In this document: piece after piece, positions 1-64,000 of the stretch
How the letters are laid out: each line of letters starts with the position of its first letter
How positions within the stretch are numbered: the stretch's first letter is position 1
Virus record (IMG/VR): IMGVR_UViG_3300045988_173816
Location: 220,027-284,026 of that record
DNA from: a virus
Reading direction: 5' to 3' (one strand)
Length of the DNA: 64,000 nt
The notes under the pieces: model-generated
Databases searched by the model: none
Told to the model about the DNA's origin: nothing
The model's input: the letters and a program-made list of their open reading frames with translations, nothing else
Position numbers and translations under genes: made by a program

Positions 1-1311
1 GTTTTCCACCAATTTAAACGTGACGTTACAGATGCTGAGATTGTAATTGTAATTGGTATGTCTGGGTCTGGTAAGTCGTTTGAAATGAAGATGTTAGCTA
101 CACAGTTTGCAGCTAATGATAATATGATTATGACTATCAATGACTATGAAGGTGGAGAATACAAAGGTCTAGGTCAATTGCTTGCTGAAGATTTCCAAGT
201 TGTTTCGTTGGATTTGGGAATGGGTTCAGGTCGTTACCTCGACCCAGTTCCGATTGTTCCAACTGGTGATGAAGAAATGGACAATACCTTGTTTACTCGT
301 TCTCGTAAGAATATTATTGACTTGTTCAGAGCAGTAGCTGGTTTGGAAACCTTGAAGAAGTACGCTTGGATTCCTTTAATTATTGAGCGTGGGGTTGACT
401 TGTTTTATAGTAACTATGGGGTATCGATTGACCCTCAAACGTGGCACGCGCTAGAGGGTTGCTCTATTTATACAGTATATGAGTATTTGAAAAAATATCG
501 TCCGAATTTAGATGATGTTTTAAACTCTATTACTGAGGAAGATAAAAATATTTTAAGTGAAGAAGATATTAAAGAGTTGTACAAAGACGCTTTAAAAGAC
601 TTTCAAAAAGACTATCTTTATTTCTTGGAAACCTTTGGTTCTTATTTTGAAAAAAGTAAGAAGTTGAACAACTACTTTAAATATCCGATTTACTTAAAGG
701 ATATTATTGATGCAAAATTAGTTATTTGTGACTATAACATGCGTGGGGTTCCAGAAAGTCAGTTGTCTGAATTGGATGCTATTCTTATTCCTATGAATGC
801 AGCAACTGTAGCTTATTACCGTACTGTGTATCCTTTCTCACGTGGTCTTTACAATGTGAAGATTTGGGAGGAGTTGCAACGTTTCAGCTCTCTTCCAAAT
901 GCAGTAGAGATTTTGAAAACTCCAATCACAGGGGGTCGTAAAGCAGGTGATATTAACATTGTTGCTTCCAATGATCCAGTTAAATTGGTTGAAAAAGATG
1001 AGTTCTCCTTGTTTGCTAACTACACATTAGCAATGGTTGGTAAGATTAAGTCCCCAGTTTATCAAGAGATTGTATGCAAGGCTCTCGGTATCACTGATTT
1101 AGCTGATGAATTAGCCGAGATTGGTTCTGTTATCGAAGAGGATGAGGGTTTGACTGCGGGTTATGATGAGGTTCATGCAGAACCTTATAAGAAAGCCTTT
1201 GTTTTGAAATTGAACTCTGGGGAATCTTCAGTTGTAAAAGCAGACTTACCTCGTGCTTTAAGTGATACTCCACTCTTCAAGACCGGTGTGATTGCGCAAG
1301 ACAAACAGTAA
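1..1311 (+). CDS. VirB4/TrsE-like (HerA-FtsK superfamily) P-loop ATPase, 5'-truncated by the window edge
   Basis: Frame 1 is open from nt 1 (VFHQFKRDVTDAEIVIVIG precedes the listed Met). Walker A GMSGSGKS, then NDYEGGEY (cf. DPxGEY of conjugative VirB4-type ATPases), a Walker-B-like VKIWEE and a GGRKAG motif. Confidence 0.55.
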   Translation, partial: VFHQFKRDVTDAEIVIVIGMSGSGKSFEMKMLATQFAANDNMIMTINDYEGGEYKGLGQLLAEDFQVVSLDLGMGSGRYLDPVPIVPTGDEEMDNTLFTRSRKNIIDLFRAVAGLETLKKYAWIPLIIERGVDLFYSNYGVSIDPQTWHALEGCSIYTVYEYLKKYRPNLDDVLNSITEEDKNILSEEDIKELYKDALKDFQKDYLYFLETFGSYFEKSKKLNNYFKYPIYLKDIIDAKLVICDYNMRGVPESQLSELDAILIPMNAATVAYYRTVYPFSRGLYNVKIWEELQRFSSLPNAVEILKTPITGGRKAGDINIVASNDPVKLVEKDEFSLFANYTLAMVGKIKSPVYQEIVCKALGITDLADELAEIGSVIEEDEGLTAGYDEVHAEPYKKAFVLKLNSGESSVVKADLPRALSDTPLFKTGVIAQDKQ

Positions 1312-1332
1312 GATAGTTTAGGTGATTTGAAC

Positions 1333-1506
1333 ATGATATTATTAAGTTTAGTGCTTTTTCTAGGAGGTATCCTTTGGGGAGTTTCAAACTCTATAACCTC
1401 TGAGAAGTTAAAAGAAGAGGTTAAGAAGAGTCGTTTCCTCGTAATTGGGGTAGGTGTGGTCTATGTTTTAGTAGTCCTTGCAACAACGTTAGAAGGGAAA
1501 CACTAA
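1333..1506 (+). CDS. small membrane protein (57 aa, two hydrophobic segments)
   Basis: Hand-translated ATG 1333 to TAA 1504-1506: MILLSLVLFLGGILWGVSNSITSEKLKEEVKKSRFLVIGVGVVYVLVVLATTLEGKH. The stop overlaps the ATG of the next gene (TAATG). Below the ORF-track size cutoff. Confidence 0.5.
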   Translation: MILLSLVLFLGGILWGVSNSITSEKLKEEVKKSRFLVIGVGVVYVLVVLATTLEGKH

Positions 1507-3995
1507 TGGATTGGCGAAATTCAAATGATGATTTAACGAGACAATCAGATGCTCGAAGGGAGCGAGAAAATCAACCTTTTGAAAATGGGATTAGAGATAG
1601 AGACTCAGGGGGTTTCGGCGGTATGCGCCAAGGTCCAGGTGGCGACCCTTTAGCTCGTATGAGAGGTGCGCAACCTGACCCTTTTGCAAATCGAGTAGGT
1701 GGAGGTTTACCTCCTAGACAACCGTTTGGACAACCTCAAGGGTATCCACAACAAAACCAACCCCCTCAACATTTGAGTCAACATGAAGATTGGATGGATA
1801 AAACTTTTAAAGTAGTTACAGGTTTGTGGAAACATTTAACTTCTTATGTGTGGCCTGTCTTGTCTGAGTCTGATGATATGTTCAGAAGTGACTACAAACT
1901 AAGAAAAGGGTTAACTGCTGCTCTCTTCTATTATGGTGCAGTAGGTGGGTTCTCTTTCTTGTTTGGTTTGTTTACGAAGTTTGCAACTGCACCAGTTATT
2001 TTCGTATCTCTTGTAGGCGGTGGAGCGAGTGGTGGTATTTTCTTGTATAAGAACTCTCAGAATAAGGAGTGGGGGTTGATTGATGACTCTCCAAAGGAAG
2101 AGACTTACCCTCAAGCACCTCAACCGTCAGAGTTTGGCGCTCCAAGGGGTTTTATGGATGATGGTTTTGGTTCTCCAAATTCTAATCCTATGGGTGATTT
2201 TGGACAACCTCCAAGAAGAGAAATTCCAAATGAATTTAGAAACTTTGGTTCAAGTGGTGGTTGGGATGATGAAGAGGAAGAACCTCCATTTCCCAAAAGA
2301 CAAGGTTTTGAACCTATGATGAAACCAAATCCTACTCCATTTGATGATTTGGAAGAAGATGATTTAGAAACTCCTTCCAAGGGTATCCCCTTAAAAGGCG
2401 CAAGCGCTAAGGATATTTGGGGGAGCATAGACGATTCTGAAGATGATTTAGAAGATGAAACAGAAGAGACAGAGGGTAATTCAAATAGTTCCAGAGAAGA
2501 ATTAGAGAATCCTAAAGTTGAAGAAGTTTCCGAAAGTGCATTTAGTGCAGATTTAGCAGGTGGTATCGTTGAACCAGAGTTAGTTTCCCGTAGACTTCTT
2601 GTAGATAAGTATTTATCTCTTTTAGACGGTTCTAGCTTAAAACCTGATTGGTCTCGTGAGGTTCCAGAAGATAGTGTAGAGTTTAAACAATTAGAAACAT
2701 TCCTTCGAGACGCCCAAACAGGTGGAGTTAAAGGTTTGTCTGAGATGGATTGGGTTAATGTGAAGTCTATTACAGAGCGAGTGTCTGTATTTGAGATTAT
2801 TACTGATCGTCCAGAGAAATTAAAAGGTAAAGAAACTCTCTTTGCAAAAGAGATTACAGAGTTGCTGAAAGACCAAATGAAGGGTTATTTTGGAGATAAT
2901 GTAACCACTACTGCAGTTGGTAAAGGTAGTCGTATTGCAATTACTATCTTTAAGCAAACAGGTACTTCCTTTATGTTGAGAGATTTGATTGAGTCGAGTA
3001 AAGATTTCTTCTTAGACACGAAAAATGAACTTCCAGTTGTATTCGGAGCTGATGAATATGGAGAACCGATTCTTCTTGATTTAGCAAAACACACAGGTAC
3101 AATTATTGCAGGGATGGCTCGAACAGGGAAGTCTGTTCTTGCTACGGGTATCGTTAATCAAATGATGGCTTTAAACTCTCCTCGTAAGGTTCAAGTCGTA
3201 GCTGGTGATATGAAAAACAAAGACTCTGACTGGTATCAGATTACCTTACCTCACTTGCGTAAGTTTGCAACAGGTACAAAAGCGATTATGGACTTGCTTG
3301 ATTGGGTTGTATCTGAGGAAGCCCCAAGAAGAAAGAGATTGATTGGTGACCAGTTGAAAATTCAAAACTACAATGCGAATTGTTCGGATGAGTCTGAGCA
3401 GTTGCCTTACTTATTTGTAGTGTTGGATGAAATTATTTCTTTTGCTGAGAAGTTAGACAAAGATGAAAAAGCAGTGTATAAAGCTTATTTGAGTGAAATT
3501 TTAACTGCTTTCCCTAATGTCGGTATCTTCTTAATTTTCGTACCTCATCAACTACACAATGATTACTTCCCTAAAACGGCTTCTCGTATGGTGGGGAATA
3601 GATTTGCAGTTAAGGCAGGTCAACCAATTCAGAAAACGATTTGGGAAGACTCTTATCGTCAAATTGACTTCCCAACCACCAACACAGGTGACTTTGCTTA
3701 CACTCTCGCTGGGTCTGATGAGCCTAAGTTCGGTCACGCTCCTTTGATTATGAGCATGAGTGGTGGTAAAGAGCGTTTAGATAAGTTGTATGAAACTCAG
3801 CGTAAAATGTGGACGAAGTTATACCCAGAAGAAGCAGCTACATCTGCTTATGTCACTCGTTTGAAAAATGAGCAGGCAAGTGCAACGTTAGGTAAGCTCG
3901 GTATTCCAGTTTCGGACACGGATTTCGCAGAAGAAGACTCTTTACGTTTTCCTAAGTCTAATACAAGTAATGTAGACTTTATTCGAGACATTTAA
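1506..3995 (+). CDS. FtsK/SpoIIIE-family DNA translocase-like ATPase with disordered P/Q/G-rich N-terminus, TM segments and acidic linker
   Basis: Walker A IIAGMARTGKSV (nt ~3111-3134), then DMKNK...LPHL, LDWVVSEE..RRK, QNYN and Walker B LPYLFVVLDEI, colinear with the FtsK motor domain. Hydrophobic stretch AALFYYGAVGGFSFLFGLF...VIFVSLVGGG. No recognisable gamma winged-helix at the C-terminus. Confidence 0.8.
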   Translation: MDWRNSNDDLTRQSDARRERENQPFENGIRDRDSGGFGGMRQGPGGDPLARMRGAQPDPFANRVGGGLPPRQPFGQPQGYPQQNQPPQHLSQHEDWMDKTFKVVTGLWKHLTSYVWPVLSESDDMFRSDYKLRKGLTAALFYYGAVGGFSFLFGLFTKFATAPVIFVSLVGGGASGGIFLYKNSQNKEWGLIDDSPKEETYPQAPQPSEFGAPRGFMDDGFGSPNSNPMGDFGQPPRREIPNEFRNFGSSGGWDDEEEEPPFPKRQGFEPMMKPNPTPFDDLEEDDLETPSKGIPLKGASAKDIWGSIDDSEDDLEDETEETEGNSNSSREELENPKVEEVSESAFSADLAGGIVEPELVSRRLLVDKYLSLLDGSSLKPDWSREVPEDSVEFKQLETFLRDAQTGGVKGLSEMDWVNVKSITERVSVFEIITDRPEKLKGKETLFAKEITELLKDQMKGYFGDNVTTTAVGKGSRIAITIFKQTGTSFMLRDLIESSKDFFLDTKNELPVVFGADEYGEPILLDLAKHTGTIIAGMARTGKSVLATGIVNQMMALNSPRKVQVVAGDMKNKDSDWYQITLPHLRKFATGTKAIMDLLDWVVSEEAPRRKRLIGDQLKIQNYNANCSDESEQLPYLFVVLDEIISFAEKLDKDEKAVYKAYLSEILTAFPNVGIFLIFVPHQLHNDYFPKTASRMVGNRFAVKAGQPIQKTIWEDSYRQIDFPTTNTGDFAYTLAGSDEPKFGHAPLIMSMSGGKERLDKLYETQRKMWTKLYPEEAATSAYVTRLKNEQASATLGKLGIPVSDTDFAEEDSLRFPKSNTSNVDFIRDI

Positions 3996-4019
3996 AGGCG
4001 CACAGCAGAAAGATAGGAG

Positions 4020-5063
4020 TTGTACAAGAACATGGAAATTACATATCCAATTAGTAGTTCTAGGTTTCTGCTTGCAATGCAAGTATACGCTAGAAAAATG
4101 GCTTCTTATGAAACTTATGAAGAGGTTAAAAAGAGGGAGTTTGAAAGAATTTCTCTCTTCCGTCCTCTCCCTACAATTTCAAGAGAAAGCATTAAGACAG
4201 AGGTTGTAGAAGAGAGTCCTCGGTATCTTCTCGATACTGAAGGTTCTGAAAATGAGACAGTTGATTTAGATTCTCTGTTTGAAGGTTTTGAAGATATTCA
4301 AGATTCAGATTGGTTAACTTCTATGAAGAGTAAAGAGGAAGTTGAGGTTAGAGATGAGGAAGAAGAGCAAGACCCATTACAAGGAGTTTCTTTTGCAAGT
4401 TTAGGTTTGAGTAGTAGTTCGTCTGATGATGAGCAAGAGTTGGAGCTACAAGAGTTTGAGGTAGACCCTTCAGAGGATGAAGATGAATTTTCCGACCCTT
4501 TTTCAAACTCTCCAAAATCGTCTCTAACCAATCTTGGTTTAGACGTGGATAAACTATCGACCTCAGAAGAAAAATCAAATCTGAGCCAATCTGAAACTTC
4601 TGAGAGTGATTTTGAGAACGAACCAACTAGGGTAGAGTTCAAAGAAGAGATTTTCCGTTCGGACTATGTGGGTAAGAGAGAGCCTTGGACTTATGTTGCA
4701 AAAGAAAAAGAGGTTGTAAAATCTCCACAAACCCAACCAAGGGTATCCGCACCAGAGGTTGCACCTCGTCAAGTTCAAGAGCCTAAACCAACTCCAATAC
4801 CTCAAGTTGTTTCTGCTCCTCAACCAAAACCAGTTGTTCGACCTAAACAGGTTGCGGAAAGACCTCAAATTCAACCTCAACCGCAAGTACAAGATAAAAC
4901 AGTTCGCATGGTAAATGAGGATTTCGTGTCTTACTGTCGTAGAAACTTGAGAGTTTCAGAGAAAGTTGCTTTAGGTTATTTCTCTCCTAGTGAGATAGAG
5001 TCTGCAGTAAGACAAGGTAAGGTTTTGCGTAAAGGTGGTCTTTTAATCTTTGCTCATTCTTGA
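4020..5063 (+). CDS. hypothetical protein, highly acidic centre and P/Q-rich region
   Basis: Long ORF in the operon frame; alternative ATG start at 4032. D/E/S-rich low-complexity core, then PQ-rich repeats (PKPTPIPQVVSAPQPKPVVRPKQ). No family recognised. Confidence 0.55.
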   Translation: MYKNMEITYPISSSRFLLAMQVYARKMASYETYEEVKKREFERISLFRPLPTISRESIKTEVVEESPRYLLDTEGSENETVDLDSLFEGFEDIQDSDWLTSMKSKEEVEVRDEEEEQDPLQGVSFASLGLSSSSSDDEQELELQEFEVDPSEDEDEFSDPFSNSPKSSLTNLGLDVDKLSTSEEKSNLSQSETSESDFENEPTRVEFKEEIFRSDYVGKREPWTYVAKEKEVVKSPQTQPRVSAPEVAPRQVQEPKPTPIPQVVSAPQPKPVVRPKQVAERPQIQPQPQVQDKTVRMVNEDFVSYCRRNLRVSEKVALGYFSPSEIESAVRQGKVLRKGGLLIFAHS

Positions 5064-5081
5064 TTTAGAAAGGTTTCGGTT

Positions 5082-5357
5082 GTGAAATTAGTTGAAAACA
5101 TTCGCTTTGTGAAAGTCAATGCAGAGGGTATCCCAAACGGCATCTGCGGAATTTGTTCTGCTTTGGTAGGTGGTTGGCTTGTGGTTCACGGAATTAAAGT
5201 GAAGCGCCAAGGGTCTCAATACAGAGTTTTATTCCCAGAGCGTAAATTATATGCAGAGGTTTATAAACCAGTAGTAACTGCTTTAAATCCAGAGTTTAAG
5301 AAAGAAGTAGATGCTCTTATTTTAAGTGAGTTTTACAAAGCATTAGAAAATCAATAA
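5082..5357 (+). CDS. SpoVG-like nucleic-acid-binding protein
   Basis: 91 aa. MKLVENIRFVKVNAEGIPNGICGICSALVGGWLVVHGIKV parallels the SpoVG pattern (V.DVR..KVN..G..KA.ASI...D.FVVHDIRV) from memory. Confidence 0.5.
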   Translation: MKLVENIRFVKVNAEGIPNGICGICSALVGGWLVVHGIKVKRQGSQYRVLFPERKLYAEVYKPVVTALNPEFKKEVDALILSEFYKALENQ

Positions 5358-5373
5358 AGTTAAGGGAAATCCC

Positions 5374-5402
5374 TTGACTTTTTTCGTTTAGTTTGATAAA
5401 AT
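5374..5402 (+). promoter_or_regulatory. SigA-type promoter (TTGACT-17-TAAAAT)
   Basis: -35 at 5374-5379, 17-nt spacer, -10 at 5397-5402, upstream of the SNF2 gene. Overlaps a small AAGGGAAATCCCTT hairpin after the SpoVG-like gene. Confidence 0.5.
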
Positions 5403-5435
5403 TAGGTATAAAAACAACAAGAAAGGCGAAAATTT

Positions 5436-7163
5436 GTGGCAGTAACAGAAGTTTCTTTGTACAAAGGTGGTTTTATTGATAAGTCTGCACCAATACAACG
5501 TTATAGGTTATTGGATAGTATTATTCAGAAAGCAAATGAGGATAAAGACCAAGTTGGTTTTCCAGAGTTAGCAGATAGTTTACTAGACTTAACTCCAGAG
5601 CAAATAGACCAAGTAATTGCTACAAAAAGTTCGTTAAAAGAGGGAGTAGCAAAAGGTTCACTTCGGTGGTATCAGACTTATGGAGTTCATTTTATTTTAG
5701 CAGCTCGTTCTGCTTTAATTATGGATAGTGTGGGATTAGGAAAAACTGCTACAGTAGCTTCGGTTATTAACCATGTAGGAGCTTTAAAACAGAGAACTAA
5801 AGGTAAACCTTTGCGTTATTTGTTTTTAACTGAGGTTGGTTTGGTCGCACAAGCTCGTAGAGAGCTAATTCGTTTTACAGGAGATTATGTAGCTACAACT
5901 ACGGGGGATTCAAACCAAGTAAGTGCTTTTATCAAAGAGCAAAAAGAGTTAGGGTATCCTAGTGGTGTAGTTGCTTCGTATTCAGCAGTGTCTTCAAGTC
6001 ATGAGTTTATGTTGTGGCTTGCGCACACTGTGAAGTTGCATGGTAAATTTGATTATTTCTTTATTGATGAGGGTTCGGTGTTAGGTTCTACTAAGTCTGA
6101 TATTTATAAAGCTTGTAAAACTGTACGGACAAAGTTTGCAAACCATGTGGTTGTAATGAACGCTACTCCTTTTGAGAAGTCTATTGAGGGAATGTACAAT
6201 CAGTTGAACTTTTTATTTCCAGATGTGATGCCTTTAAAGACTAAGTTTGAAGAGTTGTTTGTGAAGAAGTCATTTCAAACTCATCAAATTTTAGGCTATA
6301 AAGACCCAGAGTTGTTTAAGGTTTGTACTCGATTTATGGCTTTTGGAACGGCTCGTCAAGAGCTAGGGGTATCCGTTAAAAACTCGACTTGTGAATTGGT
6401 CTTATACAAGCCTTCACATTACCAAAACCAACTGTTTAGTAAGACTAGATACAAGCGTTATGTTTGGGACGAACCGACTTGGTTCGATCCAGATTTGGAG
6501 GTAACTCCAGAGGTTTTACCTAAGTTACAAGTGATAGAGGACTTATTTCAGTATAGGATAGGTCAAGATAAAGCTTTGATTTACGTTCACTCGGTAGAAG
6601 CTCAGAACATTTTAGTTCGGTTCTTAGAGGGGTTGGGTATAAAAGCTCTTACTATTAACGGTGAAGATAATACCCCTAAGAAGAAGGAAGCGAAGTTAAA
6701 AGAGTTCCATGAAGGTGATTATAGAGTGATTGTAACTAACTTGAAGAAGGGTTTGAATTTAGGTTTTATCAACCATTTAGTTTTTTATTCTTTCACAGGA
6801 AACTCAGGAATTACGAATCAGATTGAAGGTCGTATTGTTCGTAGTCAAGATATTCATGATAAGCATATTTACTTAGTTTTAGCTAGAAGAGAAGAGTATA
6901 AAGTTTTAGAAGATGCTTGTGTGAGTACAAAAGATAGATTAGCTCATACAAAACATGAGGTCAGTTTGTTGAACAACTTCTTTTTAAATCCAGACTTAGT
7001 AAACATAGTGGTAGAAGTTACCAAGCAAGAGATTTCGGAAGGTGCAAATTCTTCCATTGTAGCGGTATCTTATTCGAACCAAGATATGAATGGGGTTATA
7101 TCCTACCCTAAGTGGTCGGATGATTTAGAACAAACGAAAGCAGGTTTAACTTTACATGGCTAA
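5436..7163 (+). CDS. SNF2-family helicase/translocase
   Basis: LRWYQ...DSVGLGKTAT (motif I), FFIDEGS (motif II) and a C-terminal helicase domain (LIYVHS..ALTINGED....RVIVTNLKKGLNLG). Confidence 0.8.
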   Translation: MAVTEVSLYKGGFIDKSAPIQRYRLLDSIIQKANEDKDQVGFPELADSLLDLTPEQIDQVIATKSSLKEGVAKGSLRWYQTYGVHFILAARSALIMDSVGLGKTATVASVINHVGALKQRTKGKPLRYLFLTEVGLVAQARRELIRFTGDYVATTTGDSNQVSAFIKEQKELGYPSGVVASYSAVSSSHEFMLWLAHTVKLHGKFDYFFIDEGSVLGSTKSDIYKACKTVRTKFANHVVVMNATPFEKSIEGMYNQLNFLFPDVMPLKTKFEELFVKKSFQTHQILGYKDPELFKVCTRFMAFGTARQELGVSVKNSTCELVLYKPSHYQNQLFSKTRYKRYVWDEPTWFDPDLEVTPEVLPKLQVIEDLFQYRIGQDKALIYVHSVEAQNILVRFLEGLGIKALTINGEDNTPKKKEAKLKEFHEGDYRVIVTNLKKGLNLGFINHLVFYSFTGNSGITNQIEGRIVRSQDIHDKHIYLVLARREEYKVLEDACVSTKDRLAHTKHEVSLLNNFFLNPDLVNIVVEVTKQEISEGANSSIVAVSYSNQDMNGVISYPKWSDDLEQTKAGLTLHG

Positions 7164-7169
7164 GAAGAG

Positions 7170-8830
7170 CGCGGTTAGGATTTTTAGTAGGTACTCTATT
7201 AGGCTAGTGGAGGGTGTTTTGGGTTAGATTTTAATTGGTTTGAGGTTGTTTATGTTATACTAGATTTAGAAAGAGGTGAGAGAAATAGGCAAAAATGTTA
7301 AAAAGAATTTTACTGTTGTTAAATACATTGTCAAAAATACTGATATGAATGCATATTTCATGAGGTTGGCAATTTTAAGTACTAATTTAACAAATACACT
7401 TCTTTATTATCATAGACAGTGGTATTTTTATACTCAAAATGTATATTATACAGAACATCCAAATGAAAGTTTTAGACCTTACCGGTATAATGAAGAAGTT
7501 ATTGATGAATTGAAACGTTATATGTATGAGTATAATCAGAATAAGATTTTGTATGGGAAGAGACCTACTGATTTTATCACTTTTGGGTTAGATGCTTACT
7601 TCTTACATTTTTATTTTAAGAAAATTTGTCAATCCGATTATACAAATGATGACTTACCAGCTCAAGTGGCTCAACAAGTTACTCAAAAGGTTTCACAATC
7701 CTTTAAATCTTTTAAACAAGCTCGAAAAGGCTTTTTTAAAAATCCAGATAAGTATGATACTTGTCCGCAATTACCTAGATATAATAAAGGTAGTAAAATT
7801 TCTCCTTTATATTTTACAAATCAAGCTACTAAAATTAAAAACGGTGTTTTAAAATTCCCTAAGACCAAATTGACACTTCCCTTCACATATAAACCAAAAG
7901 GTAAATATACAAGGATGGAAGTCATTCATAGCTATGGGCAATTTGAATTACGTTTGGTTTTCGAAGAGACCGAAAACCTTAAATTTAGAGAAACAGATGT
8001 AGTGGCAGCTATTGATCCGGGCATAAGTAATCTTATAGCTATTACGACTAATAAAGGTCAGTCCTTATTAGTCAAGGATAAGACTGTAAAATACATCAAT
8101 CAATATGCAAATAAAGAAATTGCTAGAATAAAGTCAGCTCAAATGACAACTGGTGGTTGTGATAAAGTTCAAATGTCGAAACAATTATCAAAAATCTATC
8201 AAAAAAGACAAAGACGAATTGAACATTTGTTTTATGTGCTTGCTAAACATGTGTTAGCCTTTTGCTTAGAAAATAATGTTTCAAAATTAGCTCTTGGTAA
8301 AAATAAAGGGTGGAAACACACTTATAACAAAGGTAAAACTAATAATCAAAACTTTATTCAAATTCCTTATACTAGTCTCTATCGAAAAATACAAGATTTG
8401 TTAACTAAGAACGGAATTGAAGTAATAGAACAAGAAGAATCGTATACATCAAAAGCTTCTGCGATAGATTTAGATGAACTTCCAGTATTTGGAGAAGGAG
8501 ACCTTAATGTTAGTTTTACAGGTATACGGTTTGGAACGCATAGTCGATTGTATAAAACCGGAAAGGGAAATACCATAAACGCTGATATGAATGGTGCTTT
8601 AAATATTTTAAGGAAAGCTTTCCCAGATGTTGAAATTGAACTAAACGATTTACAATATTTAAAGAATCCGAAAGTTTTAAGAAACATGCAAGCCTAATCA
8701 GTAATAACTGTATAGGTGATGGGCGCATTTATGGGTATGCGCGGAGCATCTTTGTAGAGGTTCCGAAAGTACATTTATATAAACTGAATGTACTAATTCA
8801 TTGGTCGAACAACTGGAGAAAGGCTCACGG
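7170..8830 (+). mobile_element. tnpB-only IS200/IS605-type element (boundaries approximate)
   Basis: Contains a single TnpB ORF with no tnpA. About 110 nt of stop-rich non-coding DNA upstream and about 130 nt of non-coding DNA downstream before native-looking coding sequence resumes (~8830-8841). No GGTATC copy inside, unlike the flanks. Confidence 0.55.
7276..8697 (+). CDS. tnpB: TnpB-like RNA-guided nuclease (RuvC-like, zinc-finger-less subtype)
   Basis: RuvC I AAIDPGISNLIAITT, RuvC II EQEESYTSKAS, RuvC III INADMNGALNILRKA. No CxxC pairs between RuvC II and III (SAIDLDELPVFGEG...). GTG start; alternative ATG at 7343. Confidence 0.8.
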   Translation: MREIGKNVKKNFTVVKYIVKNTDMNAYFMRLAILSTNLTNTLLYYHRQWYFYTQNVYYTEHPNESFRPYRYNEEVIDELKRYMYEYNQNKILYGKRPTDFITFGLDAYFLHFYFKKICQSDYTNDDLPAQVAQQVTQKVSQSFKSFKQARKGFFKNPDKYDTCPQLPRYNKGSKISPLYFTNQATKIKNGVLKFPKTKLTLPFTYKPKGKYTRMEVIHSYGQFELRLVFEETENLKFRETDVVAAIDPGISNLIAITTNKGQSLLVKDKTVKYINQYANKEIARIKSAQMTTGGCDKVQMSKQLSKIYQKRQRRIEHLFYVLAKHVLAFCLENNVSKLALGKNKGWKHTYNKGKTNNQNFIQIPYTSLYRKIQDLLTKNGIEVIEQEESYTSKASAIDLDELPVFGEGDLNVSFTGIRFGTHSRLYKTGKGNTINADMNGALNILRKAFPDVEIELNDLQYLKNPKVLRNMQA

Positions 8831-8968
8831 GTATCCACTCTTGCGAAAGAAAACTAAAAAGCTTGCGGTTTATGTGAAACCTGAGTTACAGTCCGTTGAA
8901 CGCACTAAACGACTTCGTTCAGCAAAAGCAGAAGTAGATGAGATTTTAGAACGTCGAGGTTACTTCAA

Positions 8969-9178
8969 ATGAGGTTAGGTGACTTTTTAAGCCTTTCAGA
9001 TTTGCCTTTAGATAGTGAGTCTAAGGTTGAATTTTATGAGATGAAGAACTTTAAAGAAGACATTTTAGCTAATAAATTCTCAAACTTGTATATGATGGGT
9101 GACGGGGTTGGAGATAAAACTCACGCACCTTACGGTTTGTTGATTAACAGTTCTAACTTGATTGTTTTCTTTGAATAA
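8969..9178 (+). CDS. hypothetical protein
   Basis: ORF-track ORF, co-oriented. Its ATG overlaps the stop of a short upstream reading frame (ATGA). Confidence 0.4.
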   Translation: MRLGDFLSLSDLPLDSESKVEFYEMKNFKEDILANKFSNLYMMGDGVGDKTHAPYGLLINSSNLIVFFE

Positions 9179-9216
9179 ACAGTAGGAAAAGAAGAAGTAA
9201 ATAAGGAGATTGTGCT

Positions 9217-10035
9217 TTGAAGTCGTATTTATATCTATCTGATATTCACGCAAATTTTGAGGTATTAAAACAGTTGGAAACTTTACCAGAGTTCACAGAT
9301 GAGAATTGTGAAATTCGCTTTGGTGGTGACTATATTGACGGTTTCGAACTAAAACCAAATGCTACCTTAGATACCCTTCATTTTGTGAAGGGTTTGTGCG
9401 ATAATGGAAAAGCAAGAGCGATTGTAGGAAATCATGATATTTTCTTGTTAGATAGCGCTTTTCGTCCTTTTACGACTAATTGGTGGTGTTATAATGGTCG
9501 AGAGGAAACTCTTGCTAATTTGGGTATTCCTTTTGCTTCTGAGAGCGATTTAAGAGAGCAGTTGTTGTTTTACTTATATGATGAACTAGTTTGGTTGCGT
9601 TCCTTGCCTTATTATATAGAAGACGGTTCTAATATTCTAGTTCACGCAGGTTTTGAGTTAGATTTACCTTTGGACAAACAAGATACTGAGGGTATGGTTT
9701 GGACTCGTGAGTTTTACATTGACTCTTTAAACCATTTAACTGATGTAGATTTGCACCCAGACTTTAAAGGGAAAACAATTATTTCAGGACATACACCAAC
9801 TTGCACGATGAGTGAATACGAACACCCAGTTAATCCTTGTCAAATCTTGAAAGATAGTTTAGAATTGGATGGTAAACCTTTGATTACACGTTACTTTATT
9901 GATGGGGGTTCTAAGTCCGGTTCTGAGTTTTCTCGTATCAACTTATTAAAATTAGATGAAAATGGAAATGAAATTTGGCAAGGATATCTTAATGAGACAG
10001 GTTTTCATTTATACTCAGAGCCAACGAACGGGTAA
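9217..10035 (+). CDS. calcineurin-like metallophosphatase (PrpE/ApaH-type)
   Basis: YLSDIHAN, GGDYIDG, VGNHD, LVHAG and SGHTP motifs in canonical order. Confidence 0.75.
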   Translation: MKSYLYLSDIHANFEVLKQLETLPEFTDENCEIRFGGDYIDGFELKPNATLDTLHFVKGLCDNGKARAIVGNHDIFLLDSAFRPFTTNWWCYNGREETLANLGIPFASESDLREQLLFYLYDELVWLRSLPYYIEDGSNILVHAGFELDLPLDKQDTEGMVWTREFYIDSLNHLTDVDLHPDFKGKTIISGHTPTCTMSEYEHPVNPCQILKDSLELDGKPLITRYFIDGGSKSGSEFSRINLLKLDENGNEIWQGYLNETGFHLYSEPTNG

Positions 10036-10037
10036 CT

Positions 10038-10316
10038 TTGTTAGTAGAAAGTAGTGAAAAGAACATGAATACACACTCAAATTTATTAGGTTTTGACCTC
10101 GAAGGTAATTGGACTGGGATGGACTCTCAAACCTTGAGAGACTTTGCAGACTCTTTTATTGATGTAGTTAATTTTGTGAGTGAAGAAGCTATTGTCTCAG
10201 CTATTTCTGTAATGACTCTTTCCCTCATTTGGATAGGATATCCTCAAAACTGGGTGTATTCTGAGTTCAAAGTAGTTTTTGAAGGTTTACTTAGACGTTA
10301 CAACAGAGATTTATAA
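10038..10316 (+). CDS. hypothetical protein
   Basis: ORF-track ORF, tightly packed and co-oriented. Confidence 0.45.
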   Translation: MLVESSEKNMNTHSNLLGFDLEGNWTGMDSQTLRDFADSFIDVVNFVSEEAIVSAISVMTLSLIWIGYPQNWVYSEFKVVFEGLLRRYNRDL

Positions 10317-10339
10317 AAACAGAAAGAGTAGTTTAGACA

Positions 10340-10741
10340 ATGAAAACACCAATGATTTTAACCGACTTAGAAAAGTTGGTAACAGAGTATACTAGTAAAG
10401 ACCATAGTTCACAAGGTTTCAATTTCAAATCAAGTGAATTTGATTATGAGTGGGAAGTAAGCAAATTGAATTGGTACTTTTACTTTAACAGAGAAGATGC
10501 AGGTCTTTTTGCAGCCGATTTTCAAGTTGTTCGAGATTATGCTTACTTCCGTATCGAGTTCCCACTTTATCTTTATCGTGGCAGTGAATTTTGCTCAGAA
10601 GATTCAGAGGTGTTTAAAGATGTAGACTTGGAGTTTTCTTTCCGCAACGGTTGGCTCAAAATAACTACGATTGTAACTGAGGAAACAGACTTACACCATG
10701 TTTTTGATGTTCTGTTTTCTATTCTAAAAGACTATAATTAA
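10340..10741 (+). CDS. hypothetical protein
   Basis: ORF-track ORF, co-oriented, ATG start. Confidence 0.5.
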   Translation: MKTPMILTDLEKLVTEYTSKDHSSQGFNFKSSEFDYEWEVSKLNWYFYFNREDAGLFAADFQVVRDYAYFRIEFPLYLYRGSEFCSEDSEVFKDVDLEFSFRNGWLKITTIVTEETDLHHVFDVLFSILKDYN

Positions 10742-10756
10742 ACTGGAGATTATGAA

Positions 10757-11653
10757 ATGAAATTGTGTAAATCCACAGAGTGTTCAGATGGTTTAGTTTT
10801 TGATACAGTTGTGAATAAATTGGTTCCTTGTCCTTTGTGTGAGGAATTAAGAACAAAACAAGTTATTGAAGGTGTACAGTCGCAAGAAGGTGTAACTCAA
10901 GGTCTATCTGAGAAATTAGGTCTTCGAAGGGTATTCTCTCGTTTGTTTGTAGATTTAAAACAAGTGTTAGGAGACTTAACTACTGAGAGTTTAGATATTG
11001 AACAGTTTAACTCGATTGAAGATTCAATTGGAGCTTTAGTAGGTTCTCTGTCTCTAGGTAAGAAACCCAAAACTTCTGTCCTTTTTTACTTAGGTGTGCG
11101 AGCCGATATTGAAATGTTAGCCTTTTGGTTATTAGGTTCTGCTTATAAGGCTGGTTTGAGTGTTCATCCTTTTATCACACCGTTTCGTTTGCAGGGTATC
11201 AAACAAAAGCGTGAGGACTATGAAAACTTAATGTTGAGTGAAGTAGTGGTAATTGCTTATAGTCCTTCTATGCGTGAAGATGGTTATATGGTGGAGGACT
11301 TTGTAAGACAACGCGCTTTTGAAGGGAAATCTACTTATGTAATTTTGACTGATGGTTCTCAAATAAATAACGTTCTTCAACGGTTGGGTTCTGAGGATAG
11401 TTATTCACCTAGACAGTATTTGTATATCGGTATCCCTCGTCAGAATAGTACCGATGAAGAAAAAGTAGCAAGGACAAACCGAGTAATTCGTAATTCTAAT
11501 AAAGTGTTAGGTCTGAGTATGTCTGAGGTTACTTTAGATGAAGTTCAACCACAAAACAGTAATATTAAGAGCAAGTCTAAATCACAAAGTAAACGGACAA
11601 ATAAATCAGTTGCAACACTAAGTTCTTCTGAAGCTTCGTTATATAAACTTTAA
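10757..11653 (+). CDS. hypothetical protein with N-terminal Cys4 zinc-ribbon-like motif
   Basis: CKSTEC....CPLC near the N-terminus. No family recognised. Confidence 0.5.
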   Translation: MKLCKSTECSDGLVFDTVVNKLVPCPLCEELRTKQVIEGVQSQEGVTQGLSEKLGLRRVFSRLFVDLKQVLGDLTTESLDIEQFNSIEDSIGALVGSLSLGKKPKTSVLFYLGVRADIEMLAFWLLGSAYKAGLSVHPFITPFRLQGIKQKREDYENLMLSEVVVIAYSPSMREDGYMVEDFVRQRAFEGKSTYVILTDGSQINNVLQRLGSEDSYSPRQYLYIGIPRQNSTDEEKVARTNRVIRNSNKVLGLSMSEVTLDEVQPQNSNIKSKSKSQSKRTNKSVATLSSSEASLYKL

Positions 11654-11654
11654 T

Positions 11655-12869
11655 TTGCAATTAGGAAAGATAGGTAAGATTTTGGAATTAGTTAGAAGTA
11701 ATCAATCAGAGGTTCAAACAAGTAATGGTTATACGACTACCTTACTTGCACAAATCACCTTTGACTCACAAGATAAAACGAGTCGTATTGTAGAAGACCC
11801 TAATTTACATGGGGATGAAGTTTTTGTAAAGTTAGTCGTAGCACCAGGGAGTACAAATAACACTCCTAGTTCTTCTATTTCGTTGATTAGAAATGTAGTA
11901 GATGTAGCAAGTGGTTTAGAAAAACCGTTTTATGATACATACCCAGTTACGATTGCAGAAGATGGTTCAATATTGTTGGATTCAAGCTATTATTTAGAAG
12001 ATACGGCTTTGTTAACCGTTACTCCATTTATGGAAGAGTGGTTAAAAGAGCTTTATAGATTAGCTAGAGAGACTTTGGCTAGTATGTATTCAGAGAGTGT
12101 ATCTATTTCAGAAAGTTTGTCCTTATCTGAATCTGAGTCTTTGAGTATTTATCAATCTGAGTCTTTATCCGAGTCAGAAAGCTTGGCTTTTTCTGAGTCG
12201 CAAAGTATTTCAGAGTCGTTCTCTATGTCTACCTCTGCTTCTTTGGATAGTCATAGTCACAGTATGTCTACTTCGGTTTCAGAACATATAGCTAGTGTTT
12301 CCACTAGTGTTTCTAAGTCTTTATCTTTGATTGAGAGTGAAGCTTTACATTCACTCTCGGCATCTATGTCTGAACTAGCTTTAAGTGAAGAAACAAAAGT
12401 GTTTGATAGTCTTTCTGCTTATGCAGAGAGCGAGCGTTCTAGTTATGAAGTTTTAGAAAGTTTAGCTTTGCAGTTAGAACCTATTCGATTAGCTTATGAA
12501 TTAGGTGAGGTTTCTACAGGTGATTTGTTAGAGCAAATGAATCGAGAAGTTTCCTTACCTACCTTGAAGACAGATATTTCAAGTGCTTTAGATTATGAAG
12601 AAGAGTCTACGGAAGCTGTTGAGGGTATCCTTGTAGATGAAATCCTTGTAGATGAAGAAGATACACCAAGCTCTTCAAATTCTAAACCTAACCACGGGGG
12701 TTTGTTTAGTAGTTTGTTTGGTAAAAAACGAGATTCATATACTGATTTGGTTGCAAAAGAAACGAGTAAACAGATTAGTGCTGTAAATAGTCCTGCAAAT
12801 GTTTCGGTAAAACAACCTACTGAAATTGAAATTGGTGGGGGAGCTTATAAGATTGAGATTGAAGATTAG
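11655..12869 (+). CDS. hypothetical protein with central Ser/Glu-rich repeat region
   Basis: TTG start one nt after the upstream stop. Repeats SESLSLSESESLSIYQSESLSESESLAFSESQSISESFS. No signal peptide. Confidence 0.5.
   Translation: MQLGKIGKILELVRSNQSEVQTSNGYTTTLLAQITFDSQDKTSRIVEDPNLHGDEVFVKLVVAPGSTNNTPSSSISLIRNVVDVASGLEKPFYDTYPVTIAEDGSILLDSSYYLEDTALLTVTPFMEEWLKELYRLARETLASMYSESVSISESLSLSESESLSIYQSESLSESESLAFSESQSISESFSMSTSASLDSHSHSMSTSVSEHIASVSTSVSKSLSLIESEALHSLSASMSELALSEETKVFDSLSAYAESERSSYEVLESLALQLEPIRLAYELGEVSTGDLLEQMNREVSLPTLKTDISSALDYEEESTEAVEGILVDEILVDEEDTPSSSNSKPNHGGLFSSLFGKKRDSYTDLVAKETSKQISAVNSPANVSVKQPTEIEIGGGAYKIEIED
12090..12380 (+). repeat. coding low-complexity (S-E-S-L/V-S)n repeat
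   Basis: Iterated tct/tca-gag-tct-ttg units visible in the DNA and in the translation. Confidence 0.7.
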
Positions 12870-12902
12870 CTTTCTGCTTTTCTTCTTTTATTTAAAATAG
12901 TC

Positions 12903-12931
12903 TTGATTTATTGACTTTATTGTGTTATAAT
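12903..12931 (+). promoter_or_regulatory. SigA-type promoter (TTGATT-17-TATAAT, TG-extended)
   Basis: -35 at 12903-12908 and -10 at 12926-12931, preceded by TGT, in the 96-nt gap upstream of the 12966 gene. Confidence 0.6.
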
Positions 12932-12965
12932 AAACTTATTAAAAAAGAATGCGAGATATTTAAAA

Positions 12966-13904
12966 ATGAAAAAATTAACTTTGACAAAAGATCTAGTAGA
13001 GAAATATGCACCTTATGTTCGTATCACAACGGACTCTAAACCAAATGTAGGTTCTATTCGTGTAAGTAATAATAACTTCCGTTGGAGTGCTTCTAGTGAA
13101 GATTTTGAGTATTTGTTTGGTTTGTCTATTGTTATGATGGCTTACTCTTCAGATGTTGTAAATAAGATTAAAGAGAAATACGGTTTCAAACAACCTTACT
13201 TTGACTTCACATTTGAGGGGTATACTCCAATTGAGTTGGTTCAATTGGTTGAGTCTACAGTAGGTCGTAAACTACCTAAAGGTGGTCGTCCAAAACCTCA
13301 ATTTGCAAACTTTAAAGGTACTTTGATTGAGTATGGTACAAAACCACGTGAGGTTGGTTCAACTAAAAAGGATGAACAAGTGGATACTCCTAAAGTTGAG
13401 TCTATTGATGAAGCTAAAGGGTCAAAAACTTCTTCTAAGTCTAAACCTAAAGGTAAAGGTAAGTCTAAGTTAAAGAAGACTGAGGTAAAATCAAAAGAGT
13501 CCACAGAAGCGGTATCTGAGGTTGTAGCTTCAACTACTCAGGAGTCTAGTAAGGTTGTTGAATTCGAAGAGGTAGTTGTTCCTAAATCTGAAAGTGAGGG
13601 TTCAGACGTAGAGTCTGATCGATTTCCCGATTCAACTTCAACTGTGGAAACAGAGCATTTGGAAGTAACTGAAGTTGAAGAGGTGAATGTTCAAGAACTA
13701 TTAAATAATTTGGACACGTTGACTGCTGAGTTAGATAGTCTATCTAAAGAATTGGATGAACATAAGTCTAAAATTGAAGTTTTAGCAAATGAAAATAAAG
13801 TATTGAAAGAGAAGGTAGATACGGCTCTTAAAGGTGTATTCTCTGCTTTGCGTTATACACTTAAAGAGAGTTTTAATCGTCTTTTTGGTCGTAAACAGAA
13901 ATAA
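12966..13904 (+). CDS. hypothetical protein (Lys-rich linker, C-terminal coiled coil)
   Basis: ORF-track ORF downstream of its own promoter. KSKPKGKGKSKLKK stretch and an LNNLDTLTAELDSLSKELDEHKSKIEVL heptad-like segment. Confidence 0.55.
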   Translation: MKKLTLTKDLVEKYAPYVRITTDSKPNVGSIRVSNNNFRWSASSEDFEYLFGLSIVMMAYSSDVVNKIKEKYGFKQPYFDFTFEGYTPIELVQLVESTVGRKLPKGGRPKPQFANFKGTLIEYGTKPREVGSTKKDEQVDTPKVESIDEAKGSKTSSKSKPKGKGKSKLKKTEVKSKESTEAVSEVVASTTQESSKVVEFEEVVVPKSESEGSDVESDRFPDSTSTVETEHLEVTEVEEVNVQELLNNLDTLTAELDSLSKELDEHKSKIEVLANENKVLKEKVDTALKGVFSALRYTLKESFNRLFGRKQK

Positions 13905-13906
13905 GC

Positions 13907-14185
13907 TTGGTATACGTCATGTTTGCAGTTGTAGAATTGATTTTAACGAACAGTCAGAAGATTACATTGAGTGCTGGAGATCAAATTACGATTGGTGCAG
14001 TTGGTGAGGACTACAAAGGGAGTTGGTGTTGTTTATCAAAGACTTCAGATAGTTCTTACCTTCGAAGGTTTTTAATTGGAGTGCCAGATGATGCACTGAT
14101 TAGTGTCGGTCGTAATAGGGTATCCTTTAAGCGTTCTGAGGTTTTCTCAATTAAGGATGTAACTTCTAATTCTGATGAAAAGTAG
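13907..14185 (+). CDS. hypothetical protein
   Basis: ORF-track ORF, TTG start 2 nt after the upstream stop. Confidence 0.4.
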   Translation: MVYVMFAVVELILTNSQKITLSAGDQITIGAVGEDYKGSWCCLSKTSDSSYLRRFLIGVPDDALISVGRNRVSFKRSEVFSIKDVTSNSDEK

Positions 14186-14216
14186 CGAGAAATAGGTTGA
14201 TAAGGTGGATTGAAAA

Positions 14217-15041
14217 ATGGTACATCCCTATTATACAGAGAAGATACTTCCATTCTTGGAACAAAATAAAATTGTCAATAAGTTGGTGAAAACTCCTTTC
14301 TTTGGTACAGGTTTTGAGTTGAAGGAGTTAGCTAAGACCTTGAGAGCAGATGAAGAAATTCGCTATATTACTGCTTGTAAAAGTGGTGAAGCACGAGTTT
14401 TAGTTTGTGTTACCAATTTGCGCTTGCATATTTTGGATAAAGGTTTAATTTTAAATAAATATCAATTAACTGTAAACTTACCTCAGATTGCAAGTGTGCA
14501 AAGAGGTAGAGGTATCTTCTTTGGTTCTGTGGTTATTTCAGTCTTAGGTTTTGATGATAATATTTACCTTACTGATTTTTGGGGTAAGGACACCGAAGAC
14601 TTTCAACGAATTTTGCAAGATGCCATAACTGATTATGGTTTGGGTCGTAGTCAATTCACTCAATCTAATTATTATCAACCAAATATAGATTTCAGTGTAT
14701 ATCCAACTAGAGAGGAAATAGCTTCAATGGATCAAGATTATAGACGCAACAATTACCAAATGAATAACCCAGCCTATAATTATTTAACTGGAGAACCTTT
14801 TACAGAAGCAGAACTATTAGAGATGGGTCTTGACCGTTTTGGTCAACCTTTGGAAAAGAAACAAGCGCCTAGTCAAACTCAAGCTCAACCTAGTCGAAGT
14901 GTTTCAAGACCAACTCAACCTAGGGTATCTCAAAATCAACGACAGTCTTTGCAACCTAGAGTTCCAAGACCTCCAAAGGATGTTTCAAATATGACGACAC
15001 AAGAAAAGTTTGATGCGCTTGAACGTGGTGGTTGGTTTTAA
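14217..15041 (+). CDS. bacterial PH-domain-like protein with Q/P-rich tail
   Basis: EEIRYITACKSGEARVLVCVTNLRLHILDKG...IASVQRGRGIFFGSVVISV resembles bPH/YokE-like PH domains (recollection). Confidence 0.45.
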   Translation: MVHPYYTEKILPFLEQNKIVNKLVKTPFFGTGFELKELAKTLRADEEIRYITACKSGEARVLVCVTNLRLHILDKGLILNKYQLTVNLPQIASVQRGRGIFFGSVVISVLGFDDNIYLTDFWGKDTEDFQRILQDAITDYGLGRSQFTQSNYYQPNIDFSVYPTREEIASMDQDYRRNNYQMNNPAYNYLTGEPFTEAELLEMGLDRFGQPLEKKQAPSQTQAQPSRSVSRPTQPRVSQNQRQSLQPRVPRPPKDVSNMTTQEKFDALERGGWF

Positions 15042-15081
15042 TTAGATTAAACTAAAAATTAGAGAGGAGACGTTGTCATAA

Positions 15082-16674
15082 GTGTTTGAAGATAAAGAGC
15101 TTTGGGAGTTGATGTCTGAAGCAGAAGATACTGAGTCTGCTTATGTGTCAGATATTACACCTTCTGAGATTTCAGATAAAAGCCCAGAGGTTCAACTTGA
15201 ATATTATGAAAATCAAGTGATGGGGTATCTTCTTAGGGATTTCGACTCTCTAAGAGGTCAGATGGGGCGCTTGCAGAACGATTATTTCCGCAATGAGAAT
15301 TATGTGCTTTATTCTATGTTGAAGAAAGTACAGATGGAAAGAGGTTTGTTGCTTGATTTAGACTACTTGAAAGTTTACTTGCAAGCAAACGCTTCTGAGA
15401 TTGCGCAAGATACTGACCGTATTCAATTTGAATCTTATGTAAGTGAAGGTTCAACTGCTATTGAAGGTTTATTAGTTTCGGTAGTAGAGGTTTACCAAAA
15501 ATATCGTAATCCTTCCTTCTTGAAAGAACCAACTTTTGAAGATGCTTTAACTCGTTTTAAATTGGTTTATGCTAAATTAGCATTTAACGATTCTTTGCAA
15601 CAGGCTTCGATTGCACTTACTAACCCTATTCGTTCGCAGAGAAAAACATTCTTTGGTATCGAAGGTGCACTTGATTTCCTTTCACAGAAAGTAAATAGTA
15701 TTAAGGCTTCCCTAGGTAAAGAGAACTCTTACCAATTGGTTTGTGCATCTGATATTGACTTTGAAGAGGAAGAATCTCGTAGACCTACTTTACTTTCCAA
15801 CTTGCAACACTTACCAACTTTGAGTGAGACTATTGGAGGTATTTACACCAATACTTTTGCAGTCTTTGCAGCACCAGAAAAGGGGATGAAGTCAAAATTT
15901 GCAGTTCGCTTGTCTCATGAAATTCTCTTAAATGGTTTTGGTATTTGTTTTTGGGGTAAGGAAGGTGGAGCTGGAAAGGTAATGGCTGAGTTGCGTGCAA
16001 CTCACTTTGATTACTACTACAACGTACAAAGAGGTCAAAACTACGAAAAGATTGCTGGTATCGACATTCAACGTGGTACTTTAGATAGTTCTGTTGCAGA
16101 GTTAGAAAAAATTTCTCGTATGGACTTGGTAAGTAACCCAAATTATGGTAAAATATATTTACCAGATTATCCGTTTGAGTTGGAATCGGTTGAAACGGTT
16201 CTCCGAGTTGCAGCAGAGGAAAAAGAGTGTAAGTTTGTTGTCATTGACTACGCACAAGCGATGGATAGCAGTCAATACCCAGATAAGAAAACCATGTTAG
16301 AGAAATTGTCTATACGTTTAGAGACTTTGAAAGGGTTGTTGGACATTTGTGTTTGGCTACCTTCTCAGTTAGCGACTGATGTTATTCAAGACTTAGGTAA
16401 GGGTATCCACCGTGAGTTGCGAAATGTTACGGCTGACTCGAAAGAGTTGACAAAATCGGCAGACTTAAACTTAATGTTGTATACAAATGATGCTATGTCT
16501 GCAAAGAATATAGCGAAAATGTACTTACTTCCTTCACGTTTAGCCGGAGAAATGGCTCCAATTTCAGTTTTTACGGATAAAGTGGCAAATAATGTGATTG
16601 AGATGAAAGACCAAGTGATAGAAATGCGGAACGGTGAAGCTGTCGTCTTGGACGTTGAGGATATAAATGTCTAA
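15082..16674 (+). CDS. DnaB-like replicative helicase
   Basis: Walker-A-like AAPEKGMKSKFA (cf. ARPGMGKTAF) and KFVVIDYAQAM (cf. DnaB VIDYLQLM). Confidence 0.6.
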   Translation: MFEDKELWELMSEAEDTESAYVSDITPSEISDKSPEVQLEYYENQVMGYLLRDFDSLRGQMGRLQNDYFRNENYVLYSMLKKVQMERGLLLDLDYLKVYLQANASEIAQDTDRIQFESYVSEGSTAIEGLLVSVVEVYQKYRNPSFLKEPTFEDALTRFKLVYAKLAFNDSLQQASIALTNPIRSQRKTFFGIEGALDFLSQKVNSIKASLGKENSYQLVCASDIDFEEEESRRPTLLSNLQHLPTLSETIGGIYTNTFAVFAAPEKGMKSKFAVRLSHEILLNGFGICFWGKEGGAGKVMAELRATHFDYYYNVQRGQNYEKIAGIDIQRGTLDSSVAELEKISRMDLVSNPNYGKIYLPDYPFELESVETVLRVAAEEKECKFVVIDYAQAMDSSQYPDKKTMLEKLSIRLETLKGLLDICVWLPSQLATDVIQDLGKGIHRELRNVTADSKELTKSADLNLMLYTNDAMSAKNIAKMYLLPSRLAGEMAPISVFTDKVANNVIEMKDQVIEMRNGEAVVLDVEDINV

Positions 16675-18079
16675 GTTTGAAATATGTGTGAGTGTCGAGG
16701 ATTTAGCGCAGTTCTTTAAGGTGTCTGAGGACTATGTTCGTTCTCAGGCTCAGTATGAAGTCATGAAAGTAAAAGGGGATTTAGAAGTTATTTCTAAAGA
16801 GACTTACCCACGATTAAGTAAGGTGTTGTTTTCACAAGCACCTTCTTTGTGCGTTTATACTTTGGAGTCTGTGACTGGGGTTTTGAAGTCTATTTATGAT
16901 AAGCGTGAATTTATAGATAAGTTTTTAGATTCTGAACCTAAGTCTATTGTGAAAGATTTATTCACAGGAGTATTGTATTATTGGTCAGATAGTATTATTT
17001 CTGAGTATTATCAGTTTGTAAAAGACTTACAAAAGCAATTATTATTTACATTAGAGAAGGTTGCTTTAGATTTTGATTTAGAACCCGTTCAACTCTATTC
17101 TTTGATACGTTACCTAGATTTACGTTTAGTTCCGTTGGTGGGTTCTAAAACTCAGCGCAAGGTTTATATTTTACCTAGTGTAACTTATGCTACTATTTGT
17201 GCTTATTTAACTCAAAATCAGTTAGTTGATTTGACTTTAACTGAGAGAGGTCGTTTAACTTCTATGGGAGTTAAACCAGAATATGTTAAAAGTGCAGGTA
17301 CGTTTTTAAATAAAACAGTCTTGGACTATTTAAGGAGTTCAAACTCTCAAGGTTCGGTTGAAATTGAAGGTAAATTTTATGTTCCTTACACGACATTTTT
17401 AGCACAACTAGGTTTGAAACCTATGGATATTTCTAGTGGGTTGAAAACTTTGTTAGTGGATACTTCGGTATCTGAGGGTGAATTTGTTTCTTATGATTTT
17501 GTTCGAGAGGTTGACACCTATAAACAGAACAATGCAGCTTTAGATATTCGGTTGTGTTTACTTTGTTGTTTAGATTTATTAGATAAAGATACGGCTTTAA
17601 CATTGATTTCTAGCTATGAGTTTAGAGGGTACTATAATCAAATTTTATCTCGTAAATTTGTACCTCTAAGCAAGTCTAGTTATAAGTATGTTGCAGAAAA
17701 TTCTAAACCTTTAGTGTGTCAACAGTTACAGTTACCTTTTTATTCCAAAGAATTATTTTTACAGACTCTACGTGTTGTAGTAAGAGGTTTACCACTAGAC
17801 ACTACCTACACAGGGTATCTAAGTGTTTATCGTCTTGCTGAGTTTTTAACACAGTCAAGTGAAACTTATAAAGTACCTATATTTTTAACTAAACGTGATA
17901 GTGGATTTGAGGTTGCAGCCAATAAGAAGAGTTGGAACTCTTTAATTTCTGTCTCTTCAAGTATTATTCTAGCACCAGAGTCTTTAGTTTCCGAGGGTTT
18001 GTTACAAGCTTATTATGATTGGGAAACTAAGGAATATGAGTATATTAGTAAAGGGGTTGAGGAAATTTTAAATGGTTAA
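16667..18079 (+). CDS. hypothetical protein
   Basis: 470-aa ORF overlapping the upstream gene by 8 nt. Confidence 0.55.
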   Translation: MSKFEICVSVEDLAQFFKVSEDYVRSQAQYEVMKVKGDLEVISKETYPRLSKVLFSQAPSLCVYTLESVTGVLKSIYDKREFIDKFLDSEPKSIVKDLFTGVLYYWSDSIISEYYQFVKDLQKQLLFTLEKVALDFDLEPVQLYSLIRYLDLRLVPLVGSKTQRKVYILPSVTYATICAYLTQNQLVDLTLTERGRLTSMGVKPEYVKSAGTFLNKTVLDYLRSSNSQGSVEIEGKFYVPYTTFLAQLGLKPMDISSGLKTLLVDTSVSEGEFVSYDFVREVDTYKQNNAALDIRLCLLCCLDLLDKDTALTLISSYEFRGYYNQILSRKFVPLSKSSYKYVAENSKPLVCQQLQLPFYSKELFLQTLRVVVRGLPLDTTYTGYLSVYRLAEFLTQSSETYKVPIFLTKRDSGFEVAANKKSWNSLISVSSSIILAPESLVSEGLLQAYYDWETKEYEYISKGVEEILNG

Positions 18080-18737
18080 ACAACAGTTTACAAAAGAGAT
18101 ATTAGATCAATTTGTAGAAGATTTCTACGACCTCTTTATGGAGGGTATTTTAGAGTTTACGAATAAGTACACAATTGTATATAAAGAAGAGTTAAACAGT
18201 AGTGAAGCTCGTTCGGTGATTGATTTAGGTTTGGCTTATGATTGGTTATGGATTGCTGAGATTGAAGGGACTCCACTTGTTTATATTGAAGTTGTGGATT
18301 TAGTAGTTCAAGAGTGTCTATTAGTTCACTATACAAAACAGTTGGGGTATTCAGATTTGCAAGCTGAAACTACAATCAAAGAGTTGAAAGATTTATATTT
18401 AGCTGAAGTGGTGCGTTTTTTGCACGAGTTGACGAATTTGATTGGTGAACAAGATAATTTGAGATCTTTTGCAGTTGCAAGTTTAGTAGATGAGCATCAT
18501 TTACGTTTAGATAAAAAGTTGGTTCCTACTTTCCATTTATCTTTAACTGAGATGTTTAAATTGTTGGAAAGTTTACAACTTCGTCCTTATGGTTTTTGGG
18601 AGGGTCAAGAACATCATCAGTTCAAAGAACCTAAAGGGTATTTCGAAAAACCTCTTAAGGGTGTTCGTGTAGATGAGTTAGTTTCTGCAATTTTTATCAG
18701 AGGTGTTTATCCAAAAAGAAAGTCGGTGCATGATTAG
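18072..18737 (+). CDS. hypothetical protein
   Basis: ORF-track ORF, 8-nt overlap with the upstream gene. Confidence 0.5.
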   Translation: MVKQQFTKEILDQFVEDFYDLFMEGILEFTNKYTIVYKEELNSSEARSVIDLGLAYDWLWIAEIEGTPLVYIEVVDLVVQECLLVHYTKQLGYSDLQAETTIKELKDLYLAEVVRFLHELTNLIGEQDNLRSFAVASLVDEHHLRLDKKLVPTFHLSLTEMFKLLESLQLRPYGFWEGQEHHQFKEPKGYFEKPLKGVRVDELVSAIFIRGVYPKRKSVHD

Positions 18738-19006
18738 TGAGTTATGAATATTCTAAATTGAAACAACCTTATTTGTTAGATATTTTGGAGTCTTATGTAG
18801 GTTCTAGGGAAATAACTTTCTTAGAAGGTTCAGAATCTACTATGCTTTACATTGGTGACTCTATGTTATTTTTAATAACAGATGGTTTTGTGCAATATGT
18901 TAGTGGTGCTCCGAGTCATTTATCGAGACGCAATATAGATATGATTAGAGATAAGGTACAGTCAGCAGTTACTTTGTATTGTACAGTAGTAGGTGGTTCT
19001 ACATGA
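18737..19006 (+). CDS. hypothetical protein
   Basis: ORF-track ORF. Its GTG start overlaps the upstream stop. Confidence 0.4.
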   Translation: MSYEYSKLKQPYLLDILESYVGSREITFLEGSESTMLYIGDSMLFLITDGFVQYVSGAPSHLSRRNIDMIRDKVQSAVTLYCTVVGGST

Positions 19007-19629
19007 TTGGTACTTCAAGAGTAAAAAGACGAACGGTTAAAGCTTCTTACCGTCAGTTAGAAGAGCAGTTGCTTTATCATAGAAACTTTATGGGTCATTA
19101 TGATATAACCATTTCAAACTATTGGGATGTGGTTGTTTGCAAACATCAACCTAGATATTCTAGTTACAGATTTAGTGCTGGTAATAGTCGTGTCGTTTGT
19201 CCTTTCCATGAGGATTTGAAACCCTCCCTCGGTATCGTCAAAGATGGTGAAACTGGCATTGAAATTTTTAACTGCTTTGGTTGTGGTGTAAAAGGTACAA
19301 TTATTGGTTTTCATAAGTTGTTTGCAGAGCAATACTTAGGAGAGCGGTATCCGAATGGTTTTGGCTACTTACAAAGTTTAGCTAAACTATACGGTATTGA
19401 ACTAAGTGATACTATTGTAGAGGTTCAAGAAGAGAAGTCTAAATTTGACTTTTCAAAAGCTCCACCTTATACAGTTGCTATTCATAGAGAAAATGTGGAG
19501 ACTTTAAAAGAGAAGTTCAACCAAGGTTCTTTATCTCTAAATGGATTGAAAGAGCAGTTGACCTTAATTACCAATAAGGTTCTCGAAGTAAAATCGTCTA
19601 AGAAAAGTACAGAAGGAGGAACAGTTTAA
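18979..19629 (+). CDS. DnaG-type CHC2 zinc-finger (primase zinc-binding domain) protein without a recognisable TOPRIM domain
   Basis: CPFHEDLKPSLGI...FNCFGCGVKGTIIGF matches the CHC2 zinc-binding motif CPFH..K.PS......CFGCG. Confidence 0.6.
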   Translation: MYSSRWFYMIGTSRVKRRTVKASYRQLEEQLLYHRNFMGHYDITISNYWDVVVCKHQPRYSSYRFSAGNSRVVCPFHEDLKPSLGIVKDGETGIEIFNCFGCGVKGTIIGFHKLFAEQYLGERYPNGFGYLQSLAKLYGIELSDTIVEVQEEKSKFDFSKAPPYTVAIHRENVETLKEKFNQGSLSLNGLKEQLTLITNKVLEVKSSKKSTEGGTV

Positions 19630-20561
19630 TGTTTACATTCGATATGGAAGACTTTGGTGGCTCTCTTTGTTTTACTTACTTAGATTACTTCAAAGAGGGT
19701 TCTGAGCGTTTTGGTTTAAACCGTATTCTGGCTTTAGACTTGTCTAAAACTTCCACGGGTATCGCCTATTGGAACGGTCAAACTTTGGAAACCTTTAATT
19801 TAAAGAGTTCAATTAAAGATTTAGACAGTCCTTACTCAGTAGGTCTTCGAATGCAAGAGTTGAAAGATTTCTTGCTTGTGAAGGTTTTAAAAGGAGAAGT
19901 GGAGCTTGATATGTTGTGTGTGGAAGAAGCTTTGCTCGGAAACAACGCTAAGACCTCTTCTGTAGCTTACGCACTCAACTTCACACTTGATTACTTGTTG
20001 GCAGAAGGTGTCTTAAAGACTAAGCGGTTCTTTAGGGTATCCAACAAAACGTGGAAAGCTACCTTGCGCTCAGAAACAGGTTTAGCACCATTGAAGAAAG
20101 CAATTTGGTCGAAAGATAGTGCTGAAAAAGAAGAAATTCTCTTGTGTTTACAAGAACTAGCACATCCTTGGGCGAACAAATGGAGAGAATATGACTCCTT
20201 TGAGGTATATTTGAAGAGTGGCTACCAAGACCAACTAGATGCAGTCGGTTTAGCACTTCATTGTGTGAAGATTTATGGTTTAGACGAGAAACCGCAAGTG
20301 TTAAGTAGAAAAGCTACTGTTAAGGTTTATACAGATAAGGAAAAAGCTGAAAAATATGCTAAATTCCCAGTAGAACACATTAGTGGTATCCCCAAAAATC
20401 AAATTCACACGTGGGTTGATACTTGTGGGAAAGAAGAAGTTGAGTCTAAGTCTTACATTTTAGAAACTCCTCACCTTGGACGCTTTGGTGTGAAAGCAGA
20501 GGTCTTTGAAGAGTCTGATATGTATTACATTGTGGTCAATGTAGCTTTAGTTACAGTTTAG
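19629..20561 (+). CDS. RuvC-like (RNase H-fold) nuclease, putative junction resolvase
   Basis: ILALDLSKTSTGIAYW (first Asp), CVEEALLG (Glu) and QLDAVGLALH (C-terminal Asp/His), in RuvC-like order. Confidence 0.45.
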   Translation: MFTFDMEDFGGSLCFTYLDYFKEGSERFGLNRILALDLSKTSTGIAYWNGQTLETFNLKSSIKDLDSPYSVGLRMQELKDFLLVKVLKGEVELDMLCVEEALLGNNAKTSSVAYALNFTLDYLLAEGVLKTKRFFRVSNKTWKATLRSETGLAPLKKAIWSKDSAEKEEILLCLQELAHPWANKWREYDSFEVYLKSGYQDQLDAVGLALHCVKIYGLDEKPQVLSRKATVKVYTDKEKAEKYAKFPVEHISGIPKNQIHTWVDTCGKEEVESKSYILETPHLGRFGVKAEVFEESDMYYIVVNVALVTV

Positions 20562-20619
20562 AAATAATAGCAGTTTAGTCCATTAGGGTACAACGCTTTG
20601 AGCTAGAAAGTAGGTCTAT

Positions 20620-20964
20620 ATGGCACTTGGTTCTAAGACAGAGTTGATAAGACAAGCTTTTCTCTATTTATTTGGAGAAGGTTATGAGAATAAATTAACA
20701 AAGTTCCCAGAAGATGAGGTCTTTCCTCAGACGATTAAGCATTTTGACCAACATGGTCTCCACTATTTACCTTCTGAGATACATACAGTTCAAGTTTCTA
20801 ATGGTCAAAGTGAAGCACAAGTAACAGTTTCTTGTGCTATGTGTCATTTGTGTAGGTCTTTGTATGGTAAAGTAGAAGATATTCATTATGTTCTTGAATA
20901 TCAACCAACACAATCAGGTCAAGCCTTGATTCATGGTTTGAATTTGAATGCAACAGAATTTTAG
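20620..20964 (+). CDS. hypothetical protein
   Basis: ORF-track ORF with a spaced RBS-like AGAAAGTAGG upstream. Confidence 0.45.
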   Translation: MALGSKTELIRQAFLYLFGEGYENKLTKFPEDEVFPQTIKHFDQHGLHYLPSEIHTVQVSNGQSEAQVTVSCAMCHLCRSLYGKVEDIHYVLEYQPTQSGQALIHGLNLNATEF

Positions 20965-20983
20965 AAAGAAGTAGGTTTCTTAA

Positions 20984-21565
20984 ATGGAGCAACATGTTTC
21001 CAGTATTAGAGCAGAGGTTTTACGACAACTCATAGGGGTCTCCGGAGGTTGGTTCGTTCGTATTATCCTTGTTTCGCTTATGTTTTGGTTTGCTTTTTAT
21101 GTATATGAGTCTTTGGTAGATGGTACACTTAGTGGTCGTTTATCTTTGCTGAAGCAAGCTCTCTTCAATGGTGTGAAAGAATTTAAAGTAAAAACGATTT
21201 CAACTGCACCTTTCTTGTATTTTCTAGTCGGTATGATGTTGCTAACTGCAGGTTACACGTTAGGTTACAACATTTCGACTAACTATATTAGTGGAGAGAT
21301 TACCTTGATTACAACAGTCGCAAGAATTACCAATTTCTATGCTTTGACTGTTTCGGTTATTGAAATGATTTTAACGGCATGTACGGCTTTGGTGTTCTTG
21401 TCTGCTGCAAGTTCTATTCGTAGAAATGGTAGAGAAGCTTATCAAGTAAGTACATTAGCTAAGTTAAACTTAAATCTCTTAAAGTTTTTTAGATTATTTG
21501 GTATCTTAGCAGTTATTTCGCTTGGTATTGCTTCAATGGTCTTTTGTTATTTGGTGATTAAATAG
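20984..21565 (+). CDS. multi-pass membrane protein
   Basis: Four to five hydrophobic segments in the translation. Confidence 0.55.
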   Translation: MEQHVSSIRAEVLRQLIGVSGGWFVRIILVSLMFWFAFYVYESLVDGTLSGRLSLLKQALFNGVKEFKVKTISTAPFLYFLVGMMLLTAGYTLGYNISTNYISGEITLITTVARITNFYALTVSVIEMILTACTALVFLSAASSIRRNGREAYQVSTLAKLNLNLLKFFRLFGILAVISLGIASMVFCYLVIK

Positions 21566-21596
21566 TAAGTGGTAGGCGCTTACTATTTTTCTTTTT
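21563..21596 (+). terminator. intrinsic terminator
   Basis: TAGTAAG/CTTACTA 7-bp stem, 9-nt loop, then TTTTTCTTTTT. Confidence 0.55.
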
Positions 21597-21611
21597 AGTT
21601 TATTTTAGTTC

Positions 21612-21640
21612 TTGCAAATTGCTATAAAAAATGATAAACT
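21612..21640 (+). promoter_or_regulatory. SigA-type promoter (TTGCAA-17-TAAACT, TG-extended)
   Basis: -35 at 21612-21617 and -10 at 21635-21640, preceded by TGA. Confidence 0.5.
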
Positions 21641-21664
21641 AACAAAAAGTAAGTATATGAGAGG

Positions 21665-23053
21665 GTGGGTTTTAATTTGCAAACAAAATTGGAAGTTTCC
21701 CCATTTCTAGGTATAGTACCTAATGCAATTGATATAGGTACTCGACTTAAAGAATTATTAGAGAAAAAAGAGCAATTAGTAAGTAAACTGGATCGAGAGT
21801 TAGCCGAAGGTTCTTATACACAAAACCTTGTGGTATCGTATTATTTGTTGGAAAAAGAGTTACAATTTTTACGAGAACAGTTGTTACTTAGGTCTGAGGA
21901 TACGTTATTAGGGAAGGATTACATTAAGTATCAAGATACTTTAAAAGCTCGTTTACCTAAAGGTGATTTGTATTTATTAGAAGAGAGTCAAAAGTCTACA
22001 GTTCTCCCATATTTAATGAGGTCAGAACCTTTTTACGAAGATTATGTGAAGTTGTTAGAATTAGCGGCACAAGATAATGTAGAGTTATACTTGGAAGTAT
22101 TTTTAAGTAATAACAAAGTCACTTTGGTTTATGAGTTTGGTTCATTTCAACGAGCTATTTCTTTAGAGGAAGGTAGAGAAGGTGTAGATTGTACACAATT
22201 GGTATTGCCTTACTTGGAACGTAGAGGTTTGACGAACTTAGTTGCTTTGTCTAAAATACCTAAGAGCGCAATTTGTGGATATATGTATACTTCCATTGTG
22301 GATGAGCATTTAACACCAAATATGAGTTATACAAAGTTAAACTTAACACCTCAGTTGATTTCAACTATTCGTTTCTATGCTTCTGATTATGTTGAATTTG
22401 GTTTGGACTTCCCAACTAGGGAAGTTGAGTGTAAATTCTTGGTTGATTTAGGTTTTGTTACTTTACCTTATATTCGATATAATTTAGAGTCAGGGCAAAC
22501 CATTCACACCATCGTGGAGGACTGGGTATCCTCGCTTGAAGATTTAGCTGATGTTAGTGCATTGTCTACAAATTTACGAGTGAGTGTAGTTAGTCATCAT
22601 AGCAGTCGCTTTAAAGAGTTTGGTTTTGATAGTGTGGTTGTAAATCCAATTTTGTGGTCTATAAATCCTCAGAAAGCGAAGTTACAATACATTCATTGGA
22701 AACAGACTTTAGAAGGCTTGAGACCTTTTGCAGTAGTTTCTTATCTTGATGTAACTTCTCAATTAGAAGTACAAGGGAAATTGTATAGAGGGTTTTATGA
22801 GTTTGCGACAAGTCAAGAGACGTTGTTGAGTAAAGCTTTAGACTTAGGTGTATATATAAAAAATAATGAAGACTTAGGGGTAGAGGTTTTAGGTGATAAA
22901 GTGTTAGAATTGCCTTTAGATAGCCCATTGGACATTCTAGTGCTAGGTTTAAAACCAGAGAGTTCGATTTACTTTTGGTCAGCGCCAGAGTTAGGTATAA
23001 CTACGGTGTGTGACTCATTAGGTAGAACTGTAAGTCAATTGTTAAGAAAGTAG
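21665..23053 (+). CDS. LigA-like (NAD-dependent DNA ligase adenylation/OB-like) protein lacking the KxDG lysine; probably non-catalytic
   Basis: LEVFLSNNKVTLVYEFGSFQRAISLEEGREGVDCT aligns by eye with E. coli LigA [34 protein letters not shown] (shared Y-E-x-G, A, G..G.D.T). K, D, G of KxDG and the RGDG are replaced. Downstream segments LVDLGF and W.I....K are colinear. Confidence 0.3.
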   Translation: MGFNLQTKLEVSPFLGIVPNAIDIGTRLKELLEKKEQLVSKLDRELAEGSYTQNLVVSYYLLEKELQFLREQLLLRSEDTLLGKDYIKYQDTLKARLPKGDLYLLEESQKSTVLPYLMRSEPFYEDYVKLLELAAQDNVELYLEVFLSNNKVTLVYEFGSFQRAISLEEGREGVDCTQLVLPYLERRGLTNLVALSKIPKSAICGYMYTSIVDEHLTPNMSYTKLNLTPQLISTIRFYASDYVEFGLDFPTREVECKFLVDLGFVTLPYIRYNLESGQTIHTIVEDWVSSLEDLADVSALSTNLRVSVVSHHSSRFKEFGFDSVVVNPILWSINPQKAKLQYIHWKQTLEGLRPFAVVSYLDVTSQLEVQGKLYRGFYEFATSQETLLSKALDLGVYIKNNEDLGVEVLGDKVLELPLDSPLDILVLGLKPESSIYFWSAPELGITTVCDSLGRTVSQLLRK

Positions 23054-23059
23054 GTTCAT

Positions 23060-24700
23060 GTGGATAAAGATAATTTGTGGGGAGATTTGGATGACTTAGA
23101 GGTTGGTGTATCTTTGAGTCAAGAACAAGCTCCAGTAGGAGAAGAAGTAGCACCTTATTCAGAAGTTGGAGAAGAAGTTGTAGAGTGGTCACCAGAAGTC
23201 TCAAAATCGCCCAGTTTCGATTTAGAAGAAGTAGGTGGGGAAAATATAACCTCAGAAGAAGAACGCGATACAGAGCAAAGAGGAGCTTCTGAGAGCATTT
23301 CTGATTTAGATGAACTAGAGGTAGAAATACCAGTAGATATTGTAGGGGTCTCAGAAACTTCTTCGGTACTTAGTCCATTTGAGGATATTGATAAGATTTT
23401 AAGTGGGTTGAAGTACGACCGAGAGTTGCGTATGGACTTACCGATTGAGTCTATTGTAATTACGGAGTTTGATAAGAAAGCTCGTTTTGCAACTAAGAAT
23501 GGTTTGACTGCATCGATTGAAGACTTTGGTAGGGTTTTAAATCCTATTGATGTCTTGGCTTTGCCCTCGGTAGATGGCGAAGAAATCGAAATGTATACAT
23601 TGATTTCAGGTCTTCGTCGCGTTTATGGGGCTTCAAGAAATGGTTACAAGACTATACCAGCTTTTGTGTGGCACTTTGCAGACTATGAGAAAGCACAACG
23701 TTTAGTTCCTTTACTTGGTTTGATTTTAAATAAGCAGCAACAACATAGTTATCAAGAAATTTGGAACGGACTGTCTACCTTGGAACATGAGTATGGTTTA
23801 AAATTCTCTCAAATTGAGCGCTTGTACCCTTATTTGGAGAGTGGAGATATTCTGAAATTGAAAGAGGTCTGCAGTGAGTCAGATACTTACCCAGAGCCTA
23901 TGACTGAGTTGTTTGCAGGTAAGTACACTTTAGATAAGGCTTACAAGGAGTTGGTAAAACAACGAAAAGAGCGTGATGTACTTGAGGAAGAAGACCATAA
24001 AGGTATCCTTTCTTCGACTGAGCTTGGTAAAGAAGCAGTAGTCTCTGGGGAAGATGGAGGTTCAAGCTCTGAGAGTGGTTCAGAAGAGAGTGAAAACTCA
24101 GGTAACAACAAACTGAGCGCCCAAGAAGTAGATGAACTTCTTGAATTGGCTGATAACTCTATGGATAATTTAACTTTGGAAAGTGCTTTAGAACAAGCAG
24201 ATGCAGTCGATAAGGGTATTGTTCAAGACCGTAAAGGTGACGGAGATGATGATTTAACACCAGAGGTTAAGAACAAGATTAAAGCTCGCGATAAAATGGT
24301 TTGTCAGTGCTGTTCTAAAGACAAGGTTGAAAACCAAGGTGCTTTCTTATCTCAGTTGGTTGTTCACCACAAAGTACCTGTTCACGCTGGTGGAACAGAT
24401 GATGAAAAGAACTTGATTACCTTGTGTATTGGTTGCCACCACTTATTGCACACTATGGAGAAAATGGGTACTTTGACTACAGACAAAGAGCATTTAGACA
24501 CTATGGATGAAGAGTTCCGTAGACGGATTTTAAATGCTTGGTCTCTTGCTTATATTGCGATTAAAGCAGGTGAGAAGAAAGGTTATTCTCGTAAGGAAAG
24601 AGCTAAGAAAGCTCAAGAAAGTCTAGGTCATAAATTCCCCGGACAAGATATTAAGAATGACTTAGCTTTAAGAACTGCGTTAGATGTAAGTTCTAAATAA
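23060..24700 (+). CDS. ParB/Srx-like N-terminal domain + C-terminal HNH nuclease fusion
   Basis: LPIESIVITEF...GLTASIEDFGRVLNPIDVL...LISGLRRVYGA (ParB boxes). CQCCS...HHKVPVHAGGTDDEKNLITLCIGCHHLLH (HNH). Confidence 0.7.
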   Translation: MDKDNLWGDLDDLEVGVSLSQEQAPVGEEVAPYSEVGEEVVEWSPEVSKSPSFDLEEVGGENITSEEERDTEQRGASESISDLDELEVEIPVDIVGVSETSSVLSPFEDIDKILSGLKYDRELRMDLPIESIVITEFDKKARFATKNGLTASIEDFGRVLNPIDVLALPSVDGEEIEMYTLISGLRRVYGASRNGYKTIPAFVWHFADYEKAQRLVPLLGLILNKQQQHSYQEIWNGLSTLEHEYGLKFSQIERLYPYLESGDILKLKEVCSESDTYPEPMTELFAGKYTLDKAYKELVKQRKERDVLEEEDHKGILSSTELGKEAVVSGEDGGSSSESGSEESENSGNNKLSAQEVDELLELADNSMDNLTLESALEQADAVDKGIVQDRKGDGDDDLTPEVKNKIKARDKMVCQCCSKDKVENQGAFLSQLVVHHKVPVHAGGTDDEKNLITLCIGCHHLLHTMEKMGTLTTDKEHLDTMDEEFRRRILNAWSLAYIAIKAGEKKGYSRKERAKKAQESLGHKFPGQDIKNDLALRTALDVSSK

Positions 24701-24718
24701 AATTTAAACATAGAATAG

Positions 24719-24749
24719 GGTATGCGGGATTTTTCTGCGTACCTTTTTT
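24719..24749 (+). terminator. intrinsic terminator
   Basis: GGTATGCGG/CTGCGTACC stem (two G-T wobbles), 7-nt loop, then TTTTTT. Confidence 0.6.
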
Positions 24750-24787
24750 GATAAGTGGTAGATTAAATCGAAAGGTTTTACTTAGTC

Positions 24788-27481
24788 ATGAAATTACATA
24801 AAAATTTACTGCGAGAGCGTTTTGCAAATGGTGTTGGGGTATCATTGACTTACAACCCAACTAACGGTGAGCGTTTTATCAAGTCTTTGTTTAATGCTTT
24901 AAATAAGACAAATACTGACAGAGCTTTTGTAATCGATGATGTTATGCAAAAGTTAGTCACTTACTTTGATAAGAAAAACTTGGATTTTTTCAGCACTGAA
25001 ACAGGTGGGAAACAACCAGACTTGGAACTCCGCCAGATTGGTGTAGTGTATCGTCATTCTCCAAATGAAGTTCCTACTATGGAGTTGAACTCTGATGAGA
25101 AAGTTTGGAGTGAAGAAAAACGTGAGTCTTATGTAGGACAGATGAAGAAATTTGCCATGAATGCATATTACAATTGTGAAAATGGCATTTTCTATACTTA
25201 TGTTTATGGCTGGTTCAATAAAGAGAAAGAAGACTACAATCATATTTTCTTTATTAGTAATGATGCAGAACCAAAAACTCGCTCTTCTCACTATAAAACG
25301 CTTGTCCAAAAACTTTCTATCACTCGTTCAACTGGTTTTAATTACTTCTTTAAGTATAGGTTTAGTATTTACTATGCCCCACAACTGTCCTCAGTTTTGG
25401 ACTTCTTAGATCTGATTACAAAAGAAGTTGTAGCTACAAAGTTGAAGAGTTGGGTAGATTTTAACTCACAACAATTTATAGCAGGCTATGATGCTTCTAA
25501 AAACAAAGCTAGTTACACAACTCGGTATCCAAACTTACCTCAAGACCGTCAAAGTAAAGAGTTTAAAGAGGTTGTTAACCAGAGTTCGCTTGACTTGATT
25601 TATAAAGCATTTATGCGTAGTTTGGCAAATTATTTGATGGGTTCCCCTGCTAAGAACAAAACCATGCTTAAAGTCATGGCAGAGTATTTATATGAGTTAT
25701 ACTTAGATGACTTTAATATTACTCTTATGGAAGAGTATGATAGAGTTCAAAAGTCGGACTACGCTAAGTCTTTTGAAACAAAGCGTAACATCCCAACTAA
25801 AATTCAAGCTGCTATGGATTCAACGAAGTTCTTAGAGTATGGTTTCGGCTTTGTGGAGTTCGATGAACAGTTTGACTTAGAGAAATTACCTGATATTGAA
25901 GAACAATGGGGTTTAATTCACAAAGCTTTACCACATTCAGAACAAAAACCAGAGTTACGTTTCCGTAAGATTGAGCATCGGAAAGCTCACGGTGTCTATT
26001 TCCCAGCTTTTGACTGTATTACGATTAGTGTTCGTAATGTAAATTCTATGCTTCACGAATATGGACACCATATTGATTTTACTTACGATAAAGACCAAAA
26101 CTTATCTATGTCTGACGAGTTCCGTCCACTCCTTAAAGGGTATCAGAAAAATCTCTCGGACGGTGGAGTTTATAAAGGTTCTATGTTGAATTACTTCTTA
26201 ACTCCTACTGAGGTTTTCGCACGTGCTTTTGAAATTTACTGTGTGACGGTACTGCCTAGAGTGAGCTTTACTGAGAGTTTAGCTGACTATGACCATAAAT
26301 TTGAATACCAATGGTTGATTCTACATACGGAAGAAGTATTGACTTACTTTGATAGTAAGTTCCCACACATAAGAGAAGAAGTAGCTAACATTCAACAAAA
26401 TGAAAAATTTTCTACTTTAACGTATTTAACTGAGGGTACAAAAGAAGAAGAGCTTGCACCAAATCAAGTAAAAGCAGGTGGTTTTACTATTACGATTGAA
26501 GAGGGTGCAGGTAAGTCTGCTCTTGAAGGTAAAGAGTTAATTCCAATAGGTCGAGATAGTAACGGTATTTTAACACATGCAGTTGTAGATAAACCAAGTA
26601 AACAAGCAGAGGACTTATACAACGGTATCTCTATCTCAGATGAGATTTTAGATGAGGACATGTTTGAAGAAGTAGCTTTCCTACTTGACCCAGTCTCTTT
26701 TTCTGATGGAACTACCTTTGGTGGGGTTGTTTATTTAGTTAAACAAGATAAAGGTGTTGTTTATCAAACATTTAGAGCAACTGATAGAGATTTTGCAACT
26801 ATTGAGAATTTCATTACTGTATTGCATGAAGATAATGATTATTCTGCTGAAAAGAGTTACTTGGTTGTTAGAAGTCTATTGACTGAAAAAGCTCAGAAAC
26901 ATGGACTTAAGGTTCAATCAGTAACTAAAGGTATCGCTTCTCTACGTTTTTCTGATTTTAAGGATGTAGACTTTGGCACAAGTCCAGAGGATAGAGTTAC
27001 AGCAGTAAATAAGTTAATGGGTAATTTAGTTAAGTCTTATGCAACTTACTTAGAGAAGAAGTCACAACGAGCTAATGATAGAAAGTTGAAAGACTTATTC
27101 AAGAAGAAAGCTCATGAAGAGATTGCGAAAGACAGAGATATTTTCGGAGAATCTTGGAATTTTGACTTTGTACTTTCAGAGTACGATGAAGCAATTTTTG
27201 TAGAACAATTACCTAATAATAAAGAATTGGTTAAGAAACATGCTCAACTTGTAGATGAACTATTTATTTATTTGTACCCAGATTTGGGTGGTTCTCACTC
27301 GGACTATATGAGTAGTGCAGTATACAAAGCTTTGGTCGATAATGATTTGTGTGTGCATCTTTATTTAGAGGGTGAATTACGAGAATTGGTTAAAGCTAAA
27401 ATTAACGAAACGGCTTTAAATCCAGGAAGAACATTTAGTAGACTAGCTGAGTTAGGTTTAGACTTAACTGTTGGGGTGTGA
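24788..27481 (+). CDS. large (897 aa) protein with zincin HExxH motif; polyvalent-protein-like
   Basis: MLHEYGHHIDF (HExxH) at about residue 420, followed by TEVFARAFE. Size and context resemble large polyvalent proteins of phages and conjugative elements (recollection). Confidence 0.4.
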   Translation: MKLHKNLLRERFANGVGVSLTYNPTNGERFIKSLFNALNKTNTDRAFVIDDVMQKLVTYFDKKNLDFFSTETGGKQPDLELRQIGVVYRHSPNEVPTMELNSDEKVWSEEKRESYVGQMKKFAMNAYYNCENGIFYTYVYGWFNKEKEDYNHIFFISNDAEPKTRSSHYKTLVQKLSITRSTGFNYFFKYRFSIYYAPQLSSVLDFLDLITKEVVATKLKSWVDFNSQQFIAGYDASKNKASYTTRYPNLPQDRQSKEFKEVVNQSSLDLIYKAFMRSLANYLMGSPAKNKTMLKVMAEYLYELYLDDFNITLMEEYDRVQKSDYAKSFETKRNIPTKIQAAMDSTKFLEYGFGFVEFDEQFDLEKLPDIEEQWGLIHKALPHSEQKPELRFRKIEHRKAHGVYFPAFDCITISVRNVNSMLHEYGHHIDFTYDKDQNLSMSDEFRPLLKGYQKNLSDGGVYKGSMLNYFLTPTEVFARAFEIYCVTVLPRVSFTESLADYDHKFEYQWLILHTEEVLTYFDSKFPHIREEVANIQQNEKFSTLTYLTEGTKEEELAPNQVKAGGFTITIEEGAGKSALEGKELIPIGRDSNGILTHAVVDKPSKQAEDLYNGISISDEILDEDMFEEVAFLLDPVSFSDGTTFGGVVYLVKQDKGVVYQTFRATDRDFATIENFITVLHEDNDYSAEKSYLVVRSLLTEKAQKHGLKVQSVTKGIASLRFSDFKDVDFGTSPEDRVTAVNKLMGNLVKSYATYLEKKSQRANDRKLKDLFKKKAHEEIAKDRDIFGESWNFDFVLSEYDEAIFVEQLPNNKELVKKHAQLVDELFIYLYPDLGGSHSDYMSSAVYKALVDNDLCVHLYLEGELRELVKAKINETALNPGRTFSRLAELGLDLTVGV

Positions 27482-28152
27482 AGATGAGAATTTATAAAAC
27501 TTATAGAAATAGCAGTGGTGAAGTTTTAAAGATTGTTTACGATGAAGATGCAAGTAACCCTTTATCGAATGCAGACACTTTGTTCAACTTATATACTTGG
27601 TCTCGTAAATATAATTCTATTCAAGTTAATCCATATCGTACTATGGAAGAGTTTATAGATACTTATTTAGGTGAAGGTTCTTTTGCTAGATACAGAGAGA
27701 AGTGTATTGACTCAGGTTTAAATTCCGTAGGATTTGCGAAAGTCCTTTGTGAGCAACTAAGACAGCGTAAGGGTATCCTCGCTTTTCCTATTCTTTCTTA
27801 CAATCATGGTGATATTCAATACTATTTAGGTGATAATATTGACCGTTGGGATGGTGCAGTTTCAGGCTTTGCTTGGGTTGCTAAATATAAGGTTTATCAA
27901 GAGTTTGGTGTCTCAAAGATTAGCTCTAAATTAACAGAGCATTTAAAATCGCACATTACTAGTGATTTAGACTTTTACAATAAATATGTTAGAGGTGATT
28001 CTTATGGTTTTGAACTTTATGGTTCTGATGGTAAGTTCTTAGACTCAGGTTATGGTATATATGATCAAGAAGATGAACCAGACTATCTGTTCAACACAAT
28101 TTTAAGTTTTTTGAGTACAAAAGATAAGTCTTTTGTTGAAGTTAATGATTAA
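27478..28152 (+). CDS. hypothetical protein
   Basis: ORF-track ORF, 4-nt overlap (GTGA) with the upstream gene. Confidence 0.5.
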   Translation: MKMRIYKTYRNSSGEVLKIVYDEDASNPLSNADTLFNLYTWSRKYNSIQVNPYRTMEEFIDTYLGEGSFARYREKCIDSGLNSVGFAKVLCEQLRQRKGILAFPILSYNHGDIQYYLGDNIDRWDGAVSGFAWVAKYKVYQEFGVSKISSKLTEHLKSHITSDLDFYNKYVRGDSYGFELYGSDGKFLDSGYGIYDQEDEPDYLFNTILSFLSTKDKSFVEVND

Positions 28153-28179
28153 AGAGAGGTTTACCTCTCTTTCTTTTTC
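28153..28179 (+). terminator. intrinsic terminator
   Basis: AGAGAGG/CCTCTCT stem, TTTA loop, then TTCTTTTT. Confidence 0.7.
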
Positions 28180-28197
28180 TTACATTCAAGAAAGTTA

Positions 28198-28226
28198 TTG
28201 CAAATACTTTTTAGTTTTGTTATAAT
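28198..28226 (+). promoter_or_regulatory. SigA-type promoter (TTGCAA-17-TATAAT, TG-extended)
   Basis: -35 at 28198-28203 and -10 at 28221-28226, preceded by TGT. Confidence 0.65.
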
Positions 28227-28261
28227 AACTCTATTATGAAAATTTAGGAGGTCTTGATTTT

Positions 28262-28996
28262 ATGAAATCCAGACAAGAAATTAAAAAGCAAGCAAGAGAT
28301 TTGATTGCAAAAGACAACTTATGGTTAGCTTTAGGGTTGCCGTGTTTGATACTTGTTTTAGTGGATTTAGCTTTTGCATTTAGTGAAAGTGCCACAGGGG
28401 TATCTTCAGTTATCTCTGGACTAACTTTGCTCTATGAACTATGTGCAAGTCTTTATGTCTTTGACCTTTTAACGAAACAACATCCAGTAGGAAAACAGTT
28501 AGGTCGTAAGATTTCGGACATGTTTAGTAGTCTAACTGCTCATACTTTTAAAACAGGCTTACTAGTTGGTTTTATGATTGGTTTGTGGTTCTTCTTACCT
28601 TATGTAATCGGTATCGGTCTAATTGTCGCTGCTTTGGTGTCGAATGGTTTTGGTCTACTCTTTTGGTTTGGAGTTGCTTTATTACTCTTTGGTGGCTTTA
28701 TCGGTTTGATAAAAACTTACGAATACACTTTAGCAGTTTATCTAGCAAAAACAAATGAGGAGCTTGGTTTGTTTGCACTACTTAAAGAAAGTAAGCAGAA
28801 GATGAAAGGTCATAAAATGACTTTGTTCGTACAGAACTTGAGTTTCTTTTGGTGGGGTCTAGGAGTATTTGCAACAGGTGGTTTGCTTGGACTTTATGTT
28901 ACTCCGTATGTAGTTGCTTCAACAACCTTTTTCGCAGTAGAAGTCTTGGGTATCCACAATTCTGATGAACCTCAAAAAGATTTAGAAATCTTTTAA
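28262..28996 (+). CDS. DUF975-like integral membrane protein
   Basis: AGGAGG RBS. N-terminus MKSRQEIKKQARDLIAKDNLW followed by multiple TM segments, typical of DUF975 (recollection). Own promoter and terminator. Confidence 0.55.
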   Translation: MKSRQEIKKQARDLIAKDNLWLALGLPCLILVLVDLAFAFSESATGVSSVISGLTLLYELCASLYVFDLLTKQHPVGKQLGRKISDMFSSLTAHTFKTGLLVGFMIGLWFFLPYVIGIGLIVAALVSNGFGLLFWFGVALLLFGGFIGLIKTYEYTLAVYLAKTNEELGLFALLKESKQKMKGHKMTLFVQNLSFFWWGLGVFATGGLLGLYVTPYVVASTTFFAVEVLGIHNSDEPQKDLEIF

Positions 28997-29007
28997 TAAC
29001 AGAGTGA

Positions 29008-29030
29008 AAGAGAGCTAAAGCTCTCTTTTT
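29008..29030 (+). terminator. intrinsic terminator
   Basis: AAGAGAGC/GCTCTCTT stem, TAAA loop and T-run. Confidence 0.7.
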
Positions 29031-29032
29031 AC

Positions 29033-29061
29033 TTGATTTAATAGGGTTTTTGTGATATAAT
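29033..29061 (+). promoter_or_regulatory. SigA-type promoter (TTGATT-17-TATAAT, TG-extended)
   Basis: -35 at 29033-29038 and -10 at 29056-29061, preceded by TGA. Confidence 0.65.
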
Positions 29062-29086
29062 AGAGAAAATTTAGGAGGTTTTGTTT

Positions 29087-29596
29087 ATGAAAGTCAGTAA
29101 AGAAAAAGCAATAGTAACATTTAATTATCCGTATCAGTTGTATGGAATTAGTTTTGCTCTTGATGAGGTTAACTATGAGCATCTGTATAAAATGTTTATT
29201 AGGTATTGTTCTCGTTATGATGGTTTTGCCTTTAGCGTTTTAAGTAAAAACCCCGATTTCAGCTATTTCACCAAAGATAAACAGACGGTGCGAAGCCAGA
29301 TAGATTTGATTTTCAATGAAGTATTAGCTCTGGACTTAGATGCTGAAGGGTTTTGTGAATTTGGTACGATTGAGTCCGACAACGGTGTTAAAGTACATGT
29401 TTGTTTTAGCAAGCTTTCCGATACAAGTGGTAGAGTGACTAAAGAAAATTCTTTTGCAGCACCTGTAATTCTGTTTGAGTTTAAACTTTCAGTACGTGGT
29501 GAAGATCGTCCAAAAGCTCGATTTCTAATGACCATTACAAAAGAAAAAGACTTGAAGCAAGGTTTACCTGATTGGGGTATTCAGTATGAAGATTAG
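29087..29596 (+). CDS. hypothetical protein, paralog A of a tandem pair
   Basis: ATG 29087 sits 8 nt after AGGAGG (the ORF track starts at TTG 29081). MKVSKEKAIVTFNYPYQ... is alignable over its full length with the next ORF. Confidence 0.6.
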   Translation: MKVSKEKAIVTFNYPYQLYGISFALDEVNYEHLYKMFIRYCSRYDGFAFSVLSKNPDFSYFTKDKQTVRSQIDLIFNEVLALDLDAEGFCEFGTIESDNGVKVHVCFSKLSDTSGRVTKENSFAAPVILFEFKLSVRGEDRPKARFLMTITKEKDLKQGLPDWGIQYED

Positions 29597-30080
29597 TAAA
29601 GAAACCGCAATAGTAACGTTCACTTATCCGTATCAGTCTCATGGGGATAGCTACTTTCTTGACGAAATTAACTACGAAGATCTGTACAAGTTTTTCATTG
29701 ATTATTGTACTTACTTTGACGGATTTGCCTTTAGTGCTTTAACTTCTAACACAACATTTGCTGATTTTACGGAAAACAAAGAGACAGTGAGAAGTCAAAT
29801 TGATTTGATTTTTAATGAAGTATTAGCCTTAGATACAGATGCTAAGGGTTTTTACAAATACGGTACTGTAAAGTCTGAGAGAGGTCTTACTGTAGATGTT
29901 TGTTTTAGTAAGTTTTCGGATACAGAACCTAGAGTCGTTGATTATGGTTCTCATATTTCTCCTTTGATTGTCTTTAAGTTTGAACTTTCTTTTCTTGGTG
30001 AGAAACGCCCAGAATCTCGTTTTATGATGACAGTTACGAAAGAAAAAGACTTGAAACAAGGTTTACCTAATTGGAGGTAA
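29586..30080 (+). CDS. hypothetical protein, paralog B of a tandem pair
   Basis: MKISKETAIVTFTYPYQ...VRSQIDLIFNEVLALD...KEKDLKQGLP, shared with paralog A. Overlaps paralog A by 11 nt. Confidence 0.6.
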   Translation: MKISKETAIVTFTYPYQSHGDSYFLDEINYEDLYKFFIDYCTYFDGFAFSALTSNTTFADFTENKETVRSQIDLIFNEVLALDTDAKGFYKYGTVKSERGLTVDVCFSKFSDTEPRVVDYGSHISPLIVFKFELSFLGEKRPESRFMMTVTKEKDLKQGLPNWR

Positions 30081-30086
30081 TATTAT

Positions 30087-30416
30087 ATGTTTAAATTATC
30101 AAACGGAAAAACATATTCCCGTTTAGAGATTTACTGCTTTGATGACTCGCTAGGTTATATAACGAAAACCCCACAAGGGTATCATTTTACACTCGTCAAG
30201 TCTGAAAACCTCCGCCACAAGTTCACTTTGCTTAATTTGAGTGAACAATCTACCTCAGAAGAAATAAGAAACTGGATGAAGGGGTGCTTAACTATAACCG
30301 ATTCACGCGCTAATAGAAGTGAATGTTATCCAAGCTGGTGTCGTACAATGGAAGATGAGATTTCGGTTTATTCTCACTTTCTTGATTGTGATATGAGGAG
30401 GTGGGAATATGTTTAA
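30087..30416 (+). CDS. HipS-like small protein (stand-alone HipA N-terminal subdomain-like)
   Basis: 109 aa, immediately upstream of and overlapping (ATGTTTAA) the HipA-like kinase ORF. EIYCFDDSLGYITKTPQGYHF and IRNWMKGCLTITDSRAN resemble HipA N-terminal segments (recollection). Confidence 0.35.
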   Translation: MFKLSNGKTYSRLEIYCFDDSLGYITKTPQGYHFTLVKSENLRHKFTLLNLSEQSTSEEIRNWMKGCLTITDSRANRSECYPSWCRTMEDEISVYSHFLDCDMRRWEYV

Positions 30417-31215
30417 ACCTACCTCAAGTTTAGGGTATCAACCAAAATACACTTCTCCTAATGGTGGTTATTGGTACAAAGAAGATTTTAAAGGTGGGGA
30501 AGCTTTTGTGGAAGTTTTAGTTTCTACTTTTCTAAGGTCTTGTAATTATATGACTTCTAAAGATTTTGTACCTTACTACTTTAAACACACTTCAGTTGAT
30601 TCTTTTGATTTAAGAACTTGTGTGTCTTCAAACTTCTTACAAAAAGGAGAGCAGTTCATTTCATTTAAAAACCTTTTGTCTTTAGTGCATCCTCCTACGG
30701 ATACTTTAGTAGGTTTCGACTCTAAATTAGACTATATTAGTTCTGTTTTCCAACAAACGGTCGGTCAGTCTTTCCGAGAAGAACTGTTAAGGTTGTTGAC
30801 GCTAGATGTTATGTTTAGAAACACAGATAGACACCTCTCCAATTTCGGTATTATTTTAACTCCTAACTGCTCTATTCGGTTCGCCCCTATATTTGATAAC
30901 GGACTTGCTTTAGGGGTCTCAGAAGGTGCTTATTTTGATTTAGACAACCTTATAAAAGGTTTCGGTTATAAAATTAAACCTTATGAACTTGCGGTATCCA
31001 CTTTATCTCCAAAAATTGATACTTCTTATTTTCCGTTTGATGTCCTTTATTTTGTTGAGGTAGTGGATAAAAATATTCCTAAGTCCAATCTATTGTTAGG
31101 TTTCTTAAATTTGTTGGTTTTGTATTATCCGACTGATTGCAAGGGTAGAGACACTAAAGAGGTTTTAGAGTCCGTATTTGGCGAATTTAGTAGAAAGAGA
31201 TTTTTAAATGACTGA
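30409..31215 (+). CDS. HipA-family (HipT-like) Ser/Thr kinase core
   Basis: DVMFRNTDRHLSNFGIIL (catalytic loop, cf. N.DRH..N) and FAPIFDNGLAL (cf. PaYD), typical of the HipA C-terminal kinase domain. Confidence 0.6.
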   Translation: MFKPTSSLGYQPKYTSPNGGYWYKEDFKGGEAFVEVLVSTFLRSCNYMTSKDFVPYYFKHTSVDSFDLRTCVSSNFLQKGEQFISFKNLLSLVHPPTDTLVGFDSKLDYISSVFQQTVGQSFREELLRLLTLDVMFRNTDRHLSNFGIILTPNCSIRFAPIFDNGLALGVSEGAYFDLDNLIKGFGYKIKPYELAVSTLSPKIDTSYFPFDVLYFVEVVDKNIPKSNLLLGFLNLLVLYYPTDCKGRDTKEVLESVFGEFSRKRFLND

Positions 31216-31606
31216 TCAAGCTATGTCTAACGCTCAAGGTTTCAAAGTTTGGTACAACAATAGAAAACGAAGTAGTGTGGTGCTTTTAACTTTAGTTCTT
31301 ATCTTTTTATTGACTAGTTTCTTACCTAGTTTTATTAAGAACTTCCCAACTTTAATTACCTATGTTTTTGGATTTTCGAAGGTTAATGCTTTTGTTCCTT
31401 TAAAGTTTACTTATTTTATACGTTTTAGCTTTATTTACTTGGTATCCGTTGGTTTTACTGCACTTATTGAAACAAATGAACTAGAACCTTATGACAATTT
31501 GACCTTTTTAATCTTCTCATTATTTATGGTTTTAGTAGTTGTAGTTGTTTCTTTAATAGGTTTCCTTTTTATTTCTGCAACGGTTCCAACTAATTTAATT
31601 AAATAA
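31208..31606 (+). CDS. multi-pass membrane protein
   Basis: Three to four hydrophobic segments. 8-nt overlap with the kinase gene. Confidence 0.5.
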   Translation: MTDQAMSNAQGFKVWYNNRKRSSVVLLTLVLIFLLTSFLPSFIKNFPTLITYVFGFSKVNAFVPLKFTYFIRFSFIYLVSVGFTALIETNELEPYDNLTFLIFSLFMVLVVVVVSLIGFLFISATVPTNLIK

Positions 31607-31621
31607 GAAAGTGGTATTTAA

Positions 31622-31906
31622 AATGTTAACGAAGATTTAGACGAACTAATTGAAGACTACAACGAACGCTATCGCAACGCAAACGATTGGGTATTCTACG
31701 CTACAACAGAACTTGAACTAGAAGAAGCAAAAGCAAATAAAGCTCAATTAGTTCACGATTACTCTCAAGCTCTTTACGACTTCTTATGGGACAAACTTCC
31801 TCAACTAACTGCAAAAGATTGCATTGCTTTTGATTTAGTGCCTTATGGGGTGTGGAAACGGTTTAGTGGAAAATTTGGTTTGATTTTAAAGAAAATTAAG
31901 GAGTAA
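31622..31906 (+). pseudogene. start-less 94-codon ORF (possibly frameshifted small gene)
   Basis: Hand translation NVNEDLDELIEDYNERYRNANDWVFYATTELELEEAKANKAQLVHDY...KKIKE*. No ATG/GTG/TTG near its 5' end. An RBS-preceded ATG at 31623 is one nt out of frame and stops after 5 codons. Confidence 0.3.
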
Positions 31907-31925
31907 TCTCCTGTAAATAAATTTG

Positions 31926-31954
31926 TTGACAAAGATAATAACTTGTGCTAAAAT
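31926..31954 (+). promoter_or_regulatory. SigA-type promoter (TTGACA-17-TAAAAT, TG-extended)
   Basis: -35 at 31926-31931 and -10 at 31949-31954, preceded by TGC, 7 nt upstream of the tnpA ATG region. Confidence 0.6.
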
Positions 31955-31960
31955 ATACTC

Positions 31961-32584
31961 ATGATTAAATTACAAGACATGGCTAACCGATTAGGTGTCA
32001 GCATAAAAACATTACAAAGATGGGATCGTGAGGGTATTTTAGTAGCTAAACGAACCCCAACTAATAGACGTTATTACACAGAAGACCAATACTTGTCTTA
32101 TGTAGGTAAATCTCAACCTAAAGGTTTAATTTTGGCTTACACAAGGGTATCCAGTAGAGGTCAAATAGATGATTTAATTTCACAAACAGAGTTTTTAAAG
32201 CAATTTGTAAATGCCAAAGGTGAGATTTTAGATGAAGTTATTTCAGATATAGGTTCTGGTCTTAACTATAACCGTAAGAATTGGAATAAATTACTTTTAG
32301 ATTATGTAGCTAAAGGTTTGGTGAGTAAAATCTATATCACTTATAAAGACCGATTTGTTCGTTTTGGTTTTGATTGGTTTGAGCGCTTTTGTAATTACTA
32401 TAACTGTAAAATTGTAGTAGTGAAAAATGAAACTACCTCACCACAACAAGAATTGGTAGATGATTTAATTTCGATTATCCATGTGTTTTCTTGTCGTATT
32501 TATGGTTTGAGAAAGTACAAGAAGGAGTTGAAGGACGATGAGAGCGTACAAGACAGAAATAGACCCAACTCCAAGTCAAATTGA
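31961..32584 (+). CDS. tnpA: IS607-family serine recombinase TnpA (MerR-like HTH + resolvase catalytic domain)
   Basis: LQDMANRLGVSIKTLQRWDREGIL (HTH) and ILAYTRVSSRGQIDDL (catalytic Ser motif). Confidence 0.85.
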   Translation: MIKLQDMANRLGVSIKTLQRWDREGILVAKRTPTNRRYYTEDQYLSYVGKSQPKGLILAYTRVSSRGQIDDLISQTEFLKQFVNAKGEILDEVISDIGSGLNYNRKNWNKLLLDYVAKGLVSKIYITYKDRFVRFGFDWFERFCNYYNCKIVVVKNETTSPQQELVDDLISIIHVFSCRIYGLRKYKKELKDDESVQDRNRPNSKSN

Positions 32585-33719
32585 GTTGATACATAAGACT
32601 TTTGGGTGTACTCGATATATTTACAACCAATTTGTATCTGAGAACTTAGAGAATTTAGCTTCGGATAAAGACTTTATTTCTGCTTTTGACTACTCAAAAA
32701 GAGTCAATAACGATCCTACTACACCTACTTGGTTAAAAGAAGTACCAAGTAAAGCAGTAAAACAAGCTTTAATTTATGCAGATAGGGCTTTTAAAGACTA
32801 TTTTTATAAACGCAATGGTAAACCTAAGTTTAAAAAGAAAGGTTTAAGTGAGAGTTTCTACCTCATAGGAACTATAAAAGTTGAGCGCCATCGTATATTT
32901 GTACCTGTTTTAAAGTGGCTTCGTTTGAAGGAGTTTGGCTATATTCCTAAGAACATCACCTCTGTAACAATTTCCATGAAAAATGGCAGATATTACATTT
33001 CTTGCTTATGTAAAGATGAAATTGATGAACGTATTCCTTTGTCTGACTACAATATGGGTATCGATTTTGGTCTGAAAGACCAATTTATTACAGAAGATAG
33101 AATTATACCTTCTATCAATAAGTCTTTGCGTATTAGAAAATTGGAACAACGTTTACGAAGAGAACAAAGAAAGTTGTCTCGTAAATATGAAGCAAATATG
33201 GTCGATAAGGTTTACTATCAATCCGGGGCTAAGAAAGGTCAACTTAAGTCTTATAAGTGGTTGAAACCTTTATCTGAGTGCAAGAATATTCAAAAGCAGA
33301 AATTGAAAGTAGCTCGTATCCGTGAGCGTTTAACTCGTATTCGAACGGAATATAATCGAAAAGCATTGCGTTCTTTAGTTTTAGAGCGAAAACCAAGCTC
33401 TATTACTATTGAAGACTTAGCAGTGTGTAATATGATGAAAAACCGTCATTTGAGTAAAACGATTTCAAAAGCGCAGTGGTATCAGTCTCGACTTTACTTA
33501 GAAAATTTGTGTAAAAAGCTAGGTATAAAATTGAGATTAGTAAGTAGATTTTATCCATCTAGTAAACTATGTTCGGATTGTGGTTTTAAGTATAAAGACT
33601 TGAAACTAAACGAAAGAGCTTGGACTTGTTCTAATTGTGGTAGTAAACATGATAGAGATGTTAATGCAGCCATCAATTTAGGACAATGTAAAGAATATAC
33701 TGTATTGACTGCAGTTTAA
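32538..33719 (+). CDS. tnpB: TnpB RNA-guided nuclease (zinc-finger-containing subtype)
   Basis: MRAYKTEIDPT N-terminus. RuvC I MGIDFGLKD, RuvC II ITIEDLAV, zinc finger CSDCG...CSNCG, RuvC III HDRDVNAAINL. Confidence 0.85.
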   Translation: MRAYKTEIDPTPSQIELIHKTFGCTRYIYNQFVSENLENLASDKDFISAFDYSKRVNNDPTTPTWLKEVPSKAVKQALIYADRAFKDYFYKRNGKPKFKKKGLSESFYLIGTIKVERHRIFVPVLKWLRLKEFGYIPKNITSVTISMKNGRYYISCLCKDEIDERIPLSDYNMGIDFGLKDQFITEDRIIPSINKSLRIRKLEQRLRREQRKLSRKYEANMVDKVYYQSGAKKGQLKSYKWLKPLSECKNIQKQKLKVARIRERLTRIRTEYNRKALRSLVLERKPSSITIEDLAVCNMMKNRHLSKTISKAQWYQSRLYLENLCKKLGIKLRLVSRFYPSSKLCSDCGFKYKDLKLNERAWTCSNCGSKHDRDVNAAINLGQCKEYTVLTAV

Positions 33720-33860
33720 ATAGGTCACTACCGTGGGTTACACGGGAAGTTAAGTTTGTGGACTGTTATATCAAATGAAAGTAGACTTTGCAGTTCAAAC
33801 TGTAAAGACAAAATCAGACAGGATGAAGCAAGAAAAGTTCTAAAATAATTTAGAAAGGTC

Positions 33861-34304
33861 ATGAAATATATGTTTGAGTATATTTTGTGTAACAGTTGCA
33901 TAATGTTCGTTAAACATTTAATTTCGTTTTTGGTTTGGGTATCCACTATTTTTGTAAGTTTTTCCCATAATCCTTTTTCAACTCTGACTGTTCCATTAGG
34001 AACAAATCCATTAAATGTAGATGATTCTAAGGTTGTAGCTTACTTGAAAGATAATCCAACCGTTGAATATACTTCTAACGTGGGTTTTGTTGATAAAGAT
34101 GAAGACTACGACTTAGCTCGTCTTATGGGTAAAGTAGTGGTAGATATTCGGTATCGAGAGAAACACGTAGTTTCTGAAACAGATTCTTTAGAAGAAGTTC
34201 AAGATAAAATCAATAAGATTAAGTCTGTAACCTCTATCGACTCTGACGAAGTAGCTCTTGCACTGCTTGGTAATATGACAGAAACAGTGAAAGTTTCAGA
34301 CTAG
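33861..34304 (+). CDS. hypothetical protein with N-terminal hydrophobic segment
   Basis: ORF-track ORF. The start is uncertain because the 5' part may overlap the IS right end. Confidence 0.45.
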   Translation: MKYMFEYILCNSCIMFVKHLISFLVWVSTIFVSFSHNPFSTLTVPLGTNPLNVDDSKVVAYLKDNPTVEYTSNVGFVDKDEDYDLARLMGKVVVDIRYREKHVVSETDSLEEVQDKINKIKSVTSIDSDEVALALLGNMTETVKVSD

Positions 34305-34317
34305 TAGTTTGATGTCC

Positions 34318-34346
34318 TTGACAATTCTTAATAGTTGTGCTAAATT
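34318..34346 (+). promoter_or_regulatory. SigA-type promoter (TTGACA-17-TAAATT, TG-extended)
   Basis: -35 at 34318-34323 and -10 at 34341-34346, preceded by TGC. Confidence 0.55.
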
Positions 34347-34352
34347 ATTTAA

Positions 34353-34410
34353 TAGACCATATAACAAACCTAAGATTGAGTGAGTAAATAATATTTCTCG
34401 CTTTTTCTTT
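34353..34410 (+). ncRNA. candidate ~55-60-nt small RNA or leader (promoter to terminator cassette)
   Basis: Lies between the promoter at 34318-34346 and a GAGTGAG/CTCGCTT hairpin (34378-34403) followed by TTTTTCTTTTT. A second promoter (34414-34442) follows for the next gene. No ORF. Confidence 0.3.
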
Positions 34411-34413
34411 TTG

Positions 34414-34442
34414 TTGCATAATCTTAGGATTTGTGGTAAAAT
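34414..34442 (+). promoter_or_regulatory. SigA-type promoter (TTGCAT-17-TAAAAT, TG-extended)
   Basis: -35 at 34414-34419 and -10 at 34437-34442, preceded by TGG. Confidence 0.55.
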
Positions 34443-34483
34443 AATACAAATTAGCAGTTAAAATTATAGTTAGAAAGGAGAGT

Positions 34484-34738
34484 GTGATGTCAACAGTAAT
34501 TACAGTGAAGACCTATACTCAAGCAACGGTTGGTAAACCTATTGCTTTAATTGAAACTTCGTCATTTACAACAGAAAGTTTGCGTGAAGCTCTATTTTCA
34601 TATTTCACAAAAATAGATGAAGTTACGTTACGAACATTTATGAGTGAATTAAATCGTTACGGGGTTGCTTATTTAACACATCAAAATTTGTTGATTCAAA
34701 TTAGTTATATTGGTGCTTTCCCAGAAGTAGATTGGTAA
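34484..34738 (+). CDS. hypothetical protein
   Basis: GTG start after AAAGGAG RBS. ORF-track ORF. Confidence 0.5.
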   Translation: MMSTVITVKTYTQATVGKPIALIETSSFTTESLREALFSYFTKIDEVTLRTFMSELNRYGVAYLTHQNLLIQISYIGAFPEVDW

Positions 34739-34744
34739 GAATAA

Positions 34745-35347
34745 ATGAGTGTAGTAGAGAATAAATTAAAAGAGATAGGGGTATCCTCAGAGGTGTCTTA
34801 TCTTTTTCCAAAACTTTGTACTTATTGCGATTTGGATTTGGGGTTAAGTTCTGACTTAACTGTTTTAAAATGTCCAAATCCTTTCTGCAGAGGGTTATAC
34901 TATCAACGTGCAGTAACTTTTTGCGAGGTGTTAGGTTTAACTCAGTTTAGCTATAGCTTTTTTGAGCGTTTAGTAACTGAATTTGGTTGGAAGTCGGAGT
35001 TTATTTCTGAATTTTACAACCTAGATAAACTCTTGGTTGATATTTCAGATAATGAGTTTCGTTCACGTTTTGAAGTATTTAAGTCTGAGTTACAGAAGGT
35101 AAAAGAGAGTCTAACTTTAGAGCAGTATTTAACTTCATTAGCACTTCCGATGGTTGAGGATATTATTCCTACGCTTTGTGAACGCTATGATACATTGGAC
35201 GAGTTTTATTCAGAGCTTGATATTGTATTGGACTTTGATGGTTATTTGACGATTTTTGGTTTGAGTATAGGTTCTGAGGATTTGATACTACGGTATCTCG
35301 AAATTTTCAATATTTATCGAAGAGATTTATTAGGTTATAAATTGTAG
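34745..35347 (+). CDS. LigA C-terminal-like protein (Cys4 zinc finger + HhH-like region)
   Basis: FPKLCTYCDLDL....LKCPNPFCRGLYYQRAVTF parallels LigA FP..CP.CG.......RC.N..CPAQ...L.HF (recollection). Confidence 0.35.
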   Translation: MSVVENKLKEIGVSSEVSYLFPKLCTYCDLDLGLSSDLTVLKCPNPFCRGLYYQRAVTFCEVLGLTQFSYSFFERLVTEFGWKSEFISEFYNLDKLLVDISDNEFRSRFEVFKSELQKVKESLTLEQYLTSLALPMVEDIIPTLCERYDTLDEFYSELDIVLDFDGYLTIFGLSIGSEDLILRYLEIFNIYRRDLLGYKL

Positions 35348-35379
35348 TTTAGACGGATGAGATTGGTGGTGAGCATAAG

Positions 35380-35670
35380 ATGATGCTTGTAGTAGATAAG
35401 CGTTTTGTGGTTTTAGAATGGAAAACTACAAACCCAAACGTTTATATCGAGGATACAGTTGATTTTGATACGCGTATTGAGTTAACAAGAAGATTGAATA
35501 AAGATGTTTATGAAGTTGTAGTGGAAGAGATTCCAGATGGTGTTTTAAAGAATTTGGTTCATGAAAAGGTAACAGTTTTAGTAGTTCCAACGGAGGCTAC
35601 TTTAACTTACTATGAACGAACAGGTAAAATTCCTGAATTTCTATTTGTGGAGAATATCTTAGGTGGTTAA
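35380..35670 (+). CDS. hypothetical protein
   Basis: ORF-track ORF, co-oriented. Confidence 0.45.
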   Translation: MMLVVDKRFVVLEWKTTNPNVYIEDTVDFDTRIELTRRLNKDVYEVVVEEIPDGVLKNLVHEKVTVLVVPTEATLTYYERTGKIPEFLFVENILGG

Positions 35671-37501
35671 GTTAGGTCAAAAAGGACAAGAATTACTGCA
35701 GTATCTAACTGCGTTCTTCGATAAATACGTTGAAGGTGAAGGTTCTCTAAGTGTCCAAGTTAATTCAGAAGAAACAACAGAAGAGCAAGCTTTATTTTTA
35801 AAGGAGAACAAAAAACTCTTAAAATCGGTTGGGTTACTAGATACAAGTCATTCTGTGAAAGACTTAGGTATGTCTAAACAAGAGCGAGAATTGGAGGGTT
35901 CTTTTTACACTCCTTTAGTTTGGGGTAGAAAAGCTCATGAACTTCTAAGTGACATTCCAAATTTGGAAGACTATGTAGTTTGGGATGCATCTTGTGGGAC
36001 AGGAAACCTTTTAATTAAATTTCCTAAGTGTAAGCACATGTACTTATCTACTCTTCATGAAGAAGATGTTCACTTGACAAAAGAGCGTTTTGAGAAAGAG
36101 CGTCCAGACTTAGAAACTACTGTTTTTCGATTTGATTTTTTAGGTTCTACTGACTCCTTATTGATTCAAAATTTCTCAAGACAACTTCCAGAGGGGTTGC
36201 AGAGGGTCTTACAGAACAATGAAAAGCTCATCATTTTGATGAATCCTCCGTACTCCACTAGAGGTGTATCCACCCCAGTCGCCAAGCGCTTAAGTTCTTT
36301 GAAGTTAAAAGGTTACGCAGCAGACTTATATAGTCAGTTCATGTGGCAAGTAAAGAACTTAGTTCAAGTACATCACTTAACTCAAACTGAGTTAATTTGG
36401 ATGGTTCCAGTTTCCTTTTTATTAAACCGCAGAACTTTTGAGGTTCGGAAAGATTATGCAACTGAGTTTGAGTTTCATAGTGGGTTTATGTCTCCTTTAG
36501 CTGACTTTCAAGGTAGTGCTAATGTAAGCTCAAGTTATTTGTGTACTACACGTTGGTCTACTAACCTCAAAGGCACAAAAGATTTGGTAGAGTTACCTGT
36601 ATATTCTCCAAATGGAGACTTTCTATACAGCCAAGCATTGTATTTAAAAACAAGGAGAGAAACTGCAAGTGACTGGGTTAAGAGTATCCATACTAGAAAC
36701 CATATTTCTTTACAGAAGATTGATAGTAAGGGGAATATAGTTTCAAATGAGTTGTCTCCCAGACAATATACTCCTTTGGGGGTATTTCAATTTTCAAGTT
36801 TATCTTATTTGAGTTTAGCTAAGAACTTAATTACGACTTGTGAGATATTTAGTATGGAAAGTCGAGCTACAAGGTCAATTACAGAACCGTATTTCCCAAT
36901 GTTGACTTACTTATACGCTCTGAAGTTTACTAGAGATATCCCAGTAGAAGTAGCAACTTCCCAAACCAAGATACCTAAGTTTGATGAGATATGGCAAAAG
37001 AGTTACCCTAACTTTGCTCTGTTATTCTTTATCAATCGAGAACTTTATGGTTTGTCTTTAAGGGATGTAGGTTACATGAACAAGGATAATTATGTTAATC
37101 CTTTCTTCTTTGTGTCTGAAGAGAAAGTAAAACAAGCGATTGAAGAGAATACCGATTTGGAATCAAGAACTGCTTTGTTAAAAGATTATAACCTATGGGT
37201 ATCCAAAGGTGCTTGTCTTCCTTTTTATCGAGAAGTGATCAAAGATGCTTTGAACTCGAAGGAGTTATTACCTTTGTTTAGAGAGGTTTATGCACACTTG
37301 GAGGATTTTTATTTGAGTGGTATCCGAAATCGTCGAGTGGACTCCGAAAATAGACTTACAAGCGCAGTAGATTTAGGATTCCACCAACTAAAAGAGTTGA
37401 AAGAAGTTCCAAAATCTGAGGTTTCTTTGTTCTTAGAACACCAAAGAGAAATGAAAGCAGAAGTTGTAAAAATGCTTCAAACTCTCAATTATGAAATATA
37501 A
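35663..37501 (+). CDS. N6-adenine DNA methyltransferase (gamma-class, Eco57I/TaqI-like), no adjacent nuclease recognised
   Basis: SFYTP, motif I VWDASCGTGNLL, motif IV LMNPPYS. About 350-aa C-terminal region could be a target-recognition domain. Confidence 0.75.
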   Translation: MVKLGQKGQELLQYLTAFFDKYVEGEGSLSVQVNSEETTEEQALFLKENKKLLKSVGLLDTSHSVKDLGMSKQERELEGSFYTPLVWGRKAHELLSDIPNLEDYVVWDASCGTGNLLIKFPKCKHMYLSTLHEEDVHLTKERFEKERPDLETTVFRFDFLGSTDSLLIQNFSRQLPEGLQRVLQNNEKLIILMNPPYSTRGVSTPVAKRLSSLKLKGYAADLYSQFMWQVKNLVQVHHLTQTELIWMVPVSFLLNRRTFEVRKDYATEFEFHSGFMSPLADFQGSANVSSSYLCTTRWSTNLKGTKDLVELPVYSPNGDFLYSQALYLKTRRETASDWVKSIHTRNHISLQKIDSKGNIVSNELSPRQYTPLGVFQFSSLSYLSLAKNLITTCEIFSMESRATRSITEPYFPMLTYLYALKFTRDIPVEVATSQTKIPKFDEIWQKSYPNFALLFFINRELYGLSLRDVGYMNKDNYVNPFFFVSEEKVKQAIEENTDLESRTALLKDYNLWVSKGACLPFYREVIKDALNSKELLPLFREVYAHLEDFYLSGIRNRRVDSENRLTSAVDLGFHQLKELKEVPKSEVSLFLEHQREMKAEVVKMLQTLNYEI

Positions 37502-37509
37502 GAAAAGTT

Positions 37510-37540
37510 CCCCTAAAACTTGACTGTTAGGGGATTTTCT
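37510..37540 (+). terminator. intrinsic terminator whose loop carries the next -35
   Basis: CCCCTAA/TTAGGGG stem, 10-nt loop, then ATTTTCT. Confidence 0.55.
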
Positions 37541-37548
37541 GCTATAAT
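37520..37548 (+). promoter_or_regulatory. SigA-type promoter (TTGACT-17-TATAAT, TG-extended)
   Basis: -35 at 37520-37525 (inside the terminator loop) and -10 at 37543-37548, preceded by TGC. Confidence 0.6.
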
Positions 37549-37584
37549 GGAATTTAGAAATTAGAAAAAGAAGGAGACGGAAAT

Positions 37585-38607
37585 TTGGCAATTCATTTAG
37601 ATGATTTATTAAACCCAGAGGCGCAGTTCGCTTCTGTTTTAGTCTACGGCAAAAGCACTCGGTATCTTTCCTTGGTTTCCAACTTGGTTAAGAAACGCTT
37701 TCAAGTAGACTCTTCTTCAGTTATTCGAGTAAATGACTTAAATGAGTTACCAAAAATGGATGCATCGATTCAAATTCGTCCGTTTCGTTCTCCTTACCGT
37801 CTTTTTGTTGTAGATGAACAAAAAACGGAGTTAGCAGAAACAACTGTAAAGTTCTTACAGAGCATTGTAGGGTTCACACGGTTAGTTGTAGGTTATAAGA
37901 ACTACAAACTCTTTCAAAATGTTCGATACAATAAAGAATTGGTAGACTTCCAACCAGATATTATGTTCAGCACCTATATAACTCAGAGTGAGTTTCAGTA
38001 TATTTATGATGTGACTACTAAAGCAAAAGGTTCTGTGAAATTATCTGAGAAGATGTATGGAGTCGTTACTAAGCGGTATCTTCGAGACATTGATGCAGTT
38101 TTTACGATTTTATCTAGTTTAAAAGATGGTATTGAAATTAGAGATAATGCAACTTTGGTGCAATTAGCTGGGGTAGGTTCTCTTCAAATTGAGCGTGTGG
38201 CTTTAAGTATGTTGGTCTCAACCACTAAAACGAAGAGGGGTTTGAATCAATACAAGAAGAAACAACTGCAGAGTTTATTGGAGTTGTCTCATCATAGGAG
38301 TTTTGAGACAGTCCGTAAGTCTCTGTTAGAGTCTTTTAAGGCAATATTGATATTAAAAGAGTTGCTAGTTGAGGGTAAGATTTACCCAGAGATAGGTTTG
38401 TTACCTGATATGAGTAAGTACAATAACTATCGTATAGGGAAGTACGCTCGCTTTTTGGAGCAAATTGATGGGTTGTCTATGGTTGAGATTGTAAACTTTA
38501 TGTCCTTGGTGGGTAGTCGTAAGTGGTCAGAGGAGTTCCATGTAGTTTTCTTTGTTTTGCAAGCAACTAAGTTAATCGGAATAAAAAACGGAGGGTTTGT
38601 ACAGTGA
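37585..38607 (+). CDS. possible DNA polymerase III delta (HolA)-like clamp-loader subunit
   Basis: 340 aa. N-terminal FASVLVYGKSTRYL...RPFRSPYRLFVVDE follows the HolA pattern Y.L.G.E..L....PF....RLVVV (recollection). Confidence 0.3.
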   Translation: MAIHLDDLLNPEAQFASVLVYGKSTRYLSLVSNLVKKRFQVDSSSVIRVNDLNELPKMDASIQIRPFRSPYRLFVVDEQKTELAETTVKFLQSIVGFTRLVVGYKNYKLFQNVRYNKELVDFQPDIMFSTYITQSEFQYIYDVTTKAKGSVKLSEKMYGVVTKRYLRDIDAVFTILSSLKDGIEIRDNATLVQLAGVGSLQIERVALSMLVSTTKTKRGLNQYKKKQLQSLLELSHHRSFETVRKSLLESFKAILILKELLVEGKIYPEIGLLPDMSKYNNYRIGKYARFLEQIDGLSMVEIVNFMSLVGSRKWSEEFHVVFFVLQATKLIGIKNGGFVQ

Positions 38608-39317
38608 GAATAAAAGCAGTTAAAATGGGCGATTATAAAGCAGACAAAGGATTGCAGTTAGATGTAAATACCTCGTCTGTCTGGCAATTTATTGTTTCCG
38701 AAGGGGGTTTTATCTTTTTAGACTGGTTGAAACCAACTAAAGAATATGTAAAACCCAAAGTGGATAATAAAGTAGGTTTCTTTAATTTGTTGTCTATGTT
38801 AGGGCAAGAAGATGAAGAAGAAACCTCTTCTTATGATGAGAGTTTCCAAGTAAACCCTTCTGTTTGTGCTATTGGGGTATCCTTAAATGAGTTTCAGTCT
38901 GATAAAGACAAGTGGCTTTCTTACGGTGTTCCTATCTTTGTTTCTGTTGATTTAGTATCTAAGGATTTGACTGAGGTGGTTTCTTGGTTACAAGAGAGTG
39001 ATTTAGTAGATGAGGTCACTTATGTACTAGATTTAGGTCTGAACTATACTAGTGTTCATGAATTAACTAAACTCTTGAAAGAACGAAAAATTTCAGAAGA
39101 GCAAATTCGTTTAGTGGGTAATTGTGTCTTTAAGTATAAAGGGCAGAATTATTGTGGGTTGTTCTCTCCTAATTGTGCTAAGAGTTATAAGTTAGATTGG
39201 GTTTATGACTCGGAACCGCATAAAGCAACTCAAGTATTTCTAAGTAAAGACTCTTCAAGAGAAGTTCCTATTGAAGACTGTACCTACCCAAAGGTAGTTA
39301 GAACAGGCGGTATCTAA
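38604..39317 (+). CDS. hypothetical protein
   Basis: ORF-track ORF, 4-nt overlap with the upstream gene. Confidence 0.5.
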   Translation: MRIKAVKMGDYKADKGLQLDVNTSSVWQFIVSEGGFIFLDWLKPTKEYVKPKVDNKVGFFNLLSMLGQEDEEETSSYDESFQVNPSVCAIGVSLNEFQSDKDKWLSYGVPIFVSVDLVSKDLTEVVSWLQESDLVDEVTYVLDLGLNYTSVHELTKLLKERKISEEQIRLVGNCVFKYKGQNYCGLFSPNCAKSYKLDWVYDSEPHKATQVFLSKDSSREVPIEDCTYPKVVRTGGI

Positions 39318-39988
39318 TGTTTCTAACAGGTTGTTTTATGGAAAGTATGAACACTACTTTATCTGAACATAGTTTGGAGTTGGTGGGTCAGTATTTACCT
39401 AAAACCAAACATATCAACTATGTCAAAGATTCTTTATACACCTTGGTAACGAAGCGTTTGGATAAAGAGTGGTCAGGTATGAGCGAAAAGCAATTTATTT
39501 ATACAGGGTGGGACGAAAGCGTTCGTGCAAGTGTTCACACGAAGTTAGATAAAATTCGCCACGGTGAGTTTAATATTGGAGTTCGAGAAGATGGAGAGTC
39601 TAAGTTACCGTCAGGAGTTGTAGATGAAAATACGTTGAGTTCTGAGATGTCTTTAGTTCCTCAGTCTGTTCACCGTTGGGAAGTCTTCTTGAATAAACTA
39701 ACAGTAGACACTTTTGACTTTCGAGTAGAGTTAGCAGAGTTAATTGAAGAGTACAATAGGGTATCCAGATTTTTTGAGAACACTTATGGTCTCAATTTCC
39801 GCCTACTGTTGAAGAAAGTATTAGAAGGTGATAGAGATAGTCAAGAGTATTTGGTAGATATTCTGTCTGAGGAAAATGATAAGGTCTTTGTAGAGACTTT
39901 AGGAGAGTTGCTGCACTATGATGAGTTCAAGGACTTTATTTATAGTGAAGTAGACAAGAGCTTGGAAGTGGGTGTCTTATATGAGTGA
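39317..39988 (+). CDS. hypothetical protein
   Basis: ORF-track ORF. Its start overlaps the upstream stop (TAATG). Confidence 0.5.
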   Translation: MFLTGCFMESMNTTLSEHSLELVGQYLPKTKHINYVKDSLYTLVTKRLDKEWSGMSEKQFIYTGWDESVRASVHTKLDKIRHGEFNIGVREDGESKLPSGVVDENTLSSEMSLVPQSVHRWEVFLNKLTVDTFDFRVELAELIEEYNRVSRFFENTYGLNFRLLLKKVLEGDRDSQEYLVDILSEENDKVFVETLGELLHYDEFKDFIYSEVDKSLEVGVLYE

Positions 39989-41084
39989 ACCGTTGATTTT
40001 AAACCCTTACTCCAAACAAGTGAACTTAGATAAATCTTTGCTCTTAGTAGTAGCTCTTGATTTAAGTAAGAAGTGGTATCCACTCGCTCGAAAATTGGGG
40101 TCTTATAAGACTTTAGAGAGTTTTCAAGATGTGATTTTAAATCGCCTATTGAATTTAGAAGATATTGCATTAAGTCACTTAGAAGGCTATGTGAAGCATA
40201 TAGCTCGAAGAAATATCAGTCAACCAACTGAGGTTTTGGTAGAAGACTTTGAAGTATATGACTTTGATAAAGATTTCTCCCCTAGCACTGTAAAGAACAA
40301 TAAAGGTATTGAGTCCTTTTGGTTTAATTGGTTAGATTCATTAAGAACAAAACCTTTAAAACCTTTGAAGAATGAAGAAGAGTTGCTTTATTTATTAAAA
40401 GCAGTATTGATACTACGCTTTATTGAGTCTAAAGGGTTGATTGAACAGTTCACTCTTGAAACCAACTCAGTTTCCTTGCGGTATCGTACTTGGTGGTCAC
40501 AATTCTTAGTGTCTTTAGTAGGTCGAGTAGGTTTGCCTAGTGAAGAAGTGGAGAAGAGAGTTTCTACGTGGCTTAGTTATTATCTGCAGTGTGAGAAAGT
40601 CTTAATTGAAGCTAGTCTCCTTTACTTGAAAGTAGAGAGTCATTTAGTAGACAGTGGATTGTGTTATAAGAAACAACCGATAAGAACTCGTATGAAAGAC
40701 AATAAGTTGTCTGTAAGTGGGTCTAACTCTTACACGATTTATAAGTTAGATACAAGTGCTTATATAGACAAACTCTTTGATTATTACTTTAGAGATAGTT
40801 CGGTATCCCACAGTTTCCGACTTGACTTAGGTTCTCAGACCTTTTATAATATTCCCTACAAAGGTTATGTATTGAAAGGGAACTTGGAAGAGTTGATTTT
40901 AGAGACTCTTGCAAGTTGGTTGGTATTGAACTTTGACTGTCGCTTTATTGGTGTAGTTGGTTCAACTATGTATTTAGAGTTTAAAGAAGATAGTGGTGAG
41001 TTCCCAGTCTTCTTAGTGTATTTCAAAGAAGTATTTCAGTTTGATTTAATTCCTTGTGGTAAGGAAGTTGTGATAGAAAGTTGA
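39972..41084 (+). CDS. hypothetical protein
   Basis: ORF-track ORF, 17-nt overlap with the upstream gene. Confidence 0.5.
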   Translation: MSYMSEPLILNPYSKQVNLDKSLLLVVALDLSKKWYPLARKLGSYKTLESFQDVILNRLLNLEDIALSHLEGYVKHIARRNISQPTEVLVEDFEVYDFDKDFSPSTVKNNKGIESFWFNWLDSLRTKPLKPLKNEEELLYLLKAVLILRFIESKGLIEQFTLETNSVSLRYRTWWSQFLVSLVGRVGLPSEEVEKRVSTWLSYYLQCEKVLIEASLLYLKVESHLVDSGLCYKKQPIRTRMKDNKLSVSGSNSYTIYKLDTSAYIDKLFDYYFRDSSVSHSFRLDLGSQTFYNIPYKGYVLKGNLEELILETLASWLVLNFDCRFIGVVGSTMYLEFKEDSGEFPVFLVYFKEVFQFDLIPCGKEVVIES

Positions 41085-41088
41085 GGTC

Positions 41089-41547
41089 TTGTCGATGTTA
41101 CAAGTAAGTGTAGGTCAAAACAATGGGTTTATGACTTGGGTATTCTATGCAGAAGGTCGCTTAGTTGAGCGTAAGTCTGTGTCTGTTCCTAGAGAAACAA
41201 ATACTCAGAAGTTGATTGAGTTCACAAAGGAAGCTCTAACTTCAGTATTAAAGTATTTAGACACGCAAAAACACCCATATAACACAGAGTCGGTATTGTC
41301 TGTGGAGGTGGGTCGTAAGGTTATTGCTCGTTATTTGAATGAACGTTATTGTAATTCGATTTATGTGAAAGATTTGGAAGATTTGTTGAAGGTCTTTAAC
41401 CGTCTTCCAATCTCGGTCGAAGTTGAATACAACAAAGAAGCAGGATTTTTAATTGCAGACCGTTACAACAAAGAGAAGTACGTAACTGAGCAAGCTACAA
41501 AACACACTTCTGCTTTGGATTGGTTTGATGAAGTGGAAGAAGAGTAA
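41089..41547 (+). CDS. hypothetical protein
   Basis: ORF-track ORF. Faint RNase-H-like TN.Q.L.E..K.AL pattern but no catalytic acidic residues seen. Confidence 0.45.
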   Translation: MSMLQVSVGQNNGFMTWVFYAEGRLVERKSVSVPRETNTQKLIEFTKEALTSVLKYLDTQKHPYNTESVLSVEVGRKVIARYLNERYCNSIYVKDLEDLLKVFNRLPISVEVEYNKEAGFLIADRYNKEKYVTEQATKHTSALDWFDEVEEE

Positions 41548-41588
41548 GTTCTTTAACGATTTTGGAATAAATTTGAAAGGAGATTTTT

Positions 41589-44500
41589 GTGCTAACCTCA
41601 GAGATTAAATTTACTTATAAAGGTCAAGATTACAACTACAAAGGGTATCTGTCCGATTTGACTCACGGTGGTCTCTTGCGTTTAGTAGCTCAAGACGGAG
41701 TTTCTGCTCAGATGCTCATGCAAGATCAAGCAGAGCAGCTAGGTAGAACGTATAGAACGGCTACCTTTTCAAGAGCATCCTTTACGGTAGAGCGTTTGAT
41801 TAAACCAAAGGTTTTATTCGGTGAAGACGGAGTCGATTTATCTATTGCAAAGTCCTTCCAAAAACATCCGTCCTTTGCTTTGTTTGCTTATTTGTACGCA
41901 GTATATAGCTACGCTAAAACCCTCAAAAATGAAATGAGGGGTAGCAAAGGTTTCTTAGCTTTGAGTTTGAAAGAGCTTGAAAATGTAGAAGACAGAGTAG
42001 AGTTTGAAGTTCCTTTTGGAAAAGGTGTTATTGAGCGTAAATACGGTTTGGTTCGTTCTTTGCGCTTTGCAACTCAAGATTTAACAAGTGGAACGTCCTT
42101 AGAGTTCGGATTTATAGAGGATTCTTCCTTTGAGTTTCTACCAAACCAAGAAAGGGTATCCCTTCTTGGTTCGGACGTTATTCGTATGGACTCGATTGGT
42201 ACGGCTTATAAAACGGAAATTTCGAATAATTTAAGAAGACAGTTGTTAGGTCTTCCTAAGATTGAAGTTGTAACTGACTTGAAAGGGTTAGAAAGTTCTG
42301 TAAACCCATTCTACACCACAATGGCAGAAGTCATTGAAATAGAGAACATGAAAGCCAAAGTCGAACAACGAACCCCTCGAAACTTTGAGTGGGTGCGTGA
42401 GCGAGTTCTTACTGGAAAGTACAAGGTTGTGAAACCTCATGAAGTGGAAGATGTTTTCAAGCAGTTGGAAAAAGATTACAAGAAAACAAAACTCACTGCG
42501 TTCGATACGGAGACCACAGGTTTGGATTTTACTTTTAGAGGGTTTTATGGCAAGGGTTCGATTATGGTAGGTGCGGTGTTGTCTGCAAAATCCGGAACCT
42601 CTTACTATTTCCCTTTAGCTCATAAGAAGTTCCCAAATGTCTGTGGTGGTGATATTGAACTATTTGTAGAGAAATACTTGCAACCATATTTAAGAGATAA
42701 AAAGGTCGTAGCCCACAACAACATCTTCGACTGGAAGGTGGGGTATCGACATGGTCTGGTCTACGATTGTTGGCTTGACACACTTGTTGCCATGCGTAAG
42801 ACTTATTCAGCAAGAGACAATGAAGAGTACGGTTTGAAAGCTGTAACAGATAAGTTCTTGCATAGAGAAGCGGTAGAGCTTGATGATTTGACCAAGTGTG
42901 GCTCCTATGAAAAATGTGGTGGAACCTTTGATGAACTAGAAGAAGAGCTTGTAGCCTTTTATGCTTGTCCCGATGCGGACAATACTTTATGTATTGCTCT
43001 TTATTTCTTGGAAAACGATATTTTAGGTAAGTCTGGTTTTGATATGATGCAAGCAGTAGTGCATGATAGTCGTTTTACTTGCGTGGCTGCTTATTCTGAG
43101 TTTTATGGGATGCACTTGAATTTGGAATCCGTTCCTCAACTTCGCTTGCACTACGGTAAACAGTTAGTCTCAGAGTACCGAGATTTGTTGGAGTTCTTAG
43201 CGGTTCATGTACCTCAACATACTGAGGATGGTCTCTTTGCAATTCAAGCAAAAGCGAACTCAATGGTTCTTGGTTTGGACTACGACTTACCAGAGGGTGA
43301 AAAGGTTCTTCACTACAAGTTTGAAGATTACCCTAATGTGTACATTGCACAAAAGAGCGGTTACTCTGTAAACTCTCCAATGAACAAAACGATCGCTTAC
43401 GATTACCTAGGGTATCCCGAACAAATCAGTAAAAAATCAGGAAATTCCACTCTTGATAAGACTGCTTTGAAGTTCTTGAACAAAGGTACAAAACCAGACA
43501 AAGAAAACTTCAGATTGAGCTTTGAGGATTTCGTTACTCGCTCTTTGAGTTTGCTTTCTTCTTGGTTGGGTCATACTCAGAGTAAAGAGAAGTTAGCTGA
43601 GTTGGAGAAAGATGAAAGCCAAAAGAAATTGGTACGTGGTCTCGCTCGTTTAACTCGTTTAGTGGATAACAGACAGTTTGAAGAGTTAACAGACTTAGAT
43701 AACGATACTCTTCGTATTGCAACTAAGTATATCTTTGGAGCAACTTTCGGGTACAAAACTCAAATTGAGTTTGAAGGTGAGAAAGGTTTCCTTGTAAAAC
43801 CAGAGGAAAATGCACCTATTCATCCATTCACGGTCATTTTAGAGTCTCCGCGTAACACTGCTCGTCTTTTTACCAACTTCTTAGATAAAGTTGAGGAAAA
43901 CTTTATTGAAGGGTTCTGTTTCCCAGCGATTGATATGTTCAAGGTCACAGGTCGTTTGTCAACGAAGAAACCGAATATTCAAGGATTTGATGATACCATT
44001 AAGAAAGAGATGACAGCTCGAAACGGCTATTACATGGTCGATACAGACTACGCTTCGAAAGAAAACCGAGTAATTGCGATTATGTCAAAAGAGCAATCTT
44101 TGATTGAAATGTTTAAGGATTGGCGCAATGACTACCACCGTTTCCAGTCTGCTCGATTGAATGGTCTCTTGCAAGAGCAGGTAACAGATAAACTTCGTAA
44201 GATGTCGAAAGGTTTGGTATTCGGTATCAACTTCGGAATGTCCGATATGTCGCTTGGAGAAGTCCTCTTCGGAGAGCGTACAAGAGAAAATGCTCGTAAG
44301 GCAGCTCAAAAGAGAGAAGAGTTCTTCTCATTCCAACGTTCGGTTGAAGGTTGGTTCGAAAATAACGTTAAAACTGCATTGAGCAAAGGGTATTCAACTA
44401 CGATTTTTGGAAGCAAACGCTTCTACAACAAGGATCGAGTGTCCAAGAGTCAGATTAGACGTTACGCTTTGAACCACCCAATCCAAGGTTCGGCAGCGGA

Positions 44501-45512
44501 TATTTACAAGAAAGGGATGGTTGACCTCTTCTCAGATTTGAAAGAACAAGGGTATTTAGGCAAAATCTTGCTCACTGGTTTCATTCATGATGAAGCTACG
44601 ATTGAGGTTCACAACACTATTCACCCTCATGTGGTTCTCGGTCTAATTCGCAAGAACCTTATGGTTGAAATTGAGGGTGGTTGTCCATTGGACTTAGGAT
44701 TTGGAGTCGGTCATTCTTGGTACACTGCAAAGAAAACAGAGTGGCAAGTAGGTCTCCAAGAGCTTATGGAATGGAACTTAGATGCCTATGATTGGGACGG
44801 AGACATTGATAAGTTCATGGTTTGGGCGGAAACTAGAATCCATGAGTTCAACGCAGAAGATGTTGAGAAAAAACTACGCTCTACTACCTTTACAGAAGAT
44901 ACGATTGAACAAGACCGTGTGTTCCCAGTAAATTATGCTTTGGAGTTGAACAAGTATTTGTTAGGTGAATTAACTAAAACTGACCACAGTTGGCAACAAG
45001 CCAGCGGTATCCTCGACTTCCCAGAGAATTTTGAGGACTTAAGTGGAGGTGAGCGTAAAGAGTACATTTACTTGCACCTACCTGACTTACACATCCACAA
45101 GCGTTTGCAACTCTTTTGGAATATGAGAAAAGGCTTTGAGCAATCTATTATCATAGAGTACCGAGACTTGTCTGACTTAGAAACAGTTCAAAAGAAAGCA
45201 GTCGCAACAGAGAGTCAAGAAGCAGAAGAGAAGAAAAAAGAGCGTGAGCGTAAGGTTCAACTCTTGAAAGAACATTTAATGGACTTTGGTTCTAAATTAA
45301 ATGCAGATGGTTCTGTACTTTACTTGCAGTATAGTGAAGGTCTTTACGCAGAGTTAACTACCATGCTCTTACAAGATGATGGTTCTGTTCCTTTGGTTAA
45401 AGTCATTCTTTACTTGCAGAGGGAAGATAAGTTCACTCAACTCACAGGAGTCGGTATCCCACAAGCGCTACTTTCGGATGTAGTTCGAACTGCTCGACAG
45501 TTTGTTCTGTAA
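41589..45512 (+). CDS. family A DNA polymerase with 3'-5' exonuclease domain and large insertions (1307 aa)
   Basis: Exo I FDTETTGLD, Exo II HNNIFDW, Exo III YACPDADNT. Pol motif A VDTDYASKENRVIA, motif B RKMSKGLVFGINFGMS, motif C GFIHDEATIEV. Confidence 0.85.
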   Translation: MLTSEIKFTYKGQDYNYKGYLSDLTHGGLLRLVAQDGVSAQMLMQDQAEQLGRTYRTATFSRASFTVERLIKPKVLFGEDGVDLSIAKSFQKHPSFALFAYLYAVYSYAKTLKNEMRGSKGFLALSLKELENVEDRVEFEVPFGKGVIERKYGLVRSLRFATQDLTSGTSLEFGFIEDSSFEFLPNQERVSLLGSDVIRMDSIGTAYKTEISNNLRRQLLGLPKIEVVTDLKGLESSVNPFYTTMAEVIEIENMKAKVEQRTPRNFEWVRERVLTGKYKVVKPHEVEDVFKQLEKDYKKTKLTAFDTETTGLDFTFRGFYGKGSIMVGAVLSAKSGTSYYFPLAHKKFPNVCGGDIELFVEKYLQPYLRDKKVVAHNNIFDWKVGYRHGLVYDCWLDTLVAMRKTYSARDNEEYGLKAVTDKFLHREAVELDDLTKCGSYEKCGGTFDELEEELVAFYACPDADNTLCIALYFLENDILGKSGFDMMQAVVHDSRFTCVAAYSEFYGMHLNLESVPQLRLHYGKQLVSEYRDLLEFLAVHVPQHTEDGLFAIQAKANSMVLGLDYDLPEGEKVLHYKFEDYPNVYIAQKSGYSVNSPMNKTIAYDYLGYPEQISKKSGNSTLDKTALKFLNKGTKPDKENFRLSFEDFVTRSLSLLSSWLGHTQSKEKLAELEKDESQKKLVRGLARLTRLVDNRQFEELTDLDNDTLRIATKYIFGATFGYKTQIEFEGEKGFLVKPEENAPIHPFTVILESPRNTARLFTNFLDKVEENFIEGFCFPAIDMFKVTGRLSTKKPNIQGFDDTIKKEMTARNGYYMVDTDYASKENRVIAIMSKEQSLIEMFKDWRNDYHRFQSARLNGLLQEQVTDKLRKMSKGLVFGINFGMSDMSLGEVLFGERTRENARKAAQKREEFFSFQRSVEGWFENNVKTALSKGYSTTIFGSKRFYNKDRVSKSQIRRYALNHPIQGSAADIYKKGMVDLFSDLKEQGYLGKILLTGFIHDEATIEVHNTIHPHVVLGLIRKNLMVEIEGGCPLDLGFGVGHSWYTAKKTEWQVGLQELMEWNLDAYDWDGDIDKFMVWAETRIHEFNAEDVEKKLRSTTFTEDTIEQDRVFPVNYALELNKYLLGELTKTDHSWQQASGILDFPENFEDLSGGERKEYIYLHLPDLHIHKRLQLFWNMRKGFEQSIIIEYRDLSDLETVQKKAVATESQEAEEKKKERERKVQLLKEHLMDFGSKLNADGSVLYLQYSEGLYAELTTMLLQDDGSVPLVKVILYLQREDKFTQLTGVGIPQALLSDVVRTARQFVL

Positions 45513-45571
45513 TTTGAATTTAAACCTGTCTGAGAGGTCGTATTTTGGCTTCTGAGCGATTTTAAGATTTG

Positions 45572-45597
45572 GGAGGTAAATTTATACCTCCTTTTTC
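45572..45597 (+). terminator. intrinsic terminator
   Basis: GGAGGTA/TACCTCC stem, 6-nt loop, then TTTTTCT. Confidence 0.65.
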
Positions 45598-45681
45598 TAA
45601 ACTTCGTTAGAGAGTAAATGAGAGTTTTTAACGAATATGAGGTGAAAACCTTAATTCTGTCAAGAAATTTTCTTTTGTTTC

Positions 45682-45710
45682 TTGCATTTCAAGGTTTTTC
45701 ATGATATAAT
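45682..45710 (+). promoter_or_regulatory. SigA-type promoter (TTGCAT-17-TATAAT, TG-extended)
   Basis: -35 at 45682-45687 and -10 at 45705-45710, preceded by TGA. Confidence 0.65.
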
Positions 45711-45742
45711 TATAGAAATAGTTCGTAACAGGAGATTGATGA

Positions 45743-46267
45743 GTGCTAGATGATTTATTAGATAACTTAGAAGTAACAAGCTCTGAGGAGCTTGAAGATA
45801 GAAGTGAATTAGATGAACTAGACGAATTAGAAGTAGGTTCAACAGATTCAATTAAAACCAACGAAGAGGTTGTAGCTGAGTTACAAAGCAAAGAGAAACA
45901 AGTAGCTCGCATTGGTTTTGAGTTGGAGAAAGGGTATCCACTTTTTGAAGTGCGCCTAACTCCAGATTCTCAAATGTCTACAGTCACTATGGATGCGATT
46001 AAAGGTTTGATTTCGTCAAGTACAAGAGATACTAAAAACTTTGAAGACTTTGAGAAAGAGTCTGAGACAGGAGATAAATCTGTTGAAGTATGTATGACTT
46101 TGGTTCTTGCGATTGACCCAAACGAAGCTCCAAAGGAAAAAGTGATTGGTTACTTCAAGAAAGAGAAGTTGCGCCATTTGTATCAGTTAGTGCGTAATTT
46201 AGAACATAAATTTTATTTGGATAAAGACCGAGTATTTTCAGGTCAAAAAATGTTAGCAATTTTGTAG
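45743..46267 (+). CDS. hypothetical protein with acidic N-terminus
   Basis: GTG start after AGGAG RBS. ORF-track ORF. Confidence 0.5.
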   Translation: MLDDLLDNLEVTSSEELEDRSELDELDELEVGSTDSIKTNEEVVAELQSKEKQVARIGFELEKGYPLFEVRLTPDSQMSTVTMDAIKGLISSSTRDTKNFEDFEKESETGDKSVEVCMTLVLAIDPNEAPKEKVIGYFKKEKLRHLYQLVRNLEHKFYLDKDRVFSGQKMLAIL

Positions 46268-46289
46268 AAGCAGTGAGGTTTCGGTATCA

Positions 46290-46694
46290 ATGGTTTCCGT
46301 AGCAACAGAATTTCCATATACACATGGGTTGAAAGAGAAGTTTAAAGGTCTTTTAACAGATGTTACTTCTTTCCAACAAGAACAAGAGAACTTGTTAGAA
46401 ACAAGTGTAGATATGATTGAAGGTGGTTCTAAATACAAACTCTCAGTAACTTTAGAAGCACAAGGAGAGGTGCAGACTATTGGTTTGCTTTGTGATGATG
46501 TTTCTGCTTTGGTTTCAGAGTTTCGAGCTATTTTCCATCAGTACTTAGGGGAAGGCGCATCTCTTTACAAAGTGGTCGAAAAGCGCTTTGGAGAAAAGGT
46601 TGAAAGTAATTCTTTGGATGCAGTTTCTTACTTGGTGATGGTTGATAAAGATGTTTATTGGAATATCTTTGTTACCTTGACTTACTTAGGATAA
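46290..46694 (+). CDS. hypothetical protein
   Basis: ORF-track ORF. Confidence 0.5.
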   Translation: MVSVATEFPYTHGLKEKFKGLLTDVTSFQQEQENLLETSVDMIEGGSKYKLSVTLEAQGEVQTIGLLCDDVSALVSEFRAIFHQYLGEGASLYKVVEKRFGEKVESNSLDAVSYLVMVDKDVYWNIFVTLTYLG

Positions 46695-46699
46695 AGCAC

Positions 46700-47566
46700 A
46701 TGAAACAATTTGATTTATTGAATGAAGTAGCAAAAGAGGGGCGAATTTCTTCGCTCACTCTTTCTGTATATTTAGTAAGTGAAGTAGACCCTCGCAAATT
46801 CTTCCGAGAGGGTGTAAAAGTCTCATCAGCAGTTAAGATTGTGCAAGCGCGCGCACTCTTGGGGTATCATAAAGCTTACGGTGAGCTTATTACAGAAGGG
46901 TTTATCTATGTAAGTGTTCCAAAAAACCAACCATTAGGGCAGATAGTTCACTTAACCGGAACTCTAAGTCCAGTAACTTTTGAAGATTATTCCCCAGAGC
47001 TTTCTTTATTGAGATTTGCTAAAGTAGACGGTCGTTGGGTGATACGAGCTTGTGTGTGTAAGTCTTATAAAGAAAGTCCTTACAAGGAAGATTTAGCAGT
47101 GCGAACTTTGAAGAAATGGCCAGAGGTTCCTTATGCTTTAACGAGTGCTTCAGGTTTGGTATATCCTCGGACGATTGGTTTTGATAGGGAAGTTTTGTAT
47201 AGCGTAAACGATGAATTGGTAGAGAGTGAGTTAGAACATTCTAAACCCCAGTTAGGTTCAACACATTTACCTTTAACTTCAACTCAAAAAGCAGTCTTAG
47301 AAGATATGTTGACATTCCCAGTTCTCCAACTCCAAGTAGAAAATGAAATGATTTTGGAACCAGAAGTTTTAGGGGAGTGGTTGAAGTCTCAAGTAAAGGG
47401 TCGCAATTTGCGAGTTTTTGATTTGCGAGGTCGGTCTTTACCAATGAGTGAGGTATTGAAGAAATTAAGAGGGGGAAGTGGTTTCACTTTAGATACTCAG
47501 TTCGTGCTTCTTGTGTCGCAAGTAACTGAGGGTATCCCTTATATTCAGATAGGAACTGTGAGGTAG
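46700..47566 (+). CDS. hypothetical protein
   Basis: The ORF track starts at 46658, overlapping the upstream gene. In-frame ATG at 46700 (MKQFDLL) just after the upstream stop is preferred. Confidence 0.5.
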   Translation: MKQFDLLNEVAKEGRISSLTLSVYLVSEVDPRKFFREGVKVSSAVKIVQARALLGYHKAYGELITEGFIYVSVPKNQPLGQIVHLTGTLSPVTFEDYSPELSLLRFAKVDGRWVIRACVCKSYKESPYKEDLAVRTLKKWPEVPYALTSASGLVYPRTIGFDREVLYSVNDELVESELEHSKPQLGSTHLPLTSTQKAVLEDMLTFPVLQLQVENEMILEPEVLGEWLKSQVKGRNLRVFDLRGRSLPMSEVLKKLRGGSGFTLDTQFVLLVSQVTEGIPYIQIGTVR

Positions 47567-47570
47567 TAAT

Positions 47571-48734
47571 TTGGGAACAGTAAAATTTTCGAATAAAGAC
47601 AGTCAAAATATCTTGTTATTAGAGTTATCTAAGAAAGAGAAATTGGACGGTTCTATTTATCAACAACTGCTTTCTAGTGGTTTCTTATATAGTGTTCCTA
47701 TTCAGTACAATGAGAAAAAACAGATGGTTCGATATGATTTAACAGGTTTGATTTCTCTAAAGGTACGTCTAGGTTCTGCAATTACGATTGACGAGTTTTA
47801 TTTACTGTTAGCTAATCTTTATCATTCCTTCTTAGAGTTAGTAAACAACTTAGGTGTACATCCTTCTTTGTTAGATTGGTCACCAGATTTGATTTTCTTG
47901 GATGTAAAAGGGAATATTTACTTCACAGTGTATCCTCTGGTGACAAAGACTGTTGAAGGTAGTGGTTATTTTCATTTAGTGAGAACTCTAATTACAAAAG
48001 CTAAACCATTTCAATCTGTGGATAATCAAGGTTTAGAAAGATTGAGAGGTTTTTTACAAGCGGTTGAAACTGGTGCTTCGGACAGTGAATCTTTCATTTA
48101 CAATTTAGGTTTGGAGTCTTTGAAATATAAGTCTGAGAACTTAGGTGATTATCAGTCTCCTCAATTGAAGTTGATTTTAGAGGGTGTTGAAAGTATTGAA
48201 GAAGAGCTTAAACCAGAGGTGATAACTGAGGTTGTAGGTGGGGTTGAGTTGGATTTAACTCACTTAGACACTGAGATGATGGAACGCACAGGTTTGTTAG
48301 ATACTTCCTCAGATGATGATTTGGAACACACCACTATGTTAGAGGGTGATGAAGGTCAAGTAGCGCACTCTATTGGGTATCTTCTTCGTTCCAATGGTGA
48401 TTCTTTTGAATTAGATAGTCGTAGTGGTGTTGATACTTGGGTATTTGGTAAAAGACCTAAGTTTGTTTCAAGTGCTGAGTTAGGTTTTTCTTTGTCTGAT
48501 AATAAATTTATCTCAGGGACTCATTTTAGAGTAATTTATGAAGAAGATGAAGATAGATTCTACGTTGAAGATTTGGGTTCTACAAATGGTACATGGTTGA
48601 AAGACTCGACTTCTCAAACTTCGACTTGGTTAGATTCTGAACGTTTAAGTTTAGGAAAACCTAAGATTATTAAAAATGGTGACACTATTCGTATTGCAAA
48701 AGAGGAAGTGCAATTTAAAGTGAAAGAGGTTTAA
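47571..48734 (+). CDS. FHA-domain protein
   Basis: C-terminal WVFGKRP....ISGTHFRV....YVEDLGSTNGTWL....GDTIRIA is a canonical FHA signature. The linker carries DDDLEHTTMLEGDEG. Confidence 0.8.
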   Translation: MGTVKFSNKDSQNILLLELSKKEKLDGSIYQQLLSSGFLYSVPIQYNEKKQMVRYDLTGLISLKVRLGSAITIDEFYLLLANLYHSFLELVNNLGVHPSLLDWSPDLIFLDVKGNIYFTVYPLVTKTVEGSGYFHLVRTLITKAKPFQSVDNQGLERLRGFLQAVETGASDSESFIYNLGLESLKYKSENLGDYQSPQLKLILEGVESIEEELKPEVITEVVGGVELDLTHLDTEMMERTGLLDTSSDDDLEHTTMLEGDEGQVAHSIGYLLRSNGDSFELDSRSGVDTWVFGKRPKFVSSAELGFSLSDNKFISGTHFRVIYEEDEDRFYVEDLGSTNGTWLKDSTSQTSTWLDSERLSLGKPKIIKNGDTIRIAKEEVQFKVKEV

Positions 48735-48735
48735 A

Positions 48736-49506
48736 GTGAGACTAGAATATTATTCCGATAGAGGTGGTTATAACGGTACGTCTCGTGTGCGTGGTTACCG
48801 TGAGCACAATGAAGATACAATTGGTTGTTTTCAATTGGATTTAAAAGGTCAGTCTGCATTACCAATTTATGTTTTAGTTGTTTGTGATGGTATGGGTGGA
48901 GGAGTTCGAGGTAAATACGCTTCGTCATTGACTGTTCAAGCAATTAAGTCTGTGGTTGGTTCAATTACACCATTTGATGAAGATGATGTTGATTTACTTC
49001 GTTTAGTACAGAAAGAAGTTTCAAAGGGTATCCGTAAAGCTCACATGCGCTTGTGTGCAGAGTACGAAAACAAGTCAACGTGTGCAACCACTTGCTCGGT
49101 TGCTATTGTACAAGGCTTTGAGTATTGTACTATTCAAATTGGAGACACAAGGGTTTATGAATTAAGTAGTCAAGGGTTGACTTTGAAAACAGAGGATGAC
49201 TCTTGGGCTTTTAATAAATTGAAATCAGGTGAAATGACTGAAGCTGAAGTTCGAGTTCATAAGAATAGACACATGATTACAAAAGCAGTGGGGGTTTACC
49301 GAGGTTTTCGATTGCAAGAGTCTGATGTTTATACTTTACAAACAGGTTCGGGTATCCTAGTTACCTCAGATGGTTTCTCGGAGTTGTTAACAGAACAAAA
49401 GGCTAAGTTAATTTGGTCTAAGGAAAACCAACTAGAGTCTATGTCTAAGATGATGGTTGGCGAAGGTCAAAAAGACAATATTTCGGCAATTTTTTATATG
49501 CCTTAA
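48736..49506 (+). CDS. PP2C-family Ser/Thr phosphatase
   Basis: RGYREHNEDT, VVCDGMGGG and LVTSDGFSE...DNISAI motifs. Confidence 0.8.
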   Translation: MRLEYYSDRGGYNGTSRVRGYREHNEDTIGCFQLDLKGQSALPIYVLVVCDGMGGGVRGKYASSLTVQAIKSVVGSITPFDEDDVDLLRLVQKEVSKGIRKAHMRLCAEYENKSTCATTCSVAIVQGFEYCTIQIGDTRVYELSSQGLTLKTEDDSWAFNKLKSGEMTEAEVRVHKNRHMITKAVGVYRGFRLQESDVYTLQTGSGILVTSDGFSELLTEQKAKLIWSKENQLESMSKMMVGEGQKDNISAIFYMP

Positions 49507-49547
49507 TATCGGTTTTATTAAGTAACAGTAGAAGTAGGTAGCAGTAA

Positions 49548-50564
49548 ATGACGATTGATATTAAAACTTTAGGTAGAAAACAAGGCTCATTCCTTTTGCA
49601 AGGTATGAGTGTGGGTAAAACTCGCAACGATTCAGATATGTTGCAAGGTTCTATTATTGTACGAGGTGGAGACTTTGTTCGCTTTGTCTGTTTCGACAAT
49701 TTGATTGTGTCTCAGTTTAAAGACAATGGAGTTACCAGTATTTATGTAAGTGATGGTGATGTAACTATTCAAGAGTACAATGATAACTTGTCAGCTAAGT
49801 TAGAAGGTATTCGTAGCTTGTCTTCGGACTACAACCCTGCTGAGTTTATGGAAGTTATTGATCCAAGTAAAAATGCTCATGAAATTGGCGCTTTGGTTCG
49901 CAGATTGATGACGGAGAAAGGCGCCCAGTTGACTTTACACATGTTGAGTGATAGAGGAAAAGAATTGAGTGTTGCAATGGCAGCTCAATACGGAGGGTAT
50001 CATGATGGCAAAGTTGGTGGTTTATTAAACCATATTCGTAAGCTCTTGCGTTATGCTGAGGTTGCTATGACTGAATACGAACTCCTCCACACTATGAGTC
50101 CAGAAGAGCGAGATTTGGTAATTTTGGGCTTGGTAGTTCATGATTTTGGTAAGATTTTGGAATTGAAAAACGGTGCTTATACTGAGATTTCGATTGTACC
50201 TCATACTTATTTAGGGATTGAGATTATTTCTAAGTACAAAGACTTGATTGAGCAGACTTACAATGAAATGTTTTACCGTGAATTACAAGCAATTATTTTA
50301 GAGCACCACGGAGAGTTTGGGGAACGCCCTAAAACCGTCTACGCTTACCTAGTTCATGTTATTGATTTGCTTGATTCAAGGGTATCCGGACTTCAACGAA
50401 AAGTTGAAGGGTTGGAGTTAGGTGACTCTACCTTGGTTTCCTTTGATAATTATAAATTGCAGTTTAATCGTTATGATACAAGTAATACAGGAGCGTTCCC
50501 ACAAGCACCTAAGTCAAGTTCTGTTGCCCCTATTTCAGAAGAAAACTCTGAAACTGTTGATTAG
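49548..50564 (+). CDS. YhaM-like OB-fold + HD-domain phosphohydrolase/3'-5' exonuclease
   Basis: N-terminal OB-like GSFLLQGMSVGKTRNDSDMLQGSIIVRGGDFVRFVCFD. HD motifs LVVHDFGKI and ILEHHGEFGERP. Confidence 0.55.
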   Translation: MTIDIKTLGRKQGSFLLQGMSVGKTRNDSDMLQGSIIVRGGDFVRFVCFDNLIVSQFKDNGVTSIYVSDGDVTIQEYNDNLSAKLEGIRSLSSDYNPAEFMEVIDPSKNAHEIGALVRRLMTEKGAQLTLHMLSDRGKELSVAMAAQYGGYHDGKVGGLLNHIRKLLRYAEVAMTEYELLHTMSPEERDLVILGLVVHDFGKILELKNGAYTEISIVPHTYLGIEIISKYKDLIEQTYNEMFYRELQAIILEHHGEFGERPKTVYAYLVHVIDLLDSRVSGLQRKVEGLELGDSTLVSFDNYKLQFNRYDTSNTGAFPQAPKSSSVAPISEENSETVD

Positions 50565-50585
50565 ATTTTAAGTTTGTGGTACAAT
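50557..50585 (+). promoter_or_regulatory. SigA-type promoter-like sequence (TTGATT-17-TACAAT, TG-extended)
   Basis: -35 at 50557-50562 overlaps the stop of the upstream gene; -10 at 50580-50585, preceded by TGG. Followed within about 20 nt by a terminator hairpin. Confidence 0.4.
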
Positions 50586-50603
50586 ACCATTAAGTAGAAA
50601 AGT

Positions 50604-50627
50604 AAGAGGATTTAATATCCTCTTTTT
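50604..50627 (+). terminator. intrinsic terminator / leader hairpin
   Basis: AAGAGGAT/ATCCTCTT 8-bp stem, 5-nt loop and T-run. Confidence 0.6.
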
Positions 50628-50657
50628 CGTTGATTACAACGAGATTGTAGTAAGAAG

Positions 50658-51263
50658 GTGTTTGATATGTTTGAAAAAGAGAGGGTAATACCTAGAAAAG
50701 CATTGTATTTTTTAATAGGTTTTATGTTTCTATTTGTAATTATTTTGGTCTTACTAGCTAGTTATTTCAGTCCAGTTAAAGAGATTGCACCTAGTCAAGA
50801 TCAGGAACGCCAACAAACGATTGCGAAGGGTGTAACAGACAAGGATTTATCTTTTGACCAACTACCAAGTATCAACTCGGTATCTGAAAGTTCGCCAACT
50901 ACTGATTTTTTGTATACGAAAGAATATCAGTTAAGTCGTTTGGAGAATAAATACAAGTTATCGGAGTTAGATTCTGTTTTAACTAAGCTGGGTGAAGAAT
51001 TTACTTTAGTACAACCTGTAGGTAAAATTGAAGGTGATTCTAATTTAGTTACTTTTCGTTCTCCGAACTATGAGTTGACTTATTCTTTAACTAAAGGTTT
51101 GGTTGGGGTTGGCTATAAAGGTTCTGTAAAGTTGGATCAAGTAGTTCCAAAGTTGTTTGGAGGTAAACAAGTCCAAGAATTAGAGAGCAAAGGTTACGCT
51201 AAAGAAGAGACAACTAAGACAGGGTATCATTACTTTGCACACCCTAAGTTTCAGTTAAATTAG
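50658..51263 (+). CDS. membrane-anchored hypothetical protein
   Basis: GTG start after AAGAAGG. N-terminal TM ALYFLIGFMFLFVIILVLLASYF. Confidence 0.5.
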   Translation: MFDMFEKERVIPRKALYFLIGFMFLFVIILVLLASYFSPVKEIAPSQDQERQQTIAKGVTDKDLSFDQLPSINSVSESSPTTDFLYTKEYQLSRLENKYKLSELDSVLTKLGEEFTLVQPVGKIEGDSNLVTFRSPNYELTYSLTKGLVGVGYKGSVKLDQVVPKLFGGKQVQELESKGYAKEETTKTGYHYFAHPKFQLN

Positions 51264-51275
51264 AAAGGGGAATCT

Positions 51276-52550
51276 ATGAGAAAACAAATTGCGTTATTAA
51301 GTTTATGTAGTATTGTGTTAAGTAGTTCTCCTTTTATGTTGAACTCTACACGTGTGTTAGCAGAGGAGAATAAACCAAGTCAAACTCAAAGTGTGGTGTT
51401 AAAGACTTTGGAGAGAGAAAAAGCTGAGGTAAAAACACAAGCTGAGAGGGTTGGTTTCTTACCAAGTGTCCTTATGGCTCTTTGGGTTCGAAACACTGAT
51501 TTTGGACTAAATCCAAGTGCGTTTTCGGTATCCGATTTTGTATCGGAATTGGTAAATAGTGATTCAGAGTTAGCTCAGAGGTTATTAGAAACAGGTAGCG
51601 CTGATGAAGCAGTTGCTTTGTTGTTTAAGTATAAGTATAGCAATGAGAATGATTTTGTAGGTTCTATGAACTCTGCTCTGTCTTTATCTTATGTAAAAGG
51701 TTTAGATAAAGAACTTTATTATAACGGTGTTAAACCTTTATACGATAAAAGTGAATTAAAGACTGGGAAACAACACAGACTGTCTTGGGTATCTTTAAAT
51801 CAAGATGCAGATTTACCCAGTGAACAGTTAGAATCTAAAGCCGATAGTTCTCTGGCTTTTGAAAGGGTTGGCGAAAAGCGTTTAGCTGAGAGTGGTGAAG
51901 TACGTTTTTTACTACCAACTGAGAATAAACATTGGTGGGAGTTTTGGAAAAAGGGGTTGTCTGAGAGTAAGATAACTTTTGAAAAGGAAACGGTTAACGC
52001 CCCTCAAAATGTTCTAGCTATTGCAAGTGTGTTTGCTAAGAAGTTAGGTTGGTCTTTTGACGGTGCTGGTACAGTTAAGACTTCTAATGGTTTATATGCA
52101 GTTGGTTCAGACAGTCAAAAAGTGCTTGTGAACAAGTTGGGTAAAGTTGTAGCAGTTTGGACAAAAGAAGCAAAACCTTATGGTTTTGAAGGGGTTCAAC
52201 AGATTGTTAAAGGTGCTAATGGGTATCTCACAATCGGTTTACGTTCAAGCAGTTTGTTAGAAGATACACCAAGTGTTGAGTTTGTTTTGAATAAAGAAGG
52301 TAAAGTAGATACAAACTTGTTACAACTCAGCTCAACTGAGAAGGTTGTAGGTACATTTACCTTATATGATGTAGGAACTCGTTATGTAGTTGTTGAAGAT
52401 AGTTCAACAGATACTTATAAAGTTCTCTCAGAATTTGGCGGACAAGTCGGTTCCTCAAATAAAGACGATATTAAAGGTGGAAACTTGGAGGATTTAGCAG
52501 TTTACACTCCAATTAAAACGGAGGTAGGTGTTCTATGGCTTCAAGTTTAA
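51276..52550 (+). CDS. secreted hypothetical protein
   Basis: Signal-peptide-like MRKQIALLSLCSIVLSSSPFMLNSTRVLAEE. Confidence 0.55.
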   Translation: MRKQIALLSLCSIVLSSSPFMLNSTRVLAEENKPSQTQSVVLKTLEREKAEVKTQAERVGFLPSVLMALWVRNTDFGLNPSAFSVSDFVSELVNSDSELAQRLLETGSADEAVALLFKYKYSNENDFVGSMNSALSLSYVKGLDKELYYNGVKPLYDKSELKTGKQHRLSWVSLNQDADLPSEQLESKADSSLAFERVGEKRLAESGEVRFLLPTENKHWWEFWKKGLSESKITFEKETVNAPQNVLAIASVFAKKLGWSFDGAGTVKTSNGLYAVGSDSQKVLVNKLGKVVAVWTKEAKPYGFEGVQQIVKGANGYLTIGLRSSSLLEDTPSVEFVLNKEGKVDTNLLQLSSTEKVVGTFTLYDVGTRYVVVEDSSTDTYKVLSEFGGQVGSSNKDDIKGGNLEDLAVYTPIKTEVGVLWLQV

Positions 52551-53779
52551 AGAAGAGATTGTTGTCTGGTGCTTTACTAGGTGCTACGATACTAACATTA
52601 AGTGGTTCGGTATCCTCAGTCTTTGCAGGTTATACTAATGTTGAGGATATTTCAGAGGATGGTTGGAAAACTATTCGAGGAGCAGCAAAGAAAGCAAAAG
52701 AGTTAGGTATTTCTCCAGAAGCTTTCTCTGGGATGATGGGGAACGCCAATGAGGAGTCTTCCTTCGATGCCACTTTGGAAGAAGCAGGGAATGTAGCTAG
52801 TAGAGGTCTTGGTTTATTCCAGTGGACAGATACTAGTGGGAGTCCTCGAAGAACCCAATATGAAAATTGGGTGAAAGAGAAGGGGTATGACATTAAAGAC
52901 CCAGCTACTGCAGGTGCAGCTTCTATTGAGTACATGAATGAGGAGATGCAAGGAAATTCCGATTTTGGTGCCGGTTTTTGGTCTAGTTATATTCATGGAA
53001 TTTGGGGTAGAAGTGACTTAAATCAAACTTCTAAAAGTTATGATGAATTTAAAAAGGCAAAAGATGTAAAGGGTGCAACTTATGACTTTGTAGCTGCTTT
53101 TGAGAGACCCGCAGCCGATACTTTAGATAAACGAGCTAAAATGGCAGAAGCTATTTATGAGAAAATCAAAGATGAATATGGTACTTCAAACGGAGACGAC
53201 AGTTCAAGCTCTAAGAAGAAAGAGTCGGTATCAGACAATTTGAAACGTTGGTCTGAGGAAGATATTCCGAACATGCCTAAAGACCGTGACTATGGTAAAG
53301 AGGAACGTGGTTTCAAAGATCGTATTGATAAGATTGAGAAGTTAAAAGGTGATGAAGCCACAAGTATTGCTAAGTGGAAAGAAGAACGTGATGTTTCTAT
53401 TCAACGAAGAACGATTAAAGGTACTCGTTTAGTTGTAATGGTGCTTTCTATGATTGCTTTGGTGTATCCTTCATTCTTGCTATTTGCTTATGTGTTTGAC
53501 TCATGGTTTGTTTATGTGGACAGTCCAGCTATGCGTTTAGTAACTTTTAACCGTAGAGCTATTGAGCAGAACAGAAATGGCTCTGGTGGTTTATGGTTTG
53601 CAGACAAGAAAGAAAATGCTCGTTTGAAGACAAAACGTTTAGGTTTAGGAGATACTTTGATTTGGGCTGCAATTTTCAGTATTGTAGGTGTAGCTGGTGT
53701 CTCTGGGTTAATGTATGAAACTGCGGGAAGTATTTGGCAGTTTATTGCAGATTCTTGGGGATATTTTCTCAATGGTTAG
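52535..53779 (+). CDS. secreted lysozyme-like (phage-tail-lysozyme fold) cell-wall hydrolase with C-terminal TM segments
   Basis: Signal peptide. GMMGNANEESSFDATLEE...GLGLFQWTDTSG..R resembles the Phage_lysozyme2/lytic-transglycosylase-like motif (recollection). Two C-terminal hydrophobic segments. Confidence 0.55.
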   Translation: MASSLKKRLLSGALLGATILTLSGSVSSVFAGYTNVEDISEDGWKTIRGAAKKAKELGISPEAFSGMMGNANEESSFDATLEEAGNVASRGLGLFQWTDTSGSPRRTQYENWVKEKGYDIKDPATAGAASIEYMNEEMQGNSDFGAGFWSSYIHGIWGRSDLNQTSKSYDEFKKAKDVKGATYDFVAAFERPAADTLDKRAKMAEAIYEKIKDEYGTSNGDDSSSSKKKESVSDNLKRWSEEDIPNMPKDRDYGKEERGFKDRIDKIEKLKGDEATSIAKWKEERDVSIQRRTIKGTRLVVMVLSMIALVYPSFLLFAYVFDSWFVYVDSPAMRLVTFNRRAIEQNRNGSGGLWFADKKENARLKTKRLGLGDTLIWAAIFSIVGVAGVSGLMYETAGSIWQFIADSWGYFLNG

Positions 53780-53800
53780 AAGAGTTAGGAGTAGATTAGA

Positions 53801-55477
53801 TTGGTTAGAAGTGGATCAGTTAAAACGTATTTAAAAGAGGGTGACATCATTGACAAGTCTTGGGAAGTGATTAAGAAGATTGGTCAAGGTGGGACTGCAA
53901 CTGTTTATTTGGTTCGAGATATTGAATTGAATCGGTATCTTGCATTGAAAGAGGTTCCAGTAAGAAATACTGCGAAGGGTAAGTTACAAGCTAAAGCAGT
54001 TATTGCTGAGATTAGCTTGTTAAAAACCTTGAGTCACCCTTCCATTCCTCGTATTATCAAAATGACTCATGATGCTCATTCAATTTTGATTATTATGGAC
54101 TATATTGATGGTTATTCTTTGCGAGATATTATTCGTAAGAAGAATTATATTCCAGAGTCTATGATTATTCAGTGGGGTGTAGCTTTGTGTAAAACCTTGC
54201 GTTATTTACATAATCATGAGCCTAAGATTATTTATCGAGATTTAAAACCACATAATGTCATGATTACAAATGAAAATCATTTGTACCTTATGGACTTCGG
54301 TATCGCAAAAGAGGTTACGCCTAATTTTGATTATAGTAAAGAACCAAAGTTGGGTACATTAGGTTTTGCAGCACCTGAGATGAGTGCTGATGCAGCATGG
54401 TTTGATGAGCGTTCAGATATTTTTGCTTTAGGTAGAACTTTATTTTTCTTAGCGACTAGAAATAGTCCTTCTGTTACACACATGCCAGATGGTACGCCTA
54501 TTCCGATTTTACCGATTCGACAATATGATTCATCTCGTTCAGTTGGTTTAGAAAAGATTATTCTGAAATGTACGGAGAAAAACCCGGAAGACCGGTATCA
54601 AACGATAGATGAAGTTCTTTATGATTTAGAGCATATTGATGAAATGTCTGAAGGGTTCAGAGCTAAGATTAAGCGCAGAGCGAATATGATTTATTTGTTA
54701 TTTATAACTTTAGTTTTAGGTTTTGTGTTAGTTGGGGGTGGCTTATTATACAGTCGCATTTCTGTTGCAGATACTTATAAGCAAGCTTTAGCCGCAGGGA
54801 AAACCTCTCAGTCTATTGACTCATTGTTGAAGGCTAGTAGTATTGCGCCAAGTGAGGTTGAACCTTACTTAGAGATGGTGAAGATTTATCGAGCTAGTGG
54901 TCATTTTACGAGTGAAGATGAGTTTCAATTGCTGGGTGCTTTGCAAACAAATATTCCAAGTTTGAAGGGTAAAGAAGGTGCAGGAGACTTGCTTTATCAA
55001 GTAGGTCAGTTGTATTGGTTCTATTACCCACAGAACGGTCAAACAAAGTCAGTTTCTTGGTTTGAGCAAGCTAAAGAGTTTGGGGTATCTAAAAAGAATG
55101 CACACTTACTTTCAATTTATTTGGAACTTGGTACATTCAAGAAAGGTATTTTAAGTTCGATTACAGACAACTCTGATAGTGGTATGTATAAGACTTATTG
55201 GGACGCTTTGAGCGAATTAGCAGTTGAAATGGGTGGTGACCCTCAGTTAGAGATTACTTATTTGGAGAGTGTCTTTGATGTAATTGACTCTTACTCAGGT
55301 GGTTTGAAGTCTGATGGTTTGACTTTAGAAGAGTTAACAGAAGTGTTTAATAAAGCAGTTGATTCGTTAAACTCTTATGAAGGTAAAACTGATGAGCAGA
55401 AGAAAACGAAGACTGAGTTACAATCGCGTGTAGATACAATTCGCAATAAGTTAAATACAACTTATGGTGTAAGATAG
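53801..55477 (+). CDS. Hanks-type Ser/Thr protein kinase with TM segment and non-PASTA extracellular domain
   Basis: GQGGTATVY, LALKEV, IIYRDLKPHNVMI, MDFGIAK, GTLGFAAPE. TM IYLLFITLVLGFVLVGGGLLY. No PASTA repeats seen in the C-terminal ~240 aa. Confidence 0.85.
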   Translation: MVRSGSVKTYLKEGDIIDKSWEVIKKIGQGGTATVYLVRDIELNRYLALKEVPVRNTAKGKLQAKAVIAEISLLKTLSHPSIPRIIKMTHDAHSILIIMDYIDGYSLRDIIRKKNYIPESMIIQWGVALCKTLRYLHNHEPKIIYRDLKPHNVMITNENHLYLMDFGIAKEVTPNFDYSKEPKLGTLGFAAPEMSADAAWFDERSDIFALGRTLFFLATRNSPSVTHMPDGTPIPILPIRQYDSSRSVGLEKIILKCTEKNPEDRYQTIDEVLYDLEHIDEMSEGFRAKIKRRANMIYLLFITLVLGFVLVGGGLLYSRISVADTYKQALAAGKTSQSIDSLLKASSIAPSEVEPYLEMVKIYRASGHFTSEDEFQLLGALQTNIPSLKGKEGAGDLLYQVGQLYWFYYPQNGQTKSVSWFEQAKEFGVSKKNAHLLSIYLELGTFKKGILSSITDNSDSGMYKTYWDALSELAVEMGGDPQLEITYLESVFDVIDSYSGGLKSDGLTLEELTEVFNKAVDSLNSYEGKTDEQKKTKTELQSRVDTIRNKLNTTYGVR

Positions 55478-55489
55478 GAGGGGTTACTT

Positions 55490-56047
55490 ATGAATTTAGT
55501 AACAATATTGGGTATCCTTTGTATTCTTGGGTCTACCGTAGGTTTATTGATTATTTCTGCAAAATATGGAATTCGTCCAACTTTGGATACTTATAAAGGT
55601 CGAGATAAACAGAAGGTTTTGAATCGTATTCAAGCTCGTAAGCGCATGATTGGTGCAGAACAAACGATGGAGCTAGTAGAGAAATTTACTGCTTTAGAGG
55701 GTGTATCTCGCACAGGTTCCTTGCGTTCTATGACTACAGGTGCTTTGACTTCTGAGATTTTTAAAAACTCTGATAAGTTAGATAGTTTGTTAGAGAACTT
55801 GATGGATAACAATGCTTCAAATACTGCTAGTTTAGAGGGTGATTCCCCAAGTGTAGGGGTTGGTGCTACAAACGAAGATGCAGTTGAAGAACAAACAGGT
55901 TTGCTTGTTTCAAATAAACCTTTAAGCAGAGCTGAGATAGAAGAGCAACGTTTAATTACAGAGCAGGTCAAGGATTCCGTAGCATTTAGCAACACTCAGA
56001 GTGGTATCTTTAAAGTTACTGCCATTTATGACAATATTGAGTTATAG
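55490..56047 (+). CDS. membrane-anchored hypothetical protein
   Basis: N-terminal TM LVTILGILCILGSTVGLLIISA. Confidence 0.5.
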   Translation: MNLVTILGILCILGSTVGLLIISAKYGIRPTLDTYKGRDKQKVLNRIQARKRMIGAEQTMELVEKFTALEGVSRTGSLRSMTTGALTSEIFKNSDKLDSLLENLMDNNASNTASLEGDSPSVGVGATNEDAVEEQTGLLVSNKPLSRAEIEEQRLITEQVKDSVAFSNTQSGIFKVTAIYDNIEL

Positions 56048-56054
56048 TTTGCTC

Positions 56055-56082
56055 TTGCATAATTAAGAAGTTGTGATATAAT
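56055..56082 (+). promoter_or_regulatory. SigA-type promoter (TTGCAT-16-TATAAT, TG-extended)
   Basis: -35 at 56055-56060 and -10 at 56077-56082, preceded by TGA. Confidence 0.55.
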
Positions 56083-56085
56083 GAA

Positions 56086-56117
56086 AAGAGGATTTGAGGG
56101 TTGTCCTCTTTTTGTTT
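56086..56117 (+). terminator. intrinsic terminator / leader hairpin
   Basis: AAGAGGA/TCCTCTT stem, 11-nt loop, then TTTGTTT. The 5' arm starts only 4 nt after the -10. Confidence 0.5.
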
Positions 56118-56148
56118 AAAAAGTGAAATTGGAAAGACAGGTAAGTAA

Positions 56149-59100
56149 ATGTCAAAAGAGATGAGACGTAAGAAGGCTTTACGTTTACAGGTAAAGAGAG
56201 GTAGTTTTTTAGTTGCTGCTTTGGCGAGTGTAGCGGTAGGTGGCTTGAGTACAGTAGGAGCTGATGAGGTAGTTTCTACTGATACACAACCTAGTGTAGA
56301 GGTTTCTTCTACAACAGAAAAACCTACTGAGTCGGTATCCTCACCGAGTGAAAGTTCTAGTCCTAGTCCTAGTAATTCCAGTGATGGTACAGAGGATGAA
56401 AAACATACTGCAGAAGTTGGTTCTACTGACACTGCAAACAAGTCAGAAGAAACTCCTAAAGAGTCTGAGAAACCGAAGGATTCTAATAGCAGTAGTGAAA
56501 CTAAACCGAGTGGTACTTCTAGTGGTAGTTTAGAATCTGATAAGAAACCTTCGATTGAGGGTTCTACAGCTGGTGATAAAGATAAAGATGATAAACATTC
56601 TTCAGAAAAACCAAATAGTTCTGAAGGGTCAAATTCTAACACCGATAAACCTAAAGATGATGTAGAAGTGAAACCAGAGAAATCCGAAAATGGAGAAGGT
56701 TCTTCTACATCAGATAATGAAAAACCTAAAGAGGAAACTCCAAAAGAGGAGCCTAAAGAAGACCCTAAAGAAACACCTAAAGAAAATCCCAAAGAAGAGC
56801 CTAAAGAGGATGATAAAGTTGATGAAGTAAAACCAGAGCTGAAATTTGAAGATACTTCTAAGGTTGAGCAAGTTGGTCAAAGTTATTTAGTCAATTCAGA
56901 CTCTCGTTTGAAGGTTTCTGTTTCTTTTAACAAGCAGAACATTACGGACTTGAAACTTGTACAGAAGTTACCAAATGGTGTCTTTGAAGAGTTCGACATA
57001 ACTGAGGGGTATCTCTTACCCATCAATTCTACGTTGGAGTTGAGTTATAAAGACTCTGAAGGTAAGAGTCAAACTTTGTATTTAGGTACACTTGAAGATA
57101 AAGCAACTATTTCACTAAGTGTAGTTAAAGCAGATAAGTCTACGGTAGAAGTTGGTGCTAATTTAGTCATTACAGGAGATAGCTTACCAGGTACAATTTT
57201 TGCAACCTCATTAGATGGTAAGTATAAGTTAACAGGTATCTTAAACTCTGAGAACACTTATGTTTTTGATGGTTCTGTATTGTATAGTGGTGATTACACA
57301 TTCAACGTTGAAAGTGGAAGTAGTTCTACTTTTGGTAGAAAATTAGGTACAGTTACATTTGATATTAAGGGTGGGGAACAAGCTTTACCAGTTCCAACTC
57401 CAACTCCAGTTCCTAACCCTACACCAAATCCAACACCTACTCCAAGTGTTGATGTAACACCGACTCCGAACAATGGTGGTTCTACAACTACGACTACCGA
57501 CAAACCAACGCCAACTCCAAATCCAAGTCCAGAACCAACTCCTACGGTTCCAAGTACACCAAGTACACCAGTAACACCGACTCCAAGTGCGCCTGTTGAA
57601 ACTCCAAATGCGGACAATCAAGGTGGGGGTACAGTAATTGTAAACCCTTCTGCACCAAGTACAGATACTACAAATGGGAATACAAACACTCCACCGAATA
57701 ATGGTGGCAAGGTTGATATTGGAGGAGTTTCTGATAAAACCAACTATGTAGATAGTCCAGATAAGTTAACAGTAGGGGTATCTGGTGGTTCTGTCCAAAA
57801 TGTTAAGGCTACGGTGTCTTCACAAGAGGGTACAACTGAGTTGACGGGTCGAGTAGTGAATGGTTCTTTCGTAGCAGATAATCTTCCAGAAAAAGATGGT
57901 GTTTATACTGTAAAAGTTCAAGTAACGGATGATAAAGGTCAAGTTTCTGAGAAGACGATTACCTATGCCGTTAACAAAAACGGTTCAACTTATAATTGGT
58001 TGAATAAAGAAGTGAATGGTGCTTATTATCAATATTTGAGCGAAGATTTGAAACTTTCTGAGCATTCAACCACTCGATTGGACACAGGAAAAACTAAGTT
58101 TACGTTTACCTTAGATGGTAAGGTAGTTTCATTGGATTCTCGTCAAGTTAAAGTTGTTGAGAAGAAGGAAGATGATGGTTCTTACACTTATACTTATACC
58201 TTTGATAAGAGTGCCTTTAGAGATAATGGGGTATGGTCAATTTCGGTAGCTACTGTTGACGTAGATGGTCATGCATCTTCTTCAAATGCTTCAGTTCAGT
58301 TTAAATTTGTACTAGATAATATTGCGCCAGAGTTGAAGATTGAGGGGATTTTAAACAACGGTAAGTATGATACTGCAAAACACCAGTTTAAAGTTTTGGT
58401 GAAAGATAATATTGGGTTAGCAAGAGTTCGAGTTTTAATTAACGGCAAAGTTTATGAGTTCACTCGAAGTGAATTGGAGAAGGGTGAAAAGATTTTAGAT
58501 TTGGAACGCTCTGACAAACCATATACGATTGAAGTTGAGGTTGTAGACTTAGCAGGTAATACAACTACTCAAAAGGTTGATGGTATTACAGTTACTGCAA
58601 GTGATATTCAAGCTCTATTGAACTCTGACACTGTTAAACTAGTGTTAGGTGCTTTAGGTGTAGGTGCTTTTGCAGGTCTACTTGCTTGGTGGGGTTCTTC
58701 GGTTCGTAAACGTAAAGCATTGGAAGCAGAACTTGAGCGTTATCGTATTGGAGCACACTTAGTAACAGAAGCAGAGGGTATCCTTTCTTCAAGTGGGGGG
58801 TCTTCGACAGAAGATACAGGTTTAACTGAGTCTGCAACAGGTCCAGTTGATATGGATTCTGTACTAGCTGAGGGTGTTGCTTCGTTAGGTAGAGATACAG
58901 GTTCTATTGAGTCTTCTGGTAAGTTAAGAGTGTTGGGTTCTTCTGAAGAAGGGACTGAGGTTTTAGGTTCAGAAGAAGGTGACGAAACTACTATGTTAGA
59001 GACTGAGGATTTAGATCCAGATGAGTACACTTCAATTTTAACTTCTGAGGATGATGAACATACTACTGTTTTAACTTCTGAGGAAGATGAACATACTACT

Positions 59101-59271
59101 GTTTTGGATTCTGGTGAAGAAGAACATACTTCTTTGTTGGACGAAGGTTCTGATGAACATACCTCTGTACTAGATGAAGAAAATGAACATACTTCTGTTT
59201 TAGATGAGGAAGAAACAACTCCTTTAGAAGAACGTACTACTATTTTAGATAGTGATTCAGACGAAAAATAA
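56149..59271 (+). CDS. large surface protein: signal peptide, S/E/K-rich and PT-rich linkers, beta-rich repeats, C-terminal TM anchor and acidic Thr-repeat cytoplasmic tail
   Basis: MSKEMRRKKALRLQVKRGSFLVAALASVAVGG signal. PTPTPVPNPTPNPTPTPS linker. TM VKLVLGALGVGAFAGLLAWWG followed by SVRKRK. Tail has about 9 copies of (D/E)EHT(T/S)(V/L)L(D/T). No LPxTG seen. Confidence 0.75.
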   Translation: MSKEMRRKKALRLQVKRGSFLVAALASVAVGGLSTVGADEVVSTDTQPSVEVSSTTEKPTESVSSPSESSSPSPSNSSDGTEDEKHTAEVGSTDTANKSEETPKESEKPKDSNSSSETKPSGTSSGSLESDKKPSIEGSTAGDKDKDDKHSSEKPNSSEGSNSNTDKPKDDVEVKPEKSENGEGSSTSDNEKPKEETPKEEPKEDPKETPKENPKEEPKEDDKVDEVKPELKFEDTSKVEQVGQSYLVNSDSRLKVSVSFNKQNITDLKLVQKLPNGVFEEFDITEGYLLPINSTLELSYKDSEGKSQTLYLGTLEDKATISLSVVKADKSTVEVGANLVITGDSLPGTIFATSLDGKYKLTGILNSENTYVFDGSVLYSGDYTFNVESGSSSTFGRKLGTVTFDIKGGEQALPVPTPTPVPNPTPNPTPTPSVDVTPTPNNGGSTTTTTDKPTPTPNPSPEPTPTVPSTPSTPVTPTPSAPVETPNADNQGGGTVIVNPSAPSTDTTNGNTNTPPNNGGKVDIGGVSDKTNYVDSPDKLTVGVSGGSVQNVKATVSSQEGTTELTGRVVNGSFVADNLPEKDGVYTVKVQVTDDKGQVSEKTITYAVNKNGSTYNWLNKEVNGAYYQYLSEDLKLSEHSTTRLDTGKTKFTFTLDGKVVSLDSRQVKVVEKKEDDGSYTYTYTFDKSAFRDNGVWSISVATVDVDGHASSSNASVQFKFVLDNIAPELKIEGILNNGKYDTAKHQFKVLVKDNIGLARVRVLINGKVYEFTRSELEKGEKILDLERSDKPYTIEVEVVDLAGNTTTQKVDGITVTASDIQALLNSDTVKLVLGALGVGAFAGLLAWWGSSVRKRKALEAELERYRIGAHLVTEAEGILSSSGGSSTEDTGLTESATGPVDMDSVLAEGVASLGRDTGSIESSGKLRVLGSSEEGTEVLGSEEGDETTMLETEDLDPDEYTSILTSEDDEHTTVLTSEEDEHTTVLDSGEEEHTSLLDEGSDEHTSVLDEENEHTSVLDEEETTPLEERTTILDSDSDEK
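57388..57600 (+). repeat. coding Pro/Thr-rich low-complexity linker
   Basis: ccaactccaactccagttcctaaccctacaccaaatccaaca... translating to PVPTPTPVPNPTPNPTPTPS...PTPSAPVETP. Confidence 0.7.
58981..59250 (+). repeat. imperfect ~30-33-bp tandem repeats encoding (D/E)EHT(T/S)xL units
   Basis: gatgaacatactactgttttaacttctgag / gaagatgaacatactactgttttggattct / gaagaacatacttctttgttggac / gatgaacatacctctgtactagat / aatgaacatacttctgttttagat. Confidence 0.75.
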
Positions 59272-59287
59272 ATGAAATATGGTGAAG

Positions 59288-59313
59288 TTTACGGTAGTTG
59301 AGTCTATCGTAAA
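59288..59313 (+). terminator. terminator-like hairpin
   Basis: TTTACGGTAG/CTATCGTAAA 10-bp stem (one G-T), 6-nt loop. Weak T-tract. Confidence 0.4.
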
Positions 59314-59336
59314 CTTTGCTTATAGAAGAGGTCTTC

Positions 59337-59765
59337 ATGAAAGAATTATTTCAAGGTTTTATTGCAAAGCGCTTAGCTACACAGTTAAAAGATTATAGTG
59401 CAAGTGAACTTTTACGATTTTACGGTTCGATGCGAGAAAGAGTATACGCGCATTTAACTATGTTTCTGTTAGGTGCTTTCGCTTTATGTAATTATATTTA
59501 CACTTATGGTTTTGGACAGTGGGTATTATACTTACTTTTAGTTGCTATCTTACTAGGTTTATTAACTTCCGTAGTTTATCATATTGGAGTTTTCACCATG
59601 GTCAAAGGGTATCTACTTCTTCGAATGAAACCTATTTTAGATGAGTCAGAACGCCCAGAGAGCTATTTTAAGAGTAAAATTCCAACCAGTGATATTTCTA
59701 TCACCAGTTTGAAAGTAGAAAGCGTACAGGGTAATTCTGAGCCTTCTGAGGGTAGTCCTGAATAA
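59337..59765 (+). CDS. membrane protein
   Basis: ATG 59337 sits 5 nt after GAAGAGG (the ORF track starts at TTG 59316). Two to three TM segments. Confidence 0.5.
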   Translation: MKELFQGFIAKRLATQLKDYSASELLRFYGSMRERVYAHLTMFLLGAFALCNYIYTYGFGQWVLYLLLVAILLGLLTSVVYHIGVFTMVKGYLLLRMKPILDESERPESYFKSKIPTSDISITSLKVESVQGNSEPSEGSPE

Positions 59766-59787
59766 TGTAGATAGGTTTGTGGTTTAG

Positions 59788-60366
59788 ATGAAAAATGACG
59801 ATGTAGAAAAAATAAAGGAAGATTCTAAAGTTGAAGCGGGTTTCTTTCATAGTTGTTTAAATTGGATTAGTGTATTTGGTATCCTAGTAATTAGTTTACT
59901 GTTTTCTTTTAAACTTTTTTGTAATCCGATTTTAATTTTAGGGGACTCTATGAACCCTACTCTGCAGGATAATCAATTATGGTTTAGTAGAGCGAAACAG
60001 TTAGGAAAACCCAAGAAAACTGACATAGTGGTAGCTTATGAAGTTTTAACTCGAACTAAATTGGTAAAAAGGGTTGTTGCAACTGAAGGTGATGTTCTTA
60101 CTGTTTTGGATTCAGGATTGTATGTAAATCGTTCTTTAGTTGATAAATCTAAGGAGACTATGGGTCTAATTGAAGATAAATCTTCTTGGTTAGGTTCGAA
60201 TAAAGGTTTATCTGTAACTTTGCAAGAGGGGGAATATTTTTTATTAGGGGATAATCGAGAAAATTCAAATGACTCAAGAGATTTGGGTATCTTCCCGGAC
60301 TCGACTATTTCTTCAGTTTTAACTGTTGAAGCTCCAAATTTTTTACGAGATTTATTAGTTAGATAG
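59788..60366 (+). CDS. type I signal peptidase (S26 family)
   Basis: GDSMNPTL (Ser), VKRVVATEGD (Lys) and GDNRENSNDSRD boxes. N-terminal TM. Confidence 0.8.
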   Translation: MKNDDVEKIKEDSKVEAGFFHSCLNWISVFGILVISLLFSFKLFCNPILILGDSMNPTLQDNQLWFSRAKQLGKPKKTDIVVAYEVLTRTKLVKRVVATEGDVLTVLDSGLYVNRSLVDKSKETMGLIEDKSSWLGSNKGLSVTLQEGEYFLLGDNRENSNDSRDLGIFPDSTISSVLTVEAPNFLRDLLVR

Positions 60367-60414
60367 TTTGATTTAATAAATTTTAGAGACTTTATAAATC
60401 TCAGAAACCTTATT

Positions 60415-60457
60415 AAATCAAGGTTTTCTACTTGAAGTTATATAAAATCAAGGTTTT
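60415..60457 (+). repeat. 13-nt direct repeat AAATCAAGGTTTT x2, 30 bp apart, upstream of the HU promoter
   Basis: Copies at 60415-60427 and 60445-60457. Confidence 0.45.
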
Positions 60458-60480
60458 TGAAACTTTTTTGCACAAAACTG

Positions 60481-60509
60481 TTGACAGAATAGGGTTTGTG
60501 TGATATAAT
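60481..60509 (+). promoter_or_regulatory. SigA-type promoter (TTGACA-17-TATAAT, TG-extended)
   Basis: -35 at 60481-60486 and -10 at 60504-60509, preceded by TGA. Confidence 0.7.
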
Positions 60510-60560
60510 GTTTATTGTAAGTTAGCAAAACAGCTAACGAATAAAGAAAGGAGCCAACAA

Positions 60561-60836
60561 ATGGCTAATAAAAAAGATTTGATCGCTAAAGTAGCAGAAG
60601 CTACAGAATTGACTAAGAAAGATTCAGCAGCAGCAGTAGACGCTGTATTCGCAGCAGTAGCTGATTTCCTTGCAGCTGGTGAAAAAGTTCAATTGATTGG
60701 TTTTGGTAACTTTGAAGTGCGTGAACGTGCAGAACGTCAAGGTCGCAACCCACAAACAGGTGCACCTCTTACAATCGCTGCTTCAAAAGTACCAGCGTTT
60801 AAAGCAGGTAAAGTTCTTAAAGACGCTGTTAAATAA
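60561..60836 (+). CDS. hup: HU-family DNA-binding protein
   Basis: [30 protein letters not shown]...[21 protein letters not shown]...KVPAFKAGK. Near-identical over long stretches to streptococcal HU as I remember it. AAAGGAG RBS. Confidence 0.9.
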
Positions 60837-60892
60837 GAATTAACTTTCAAGTTACACGCTTCTATCAAAAAAAATACCTAAGTAATTAGGTT

Positions 60893-60943
60893 AGCTGGGG
60901 TTGCTACCGGATGTTTTCAGTGAGTTGGATTCTCACTCTAGCT
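60893..60943 (+). ncRNA. tRNA-like minihelix 1 (acceptor-like stem + T-arm-like hairpin, no anticodon arm)
   Basis: AGCTGGG...TCTAGCT closing stem (2 G-T). GTGAG-TTGGATT-CTCAC hairpin. The interior shares GTTGCT...GATGTT with minihelix 2. Confidence 0.3.
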
Positions 60944-61245
60944 ATTGCGAGTTTTCTCGCAAAGATGGATAAAAAACATTTTATCATTCCTGATTTAGCA
61001 CTCCGTTTGCGCGGTGCAGTCTAGTCAGGCATAACTATAAGTTGGGCGAAACCGAATAGTTCAACTTGTAGGCTGTAAGTTAACGACTTTTCTTACAGCG
61101 TCTCCGAATTGTCTGGGTCGGTTTTTAAGTAAAGATGTGTTGTTGGTAGATGTTGGTTAGCATTCCAACTTCTCGTAGGACACGAAGGGTATCAGACGCT
61201 CTAAGAAATGCCAAATTCTTTAAGATTTTGGATTCTGCATCTTTC

Positions 61246-61294
61246 ACAAGTGGTCAAGTTGCTGATGTTATGAGGTTGGACTCCTCACACTTGT
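61246..61294 (+). ncRNA. tRNA-like minihelix 2 (49 nt)
   Basis: ACAAGTG / GTCA-AGTTGC-TGAT / GTTA / TGAGG-TTGGACT-CCTCA / CACTTGT: a 7-bp closing stem, a 4-bp D-arm-like hairpin and a 5-bp T-arm-like hairpin with a 7-nt loop. Confidence 0.4.
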
Positions 61295-61441
61295 TTAGTA
61301 AAGTTTTAATGACTTTACTAATACCTTTGTTCATGTTAATGAACACCTCCGATGGAAATTGTGACTCTAGTGTGGTTTATTTTCTCCACATTTCGATGGT
61401 TTAGTTTCACGAATCATGTGCTAGTGCGTTTCATGCGTACA

Positions 61442-61490
61442 ACAAACGGTCTAGTTGCAGACTTGATGGGGTTGGAGTCCTCACGTTTGT
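61442..61490 (+). ncRNA. tRNA-like minihelix 3 (49 nt)
   Basis: ACAAACG / GTCT-AGTTGC-AGAC / TTGA / TGGGG-TTGGAGT-CCTCA / CGTTTGT. Same architecture as minihelix 2, with compensatory changes in both stems. Confidence 0.4.
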
Positions 61491-61595
61491 GTTGAGGGAT
61501 ATCCCTCAAATAGAAATCGGGATTTGTTTTTACAGACAAATCTTTCTTATACTTGTAGACCTAAAGATTTGGCGATGGTTGGGTCTACGTTTCAA

Positions 61596-61679
61596 GCGTG
61601 GATGGCGAAATTGGCAGACGCACACGGTTTAAGCTCGTGCGAACTTTGGTTCATGGGGGTTCAAGTCCCCCTCTGCGCA
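61596..61679 (+). tRNA. tRNA-Leu (anticodon TAA), class II
   Basis: Acceptor GCGTGGA/TCTGCGC, anticodon arm CACGG-TTTAAGC-TCGTG, variable hairpin GAAC-TTTG-GTTC, T-arm GGGGG-TTCAAGT-CCCCC. No encoded CCA. Confidence 0.85.
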
Positions 61680-61785
61680 TACCTTAACTGAAAAAGAAGA
61701 AGTAAACGCATAAAGCAATCCCAAGCGGACTATGTGTGCGGAAATTGATTTCCGTTTGAAATTCGGTTAGGGTTTTCAGTATAAA

Positions 61786-61861
61786 GGTTCCATAGCTCAA
61801 TTGGATAGAGCACACGCCTTCTAAGCGTGGGGTTTTGTAGGTTCGAACCCTACTGGAATCA
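61786..61861 (+). tRNA. tRNA-Arg (anticodon TCT)
   Basis: Acceptor GGTTCCA/TGGAATC, D-arm GCTC-AATTGGATA-GAGC, anticodon arm CACGC-CTTCTAA-GCGTG, T-arm GTAGG-TTCGAAC-CCTAC. Atypical 7-nt variable loop. Confidence 0.8.
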
Positions 61862-62160
61862 TTAGCTTTAGGTGTAAACCTACATCATTATCTTTCTGAC
61901 GACACATAATGGAAGTGTAGTTTCTTGAACAGTGACAAAGCGTTTAAGGAATCAAAAATGATGAATTTGTAACTATTTTCCCGCTCGAATCAATGAACTA
62001 GAGCGACAATAACGATGATGAAGTGTAGCTGACTTTTGAGTTAGTGTGAAGGGGTGGTAGCAAAACGGATGATTGTGTGGAGGAGCTTTTCAGTGTTAGG
62101 TTCGAAACTAATAAGAAAAGTGATGGACACGTTTTGGATAGTTACATAATGCTATATTTA

Positions 62161-62233
62161 GAACTGATAACTCAGTTGGTAGAGTAGCGGACTTTTAATC
62201 CGTTGGTCGCAGGTTCGAGCCCTGCTCGGTTCA
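62161..62233 (+). tRNA. tRNA-Lys (anticodon TTT)
   Basis: Acceptor GAACTGA/TCGGTTC, D-arm ACTC/GAGT, anticodon arm GCGGA-CTTTTAA-TCCGT, T-arm GCAGG-TTCGAGC-CCTGC. Confidence 0.85.
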
Positions 62234-62767
62234 TGCCGGGAAGATTGTTTTGAAGTAATTCATGGCAATTTAGGTTTAACGACTGTAAAAGGTCGCTAAA
62301 TCATTATAGCACAAGCGTAGTGTGCAACCACTATGTGAGTGCTTGAGATTCTTACTTAGTTAAGTAAGAACGCCTAAGTAGAAGGCTAATCTTCTACTAA
62401 CGCTCCTCAGCGATACGAGGTGACGACAACGGTTCGATTAGCGGGCTTAAAGCTAGTCAGATAAGGTTGGTGAGGTTTACTGCGCTCCAAGTCCAAGCAA
62501 TATGCGTGTGGAAAGGTATAGAGTTCTCCTTTTTCAGTAAATCAAGATTAAAACTCAGTTGCAAAACGGTGGAGACAGTTCCACTTATGGGTATCAAAAC
62601 TGTCGTAGAAGCCGTTTTTAAAATCCGATTGCTTTAGATGTCTAGGGTATAAAGCAATAAAACGCACGACAATTCCTATCTTACTAGACAGGGTAGGAAG
62701 TCAAAAACTTGTGGGTTCAACGGTTCTCCCACATAAGATACCAGAGCTGTTAAGGGTATCATATTTA

Positions 62768-62841
62768 GGTGCGATAGCTCAGTTTGGTAGAGCGTTGGAT
62801 TGAAGCTCCATGCGTCGGCGGTTCGATTCCGTCTTGCACCA
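62768..62841 (+). tRNA. tRNA-Phe (anticodon GAA)
   Basis: Acceptor GGTGCGA/TTGCACC, D-arm GCTC/GAGC, anticodon loop TTGAAGC, T-arm GGCGG-TTCGATT-CCGTC. Confidence 0.85.
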
Positions 62842-62867
62842 TAACCGATTAGGGGGTTTTTCCTTTA

Positions 62868-62940
62868 GACTCGGTAGCTCAGTTGGGAGAGCATCTGTCT
62901 TACAAGCAGAAAGTCATTGGTTCGAACCCAGTCCGAGTCA
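62868..62940 (+). tRNA. tRNA-Val (anticodon TAC)
   Basis: Acceptor GACTCGG/CCGAGTC, anticodon arm TCTGT-CTTACAA-GCAGA, T-arm ATTGG-TTCGAAC-CCAGT. Confidence 0.85.
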
Positions 62941-63250
62941 TAACTAACTATTCTCTTAGCGCGCAGATTTTAGTTAGTGGAACCTGTTCTTGTTTTCGAA
63001 ATGTTTAATTTTAGTTTTAGGAACAGACATCCATAAAAGACAAAAAGAACAAGAAACAAACGAAACGCGTTCGTTTACAAACTTTGGTTTATTTTGAACT
63101 TGTTTTAATCTGATACCTCTTTTGTCAATGGGTATCGAATGAAAAAAAAATCAAGTTTCGCTTCTATTTAAACCAAACTCTTCCTTATGTTACTTTCGTT
63201 TAATTAGTAGTTGTCAGCTTCTTACCGAACGGGTACATTAGGGAGTTCAA

Positions 63251-63323
63251 TCCACCATAGCTCAGTTGGTAGAGCACTCGACTGTTAATCGAGTTGTCAC
63301 TGGTTCGAGACCAGTTGGTGGAG
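63251..63323 (+). tRNA. tRNA-Asn (anticodon GTT)
   Basis: Acceptor TCCACCA/TGGTGGA, anticodon arm CTCGA-CTGTTAA-TCGAG, T-arm ACTGG-TTCGAGA-CCAGT. Confidence 0.85.
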
Positions 63324-63783
63324 TTCCATTGTGAGATGGAAGATTAAACTATTTTAATTAGAGAGTTATTGTACACTTAGTCTAACTCTCATCAAGAACC
63401 ACGATGGGATTTGTATAGAATATTTAGTACCCTCTAATTAAAATTTTAGAATCGTAGGGGCTACGAGGATAGCTTGGTTTATTTGCATAACCTATGGGGA
63501 CTAATCAGTTAGTTTTCTAAGTCAGTGTATTACCCAAGAAACTTTTACTTGTAATAGACAACATAGGTAGGAGTAGTTCACATTCTGATTACCACCGATA
63601 GCATGGTGCTTATGTTTGGGTCATGGCTTACGTAGACGAGCCGGTAAATCAGCGGAGTTCTTCTTTTGAAGAGTTGTTCGAATCCTTGCGGTGGTATTAG
63701 TTTTTGTGCCACAACGGCGTGCAACGCTTGAGAGAGGGTTGCAGAAGTTCTTAGAGCAAGTTTTTGCTCTTCGTATTTTTTAT

Positions 63784-63858
63784 CGGAATTTAGCGCAGTT
63801 TGGTTAGCGCACGTGTTTTGGGAACACGGGGTCGCAAGTTCGAATCTTGTCTTTCCGA
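63784..63858 (+). tRNA. tRNA-Pro (anticodon TGG), weak acceptor stem
   Basis: D-arm GCGC/GCGC, anticodon arm CGTGT-TTTGGGA-ACACG, T-arm GCAAG-TTCGAAT-CTTGT. Acceptor CGGAATT/CTTTCCG has two mismatches at its base, but the flanking AT/AT extend pairing outward. Confidence 0.6.
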
Positions 63859-63863
63859 TATAA

Positions 63864-63937
63864 GTACCTTTAGCTTAGATGGTTAAAGCTCTCGGCTCAT
63901 AACCGAGTGACCGTAGGTTCGAGTCCTGCAAGGTACA
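63864..63937 (+). tRNA. tRNA with CAT anticodon (elongator Met or Ile2)
   Basis: Acceptor GTACCTT/AAGGTAC, D-arm GCTT/AAGC, anticodon arm CTCGG-CTCATAA-CCGAG, T-arm GTAGG-TTCGAGT-CCTGC. Lacks initiator features. Confidence 0.8.
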
Positions 63938-63947
63938 TTAAAGTTAT

Positions 63948-64000
63948 GGAAGATTACCCAAGTCTGGCTATAAGGGGACGGTCTTGAAAACCGTTAGGTC
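63948..64000 (+). tRNA. tRNA-Ser (anticodon TGA), 3'-truncated by the window edge
   Basis: GGAAGATTACCCAAGTCTGGCTATAAGGGGACGGTCTTGAAAACCG matches the 5' two-thirds of class II tRNA-Ser(UGA). Confidence 0.7.

Follow-up and report, generated by a model that had tools for sequence, protein, structure and literature searches.

Gene Content of the Window

The window, i.e., the whole 64-kb stretch of DNA analysed here, is co-oriented: 46 of its 47 ORFs of 150 aa or more lie on the + strand, and the flanks (about 50 kb) are alike. It opens with the 3′ part of a gene for a VirB4-like conjugation ATPase (1..1311, +; NCBIfam conju_CD1110, 1.2e-7, below the curated cut-off); the full gene is present in a relative (L110, 9062-11254), and the protein resembles one from pXO16 (32% identity, 93% of length, E 1e-100). 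Then comes a predicted FtsK/SpoIIIE-like ATPase (1506..3995, +; Pfam FtsK_SpoIIIE, 1e-12), membrane-anchored, coupling-protein-like and 28% identical to the FtsK/SpoIIIE protein of pXO16. Inspection of its sequence reveals N-terminal hydrophobic segments and a short acidic C-terminal tail with no obvious winged helix; no Pfam match to the FtsK gamma domain was found in it. It adjoins the VirB4-like ATPase and a cell-wall hydrolase, an arrangement kept in pXO16, and is a candidate reader of the word described below.

A predicted DnaB-like replicative helicase (15082..16674, +; Pfam DnaB_C) is 27% identical to the DnaB-like protein of pXO16; on inspection, its N-terminus resembles the DnaB N-terminal domain, with neither zinc finger nor TOPRIM. 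Another candidate reader is a stand-alone, primase-type CHC2 zinc-ribbon protein (18979..19629, +, the start being probably at 19003; Pfam Zn_ribbon_DnaG, 1e-7), which matches the DnaG zinc-binding domains 2au3 and 1d0q of the PDB and has homologues of 208 aa. With its AlphaFold model (pLDDT 79), Foldseek gave as best match the zinc-binding domain of G. stearothermophilus DnaG (1d0q; probability 1.00, E 1.4e-2, above the 0.001 cut-off) and as second match the T4 primosome gp61 (probability 0.25). The CHC2 gene stands beside the DnaB-like helicase in pXO16 and in a B. velezensis plasmid too. No catalytic TOPRIM domain was found in the CHC2 protein, in the scanned ORFs of the window or in the flanks read, an observation that speaks against a role in priming; pXO16 encodes a separate 261-aa toprim protein, with no homologue found in our window or flanks, and the host DnaG could supply the missing domain.

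A ligase-like ORF (21665-23053) that weakly resembles the NAD-ligase of pXO16 lies directly before the gene of the last candidate reader, a predicted ParB-N plus HNH endonuclease (23060..24700, +; Pfam HNH, 1e-8, ParB_N weak) that is 33% identical to the pXO16 HNH endonuclease over 92% of length. A family-A DNA polymerase, PolA, is encoded at 41589..45512 (+; Pfam DNA_pol_A, 1e-47), and no AddAB/RecBCD-like gene was seen in the window. An IS605-family TnpB element (7155..8799, +, ORF 7276-8697; Pfam OrfB_IS605 plus Cas12f1-like TNB) is a recent insertion; the relative L110 has no segment matching it, and searches of IMG/VR and GTDB gave no relative of this TnpB. Finally, a host-derived HU gene (60561..60836, +) is preceded by a canonical TTGACA-17-TATAAT promoter and serves as a marker of the host genus: its product is 89–91% identical at the amino acid level to the HU proteins of S. 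mitis, S. pneumoniae and S. fermentans, which points to a mitis-group Streptococcus as host.

Identity of the Element

About 30 proteins are colinear with pXO16 (tblastn pairs, E 1e-6 to 1e-136; 22–50% identity), among them the VirB4-like and FtsK-like ATPases, the DnaB-like helicase, the primase-type zinc ribbon, ParB-HNH and PolA, and the gene order matches the annotations. Searches with Pfam, PHROGs and NCBIfam over the window and about 20 kb of upstream flank, which is under half of the element, returned no capsid, portal, terminase or tail gene; among GenBank phages, we found no near match to the element and none to its VirB4-like protein. The element is probably a giant pXO16-type conjugative plasmid and not a phage, and the T5-like phage setting implied by the preliminary description is probably wrong, the backbone being colinear with that of a conjugative plasmid. 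It looks like a Streptococcus member of a pXO16-related family of giant co-oriented plasmids that is classed as viral in IMG/VR. One has to keep in mind that, within this family, conjugative self-transfer is established for pXO16 only (PMC9673590).

A One-Strand Array of GGTATC

The + strand carries GGTATC, in the extended form S-GGTATC-[C/T], from 420 to 63136, with starts at 420, 1087, 1366, 1741, 2382, 2562, 3147, 3232, 3522, 4222, 4742, 5127, 5668, 5953, 6368, 7064, 8830, 11195, 11429, 12624, 13511, 14119, 14511, 14924, 15224, 15655, 16057, 16402, 17467, 17814, 19231, 19346, 19758, 20036, 20385, 21500, 21832, 22525, 24002, 24838, 25524, 26139, 26624, 26930, 27772, 28399, 28610, 28949, 30178, 30434, 30993, 31441, 32146, 33057, 33478, 33938, 34150, 34780, 35292, 37198, 37319, 37661, 38075, 38876, 39309, 39760, 40075, 40480, 40802, 41644, 42155, 42742, 43411, 44223, 45006, 45453, 45933, 46283, 46863, 47531, 48376, 49027, 49351, 49996, 50381, 50879, 51223, 51527, 51788, 52222, 52609, 53227, 53934, 54299, 54594, 55084, 55511, 56003, 56334, 57008, 57235, 57777, 58777, 59608, 59878, 60286, 61188, 62590, 62755 and 63131. 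The − strand (9370..63117) carries it only at 9370, 36970, 43992, 62737 and 63112. The preliminary description had estimated by eye about 110 copies against about five, a bias above 20:1; exact counting over the 64 kb gives 110 and 5 (22:1), with the same five − positions. Most of its + coordinates stand as well, while three had to be moved (4232 to 4222, 12634 to 12624 and 61189 to 61188).

None of 100 dinucleotide shuffles reached the 115 copies observed on both strands (15.2 ± 3.9 for the two strands summed, maximum 24), and Markov models of orders 1 to 3 predict 8–22 copies on the + strand. A synonymous-codon shuffle, which preserves every protein and the codon usage, gives 22.6 ± 3.7 copies on the + strand (maximum 34) and 10.6 ± 2.8 on the − strand, where the five observed amount to a mild deficit at most. 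The 110 + copies bear out the roughly seven- to eightfold enrichment first proposed. Among hexamers, GGTATC comes first in strand asymmetry as well as in z-score (z = 26). As already argued from a few examples, the word occurs in all three codon phases (41/32/33) and in non-coding DNA (4 copies) and is, therefore, neither a codon nor a peptide artefact. The weak flank preference also reported, G or C before and C or T after, is seen in the full set (at −1, G 59, C 32, T 14, A 5; at +6, C in 46 copies).

A feature that the preliminary description does not mention is that the copies are spaced more regularly than by chance, with a mean of 575 bp, a CV of 0.64 versus 0.99 and a minimum of 85 bp; five gaps are shorter than 200 bp versus 31.7 expected, and none of 3000 random placements was equally regular. 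Such dispersed copies, without any cluster, rule against a TRS/clt locus of the TraB type. The gap between 7064 and 8830 is due to the TnpB insertion, which contains no GGTATC, and the tRNA spacers carry the word at unchanged density. In this tRNA array, the − copies at 62737 and 63112 each have a + copy 18–19 nt downstream (GATACC-N12/13-GGTATC). No hairpin accompanies the sites, nor do they prefer a position inside genes. The motif-bearing coding strand of the window is G-rich (GC skew +0.13 to +0.27). Together, these counts show GGTATC (S-GGTATC) to be a positively selected, strand-specific and evenly spaced DNA word. We found no description of such a motif in the searchable literature, in agreement with the initial statement that no described element bears it.

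The Word across Relatives and Hosts

We used PolA to gather relatives, namely 27 IMG/VR contigs of 34–278 kb, several of them above 200 kb, which are filed as viral and are probably plasmids. Their PolA genes hold 6–9 motifs each at shifting positions, and only two in the most distant relative (L109). Every informative relative preserves the motif hexamers at a higher rate than control ones, about twofold in most (67% vs. 33%, 41% vs. 21%, 37% vs. 17%), which speaks for selection. Individual sites turn over among lineages while the density stays.

The array of pXO16 is made of W-GGGGTA-K (658:5, one per 531 bp or 1.88/kb), with 40–54 copies of GGGGTA per 25-kb bin, one orientation round the circle and a maximum gap of 2071 bp; about 80 of these copies double as Shine-Dalgarno sequences. 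An orientation flip at an origin or terminus, as envisaged in the preliminary description, does not occur in pXO16, the sole complete relative available, and the orientation is constant over the roughly 114 kb sampled of the Streptococcus element, about 45% of its ~245 kb. Opposite-strand GGGGTA is not depleted in pXO16 (5 vs. 6.5 expected by composition), as would be the case if sites there were neutral. Another relative has GGGGTA (L227, 42:1), and in five more (L212, L214, L215, L218 and L222) GGGTAT stands two- to threefold above the codon shuffle; all the words of the family are sub-windows of GGGGTATC. That the word shifts from lineage to lineage (GGGGTA, GGGTAT, GGTATC) with its density maintained suggests a co-evolving reader encoded by the element. 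The 215-kb B. velezensis relative has no enriched oriented hexamer despite an even stronger GC skew; it retains the helicase/CHC2/RuvC-like/ParB module, and this same helicase/CHC2 pair without the motif is an observation against priming.

The motif is element-specific, not host-specific. In Streptococcus chromosomes (29 loci, 548 kb), the putative host on the basis of HU at 89–91% identity, GGTATC occurs 132 times on the G-rich strand versus 135 on the other (0.24/kb each); in pBtic235, co-resident with pXO16, GGGGTA is found at 0.14/kb versus 1.88/kb in pXO16. Since neither shows a skew, the word is not the host's Chi, and the host-level Chi or KOPS considered in the preliminary description are ruled out by these unbiased putative host chromosomes. 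A DNA uptake sequence (USS/DUS) was also rejected given the 22:1 bias and the background frequency in Streptococcus.

What May Read the Word

Our favoured, still tentative explanation is that GGTATC marks recognition sites for priming of the DnaG/T7 type on a strand that becomes single-stranded. In known primases, the zinc-ribbon module selects the template sequence, and the sites of T7, T4 and DnaG share a grammar: a G run, a T templating the initiating ATP (the initiating base may also be C) and one 3′ “cryptic” base that is not copied. They are typically 3–5 nt long: 5′-(G/T)(G/T)GTC-3′ for T7 gp4, with 5′-GGGTC-3′ giving pppACCC, GTT/GCT for T4, CTG for bacterial DnaG and 5′-YTA-3′ for Firmicute DnaG. 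By inspection, both words follow this grammar (GGTA-T-C and GGGG-T-A, the fifth base being T and followed by a single 3′ base), and the common core GGTA is also compatible with 5′-NTA-3′. GGTATC would template pppAUACC, or pppACC from the core, and GGGGTA would template pppACCCC. In T7 itself, however, the sites GGGTC, TGGTC and GTGTC are neither enriched nor strand-biased; that the best-studied sequence-specific primase leaves no such footprint speaks against priming.

The word would be read on ssDNA by the element's own priming apparatus, i.e., the DnaB-like helicase with the stand-alone DnaG-type zinc-ribbon protein, a partner that we infer for the motif. The motif strand, which is coding and G-rich, would be the lagging-strand template if replication runs with transcription, an assignment suggested by GC skew and by the uniform direction of the genes; it might also be the one that conjugation delivers as ssDNA. 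For a strict primase in AT-rich DNA, such a hexamer would occur by chance only every 3–5 kb; selection would therefore have brought the array to about one copy per 550 bp, with more even gaps, letting an Okazaki-type primer start every 0.5–2 kb. A spacing of about 550 bp is found in two lineages using different words, and it is on the scale of Okazaki-fragment priming.

The word might instead act as KOPS, SRS and TRS do, loading and orienting the FtsK/SpoIIIE-like pump of the tip-like transfer module for one-way pumping into the recipient; we think this unlikely. The ATPase does sit beside the VirB4-like ATPase and the hydrolase as in pXO16, and the words resemble KOPS and SRS in being G-rich and over 95% polar, with a single orientation round the entire pXO16 circle; however, KOPS and SRS are 8 nt long and some 20-fold less frequent, neither a gamma nor a winged-helix domain was detected, the C-terminal tail is short and acidic, pXO16 shows no shortage of copies in the wrong orientation, and FtsK-like proteins are also encoded by relatives from B. 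velezensis and B. subtilis that have no motif. The speed of pXO16 transfer (3.5–4 min), its lack of a known relaxase or oriT and its mobilisation of oriT-less plasmids and chromosomal DNA (PMC9673590) would suit a pump, but ssDNA is the form reported to be transferred (PMC6199540), whereas FtsK-type recognition acts on dsDNA. The lack of a known relaxase or oriT and the movement of oriT-less DNA, with a single marked strand and a ParB-HNH protein conserved in pXO16 and encoded directly after the ligase-like ORF, would also agree with nick sites forming a distributed oriT, where an element nuclease, ParB-HNH being the candidate, cuts the motif strand, single-strand transfer or rolling-circle replication starts at many points, always on that strand, and ligase reseals; the nearest precedent would be the nicked genomes of T5 type. 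We regard this as quite improbable: HNH enzymes are not, to our knowledge, covalent pilot relaxases; we see no reason for a nickase to need an evenly spaced site every 550 bp; avoiding double-strand breaks predicts a depletion of the reverse word that pXO16 does not show; and a ParB-domain homologue exists in the motif-less B. velezensis plasmid. In a broader and rather unlikely version, the array itself would be the cis-acting signal for transfer that is missing in pXO16-type plasmids. It would replace a single relaxase-cut oriT, and its reader would be a strand-specific enzyme of the element: ParB-HNH, the FtsK-like pump, or the zinc ribbon in concert with these two. Export of ssDNA and re-priming could then start anywhere, always in the same direction, which would explain the failure to find a relaxase or oriT, the 350 kb moved in minutes and the co-transfer of oriT-less plasmids and of chromosomal segments carrying the word by chance.

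A signal in RNA is harder to separate, as the preliminary description rightly cautioned for a co-oriented window: the motif strand is the one that bears the genes throughout the window, the flanks and pXO16, so that motif orientation matches transcription perfectly. GGUAUC or GGGGUA could be read in long co-directional transcripts, or RNA polymerase could sense the word on the non-template strand, for processive antitermination, pausing, or marking or processing of element RNA, and the pXO16 copies serving as ribosome-binding sites lend this some weight. We nevertheless doubt it strongly, for the motif is spread evenly along genes, occurs in all phases and is as dense in tRNA spacers, the word of the Streptococcus element does not resemble an SD sequence and has no accompanying structure, co-oriented relatives of like architecture lack it, and no RNA system known to us relies on a bare hexamer at 550-nt intervals. 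Least plausible, and very improbable in our opinion, is Chi-like protection, in which the word would stop a helicase-nuclease (the host RexAB/AddAB or one of the element's own) from degrading linear or single-stranded intermediates. The word is indeed polar, over-represented, spread evenly as for a signal needed soon after entry, and oriented on the G-rich strand like chromosomal Chi, but the Streptococcus chromosomes and the co-resident B. thuringiensis replicon show no enrichment or skew, no AddAB/RecBCD-like genes were seen in the window, and variation by lineage argues for an element-encoded, co-evolving reader.

Whatever reads it, this is a genome-wide signal, about 95–99% strand-pure, regular, present once per ~550 bp and selected despite site turnover, in a poorly understood family of 160–350-kb plasmids with all genes on one strand and conjugation without known relaxase or oriT. 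The word offers an experimental handle on how such giant replicons are copied or transferred, and a one-strand k-mer array could act as a family marker. If the copies are priming sites, this would be, as far as we know, the first replicon visibly shaped throughout by the specificity of its own primase.

Comparison with Known Systems

The precedents listed in the preliminary description already included primase sites, the explanation favoured here, and its main rivals, FtsK/TraB-type guidance and nick sites. Like primase sites, the array consists of a short asymmetric word of the same grammar, which would be read on the ssDNA template, with a zinc ribbon and a DnaB-like helicase encoded nearby; unlike them, it leaves a genome-wide footprint (a 6–7-mer, about 5–8-fold enriched, 95–99% on one strand, regular), and the zinc ribbon stands alone without TOPRIM. 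With KOPS, SRS and TRS it shares G-rich polar words and an element-encoded FtsK/SpoIIIE-family ATPase within a DNA-transfer module, but KOPS and SRS are chromosomal and flip at ori and dif, whereas our word shows no polarity switch and is absent from the host as a signal; the TRS repeats of Streptomyces TraB are 8 bp long and clustered in one clt locus, whereas the copies here are evenly dispersed. Chi is likewise over-represented, polar, 5–8 nt long and on the G-rich strand, yet it is a property of the host genome, while GGTATC is unbiased in Streptococcus DNA and the word differs between related elements. The nicks of T5-like and some Pseudomonas phages (tf, phiKMV group) resemble the array as one-strand, sequence-defined sites, with an HNH nuclease and a ligase-like gene on our side, but those phage genomes have from a few up to some tens of nicks with longer consensus sequences (PMC3517423), whereas nicking here, seen from sequence alone, would imply about 400–650 sites per replicon.

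For the element, as distinct from the motif, the parallel is pXO16 (pBTHD789-1), the 350-kb conjugative plasmid of B. thuringiensis sv. israelensis. The Streptococcus element differs from it in size (about 160–280 kb), host genus, word (S-GGTATC instead of W-GGGGTA-K) and tRNA array, and its copies do not double as SD sequences as many in pXO16 do; common to both are co-oriented CDS, a uniform positive GC skew and a dense one-strand hexamer array of equal density.

Counts and Layout of GGTATC in the Window

A machine count of the 64-kb window gave 110 copies of GGTATC on the + strand and 5 on the − strand, far above every shuffle and Markov null, so that the strong + strand enrichment reported in the preliminary description holds. 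Indeed, dinucleotide-preserving shuffles yielded 15.2 ± 3.9 copies, both strands summed, and Markov models of orders 1–3 predicted 8–22 on the + strand; permuting synonymous codons, a shuffle that preserves every protein and the codon usage, gave 22.6 ± 3.7 copies on the + strand (maximum 34) and 10.6 ± 2.8 on the − strand. By strand asymmetry and by z-score alike, GGTATC ranks first among the hexamers of the window. Its copies fall in all three codon phases (41, 32, and 33 in phases 0, 1, and 2, with four more in non-coding DNA) and are uniform along gene length; this phase usage and the shortfall of the codon shuffle rule out a codon or dipeptide artefact, as had been argued from the sequence alone.

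Beyond the hexamer, only position −1 (S: G 59, C 32) and positions +6/+7 (C/T) carry information, and a repeat search showed no family of longer repeats or mobile elements of which the word could be a copy. A hairpin or structured site was also rejected, as nearby complementary words are not enriched and the folding energy equals that of controls, two copies in the tRNA array excepted. The array is, in addition, more regular than chance, a point absent from the preliminary description, whose cautious interpretation is otherwise supported overall: the mean spacing is 575 bp (CV 0.64), only 5 gaps are shorter than 200 bp when 31.7 are expected, and such evenness was not reached once in 3000 random placements.

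A Backbone Shared with the Conjugative Plasmid pXO16

All but one of the window ORFs of at least 150 aa lie on the + strand; the GC content is 36%, and the GC skew stays between +0.13 and +0.27 throughout. The window encodes an FtsK/SpoIIIE-like ATPase (1506–3995), an SNF2 helicase, a DnaB-like helicase, a stand-alone CHC2 primase-type zinc ribbon (18979–19629), a RuvC-like protein, a ParB-N protein with an HNH nuclease domain (23060–24700), a family-A polymerase (PolA, 41589–45512), FHA, PP2C, HD, and Ser/Thr-kinase proteins, a lysozyme, a large Ig-like protein, a signal peptidase, HU, and eight tRNAs. Just upstream starts the gene of a VirB4-like ATPase, matched below threshold by NCBIfam conju_CD1110, which enters the window as ORF 58–1311; upstream of it, outside the window, lies a CHAP hydrolase. 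GenBank phages contain no near match to the window and no relative of the VirB4-like ATPase, and their PolA matches are at most 33% identical; an exact-protein look-up of PolA found no match, nor did a PDB sequence search with the PolA N-terminus or a conserved 612-aa protein.

A counterpart of the VirB4-like ATPase, with 32% identity across 93% of the latter (E 1e-100), is encoded by pXO16 (pBTHD789-1, NC_018516.1), a conjugative plasmid of 350 kb carried by B. thuringiensis sv. israelensis. When every pXO16 ORF was searched by tblastn in the DNA of the Streptococcus element, about 30 colinear homologues were recovered, in the order of the pXO16 annotation. A eukaryote-like signalling module (47571–55477), comprising FHA, PP2C phosphatase, HD protein, and Ser/Thr kinase, also keeps its order in pXO16. 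No virion gene was found in the window or in the ORFs of about 20 kb of upstream flank, DNA that covers under half of the element; its designation as a “viral contig” is thus doubtful, and the phage framing first given to this DNA is not supported, the backbone running colinear with a conjugative plasmid. In IMG/VR, 27 contigs are related to the window; they measure 34–278 kb, many of them 160–278 kb, and at least one (269 kb) has the region equivalent to the window split between its two ends; an alignment-based PolA scan contributed one extra contig. As the relatives (L001–L027 and L109–L170), all filed as viral in IMG/VR, have a conjugative-plasmid backbone, they may be misclassified as viral genomes.

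In pXO16, every CDS has the same orientation and very few have database homologues; its transfer locus consists of two ATPases and a hydrolase (PMC9673590, PMC6199540). The transferred DNA is reportedly single-stranded (PMC6199540); transfer is complete in 3.5–4 min, and oriT-less plasmids and chromosomal DNA are mobilised, while neither relaxase nor oriT has been identified (PMC9673590). The plasmid is also known in the literature for its many paralogues. The window itself contains a tandem duplication (29077–30080; period 499 bp, 72–79% identity) with paralogous ORFs at 29081–29596 and 29586–30080.

The tRNA array (61596–63937, +), with genes for Leu, Arg, Lys, Phe, Val, Asn, Pro, and Met, is an uncommon feature on a plasmid; the corresponding syntenic stretch of pXO16 (record 40087–44525, 4.4 kb, CDS-free) has no tRNA. 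Within the array, two of the five reverse copies of the word pair with a forward copy as GATACC-N12/13-GGTATC (62737–62760 and 63112–63136), one of these inverted repeats ending 8 nt before tRNA-Phe; such pairs may be processing or termination hairpins. Palindromic restriction sites are strongly avoided in the window (GATC, 29 vs. 153 expected; GGCC, 2 vs. 12), and ATTAAT, CATATG, CTCGAG, GAGCTC, GGTACC, and TCTAGA have zero copies, which fits exposure to DpnII-type and other restriction systems.

The HU gene (60440–60836), with its textbook TTGACA-17-TATAAT promoter, was apparently captured from the host. Its product shares 89–91% amino-acid identity with HU from S. mitis and from S. pneumoniae; judging from this sequence, the host is thus most likely an oral mitis-group Streptococcus. 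The NCBI records that contain the zinc-ribbon protein come from metagenome assemblies. GGTATC is neither enriched nor biased in 548 kb of Streptococcus chromosome (132 vs. 135 between strands), which rules out a host Chi or KOPS and contradicts a Chi-like signal for a host nuclease.

Selection and Turnover within the Streptococcus Clade

Every locus of the Streptococcus clade has the array, with ratios such as 44:1, 51:1, and 53:4 per ~24 kb, and one lineage, its PolA at only 45% identity, has GGGTATC as the word (42:0). Across about 20 kb to the left and 20 kb to the right of the window, motif orientation is unchanged, and there is no strand switch or block of − strand genes. In every informative comparison of the window with a relative, a higher share of motif hexamers than of other hexamers is retained, about two-fold in most (67% vs. 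33%, 41% vs. 21%, and 37% vs. 17%). The PolA gene keeps 6–9 copies while their positions turn over; selection thus acts on density and spacing.

The window has two large gaps in the array. An IS605-family TnpB element of 1.65 kb (7155–8799; ORF 7276–8697) has zero GGTATC; L110, the relative directly compared here, lacks the insertion, and its TnpB has no homologue in IMG/VR or GTDB. This insertion, private to this genome and motif-free, accounts for one of the gaps. The other (8830–11195, 2.4 kb) has no + copy and one reverse copy at 9370; it encodes a metallophosphoesterase and small ORFs and is 83% identical to relatives, which carry copies there. An IS607-like pair, in which a MerR-HTH and serine-recombinase gene (31961–32584) overlaps a TnpB/Cas12f-like gene (32538–33719), carries three motif copies, unlike the IS605-type element, suggesting long residence.

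pXO16 and a Wider Family of Words

The complete pXO16 sequence, assembled as a 349.6-kb circle, has its own word, GGGGTA (extended, W-GGGGTA-K), with 658 copies on the coding strand and 5 on the opposite one. It recurs 40–54 times per 25-kb bin round the whole circle, its polarity never switches, and its mean spacing is 531 bp (CV 0.71, largest gap 2071 bp); its density is 1.88 per kb vs. 0.14 in the co-resident pBtic235. Among the 658 copies, 160 are intergenic, and about 80 sit 4–8 nt upstream of start codons: GGGGTA doubles as the ribosome-binding site for about one in five pXO16 genes.

Scanning metagenomes with the VirB4-like alignment revealed further members of the family. One lineage (L227) also uses GGGGTA (42:1), and five others (L212, L214, L215, L218, and L222), from sources including gut and fermentation metagenomes, have GGGTAT at two- to three-fold the level of the codon shuffle (z 5–10). 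Every variant is a sub-window of GGGGTATC, with GGTA as the common core. The 215-kb B. velezensis plasmid (NZ_CP076292.1; L155/L156) has no such word, although it shares the replication and transfer modules, is fully co-oriented, and has a GC skew of 0.34, and neither has a 136-kb B. subtilis plasmid; co-orientation and skew alone, therefore, do not produce an array, and a by-product of the two was rejected, pBtic235 being without the word as well. In the B. velezensis plasmid, the palindrome CTGCAG (PstI site) is about three-fold over-represented and evenly spaced (16–17 copies per ~35–40 kb, CV 0.56–0.83). The array is a family trait, element-specific and under selection.

Candidate Readers of the Word

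A bare asymmetric word on one strand calls for a directional reader or one working on single-stranded DNA, and, since the word changes from lineage to lineage and hosts lack it, this reader should be element-encoded. We tentatively favor the possibility, which falls short of probable, that the motif marks priming sites. The motif copies lie on the coding, G-rich strand, which would be the lagging-strand template if forks move, as we infer, with transcription; a scale of ~550 bp, kept in two lineages with different words, and the evened gaps would suit discontinuous synthesis. Both hexamers fit the grammar of known primase sites, in which a G run is followed by a T templating the initial ATP and by a single 3′ base that is not copied; the predicted primers are pppAUACC (or pppACC from the GGTA core) for GGTATC and pppACCCC for GGGGTA. 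T7 primase makes pppACCC on GGGTC, and the Firmicute DnaG site is YTA; in both DnaG and T7 gp4, a zinc ribbon selects the template sequence and can act in trans. The candidate reader would be the stand-alone zinc-ribbon protein, encoded beside the DnaB-like helicase and conserved in pXO16, whose fold has the DnaG zinc-binding domain 1d0q as top match (Foldseek probability 1.00, E 1.4e-2). If the plasmids enter recipients single-stranded, the same sites would serve complementary-strand synthesis. Against priming, T7 primase sites are neither enriched nor biased in T7, which therefore failed as a precedent for a primase footprint; no TOPRIM catalytic domain was found in the Streptococcus-element DNA (window and flanks); and the B. 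velezensis relative encodes the zinc-ribbon gene yet has no array. pXO16 itself encodes a toprim protein of 261 aa. One has to keep in mind that the phyletic pattern of candidate readers does not discriminate, as the annotation of this motif-less plasmid shows both CHC2 and a ParB-domain protein, the former missed by tblastn and known from the annotation.

Guidance of the FtsK-like DNA pump by the word would fit the fast transfer of pXO16 without a known relaxase; we consider it unlikely, given that the DNA-reading gamma domain was not detected, that the word is far denser than KOPS or SRS, and that motif-less relatives retain the ATPase. Somewhat more doubtful still is a set of nick sites for the HNH protein, in effect a distributed oriT: it would account both for the lack of an identified oriT and for the transfer of DNA without one, but nicks are here only a proposal, the motif-less relative also has the ParB-domain homologue, and the reverse word is not depleted. 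Selection against the latter was indeed rejected (5 vs. 6.5 expected by composition in pXO16; 5 vs. 10.6, marginal only, in the window), and the pXO16 count, which speaks for priming, fits neutral wrong-strand copies rather than breaks or a misdirected pump. A signal at the transcript level, to which we give similarly little credence, draws on the ~80 pXO16 copies that also act as Shine-Dalgarno sequences, a use that we read as opportunistic placement; no inverted gene block occurs in any DNA examined, so motif orientation always equals gene orientation, and the normal motif density in the tRNA spacers argues against a translational or mRNA-specific role and counts in favor of priming.

Comparison with Known Polar Words

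In the literature searched, which includes reviews citing the first report of the pXO16 sequence (Makart et al. 2015, Plasmid 80:8–15) but not that report itself, we found no description of a GGTATC or GGGGTA array. The general phenomenon, polar and over-represented words read by a directional machine, is already known; what is new here is the word, its density, its regularity, and its single orientation round a whole replicon, as well as the setting in which it is found.

Follow-up and report, generated by a model that had tools for sequence, protein, structure and literature searches.

Why does one six-letter word recur every few hundred nucleotides on a single strand of a large mobile element, and what reads it? 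We analysed a 64,000-nt stretch of DNA, hereafter the window, in which an earlier note had described evenly spaced + strand copies of GGTATC and had read them as candidate initiation sites for a primase. Recounting confirmed the observation, which proved stronger than first stated.

A one-strand array of GGTATC

An exact count gave 110 copies of GGTATC on the + strand of the window versus 5 on the − strand (positions 9370, 36970, 43992, 62737 and 63112). Every copy listed in the earlier note was found at its exact position. The array starts at 420, as given there, but does not end at 60291; it reaches 63131. Dinucleotide shuffles predicted 15 copies on the two strands together, and synonymous-codon shuffles predicted 25.3 ± 3.6 on the + strand and 10.2 ± 2.7 on the − strand. 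The + strand was thus enriched 4.4-fold relative to synonymous shuffles, and the − strand was mildly depleted, lying barely under its neutral expectation, which is what reading of a single strand predicts. The strand exclusivity and the enrichment claimed before both hold, and no other 6-mer stood out as GGTATC did (z = 22, compared with 8 for the next unrelated word).

The copies used all three codon frames equally (41/32/33) and were uniformly placed along genes, ignoring gene boundaries (KS p = 0.997). Only 4 sites were non-coding, and the array also ran through tRNA and intergenic regions. Equal use of the frames and uniform placement indicate that selection acts on the nucleic acid, and at this level the selection on the array is measurable. 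Peptide or codon bias was rejected as a cause because the copies occur in every frame and synonymous shuffling yields 25 copies versus 110; a promoter, terminator or ribosome-binding-site signal was rejected on the uniform placement and the small number of non-coding sites. The position before the word (−1) was occupied by G in 59 copies, C in 32, T in 14 and A in 5, giving S-GGTATC. The extended motif reads S-GGTATC-Y, with a weak preference at +1 and nothing else conserved beyond −1. Of the motif 6–7 nt are fixed, and in the clade with 47% GC 8 nt (GGTATCGC).

The signal is element-specific. Across 24 streptococcal genomes (480 kb of chromosome), GGTATC occurred 107 versus 113 times on the two strands, and its 220 copies compared with 218 expected (rank 1823 of 4096), so that the word is neither enriched nor strand-skewed in streptococcal chromosomes. 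A host word of the Chi or KOPS type was rejected since GGTATC is ordinary in streptococcal DNA. No comparable array was found in ~35 unrelated PolA-encoding phage contigs, in T7 or in pCW3, another ssDNA-transferring Gram-positive plasmid. A literature search for GGTATC or for regularly spaced polar motifs found no description, and no close relatives were found among GenBank phages and isolate genomes.

Spacing of the copies

The mean gap between successive copies in the window was 575 nt with a coefficient of variation (CV) of 0.645. Uniform random placement gave a CV of 0.99 ± 0.09, and none of 20,000 trials was as low as the observed value, which bears out the under-dispersion proposed earlier. 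Only 5 gaps were shorter than 200 nt, compared with 31.7 ± 4.0 expected, and they are the five named in the earlier note (2382/2562, 3147/3232, 19231/19346, 37198/37319 and 62590/62755). The variance/mean ratio was 0.36 in 2 kb bins, and of all 5- and 6-mers that are frequent in the window the GGTATC word family had the lowest spacing CV. The gaps in the window showed no grid, periodicity or serial correlation; their distribution fitted an exclusion zone of ~200–250 nt with exponential decay beyond it (CV of gap minus 250 = 1.01). When non-redundant relatives were pooled (433 gaps), the commonest gap was 400–500 nt and gaps above 1 kb were depleted (34 versus 72 expected). Internal repeats or paralogues were rejected as the source of the spacing, as the window holds only one paralogous gene pair.

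Maintenance of the array in relatives

Relatives were found with the family A polymerase (PolA) as marker. In them the array continues for at least 10 kb upstream and ~20 kb downstream, and it is retained at 45% and at 36–38% PolA identity and across 36% and 47% GC. GGTATC sites were about twice as well conserved as average 6-mers. At 73–75% nucleotide identity more than half of the sites had turned over; the count stayed equal, and lost sites tended to be replaced nearby (p = 0.02). These data show that selection keeps the array in place.

The inserted TnpB-like transposase gene, which relatives L027 and L193 lack, is the sole gene of at least 900 nt without GGTATC and accounts for the gap 7064–8830. 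Recently inserted DNA without sites counts as support for the sites being maintained. An IS607-like insertion absent from L019, with a serine-recombinase TnpA, TnpB and a RAGATH-18 RNA, still has three + strand sites. Clustered − strand copies in L007, L013 and L019 lay inside a normal + strand gene, and no inverted segment was found behind them.

Relationship to the conjugative plasmid pXO16

The element is giant and plasmid- or phage-like, and is no ordinary phage. Judged by its proteins and gene order, it is a ~240–280 kb relative of the conjugative plasmid pXO16: 22 window proteins match pXO16 (NC_018516.1) at 25–36% identity, collinearly with one out of order. The shared order comprises the transfer ATPases, an SNF2 helicase, the DnaB-like helicase, the CHC2 finger, an HNH nuclease, PolA, an FHA/PP2C/HD/kinase cluster and a large surface protein. 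By this comparison the 240–280 kb 'viral' contigs from human samples are pXO16 relatives, probably resident in oral, mitis-group streptococci. pXO16 itself is a circular conjugative plasmid of 350 kb from Bacillus thuringiensis sv. israelensis. It has been reported to transfer ssDNA and has all its coding sequences in one orientation (PMC6199540). Neither a relaxase nor an oriT is known for it, and it mobilises plasmids lacking oriT (PMC9673590).

pXO16 has a one-strand array of its own, with nearly the same density as that of the window and likewise with all genes on one strand. Its word, GGGGTA, occurs 658 versus 5 times by strand, one per 531 bp, with z = 46 and the lowest spacing CV among 765 frequent 6-mers; the extended form is A-GGGGTA-G/T. 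The two arrays differ in the word itself and in further respects: half of the GGGGTA copies lie in frame 0, 97 lie at Shine-Dalgarno distance from starts, the strand asymmetry is mostly compositional and the exclusion zone is only ~100 nt. The elements differ also in size (350 kb versus ~240–280 kb) and host genus, and the window's element has tRNA genes and is catalogued as viral. A one-strand array is a family trait of pXO16-like elements, although the frame-0 share, the Shine-Dalgarno sites and the compositional asymmetry make the equivalence of both arrays less than certain.

Across ~95 kb of the clade every gene lies on the + strand, and in pXO16 all genes run one way around the 350 kb circle. 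The GC skew does not change sign in the clade and is positive all round the pXO16 circle. One-way genes together with constant GC skew make it reasonable to infer that replication is unidirectional and runs with transcription. No strand flip of the motif and no − strand gene was found in the 10 kb upstream, the ~20 kb downstream or all of pXO16, so that replication- and transcription-coupled signals are not separable in this way.

Proteins encoded in the window

The features relevant to the array are listed in Table 1.

Table 1 Positions of the array, of selected genes and of inserted DNA in the window
Feature	Position	Strand	Remark
GGTATC array, 110 copies	420–63136	+	mean spacing 575 nt, exclusion zone ~200–250 nt
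HerA/AAA_10-like ATPase	58–1311	+	cut by window start
FtsK/SpoIIIE-like ATPase	1506–3995	+	adjoins HerA/AAA_10-like ATPase
TnpB-like transposase gene, insertion	7276–8697	+	absent from relatives L027, L193
DnaB-like replicative helicase	15082–16674	+	
Family-specific 470-aa protein	16667–18079	+	translationally coupled to helicase gene
Stand-alone CHC2 (DnaG-type) zinc-finger protein, 216 aa	18979–19629	+	Pfam Zn_ribbon_DnaG, 9.8e-8
RuvC-like resolvase candidate	19629–20561	+	directly after zinc-finger gene
ParB_N + HNH nuclease-domain protein	23060–24700	+	orthologue in pXO16
IS607-like insertion (serine-recombinase TnpA, TnpB, RAGATH-18 RNA)	31904–33986	+	absent from L019
Family A DNA polymerase with 3'-5' exonuclease domain, 1307 aa	41589–45512	+	

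The stand-alone CHC2 protein and the DnaB-like helicase that had been noticed from the open reading frames are both present as described. The CHC2 protein matches the zinc-binding domain of Aquifex DnaG, and its pXO16 orthologue is also stand-alone; in both elements the gene lies downstream of the DnaB-like gene. It is our candidate for the sequence reader of a split primase. The family A polymerase serves as the replicase of the element itself. Neither a Toprim protein nor any other catalytic primase protein was found in the window or in ~30 kb of flanking DNA from relatives; pXO16 encodes a separate Toprim_2 protein. The RuvC-like protein was rejected as catalytic partner because it is no Toprim protein, and the 470-aa protein was rejected as primase because it consists instead of ~7–8 tandem MerR/BldC-like (BldC/pSK1-Par-like) winged-helix DNA-binding modules, an architecture that makes it a candidate double-strand reader or initiator. 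The HerA/AAA_10-like and FtsK-like ATPases share 35% and 30% identity with two neighbouring ATPases of pXO16, and the pair (58–3995) probably represents transfer ATPases. By analogy, conjugative ssDNA transfer is a candidate property of the window's element, for which only these homologues of the pXO16 ATPase pair were seen. A scan of ~55 window proteins found no methyltransferase, NusG-like (NGN/KOW) factor or relaxase.

A possible grid of priming sites

Our preferred reading, a tentative one, is that the copies form a grid of priming sites and that the element's own split DnaG-type primase reads them. They would be selected signals at which discontinuous DNA synthesis starts on the + strand, and the element would supply its own replisome, with a family A polymerase, a DnaB-like helicase and a primase whose parts are separate proteins. 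The analysis establishes the array, its strand, its selection, its family-wide conservation and the presence of the reader domain; we infer that the zinc finger reads the motif and that primers start there, and likewise which process is served. The stand-alone CHC2 finger would recognise the motif on single-stranded + strand DNA and direct a separate catalytic subunit, and the RNA primer would start opposite a T of the motif. The + strand would be single-stranded as the lagging-strand template if the circle replicates one way with transcription, and also as the strand entering the recipient during conjugation. A site every 400–600 nt would let the whole strand become duplex in parallel; sites less than ~200 nt apart would add nothing or cut fragments short and hence would not be kept.

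The primase literature is consistent with parts of this scheme. As the earlier note had assumed, the zinc-binding domain sets the template specificity of primases, and it works in trans on a separate catalytic domain; the DnaG of Firmicutes initiates on d(CTA) or d(TTA), with the middle T copied and the 3' A cryptic (PMC2978363). GGTATC allows two candidate initiation readings, ...AT|C or GGT|A, both of which fit published rules (PMC2978363). The primer pppAUACC with a cryptic C, proposed before, is one of them; a better match to the Firmicute d(NTA) rule is GG(G)TA, the core that GGTATC has in common with the pXO16 word, and that reading would give pppACC... with a cryptic A. In the single-stranded DNA, the predicted secondary structure left the sites no freer than control hexamers (0.503 versus 0.503).

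The sites of zinc-finger primases such as T7 gp4 (5'-GGGTC/TGGTC/GTGTC) are likewise short one-strand words with a T beside cryptic 3' bases, and as in T7, where the G-rich 5' part yields a C-rich primer, GGTATC would template a C-rich primer. The T7 genome itself lends no support to the precedent drawn from it, as its known primase sites number 161 versus 159 on the two strands with a spacing CV of 0.92, that is, without bias or regularity. Known primase sites are 3–5 nt, whereas GGTATC has 6–8 nt fixed, which is long by comparison, and is enriched, one-stranded and regular. To our knowledge, no known primase leaves such a genomic footprint. A further difference is that the candidate reader of the window is a separate small protein whose catalytic partner was not located in the clade. 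The primase site of AtTwinkle is 5'-(G/C)GGA (PMC5737085).

The likeness to pXO16 adds a second setting in which priming may occur, namely the single strand entering a recipient cell. It is possible, though we think it doubtful, that pXO16-like giant elements in general carry a genome-wide priming grid, in which several hundred oriented words and a split primase would allow the displaced or transferred strand to be made duplex everywhere at once. If true, this would be the first case of primase specificity shaping a whole replicon. Such a grid could account for the establishment of a 240–350 kb molecule within minutes of single-strand transfer and for the common direction of all genes, including those of pXO16, and it would give a direct handle on the single-strand-to-duplex conversion of very large plasmids after conjugation. 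pXO16 is cultured and genetically manipulable, so the question is testable now.

Other readings of the array

The sites could instead be bound as duplex by an element protein that serves compaction, partition or transfer of the 240 kb molecule by bridging or coating it and whose neighbouring complexes exclude each other; the 470-aa protein and the ParB_N-HNH protein are candidates. We regard such an architectural array as unlikely. The DNA-binding modules of the 470-aa protein, encoded beside the helicase gene, would suit it, and so would the near absence of gaps below 200 bp with a mode of 400–500 bp, like a DNA-looping probability curve, and an element-specific motif of 6–8 bp, the normal size of a protein–DNA site. 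However, a looping test found no significant helical (~10.5 bp) phasing of the gaps (p 0.1–0.5), the exclusion zone shrinks to ~100 nt in pXO16, where no homologue of the 470-aa protein was detected, and duplex binding gives no reason for all sites to lie on the coding strand. For a transcription-coupled signal it speaks that all genes are + and every copy therefore lies on the non-template strand; the array also crosses the tRNA region, which is likewise transcribed. The reader would then be an elongation, anti-termination or pausing factor, re-engaged along a long one-way unit in the manner of ops/RfaH, that recognises the motif either in the RNA (GGUAUC) or on the non-template strand where this is exposed. 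The centre of the ops element, GGCGGTAGCGTG, resembles the GGTA core. We nevertheless consider it unlikely: known loading sites occur once per operon in leaders and not every 500 nt within genes, the sites here ignore gene boundaries and are uniform inside genes, and no NusG/RfaH-like protein was found among the ~55 scanned window proteins. As every gene is on the + strand, transcription- and replication-coupled signals are inseparable by sequence alone.

That a polar motif covers the whole replicon would also fit a guide for an FtsK/SpoIIIE-like transfer ATPase, which would use the orientation, as with KOPS and SRS, to pump DNA one way into the recipient, and the FtsK-like ATPase adjoins an AAA_10-like ATPase, both conserved with pXO16. 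This is very unlikely, because GGTATC is ~20 times denser than KOPS or SRS, the regular spacing is left unexplained, pCW3 has two FtsK-like transfer proteins yet no array, and the window's ATPase showed no gamma (KOPS-reading winged-helix) domain, the Pfam search at E <= 1 matching only the FtsK_SpoIIIE motor (residues 504–629 of 829). pXO16 has no known relaxase or oriT (PMC9673590), which favours such a guide, but it is reported to transfer ssDNA (PMC6199540), which does not. It is highly improbable that the copies are nick sites, cut on the + strand by a nuclease such as the ParB_N-HNH protein, even though the HNH–ParB_N fusion is conserved in both elements and the sites are one-stranded. 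Acting as many small transfer origins, they might explain the promiscuous mobilisation by pXO16, which mobilises oriT-less plasmids and has no identified oriT or relaxase (PMC9673590). Nothing indicates nicking, however, and regular spacing with an exclusion zone would be unexpected. The single-strand interruptions of phage T5, to which such nicks would compare, are few and irregular. Finally, a host-directed signal or by-product (a Chi-like word for host AddAB/RexAB, avoidance of Type III restriction, codon or peptide bias) is largely refuted and its probability is close to negligible. All such causes can give strand-skewed words, and the + strand is G-rich (GC skew +0.19), but the word is ordinary in streptococcal chromosomes, all frames are used, synonymous shuffling destroys the signal and internal repeats from which the array could have arisen are absent from the window. 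Restriction-orientation avoidance of the T7/EcoP15I type was rejected in particular, since it leaves the 4.4-fold + strand enrichment unexplained and the − strand is only mildly depleted.

Comparison with other distributed DNA signals

Single-strand origins (sso) of rolling-circle plasmids and integrative elements, of which sso1 of ICEBs1 is an example (PMC4595007), resemble the putative priming grid in the strand- and orientation-specific priming of single-stranded plasmid DNA in Gram-positive hosts, where they act after conjugative entry and in rolling-circle replication. They differ from it in being one or a few long (~100–200 nt) structured elements per replicon read by host enzymes, whereas GGTATC, likewise strand-specific, occurs as hundreds of words of only 6–7 nt that lack conserved flanks or structure and whose reader is probably encoded by the element.

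Stoperators of cluster A mycobacteriophages and the EcoP15I sites of T7 are asymmetric, numerous and in a single orientation relative to transcription. Stoperators are 13 bp long, ~30 per genome and mostly intergenic, in contrast to the intragenic GGTATC sites in all frames; the EcoP15I bias reflects avoidance, whereas GGTATC is positively selected, and neither kind of site is regularly spaced.

Chi, KOPS (FtsK) and SRS (SpoIIIE) are, like GGTATC, over-represented strand-skewed words that extend replicon-wide, and they are read by a directional DNA machine. They are host-wide words found about once per 5–15 kb, change strand at origin and terminus and lack regular spacing; GGTATC is ~10–20 times denser, never changes strand, has an exclusion zone and gives no signal in the likely host. 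Chi and KOPS have shown in what way chromosomes are read by directional DNA machines; compared with these words, the GGTATC array is denser, regularly spaced and private to a family of giant mobile elements.

GGTATC forms an evenly spaced array on one strand

The GGTATC array is real and highly significant. The window holds 115 copies, 110 on the + strand (1.72 per kb) and 5 on the − strand, against 15 expected on both strands together after dinucleotide-preserving shuffles; synonymous-codon shuffles within genes gave 25.3 ± 3.6 copies on the + strand and 10.2 ± 2.7 on the − strand. Every GGTATC coordinate listed in the earlier note proved exact, including the five gaps below 200 bp. The extent assigned to the array there was too short at its end, as copies pass through the tRNA cluster at 61.6–63.9 kb and continue to 63131. 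Among the bases next to the site, only position −1 carries information (G 59, C 32, T 14, A 5), with a weak signal at +1 (C 46). Neither this array nor anything comparable was found described in the searchable literature.

The proposal that the copies are under-dispersed was borne out by exact counting, the gap distribution being far from that of random placement. The mean gap on the + strand is 575 nt with a coefficient of variation (CV) of 0.645, whereas uniform random placement gave 0.99 ± 0.09 and never reached so low a value in 20,000 trials. There are five gaps shorter than 200 nt (31.7 ± 4.0 expected), and the variance-to-mean ratio of site counts in 2 kb bins is 0.36. No other frequent 5- or 6-mer of the window has as small a spacing CV as the GGTATC family, the median of the other words being 1.0. 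The window's gaps form no grid: they are not periodic, successive gaps are not serially correlated, and neither codon nor helical phasing is present. They behave as an exclusion zone of ~200–250 nt followed by exponential decay (CV of gap minus 250, 1.01). In a pooled set of 433 gaps from non-redundant relatives, 32 were under 200 nt (130 expected) and 34 over 1 kb (72 expected), with 400–500 nt the commonest length. The window's longest gaps include recently inserted DNA, namely the TnpB-like gene.

Selection acts on the DNA or RNA and maintains both sites and density

The first G of the site falls at codon positions 1, 2 and 3 in 41, 32 and 33 cases, with four further sites in non-coding DNA. 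When every 5- to 7-mer was compared with synonymous shuffles, GGTATC was the single outlier (z 22; next unrelated 6-mer, z 8). Sites are spread uniformly along genes (KS p 0.997) and bear no relation to gene starts or stops in the window, which also contains no internal repeats able to generate the pattern. Selection therefore acts on the nucleic acid, DNA or RNA, and not on the encoded protein.

In relatives of 84%, 75% and 73% nucleotide identity, 73%, 44% and 36–39% of the window's sites have a counterpart at the orthologous position, compared with 41%, 22% and 19–23% for average 6-mers. In more distant pairs more than half of the sites differ, yet the counts in aligned DNA are equal (33–36 versus 34–36), and the median distance from a window-only site to a relative-only site is 332 nt against 456 nt under random placement (p 0.02). 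Conservation, equal counts and nearby replacement together indicate that single sites and site density are both maintained.

The array is conserved in a family that includes the conjugative plasmid pXO16

No close relative of the window was found among GenBank phages. A search with its family A DNA polymerase (PolA) identified 26 IMG/VR contigs, mostly of 200–280 kb and from human-associated samples, which are mutually circularly permuted. The best annotated homologues of the polymerase belong to pBTHD789-1, a 350 kb plasmid of Bacillus thuringiensis that is pXO16 (PMC6199540), and we examined this plasmid over its whole length. All 454 of its annotated CDS lie on one strand; no − strand genes were seen in ~95 kb of the window's clade. 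Twenty-two window proteins have pXO16 homologues in the same order (25–36% identity), spanning 155 kb of the plasmid. The shared order runs from a HerA/AAA_10-like ATPase, an FtsK-like ATPase, an SNF2 helicase, a DnaB-like helicase and a stand-alone CHC2 zinc finger to a RuvC-like protein, an HNH nuclease, the polymerase, an FHA/PP2C/HD/Ser-Thr-kinase cluster and a large surface protein. Contigs of 240–280 kb from human samples that are catalogued as viral are thus collinear distant relatives of pXO16. One of the IMG/VR contigs, IMGVR_UViG_3300007997_000004, measures 240,176 bp. pXO16 is conjugative, and the common orientation of its genes has suggested "a phage-like nature"; single-stranded DNA transfer has been reported for it, and it has no known relaxase or oriT (PMC6199540, PMC9673590).

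Array words in relatives of the window
Relative	PolA to window	Word	Copies by strand	Remarks
L014/L020	75%	GGTATC	44–51 on +, 1 on −	per 24 kb
L026	45%	GGTATC	53:4	chiefly GGGTATC
L139/L140	36–38%	GGTATC	36–37:3	extended to GGTATCGC; 47% GC (window 36%)
L138	45%			clear array absent in 23 kb
pXO16	34–36%	GGGGTA	658:5	asymmetry mostly compositional

Arrays of this kind are thus a shared trait of a family of giant one-strand elements to which pXO16, a cultured and genetically tractable plasmid, belongs. In pXO16 GGGGTA occurs once per 531 bp, all round the circle (40–54 copies per 25 kb bin), with a spacing CV of 0.71, the lowest of 765 frequent 6-mers, and of all words it departs furthest from synonymous shuffles (658 versus 274, z 46). 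It shares the core GG(G)TA with GGTATC. The pXO16 array is less clean than that of the window: half of its copies lie in frame 0, where they encode Gly-Val, and the exclusion zone is ~100 nt rather than ~200–250 nt. In 97 of ~470 genes GGGGTA stands 9–13 nt upstream of the start codon, at ribosome-binding-site distance; the word therefore doubles as a Shine-Dalgarno-like element. No comparable array was present in ~35 unrelated PolA-encoding phage contigs, pCW3 or T7.

The HU-like gene of the window is 87–91% identical to mitis-group streptococcal HU, which suggests mitis-group streptococci as the host. The surrounding stretch lacks GGTATC, suggesting that the gene was recently acquired from that host. 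No capsid, portal or terminase genes were recognised in the window, and the element may be a giant conjugative plasmid or phage-plasmid of oral streptococci.

Candidate functions of the array

The best-supported single explanation is that the copies are priming sites, as the earlier note had proposed for lagging-strand synthesis; that proposal should be broadened to include priming of the conjugatively transferred strand. In this wider form we hold it tentatively, at somewhat short of an even chance, and it rests on inference at three steps: the identity of the reader, the start of primers at the motif, and which of the strands is single-stranded. The stand-alone CHC2 protein encoded at 18979–19629 does match the DnaG zinc-binding domain, and it is kept as a separate protein in pXO16, where a DnaG-type primase is divided between the CHC2 zinc-finger protein (190 aa, WP_000365721.1) and a Toprim_2 protein (261 aa, WP_000389279.1), encoded ~130 kb apart. 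The CHC2 zinc-binding domain defines the template trinucleotide and is able to work in trans on the catalytic domain of another molecule, and Firmicute primases initiate at d(CTA)/d(TTA), the middle T being copied (PMC2978363). The shared core ...GGTA fits this pattern, and a start within it would give a C-rich primer resembling the pppACCC of T7. As genomic support, the T7 precedent fails: T7's own primase sites number 161 and 159 on the two strands with a CV of 0.92, and leave no genomic footprint. Against priming, the motif exceeds the usual length of a primase site and its copies are not kept free of single-stranded DNA structure. A catalytic partner of the zinc finger was not found in the window or its flanks.

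A double-strand reader, with the copies as a duplex-binding architectural array, is a real rival because the 470-aa protein whose gene follows that of the helicase is predicted to consist of MerR/BldC-like winged-helix modules in a chain (pLDDT 80). We nevertheless consider it unlikely, as the gaps lack helical phasing and no pXO16 homologue of the protein was detected. The gene for this protein is coupled in translation to that of the DnaB-like helicase, and the protein may serve as initiator, as helicase loader or as architectural DNA-binding protein. With every gene on the + strand wherever we looked, sequence alone cannot separate a replication-linked from a transcription-linked signal; no NusG-like factor was detected in the window, and we judge transcription coupling distinctly unlikely. 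Guidance of a translocase is highly improbable, since the FtsK-like ATPase has no detectable gamma domain. The remotest of these readings is that the copies are nick sites. Neither a relaxase nor a methyltransferase was detected in the window.

Two further explanations failed. GGTATC is not a host word: in a streptococcal control (480 kb of chromosome, 24 genomes) it occurred 220 times against 218 expected, 107 versus 113 by strand, or 0.23 per kb per strand compared with 1.72 on the window's + strand. The 4.4-fold enrichment cannot come from avoiding restriction sites of inverse orientation, and the − strand is just mildly depleted.

Insertions, tRNA genes and other features

Positions of features in the window and in pXO16
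Feature	Position	Remarks
TnpB-like gene	7276–8697	absent from relatives; sole gene of at least 900 nt without GGTATC
NinI-like phosphatase	9217–10035	
470-aa protein	16667–18079	family-specific; ~7–8 predicted MerR/BldC-like winged-helix modules, an unusual architecture
HipA-like kinase	30409–31215	
IS607-like insertion	31904–33986	
MerR+resolvase TnpA of the insertion	31961–32584	
TnpB of the insertion	32538–33719	
RAGATH-18 RNA of the insertion	33755–33834	probably the TnpB guide RNA
Signalling cluster	46658–55477	FHA-domain protein, PP2C phosphatase, HD-domain protein, Phage_lysozyme2 cell-wall hydrolase, Ser/Thr kinase; syntenic with pXO16
GGTATC-free stretch	60292–61187	
HU-like gene	60481–60836	near-consensus promoter in front (TTGACA, 17 nt, TATAAT, extended −10 TG)
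Eight tRNA genes	61596–63937	Leu, Arg, Lys, Phe, Val, Asn, Pro, Met; all +; several related contigs terminate nearby
Inverted repeats in tRNA array	62737–62760, 63112–63136	GATACC-N12/13-GGTATC
pXO16 CHC2 gene (L054)	173139–173711	record coordinates
pXO16 Toprim_2 gene (L050)	44525–45310	record coordinates

The IS607-like insertion is missing in the relative L019, yet contains three + strand GGTATC sites; a similar TnpA and TnpB pair at another place in the relative L044 also has three. Within the tRNA array, two of the five − strand copies lie 12–13 nt upstream of a + strand copy (chance ~0.01). The window lacks GGTACC, the KpnI site, on both strands and has GGGATC only once, which may reflect restriction-site avoidance. 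In streptococcal chromosomal DNA, CGCGTG/CACGCG is among the most over-represented 6-mers, an excess in keeping with the lactococcal-type Chi sequence GCGCGTG.

Follow-up and report, generated by a model that had tools for sequence, protein, structure and literature searches.

The paired ATPase genes that open the window (the whole stretch of DNA analysed, 64,000 nucleotides) probably supply the energy for a very diverged Gram-positive type IV secretion system (T4SS) of the conjugation kind, carried by an element of ~284 kb. The pair consists of a VirB4-like and an FtsK-like protein and is new and very divergent, of an already known kind. The element is extrachromosomal, comes from the human oral microbiome, and is a closed circle of 283,973 bp with a GC content of 36–39% and all of its genes on one strand; IMG/VR lists its family (40 loci, on contigs of 160–295 kb) as viral. 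The sequence-only reading had taken the pair for the signature of Firmicutes-type conjugation and had suggested that an oriented GGTATC array steers the FtsK-like motor. The first part stands, given a VirB4 relative, an FtsK-type motor, T4SS-like genes upstream and a PrgA-like protein, while the steering of the motor by GGTATC found no support. The features of this part of the window are:

1..1311, + strand: diverged VirB4-family ATPase, C-terminal 436 aa of 726 aa, frame open from base 1
55-78, + strand: Walker A GMSGSGKS of the VirB4-like ATPase
142-162, + strand: DYEGGEY, the VirB4-type D-x-EG-EY motif
859-885, + strand: Walker-B-like WEE of the VirB4-like ATPase
931-951, + strand: GGRK of the VirB4-like ATPase
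1327/1333-1506, + strand: 57-59-aa protein, two-TM hairpin (from ORF and topology)
1506..3995, + strand: FtsK/SpoIIIE-type motor, 829 aa (Pfam FtsK_SpoIIIE)
its aa 1-95: conserved N-terminal helix and low-complexity G/R/Q/P-rich region
its aa 132-181: TM hairpin (two TM) within this range
its aa 186-355: acidic, indel-rich linker
its aa ~356-480: conserved pre-motor domain
its aa ~480-760: beta motor
its end: short helical C-terminus and acidic tail closing in a conserved F-[IV]-x-D-I
3111-3134, + strand: Walker A GMARTGKS of the FtsK-like motor
3411-3434, + strand: Walker B LFVVLDEI of the FtsK-like motor
420, 1087, 1366, 1741, 2382, 2562, 3147, 3232, 3522, all + strand: nine GGTATC sites in the ATPase span (420..3527)
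4020..5063, + strand: acidic, proline-rich protein, 343-347 aa, with a small conserved C-terminal domain
5082-5357, + strand: SpoVG-like protein (Pfam SpoVG, 2.2e-8)
5436-7163, + strand: SNF2-family helicase (Pfam SNF2-rel_dom, 5e-15, and Helicase_C)

The full gene of the first ATPase occupies positions 7626-9806 of the source contig (L001), and GMSGSGKS and DYEGGEY, the motifs from which it had been called VirB4-like, are both present in the window as listed. A profile of its 45-sequence family retrieves 4AG5 (VirB4 of T. pseudethanolicus) at E 3.3e-20, the second-best PDB match being 15 orders of magnitude worse (~1e-5), and Foldseek with its AF2 model ranks TrwK/VirB4 7o43 first (E 9e-7, ~660 columns) and 4ag5 next. 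No curated model in Pfam or NCBIfam reaches its cut-off on this protein: AAA_10 scores 22 bits against the single sequence, under the cut-off of 27.5, and the best NCBIfam match, conju_CD1110, stays below cut-off at E 1.2e-8, although the top NCBIfam matches are two VirB4 conjugation models. Across the 45 members, which go down to 16% identity, the Walker A G-K and residues D341, E584 and R606 show no variation or almost none, and the catalytic motifs of both ATPases are intact. Judged by profile and predicted fold, the first protein is truly related to VirB4, though remotely. A terminase identity was rejected, as the sole PHROG match spans 33 P-loop residues. The sequence-only reading would have been undone by a terminase-type protein in an element with no other T4SS genes; the profiles instead place the protein with VirB4, and hydrolase, multi-TM and bitopic genes lie upstream, outside the window.

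The 829-aa protein matches Pfam FtsK_SpoIIIE at 48.3 bits against a cut-off of 24, which bears out its assignment from GMARTGKS and LFVVLDEI, and hhalign aligns it to genuine FtsK proteins with 97.9% probability over 267 columns, covering aa 478-765 only. Among PDB entries the motor matches FtsK 2IUS at 5e-10 and TcpA 6o1w at 0.014; the AF2 model of the protein has a pLDDT of only 38. The TM segments and long low-complexity N-terminus that had been described correspond to the hairpin within aa 132-181 and to aa 1-95. The suspected absence of a gamma winged helix is likewise borne out, with no Ftsk_gamma match in Pfam and a profile alignment that stops at aa 765, ~64 residues following the motor. 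From its sequence, this is a single-domain, membrane-anchored FtsK-type motor. The small two-TM protein reported between the ATPases is also there, with two hydrophobic segments; its ORF encodes 59 aa from a TTG start (57 aa as called on the contig), and its stop overlaps the start of the FtsK-like gene (TAATG), an arrangement of translational coupling. In the 92%, 82% and 51% clades, this place in the gene order is likewise taken by a protein of 57–58 aa. The only Pfam match of the small protein is a weak one to YLATT, below cut-off, and a role as a small membrane subunit of the T4SS is conceivable.

The ATPases end a block whose gene order is strictly kept by the 92%, 82% and 51% clades, in many independent samples. 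The block starts with a protein carrying a signal peptide, a large ectodomain and about five TM segments, followed by a TM-anchored cell-wall hydrolase with a CHAP or lysozyme domain and three or four small proteins; the block also includes three bitopic, N-terminally anchored proteins of ~200 aa. It continues with a two-TM protein of ~400–460 aa (408 aa on the source contig) and proteins of 216 and 403 aa, and closes with VirB4, the 57-aa protein and the FtsK-like protein. The hydrolase domain alternates between CHAP and Phage_lysozyme2 from clade to clade, as expected for a wall-breaching role. Directly 3' of the FtsK-like gene there is always the 343–347-aa protein, for which Pfam and NCBIfam return no family and whose position is kept in relatives, and the SpoVG-like and SNF2 helicase genes (5082..7163), which mark the start of a replication and DNA-metabolism region, are conserved downstream neighbours. 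The pair is present in 10 of 11 IMG/VR relatives (25–51% identity) and in a Lachnospiraceae MAG. In the distant relative L019, VirB4 is followed by an M23 hydrolase gene, an FtsK-like gene being absent within 10 kb. Close relatives encode a PrgA-like surface-exclusion protein ~40 kb upstream; the globular domain of the one in L071 matches PDB 6z9k at E 2.5e-7, and a homologue occurs in L067.

A close parallel in layout is the Tcp locus of Clostridium perfringens pCW3, which comprises the VirB4-like TcpF, the FtsK-like coupling protein TcpA, the hydrolase TcpG and the polytopic TcpH. Both systems join a VirB4-class ATPase and a membrane-anchored, single-domain, gamma-less FtsK-type protein with two N-terminal TM segments to a peptidoglycan hydrolase and a large polytopic membrane protein in one block. 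However, similarity to the solved TcpA is marginal (E 0.014), the FtsK-like protein is ~300 aa longer than TcpA and contains two long low-complexity regions, the VirB4 scores under every curated threshold, no relaxase was seen in the ~120 kb examined, and the 284-kb replicon has its own phage-type replisome. The same ATPase-pair logic is found in ICEBs1 (ConE/ConQ/CwlT/ConG), Tn916 (Orf16/Orf21) and pCF10 (PrgJ, PrgK, PrgA), which also share the N-terminally anchored CHAP or lysozyme-type hydrolase and, in close relatives of our element, the PrgA-like protein. Unlike in those elements, the putative coupling-protein gene comes right after VirB4, with the 57-aa gene between, and the conserved cytoplasmic 216- and 403-aa proteins, of no known family, precede VirB4.

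By this analogy, the 726-aa VirB4-class ATPase would energise channel assembly and passage of the substrate through the membrane. The 829-aa protein may be a hexameric coupling protein of the FtsK/TcpA class, anchored by its two-TM hairpin on a long flexible acidic linker, which, at the membrane, would take up the DNA substrate, possibly single-stranded, and pump it into the channel. The acidic tail at the C-terminus of this protein is conserved and probably serves as a docking site for a partner protein, not for recognition of a DNA sequence. The wall could plausibly be breached by the TM-anchored CHAP/lysozyme hydrolase; on topology, the signal-peptide/~five-TM protein is a candidate VirB6-like channel protein, and the three bitopic proteins are possible scaffolds, perhaps VirB8-like. 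If these predictions are correct, the module would transfer DNA, although the ~120 kb of the family examined yielded neither a relaxase nor an oriT.

The oriented GGTATC array that had been noted is real, with 110 copies on the + strand and five on the - strand of the window against ~15 expected. Codon phase has no influence on it (counts of 39/33/32, codon-shuffle expectation 20 ± 4); the motif is under-dispersed (spacing CV 0.64) and occurs at ~1 per 0.58 kb, with no enrichment in the ATPase span relative to the rest of the window. All three clades (92%, 82% and 51%) retain the polar word, with turnover of its individual sites, and among relatives it is confined to clades with a VirB4 identity of at least 51%. 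Strong polarity, phase independence, under-dispersion and retention despite turnover are how a distributed guidance signal would behave, and could suggest that the FtsK-like protein is a dsDNA translocase loaded or oriented by GGTATC, as in KOPS/FtsK, SRS/SpoIIIE or TRS/TraB, with a part in segregating the giant circle, resolving its dimers or transferring it as dsDNA. Like FtsK/SpoIIIE and Streptomyces TraB, it combines a motor fold, a membrane anchor and a long linker on a replicon with a strongly polar short motif, and it is nearer FtsK than TcpA; one distant clade has both an FtsK-like orthologue and its own polar hexamer, TARCGG, and the C-termini of the FtsK-like proteins differ between clades and are not conserved. 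We nevertheless consider a guided translocase quite improbable. Unlike those motors, the protein has no gamma/winged-helix reader in the ~64 residues past the motor, and its gene is operonic with VirB4 in the lineages carrying the pair, whereas TraB acts alone. GGTATC is a 6–7-mer, not a G-rich 8-mer, forms no local cluster as at clt, and is far denser than KOPS, roughly 20 times. In seven lineages the ATPase pair is present but no polar non-coding word stands out clearly, and one clade has TARCGG, so the link between GGTATC and the motor is unsupported. The same polarity (leading-strand sequence = lagging-strand template) is expected of primase-site or Chi-like roles, which it fits equally well, and the element has its own DnaB and DnaG-type zinc finger. 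The array is probably a separate, genome-wide polar signal of the clade, with nothing to tie it specifically to the FtsK-like motor.

The ATPases might instead belong to a non-conjugative module of a jumbo phage or phage-plasmid and take part in a phage process, for instance envelope remodelling, the delivery of DNA or exclusion, or upkeep of a carrier state. Precedents would be the T4SS-like genes of Bacillus phage G, which are unexplained, and the FtsK-like ones in Bastillevirinae. This we regard as unlikely, although several facts speak for it, some of them directly against conjugation: the viral listing of the 40 IMG/VR loci, the phage-type replication genes on the replicon (DnaB, DnaG zinc finger, PolA), the NinI-like phosphatase, a PHROG kinase match at 1.7e-51, Phage_lysozyme2, eight tRNAs and the single-strand gene orientation. 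Weighing against conjugation, too, are the motor domain, which matches genuine FtsK better (5e-10) than it matches the one TcpA with a solved structure (0.014), and the gene order of L019. T4SS-like ATPases occur in Bacillus jumbo phages too, and the best BFVD folds for the VirB4 model are proteins of such phages (1e-10 to 4e-8), the top match being A7KUX5 (1.3e-10) and phage G gp156 (E 6e-9) lying within the best three. Phage G, also a large Firmicutes replicon with phage-type replication genes, has adjacent T4SS-like ATPases, a TrbL-like protein (gp153, TrbL_4) and gp155 with TraG/VirB4 P-loop and AAA_10 domains; FtsK-like genes are found in 209 phage records, and the oral 'huge phages' that defy classification number in the thousands in an oral phage database (PMC12297358). 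However, sequence relatedness to gp156 is confined to the P-loop, homology to phage G or Bastillevirinae beyond it being undetectable at sequence level, and tblastn with the VirB4-like protein and two proteins from upstream gave no match in 50,697 phage records. Those phages form proven virions, and their capsid and tail genes are close by. For our element, neither the window nor any fetched flank (including by Pfam on the flanks) showed a gene for structure or packaging, capsid, portal and terminase have no match among the 54 window proteins in Pfam and PHROGs, and no capsid gene was seen in the ~120 kb examined. The PrgA-like protein is a conjugation feature, and comparable oral giant elements are enriched 16-fold in the cell pellet (PMC12340149). 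That the ATPases belong to SspH/DptH-like phosphorothioate-sensing restriction, HerA-type defence or type VII (EssC-like) secretion is hardly credible. The FtsK-like motor does match the PADLOC SspH ATPase domain (3.9e-18) and mad8, the VirB4 profile weakly matches DptH and EccC, and NCBIfam EccC/EssC matches reach ~1e-7, but every such match is limited to the shared P-loop motor. The cluster has no SspF/G, Dnd, SIR2, WXG100, EssA/B or FHA-EssC architecture, EssC has three ATPase domains against one here, and the genes around the pair encode a wall hydrolase and membrane proteins.

Giant extrachromosomal elements are known from the same habitat. VirB4 and VirD4 were reported on Inocles, giant plasmid-like elements of oral Streptococcus, and VirB4 and a coupling protein are reported for all of them (Kiguchi et al. 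2025, PMC12340149). Our element resembles Inocles in its oral habitat, in being a closed circle of hundreds of kb with co-oriented genes and strong GC skew, and in carrying tRNAs, IS elements and a signal peptidase of the S26 family (PMC12340149). An assignment to the Inocle_004 type was rejected; its diagnostic-amplicon VirB4 is a canonical 843-aa protein that shares only the P-loop with the VirB4 described here. The InoC marker was not found in the portions of the element read. Unlike Inocles, for which a GC content of 32% or 24% is reported, the family described here has 36–39% and is listed as viral in IMG/VR.

The two large genes at the start of the window encode a VirB4-like ATPase and an FtsK-like motor, separated by a small ORF. 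The sequence-only reading had described two ATPases with their motifs and a small two-TM protein between them, and this description is accurate at the following positions.

Features of the ATPase pair (window positions in nt)
1-1311, + strand: VirB4-like ATPase, frame open from base 1; the end of a 726-aa protein on the source contig
55-78, + strand: GMSGSGKS, inside the VirB4-like ATPase
142-162, + strand: DYEGGEY, inside the VirB4-like ATPase
1327/1333-1506, + strand: ORF of 57-59 aa with two hydrophobic segments; stop codon overlapping the next gene's start
1506-3995, + strand: FtsK-like motor, 829 aa, with GMARTGKS at 3111-3134 and LFVVLDEI at 3411-3434

The first ATPase is a remote VirB4 whose motifs are intact; homology to VirB4, at profile or structure level, extends to the N-terminal domain as well as the C-terminal ATPase domain. 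A profile built from 45 spread members of its family matches VirB4 of Thermoanaerobacter pseudethanolicus (4AG5) with an E value of 3.3e-20, every other PDB match being at 1e-5 or worse; the family profile was needed, as a PDB search with the single sequence returned nothing meaningful. The best Foldseek match of the AF2 model (pLDDT 59, with a good ATPase core) is TrwK/VirB4 of R388 (E 9e-7 over ~660 columns), followed by 4AG5 and only then by HerA and TrwB; the mediocre quality of the model keeps the TM-scores low (0.25-0.5). Among the 45 members, GxxGxGKS (Walker A), D-x-EG-EY, [VI]WEE (Walker-B-like), and GGRK (arginine motif) are invariant or nearly so, and Pfam assigns DUF87 to 30, AAA_10 to 10, and the TraG P-loop domain to 9. 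The protein itself has sub-threshold Pfam matches to AAA_10, DUF87, and TraG P-loop, as well as a sub-threshold match (1.2e-8) to the NCBIfam "VirB4-like conjugal transfer ATPase, CD1110 family"; it scores 21-22 bits against a cut-off of 27.5 for AAA_10 and 33.7 bits against 325 for conju_CD1110. Because no curated cut-off is reached, it represents a remote subfamily and not a canonical member.

A word-indexed homologue search recovered relatives only at 51% identity or more, on contigs of 230-300 kb, and a profile search run exhaustively over 1.84 billion cluster representatives recovered just 237 proteins at E values up to 0.001. The clade escapes the curated T4SS models entirely, so censuses of conjugation systems undercount such elements. 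The sequence-only reading had named a terminase or other family as what profile searches might return instead; they place the ATPase with VirB4, and T4SS-like neighbours are found beyond the window. The only PHROG match, to a terminase, covers 33 P-loop residues, and we rejected that assignment.

Judged from sequence and profiles, the second ATPase is an "FtsK without gamma", in which a TM hairpin and a long linker precede a conserved pre-motor domain and the motor. The protein scores 48.3 bits against Pfam FtsK_SpoIIIE (PF01580; cut-off 24), and hhalign against twelve genuine FtsK proteins aligned aa 478-765, the beta motor, with a probability of 97.9%. The two-TM hairpin lies within aa 132-181 by sequence (a hydropathy scan flagged one segment, 149-167), and low-complexity, indel-rich stretches occupy aa 1-95 and aa 186-355. 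The N-terminus and long linker resemble those of FtsK, but not the four-TM FtsK_4TM domain. An earlier caveat that a gamma winged helix seemed to be missing is borne out, as there is no match to PF09397 (Ftsk_gamma) and the profile alignment ends ahead of the template's gamma domain with ~64 residues left; these consist of a helical stretch and then an acidic tail whose end, F-[IV]-x-D-I, is conserved. The AF2 model (pLDDT 38) is unusable, and the absence of gamma is thus read from sequence and profile. PDB matches are to FtsK (2IUS, 5e-10), with EccC marginal. The pCW3 coupling protein TcpA (6o1w) is matched only at 0.014. T7SS and defence-system assignments for the ATPases were considered and set aside, the likeness being confined to the motor domain.

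The order of genes around the pair is strictly conserved between the source contig and relatives of the 92%, 82%, and 51% clades, which are named by VirB4 identity to the window's ATPase.

Conserved gene block, in order
Gene 1: ~850-aa (851 aa) protein; signal peptide, ectodomain of ~570 aa, ~5 TM segments
Gene 2: TM-anchored hydrolase, 725 aa, GDSL + CHAP; in the 51% clade, GDSL + Phage_lysozyme2
Genes 3: three proteins of ~185-215 aa, two of the three with an N-terminal TM detected by hydropathy, plus a 75-aa protein
Gene 4: ~400-460-aa two-TM protein (408 aa on the source contig)
Gene 5: 216-aa protein
Gene 6: 403-aa protein
Gene 7: VirB4-like ATPase
Gene 8: 57-aa protein
Gene 9: FtsK-like motor
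Gene 10: acidic protein
Gene 11: SpoVG
Gene 12: SNF2 helicase

An FtsK-like ORF follows VirB4 at 1-1.5 kb in 10 of 11 IMG/VR loci, down to 25% VirB4 identity, and the same arrangement occurs in a Lachnospiraceae MAG; in one distant member (L019), the gene after VirB4 encodes a TM-anchored M23 hydrolase instead. That MAG, at 27% identity, is the only carrier of the VirB4-like family among the genome species representatives scanned, which include no cultured host of it. By topology, the 851-aa polytopic protein and the ~185-215-aa proteins are candidates for VirB6-like and VirB8/TcpC-like components; no family match was found for either, and neither of two upstream proteins (531 and 441 aa) has relatives among phages or in the PDB. 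Pfam searches of the window, of L001 (source contig), L005, and L022, and of the relatives' regions L067 and L071 (~120 kb of the 284 kb) revealed no relaxase or oriT. A further candidate component was found in the relatives.

PrgA-like genes
L071 (82% clade), 5776-8802: PrgA-like protein, 1008 aa, ~40 kb upstream of VirB4
L067 (93% clade), 5476-8169: homologue of the L071 protein

The L071 protein contains a signal peptide, a coiled coil, a globular domain, a Pro-rich region, and a C-terminal TM anchor with no LPXTG, and its globular domain matches PrgA (PDB 6z9k) at 2.5e-7. PrgA is the surface-exclusion protein of pCF10. In Gram-positive conjugation systems, the recurring sets are TcpF/TcpA/TcpG/TcpH, ConE/ConQ/CwlT/ConG, and PrgJ/PrgK/PrgA. 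The ATPase pair, the hydrolase, and the PrgA-like gene together fit this pattern, with the FtsK-like protein in the putative coupling-protein position: like TcpA/ConQ-type proteins, it has a single FtsK-like ATPase domain and an N-terminal TM, lacks gamma, and adjoins VirB4 in a T4SS cluster. The suggestion that such a pair is a signature of Gram-positive conjugation is supported by the VirB4 profile match at 3.3e-20, the FtsK-type motor, the hydrolase in the block, and the PrgA-like gene. The pair probably supplies the VirB4 ATPase and the coupling protein, here of FtsK class, to a Gram-positive conjugation module that is highly diverged and resides on a circular oral element of 284 kb. This kind of pair is known; what makes it a new, very divergent member is its sequence and its host replicon.

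The circularity of the replicon follows from the assembly. The window runs over the end of contig k127_141467 (base 1 of the record falls at window position 51,606 and base 284,100 at 51,732), and the contig ends overlap by exactly 127 bp (window 51606-51732), equal to the assembly k-mer; the element is therefore a circle, closed at 283,973 bp. Another assembly, 284,026 bp long, has its break elsewhere. In the window, GC is ~36%, GC skew is positive throughout, and all but 4 of the 56 ORFs of at least 110 aa lie on the + strand, the four exceptions all overlapping + strand ORFs.

Other genes of the window (several individual assignments are tentative)
Replication and DNA genes: DnaB, DnaG-type zinc finger, 1307-aa PolA, ParB-HNH
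Signalling genes: Ser/Thr kinase, PP2C, FHA domain, NinI-like phosphatase
Further genes: S26 signal peptidase, HipA_C, MerR, Phage_lysozyme2 protein (signalling and further genes together at 9217-10035, 53801-55477, and others)
7276-8697: TnpB-family gene, 473 aa, after the SNF2 gene
32538-33719: TnpB-family gene, 393 aa, IS607 type, with a resolvase at 31961-32584
61596-63937, + strand: array of 8 tRNA genes (Leu, Arg, Lys, Phe, Val, Asn, Pro, Met), within a 3.6-kb stretch with no ORF longer than ~90 aa

No window gene matched a capsid, portal, or terminase, and the first 8 kb had no blastn match in plasmid or phage collections.

The window also carries a polar hexamer array. GGTATC, its top polar 6-mer, has 110 copies on the + strand and 5 on the - strand (~15 expected), with codon-phase counts of 39/33/32 where a synonymous-codon shuffle expects 20 +/- 4. 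Spacing is more regular (CV 0.64) than in any of 2,000 random placements, and the flanks prefer S at -1 and C at +7, giving [G/C]GGTATC[C]. KOPS/SRS-like 8-mers and the lactococcal-type Chi GCGCGTG were not found in the window, and in the literature GGTATC appeared in primer sequences only. The array is also present in L001, L004, L005, L009-L018, L022, L067, and L071, and its polarity is uniform over all ~120 kb reachable, including IS607-TnpB loci 29-49 kb upstream in relatives. Counts per 22 kb on the two strands are 39/0 in the 92% clade, 41-51/1-2 in the 82% clade, and 40/6 in the 51% clade; when each of the three closer clades is compared with the 51% clade, 0 or 1 of 8-13 sites is common. 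GGTATC is thus conserved as a density and not as positions, down to 51% VirB4 identity. In the 27% clade (L055-L061; IMG/VR contigs of 240-268 kb, GC 46%), the polar hexamer is instead TARCGG, with 60-72 copies per 22 kb on the coding strand vs 2-4 on the other, in phases 1 and 2 and intergenic; it is absent from phase 0 only because a stop codon would arise. Such arrays may recur among these giant elements as a trait specific to each lineage.

Two readings compete with a conjugation module. The main one, which we regard as unlikely, assigns the pair a non-conjugative role on a jumbo phage or phage-plasmid. It draws on Bacillus phage G, which carries the TrbL-like gp153 (TrbL_4/VirB6-like) and gp155, with TraG P-loop/AAA_10 (VirB4-like) domains; on phage G gp156, one of the top three BFVD entries that the VirB4 model resembles in fold (E 6e-9, with A7KUX5 first at 1.3e-10); and on the FtsK-like proteins of Bastillevirinae phages. 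The conserved, intact VirB4/coupling-protein/hydrolase module and the PrgA-like protein are, for their part, the most concrete sequence evidence for spread by cell contact, and argue for contact-dependent transfer of the element.

The other competing reading, which extends the link between array and motor that the sequence-only account had raised as possible, is that a gamma-less FtsK-like motor is oriented by a clade-specific hexamer (GGTATC here, TARCGG in the distant clade) and pumps the 284-kb circle directionally, the reader being perhaps a clade-specific C-terminal region or a partner protein. If true, it would amount to a counterpart of KOPS/FtsK on a plasmid or phage that uses another reader module and is coupled to a T4SS channel. 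We find this tie unsupported and rate it as highly improbable: the motor has no gamma-type reader domain, its gene is operonic with VirB4, and seven related lineages keep the ATPase pair without any clear polar non-coding word, while the 27% clade uses another hexamer. Site density is also about 20-fold higher than for KOPS/FtsK. Moreover, GGTATC on the leading-strand sequence marks the lagging-strand template, where primase or Chi-like sites would also lie, so a role as primase site (for the element's own DnaB/DnaG-type primase) or as a Chi-like site fits as well as a translocase guide. The array is a genuinely unusual feature and a phenomenon separate from the ATPase pair, and this separation redirects the question of the motif to replication- or recombination-linked readers.

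Among described entities, the Inocles come closest to the element; they reportedly carry both VirB4 and VirD4 (PMC12340149). The GC content of the element is 36-39%, whereas 32% is reported for Inocles. Both primers for Inocle_004 fall inside a canonical 843-aa VirB4 (metagenome loci L006-L008), which BLASTP aligns with the window's VirB4-like protein over the P-loop only (E 8e-4), and the forward primer is not in the window. The element was accordingly not assigned to the Inocle_004 type. As Inocle taxa share few protein families, the VirB4 test excludes this type and not the whole group. The InoC marker (~454 aa, with an N-terminal Replic_Relax, PF13814) was found neither in the window nor in the fetched flanks. 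The 843-aa VirB4, homologues of which occur on contigs of up to 368 kb, adjoins an 887-aa protein that contains G5 repeats together with a CAP domain.

Virus catalogues file this element family as "huge phages", while a similar oral group has been described as plasmid-like Inocles: IMG/VR lists 40 loci of the VirB4-like family (L027-L066; contigs of 160-295 kb) as viral, and a database of oral phages includes thousands of "huge phages" that cannot be classified (PMC12297358). The same kind of giant element thus appears to be classified both as viral and as plasmid-like. The ATPase/hydrolase/PrgA-like module supplies specific genes for knockout or tracking.

Several further observations concern neighbouring features. 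In phage G, gp153, gp155, and the next 825-aa P-loop protein, gp156, form a T4SS-like trio at 87.7-93.3 kb (L026) in a proven jumbo phage. The window's 473-aa TnpB is single-copy and without IMG/VR relatives; it is missing from the relatives L005 and L009, and in other relatives (L012-L014) a different TnpB cuts SNF2 down to 443 aa, the spot after the SNF2 gene being an insertion hotspot. The IS607-type TnpB is 89-91% identical to copies on 315-325-kb contigs of 28% GC without the GGTATC array (L070, L074). This similarity suggests that the IS has been exchanged by two different families of giant elements, which may share a host.

Short hairpins of the form GATACC-N12-GGTATC lie at window 62737-62760 and 63112-63136, each joining a forward GGTATC copy to one of the five on the reverse strand; tRNA-Phe begins 8 bp downstream of one hairpin and tRNA-Asn 115 bp downstream of the other. 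An excess of CAGATG in locus L002 was dismissed as a polar signal, since it is a phase-locked coding repeat. Across the window, AGATGA occurs 72 times on the + strand and once on the - strand; that is, TCATCT is nearly absent from the + strand (~12 expected), an asymmetry that looks stronger than coding bias alone would give.
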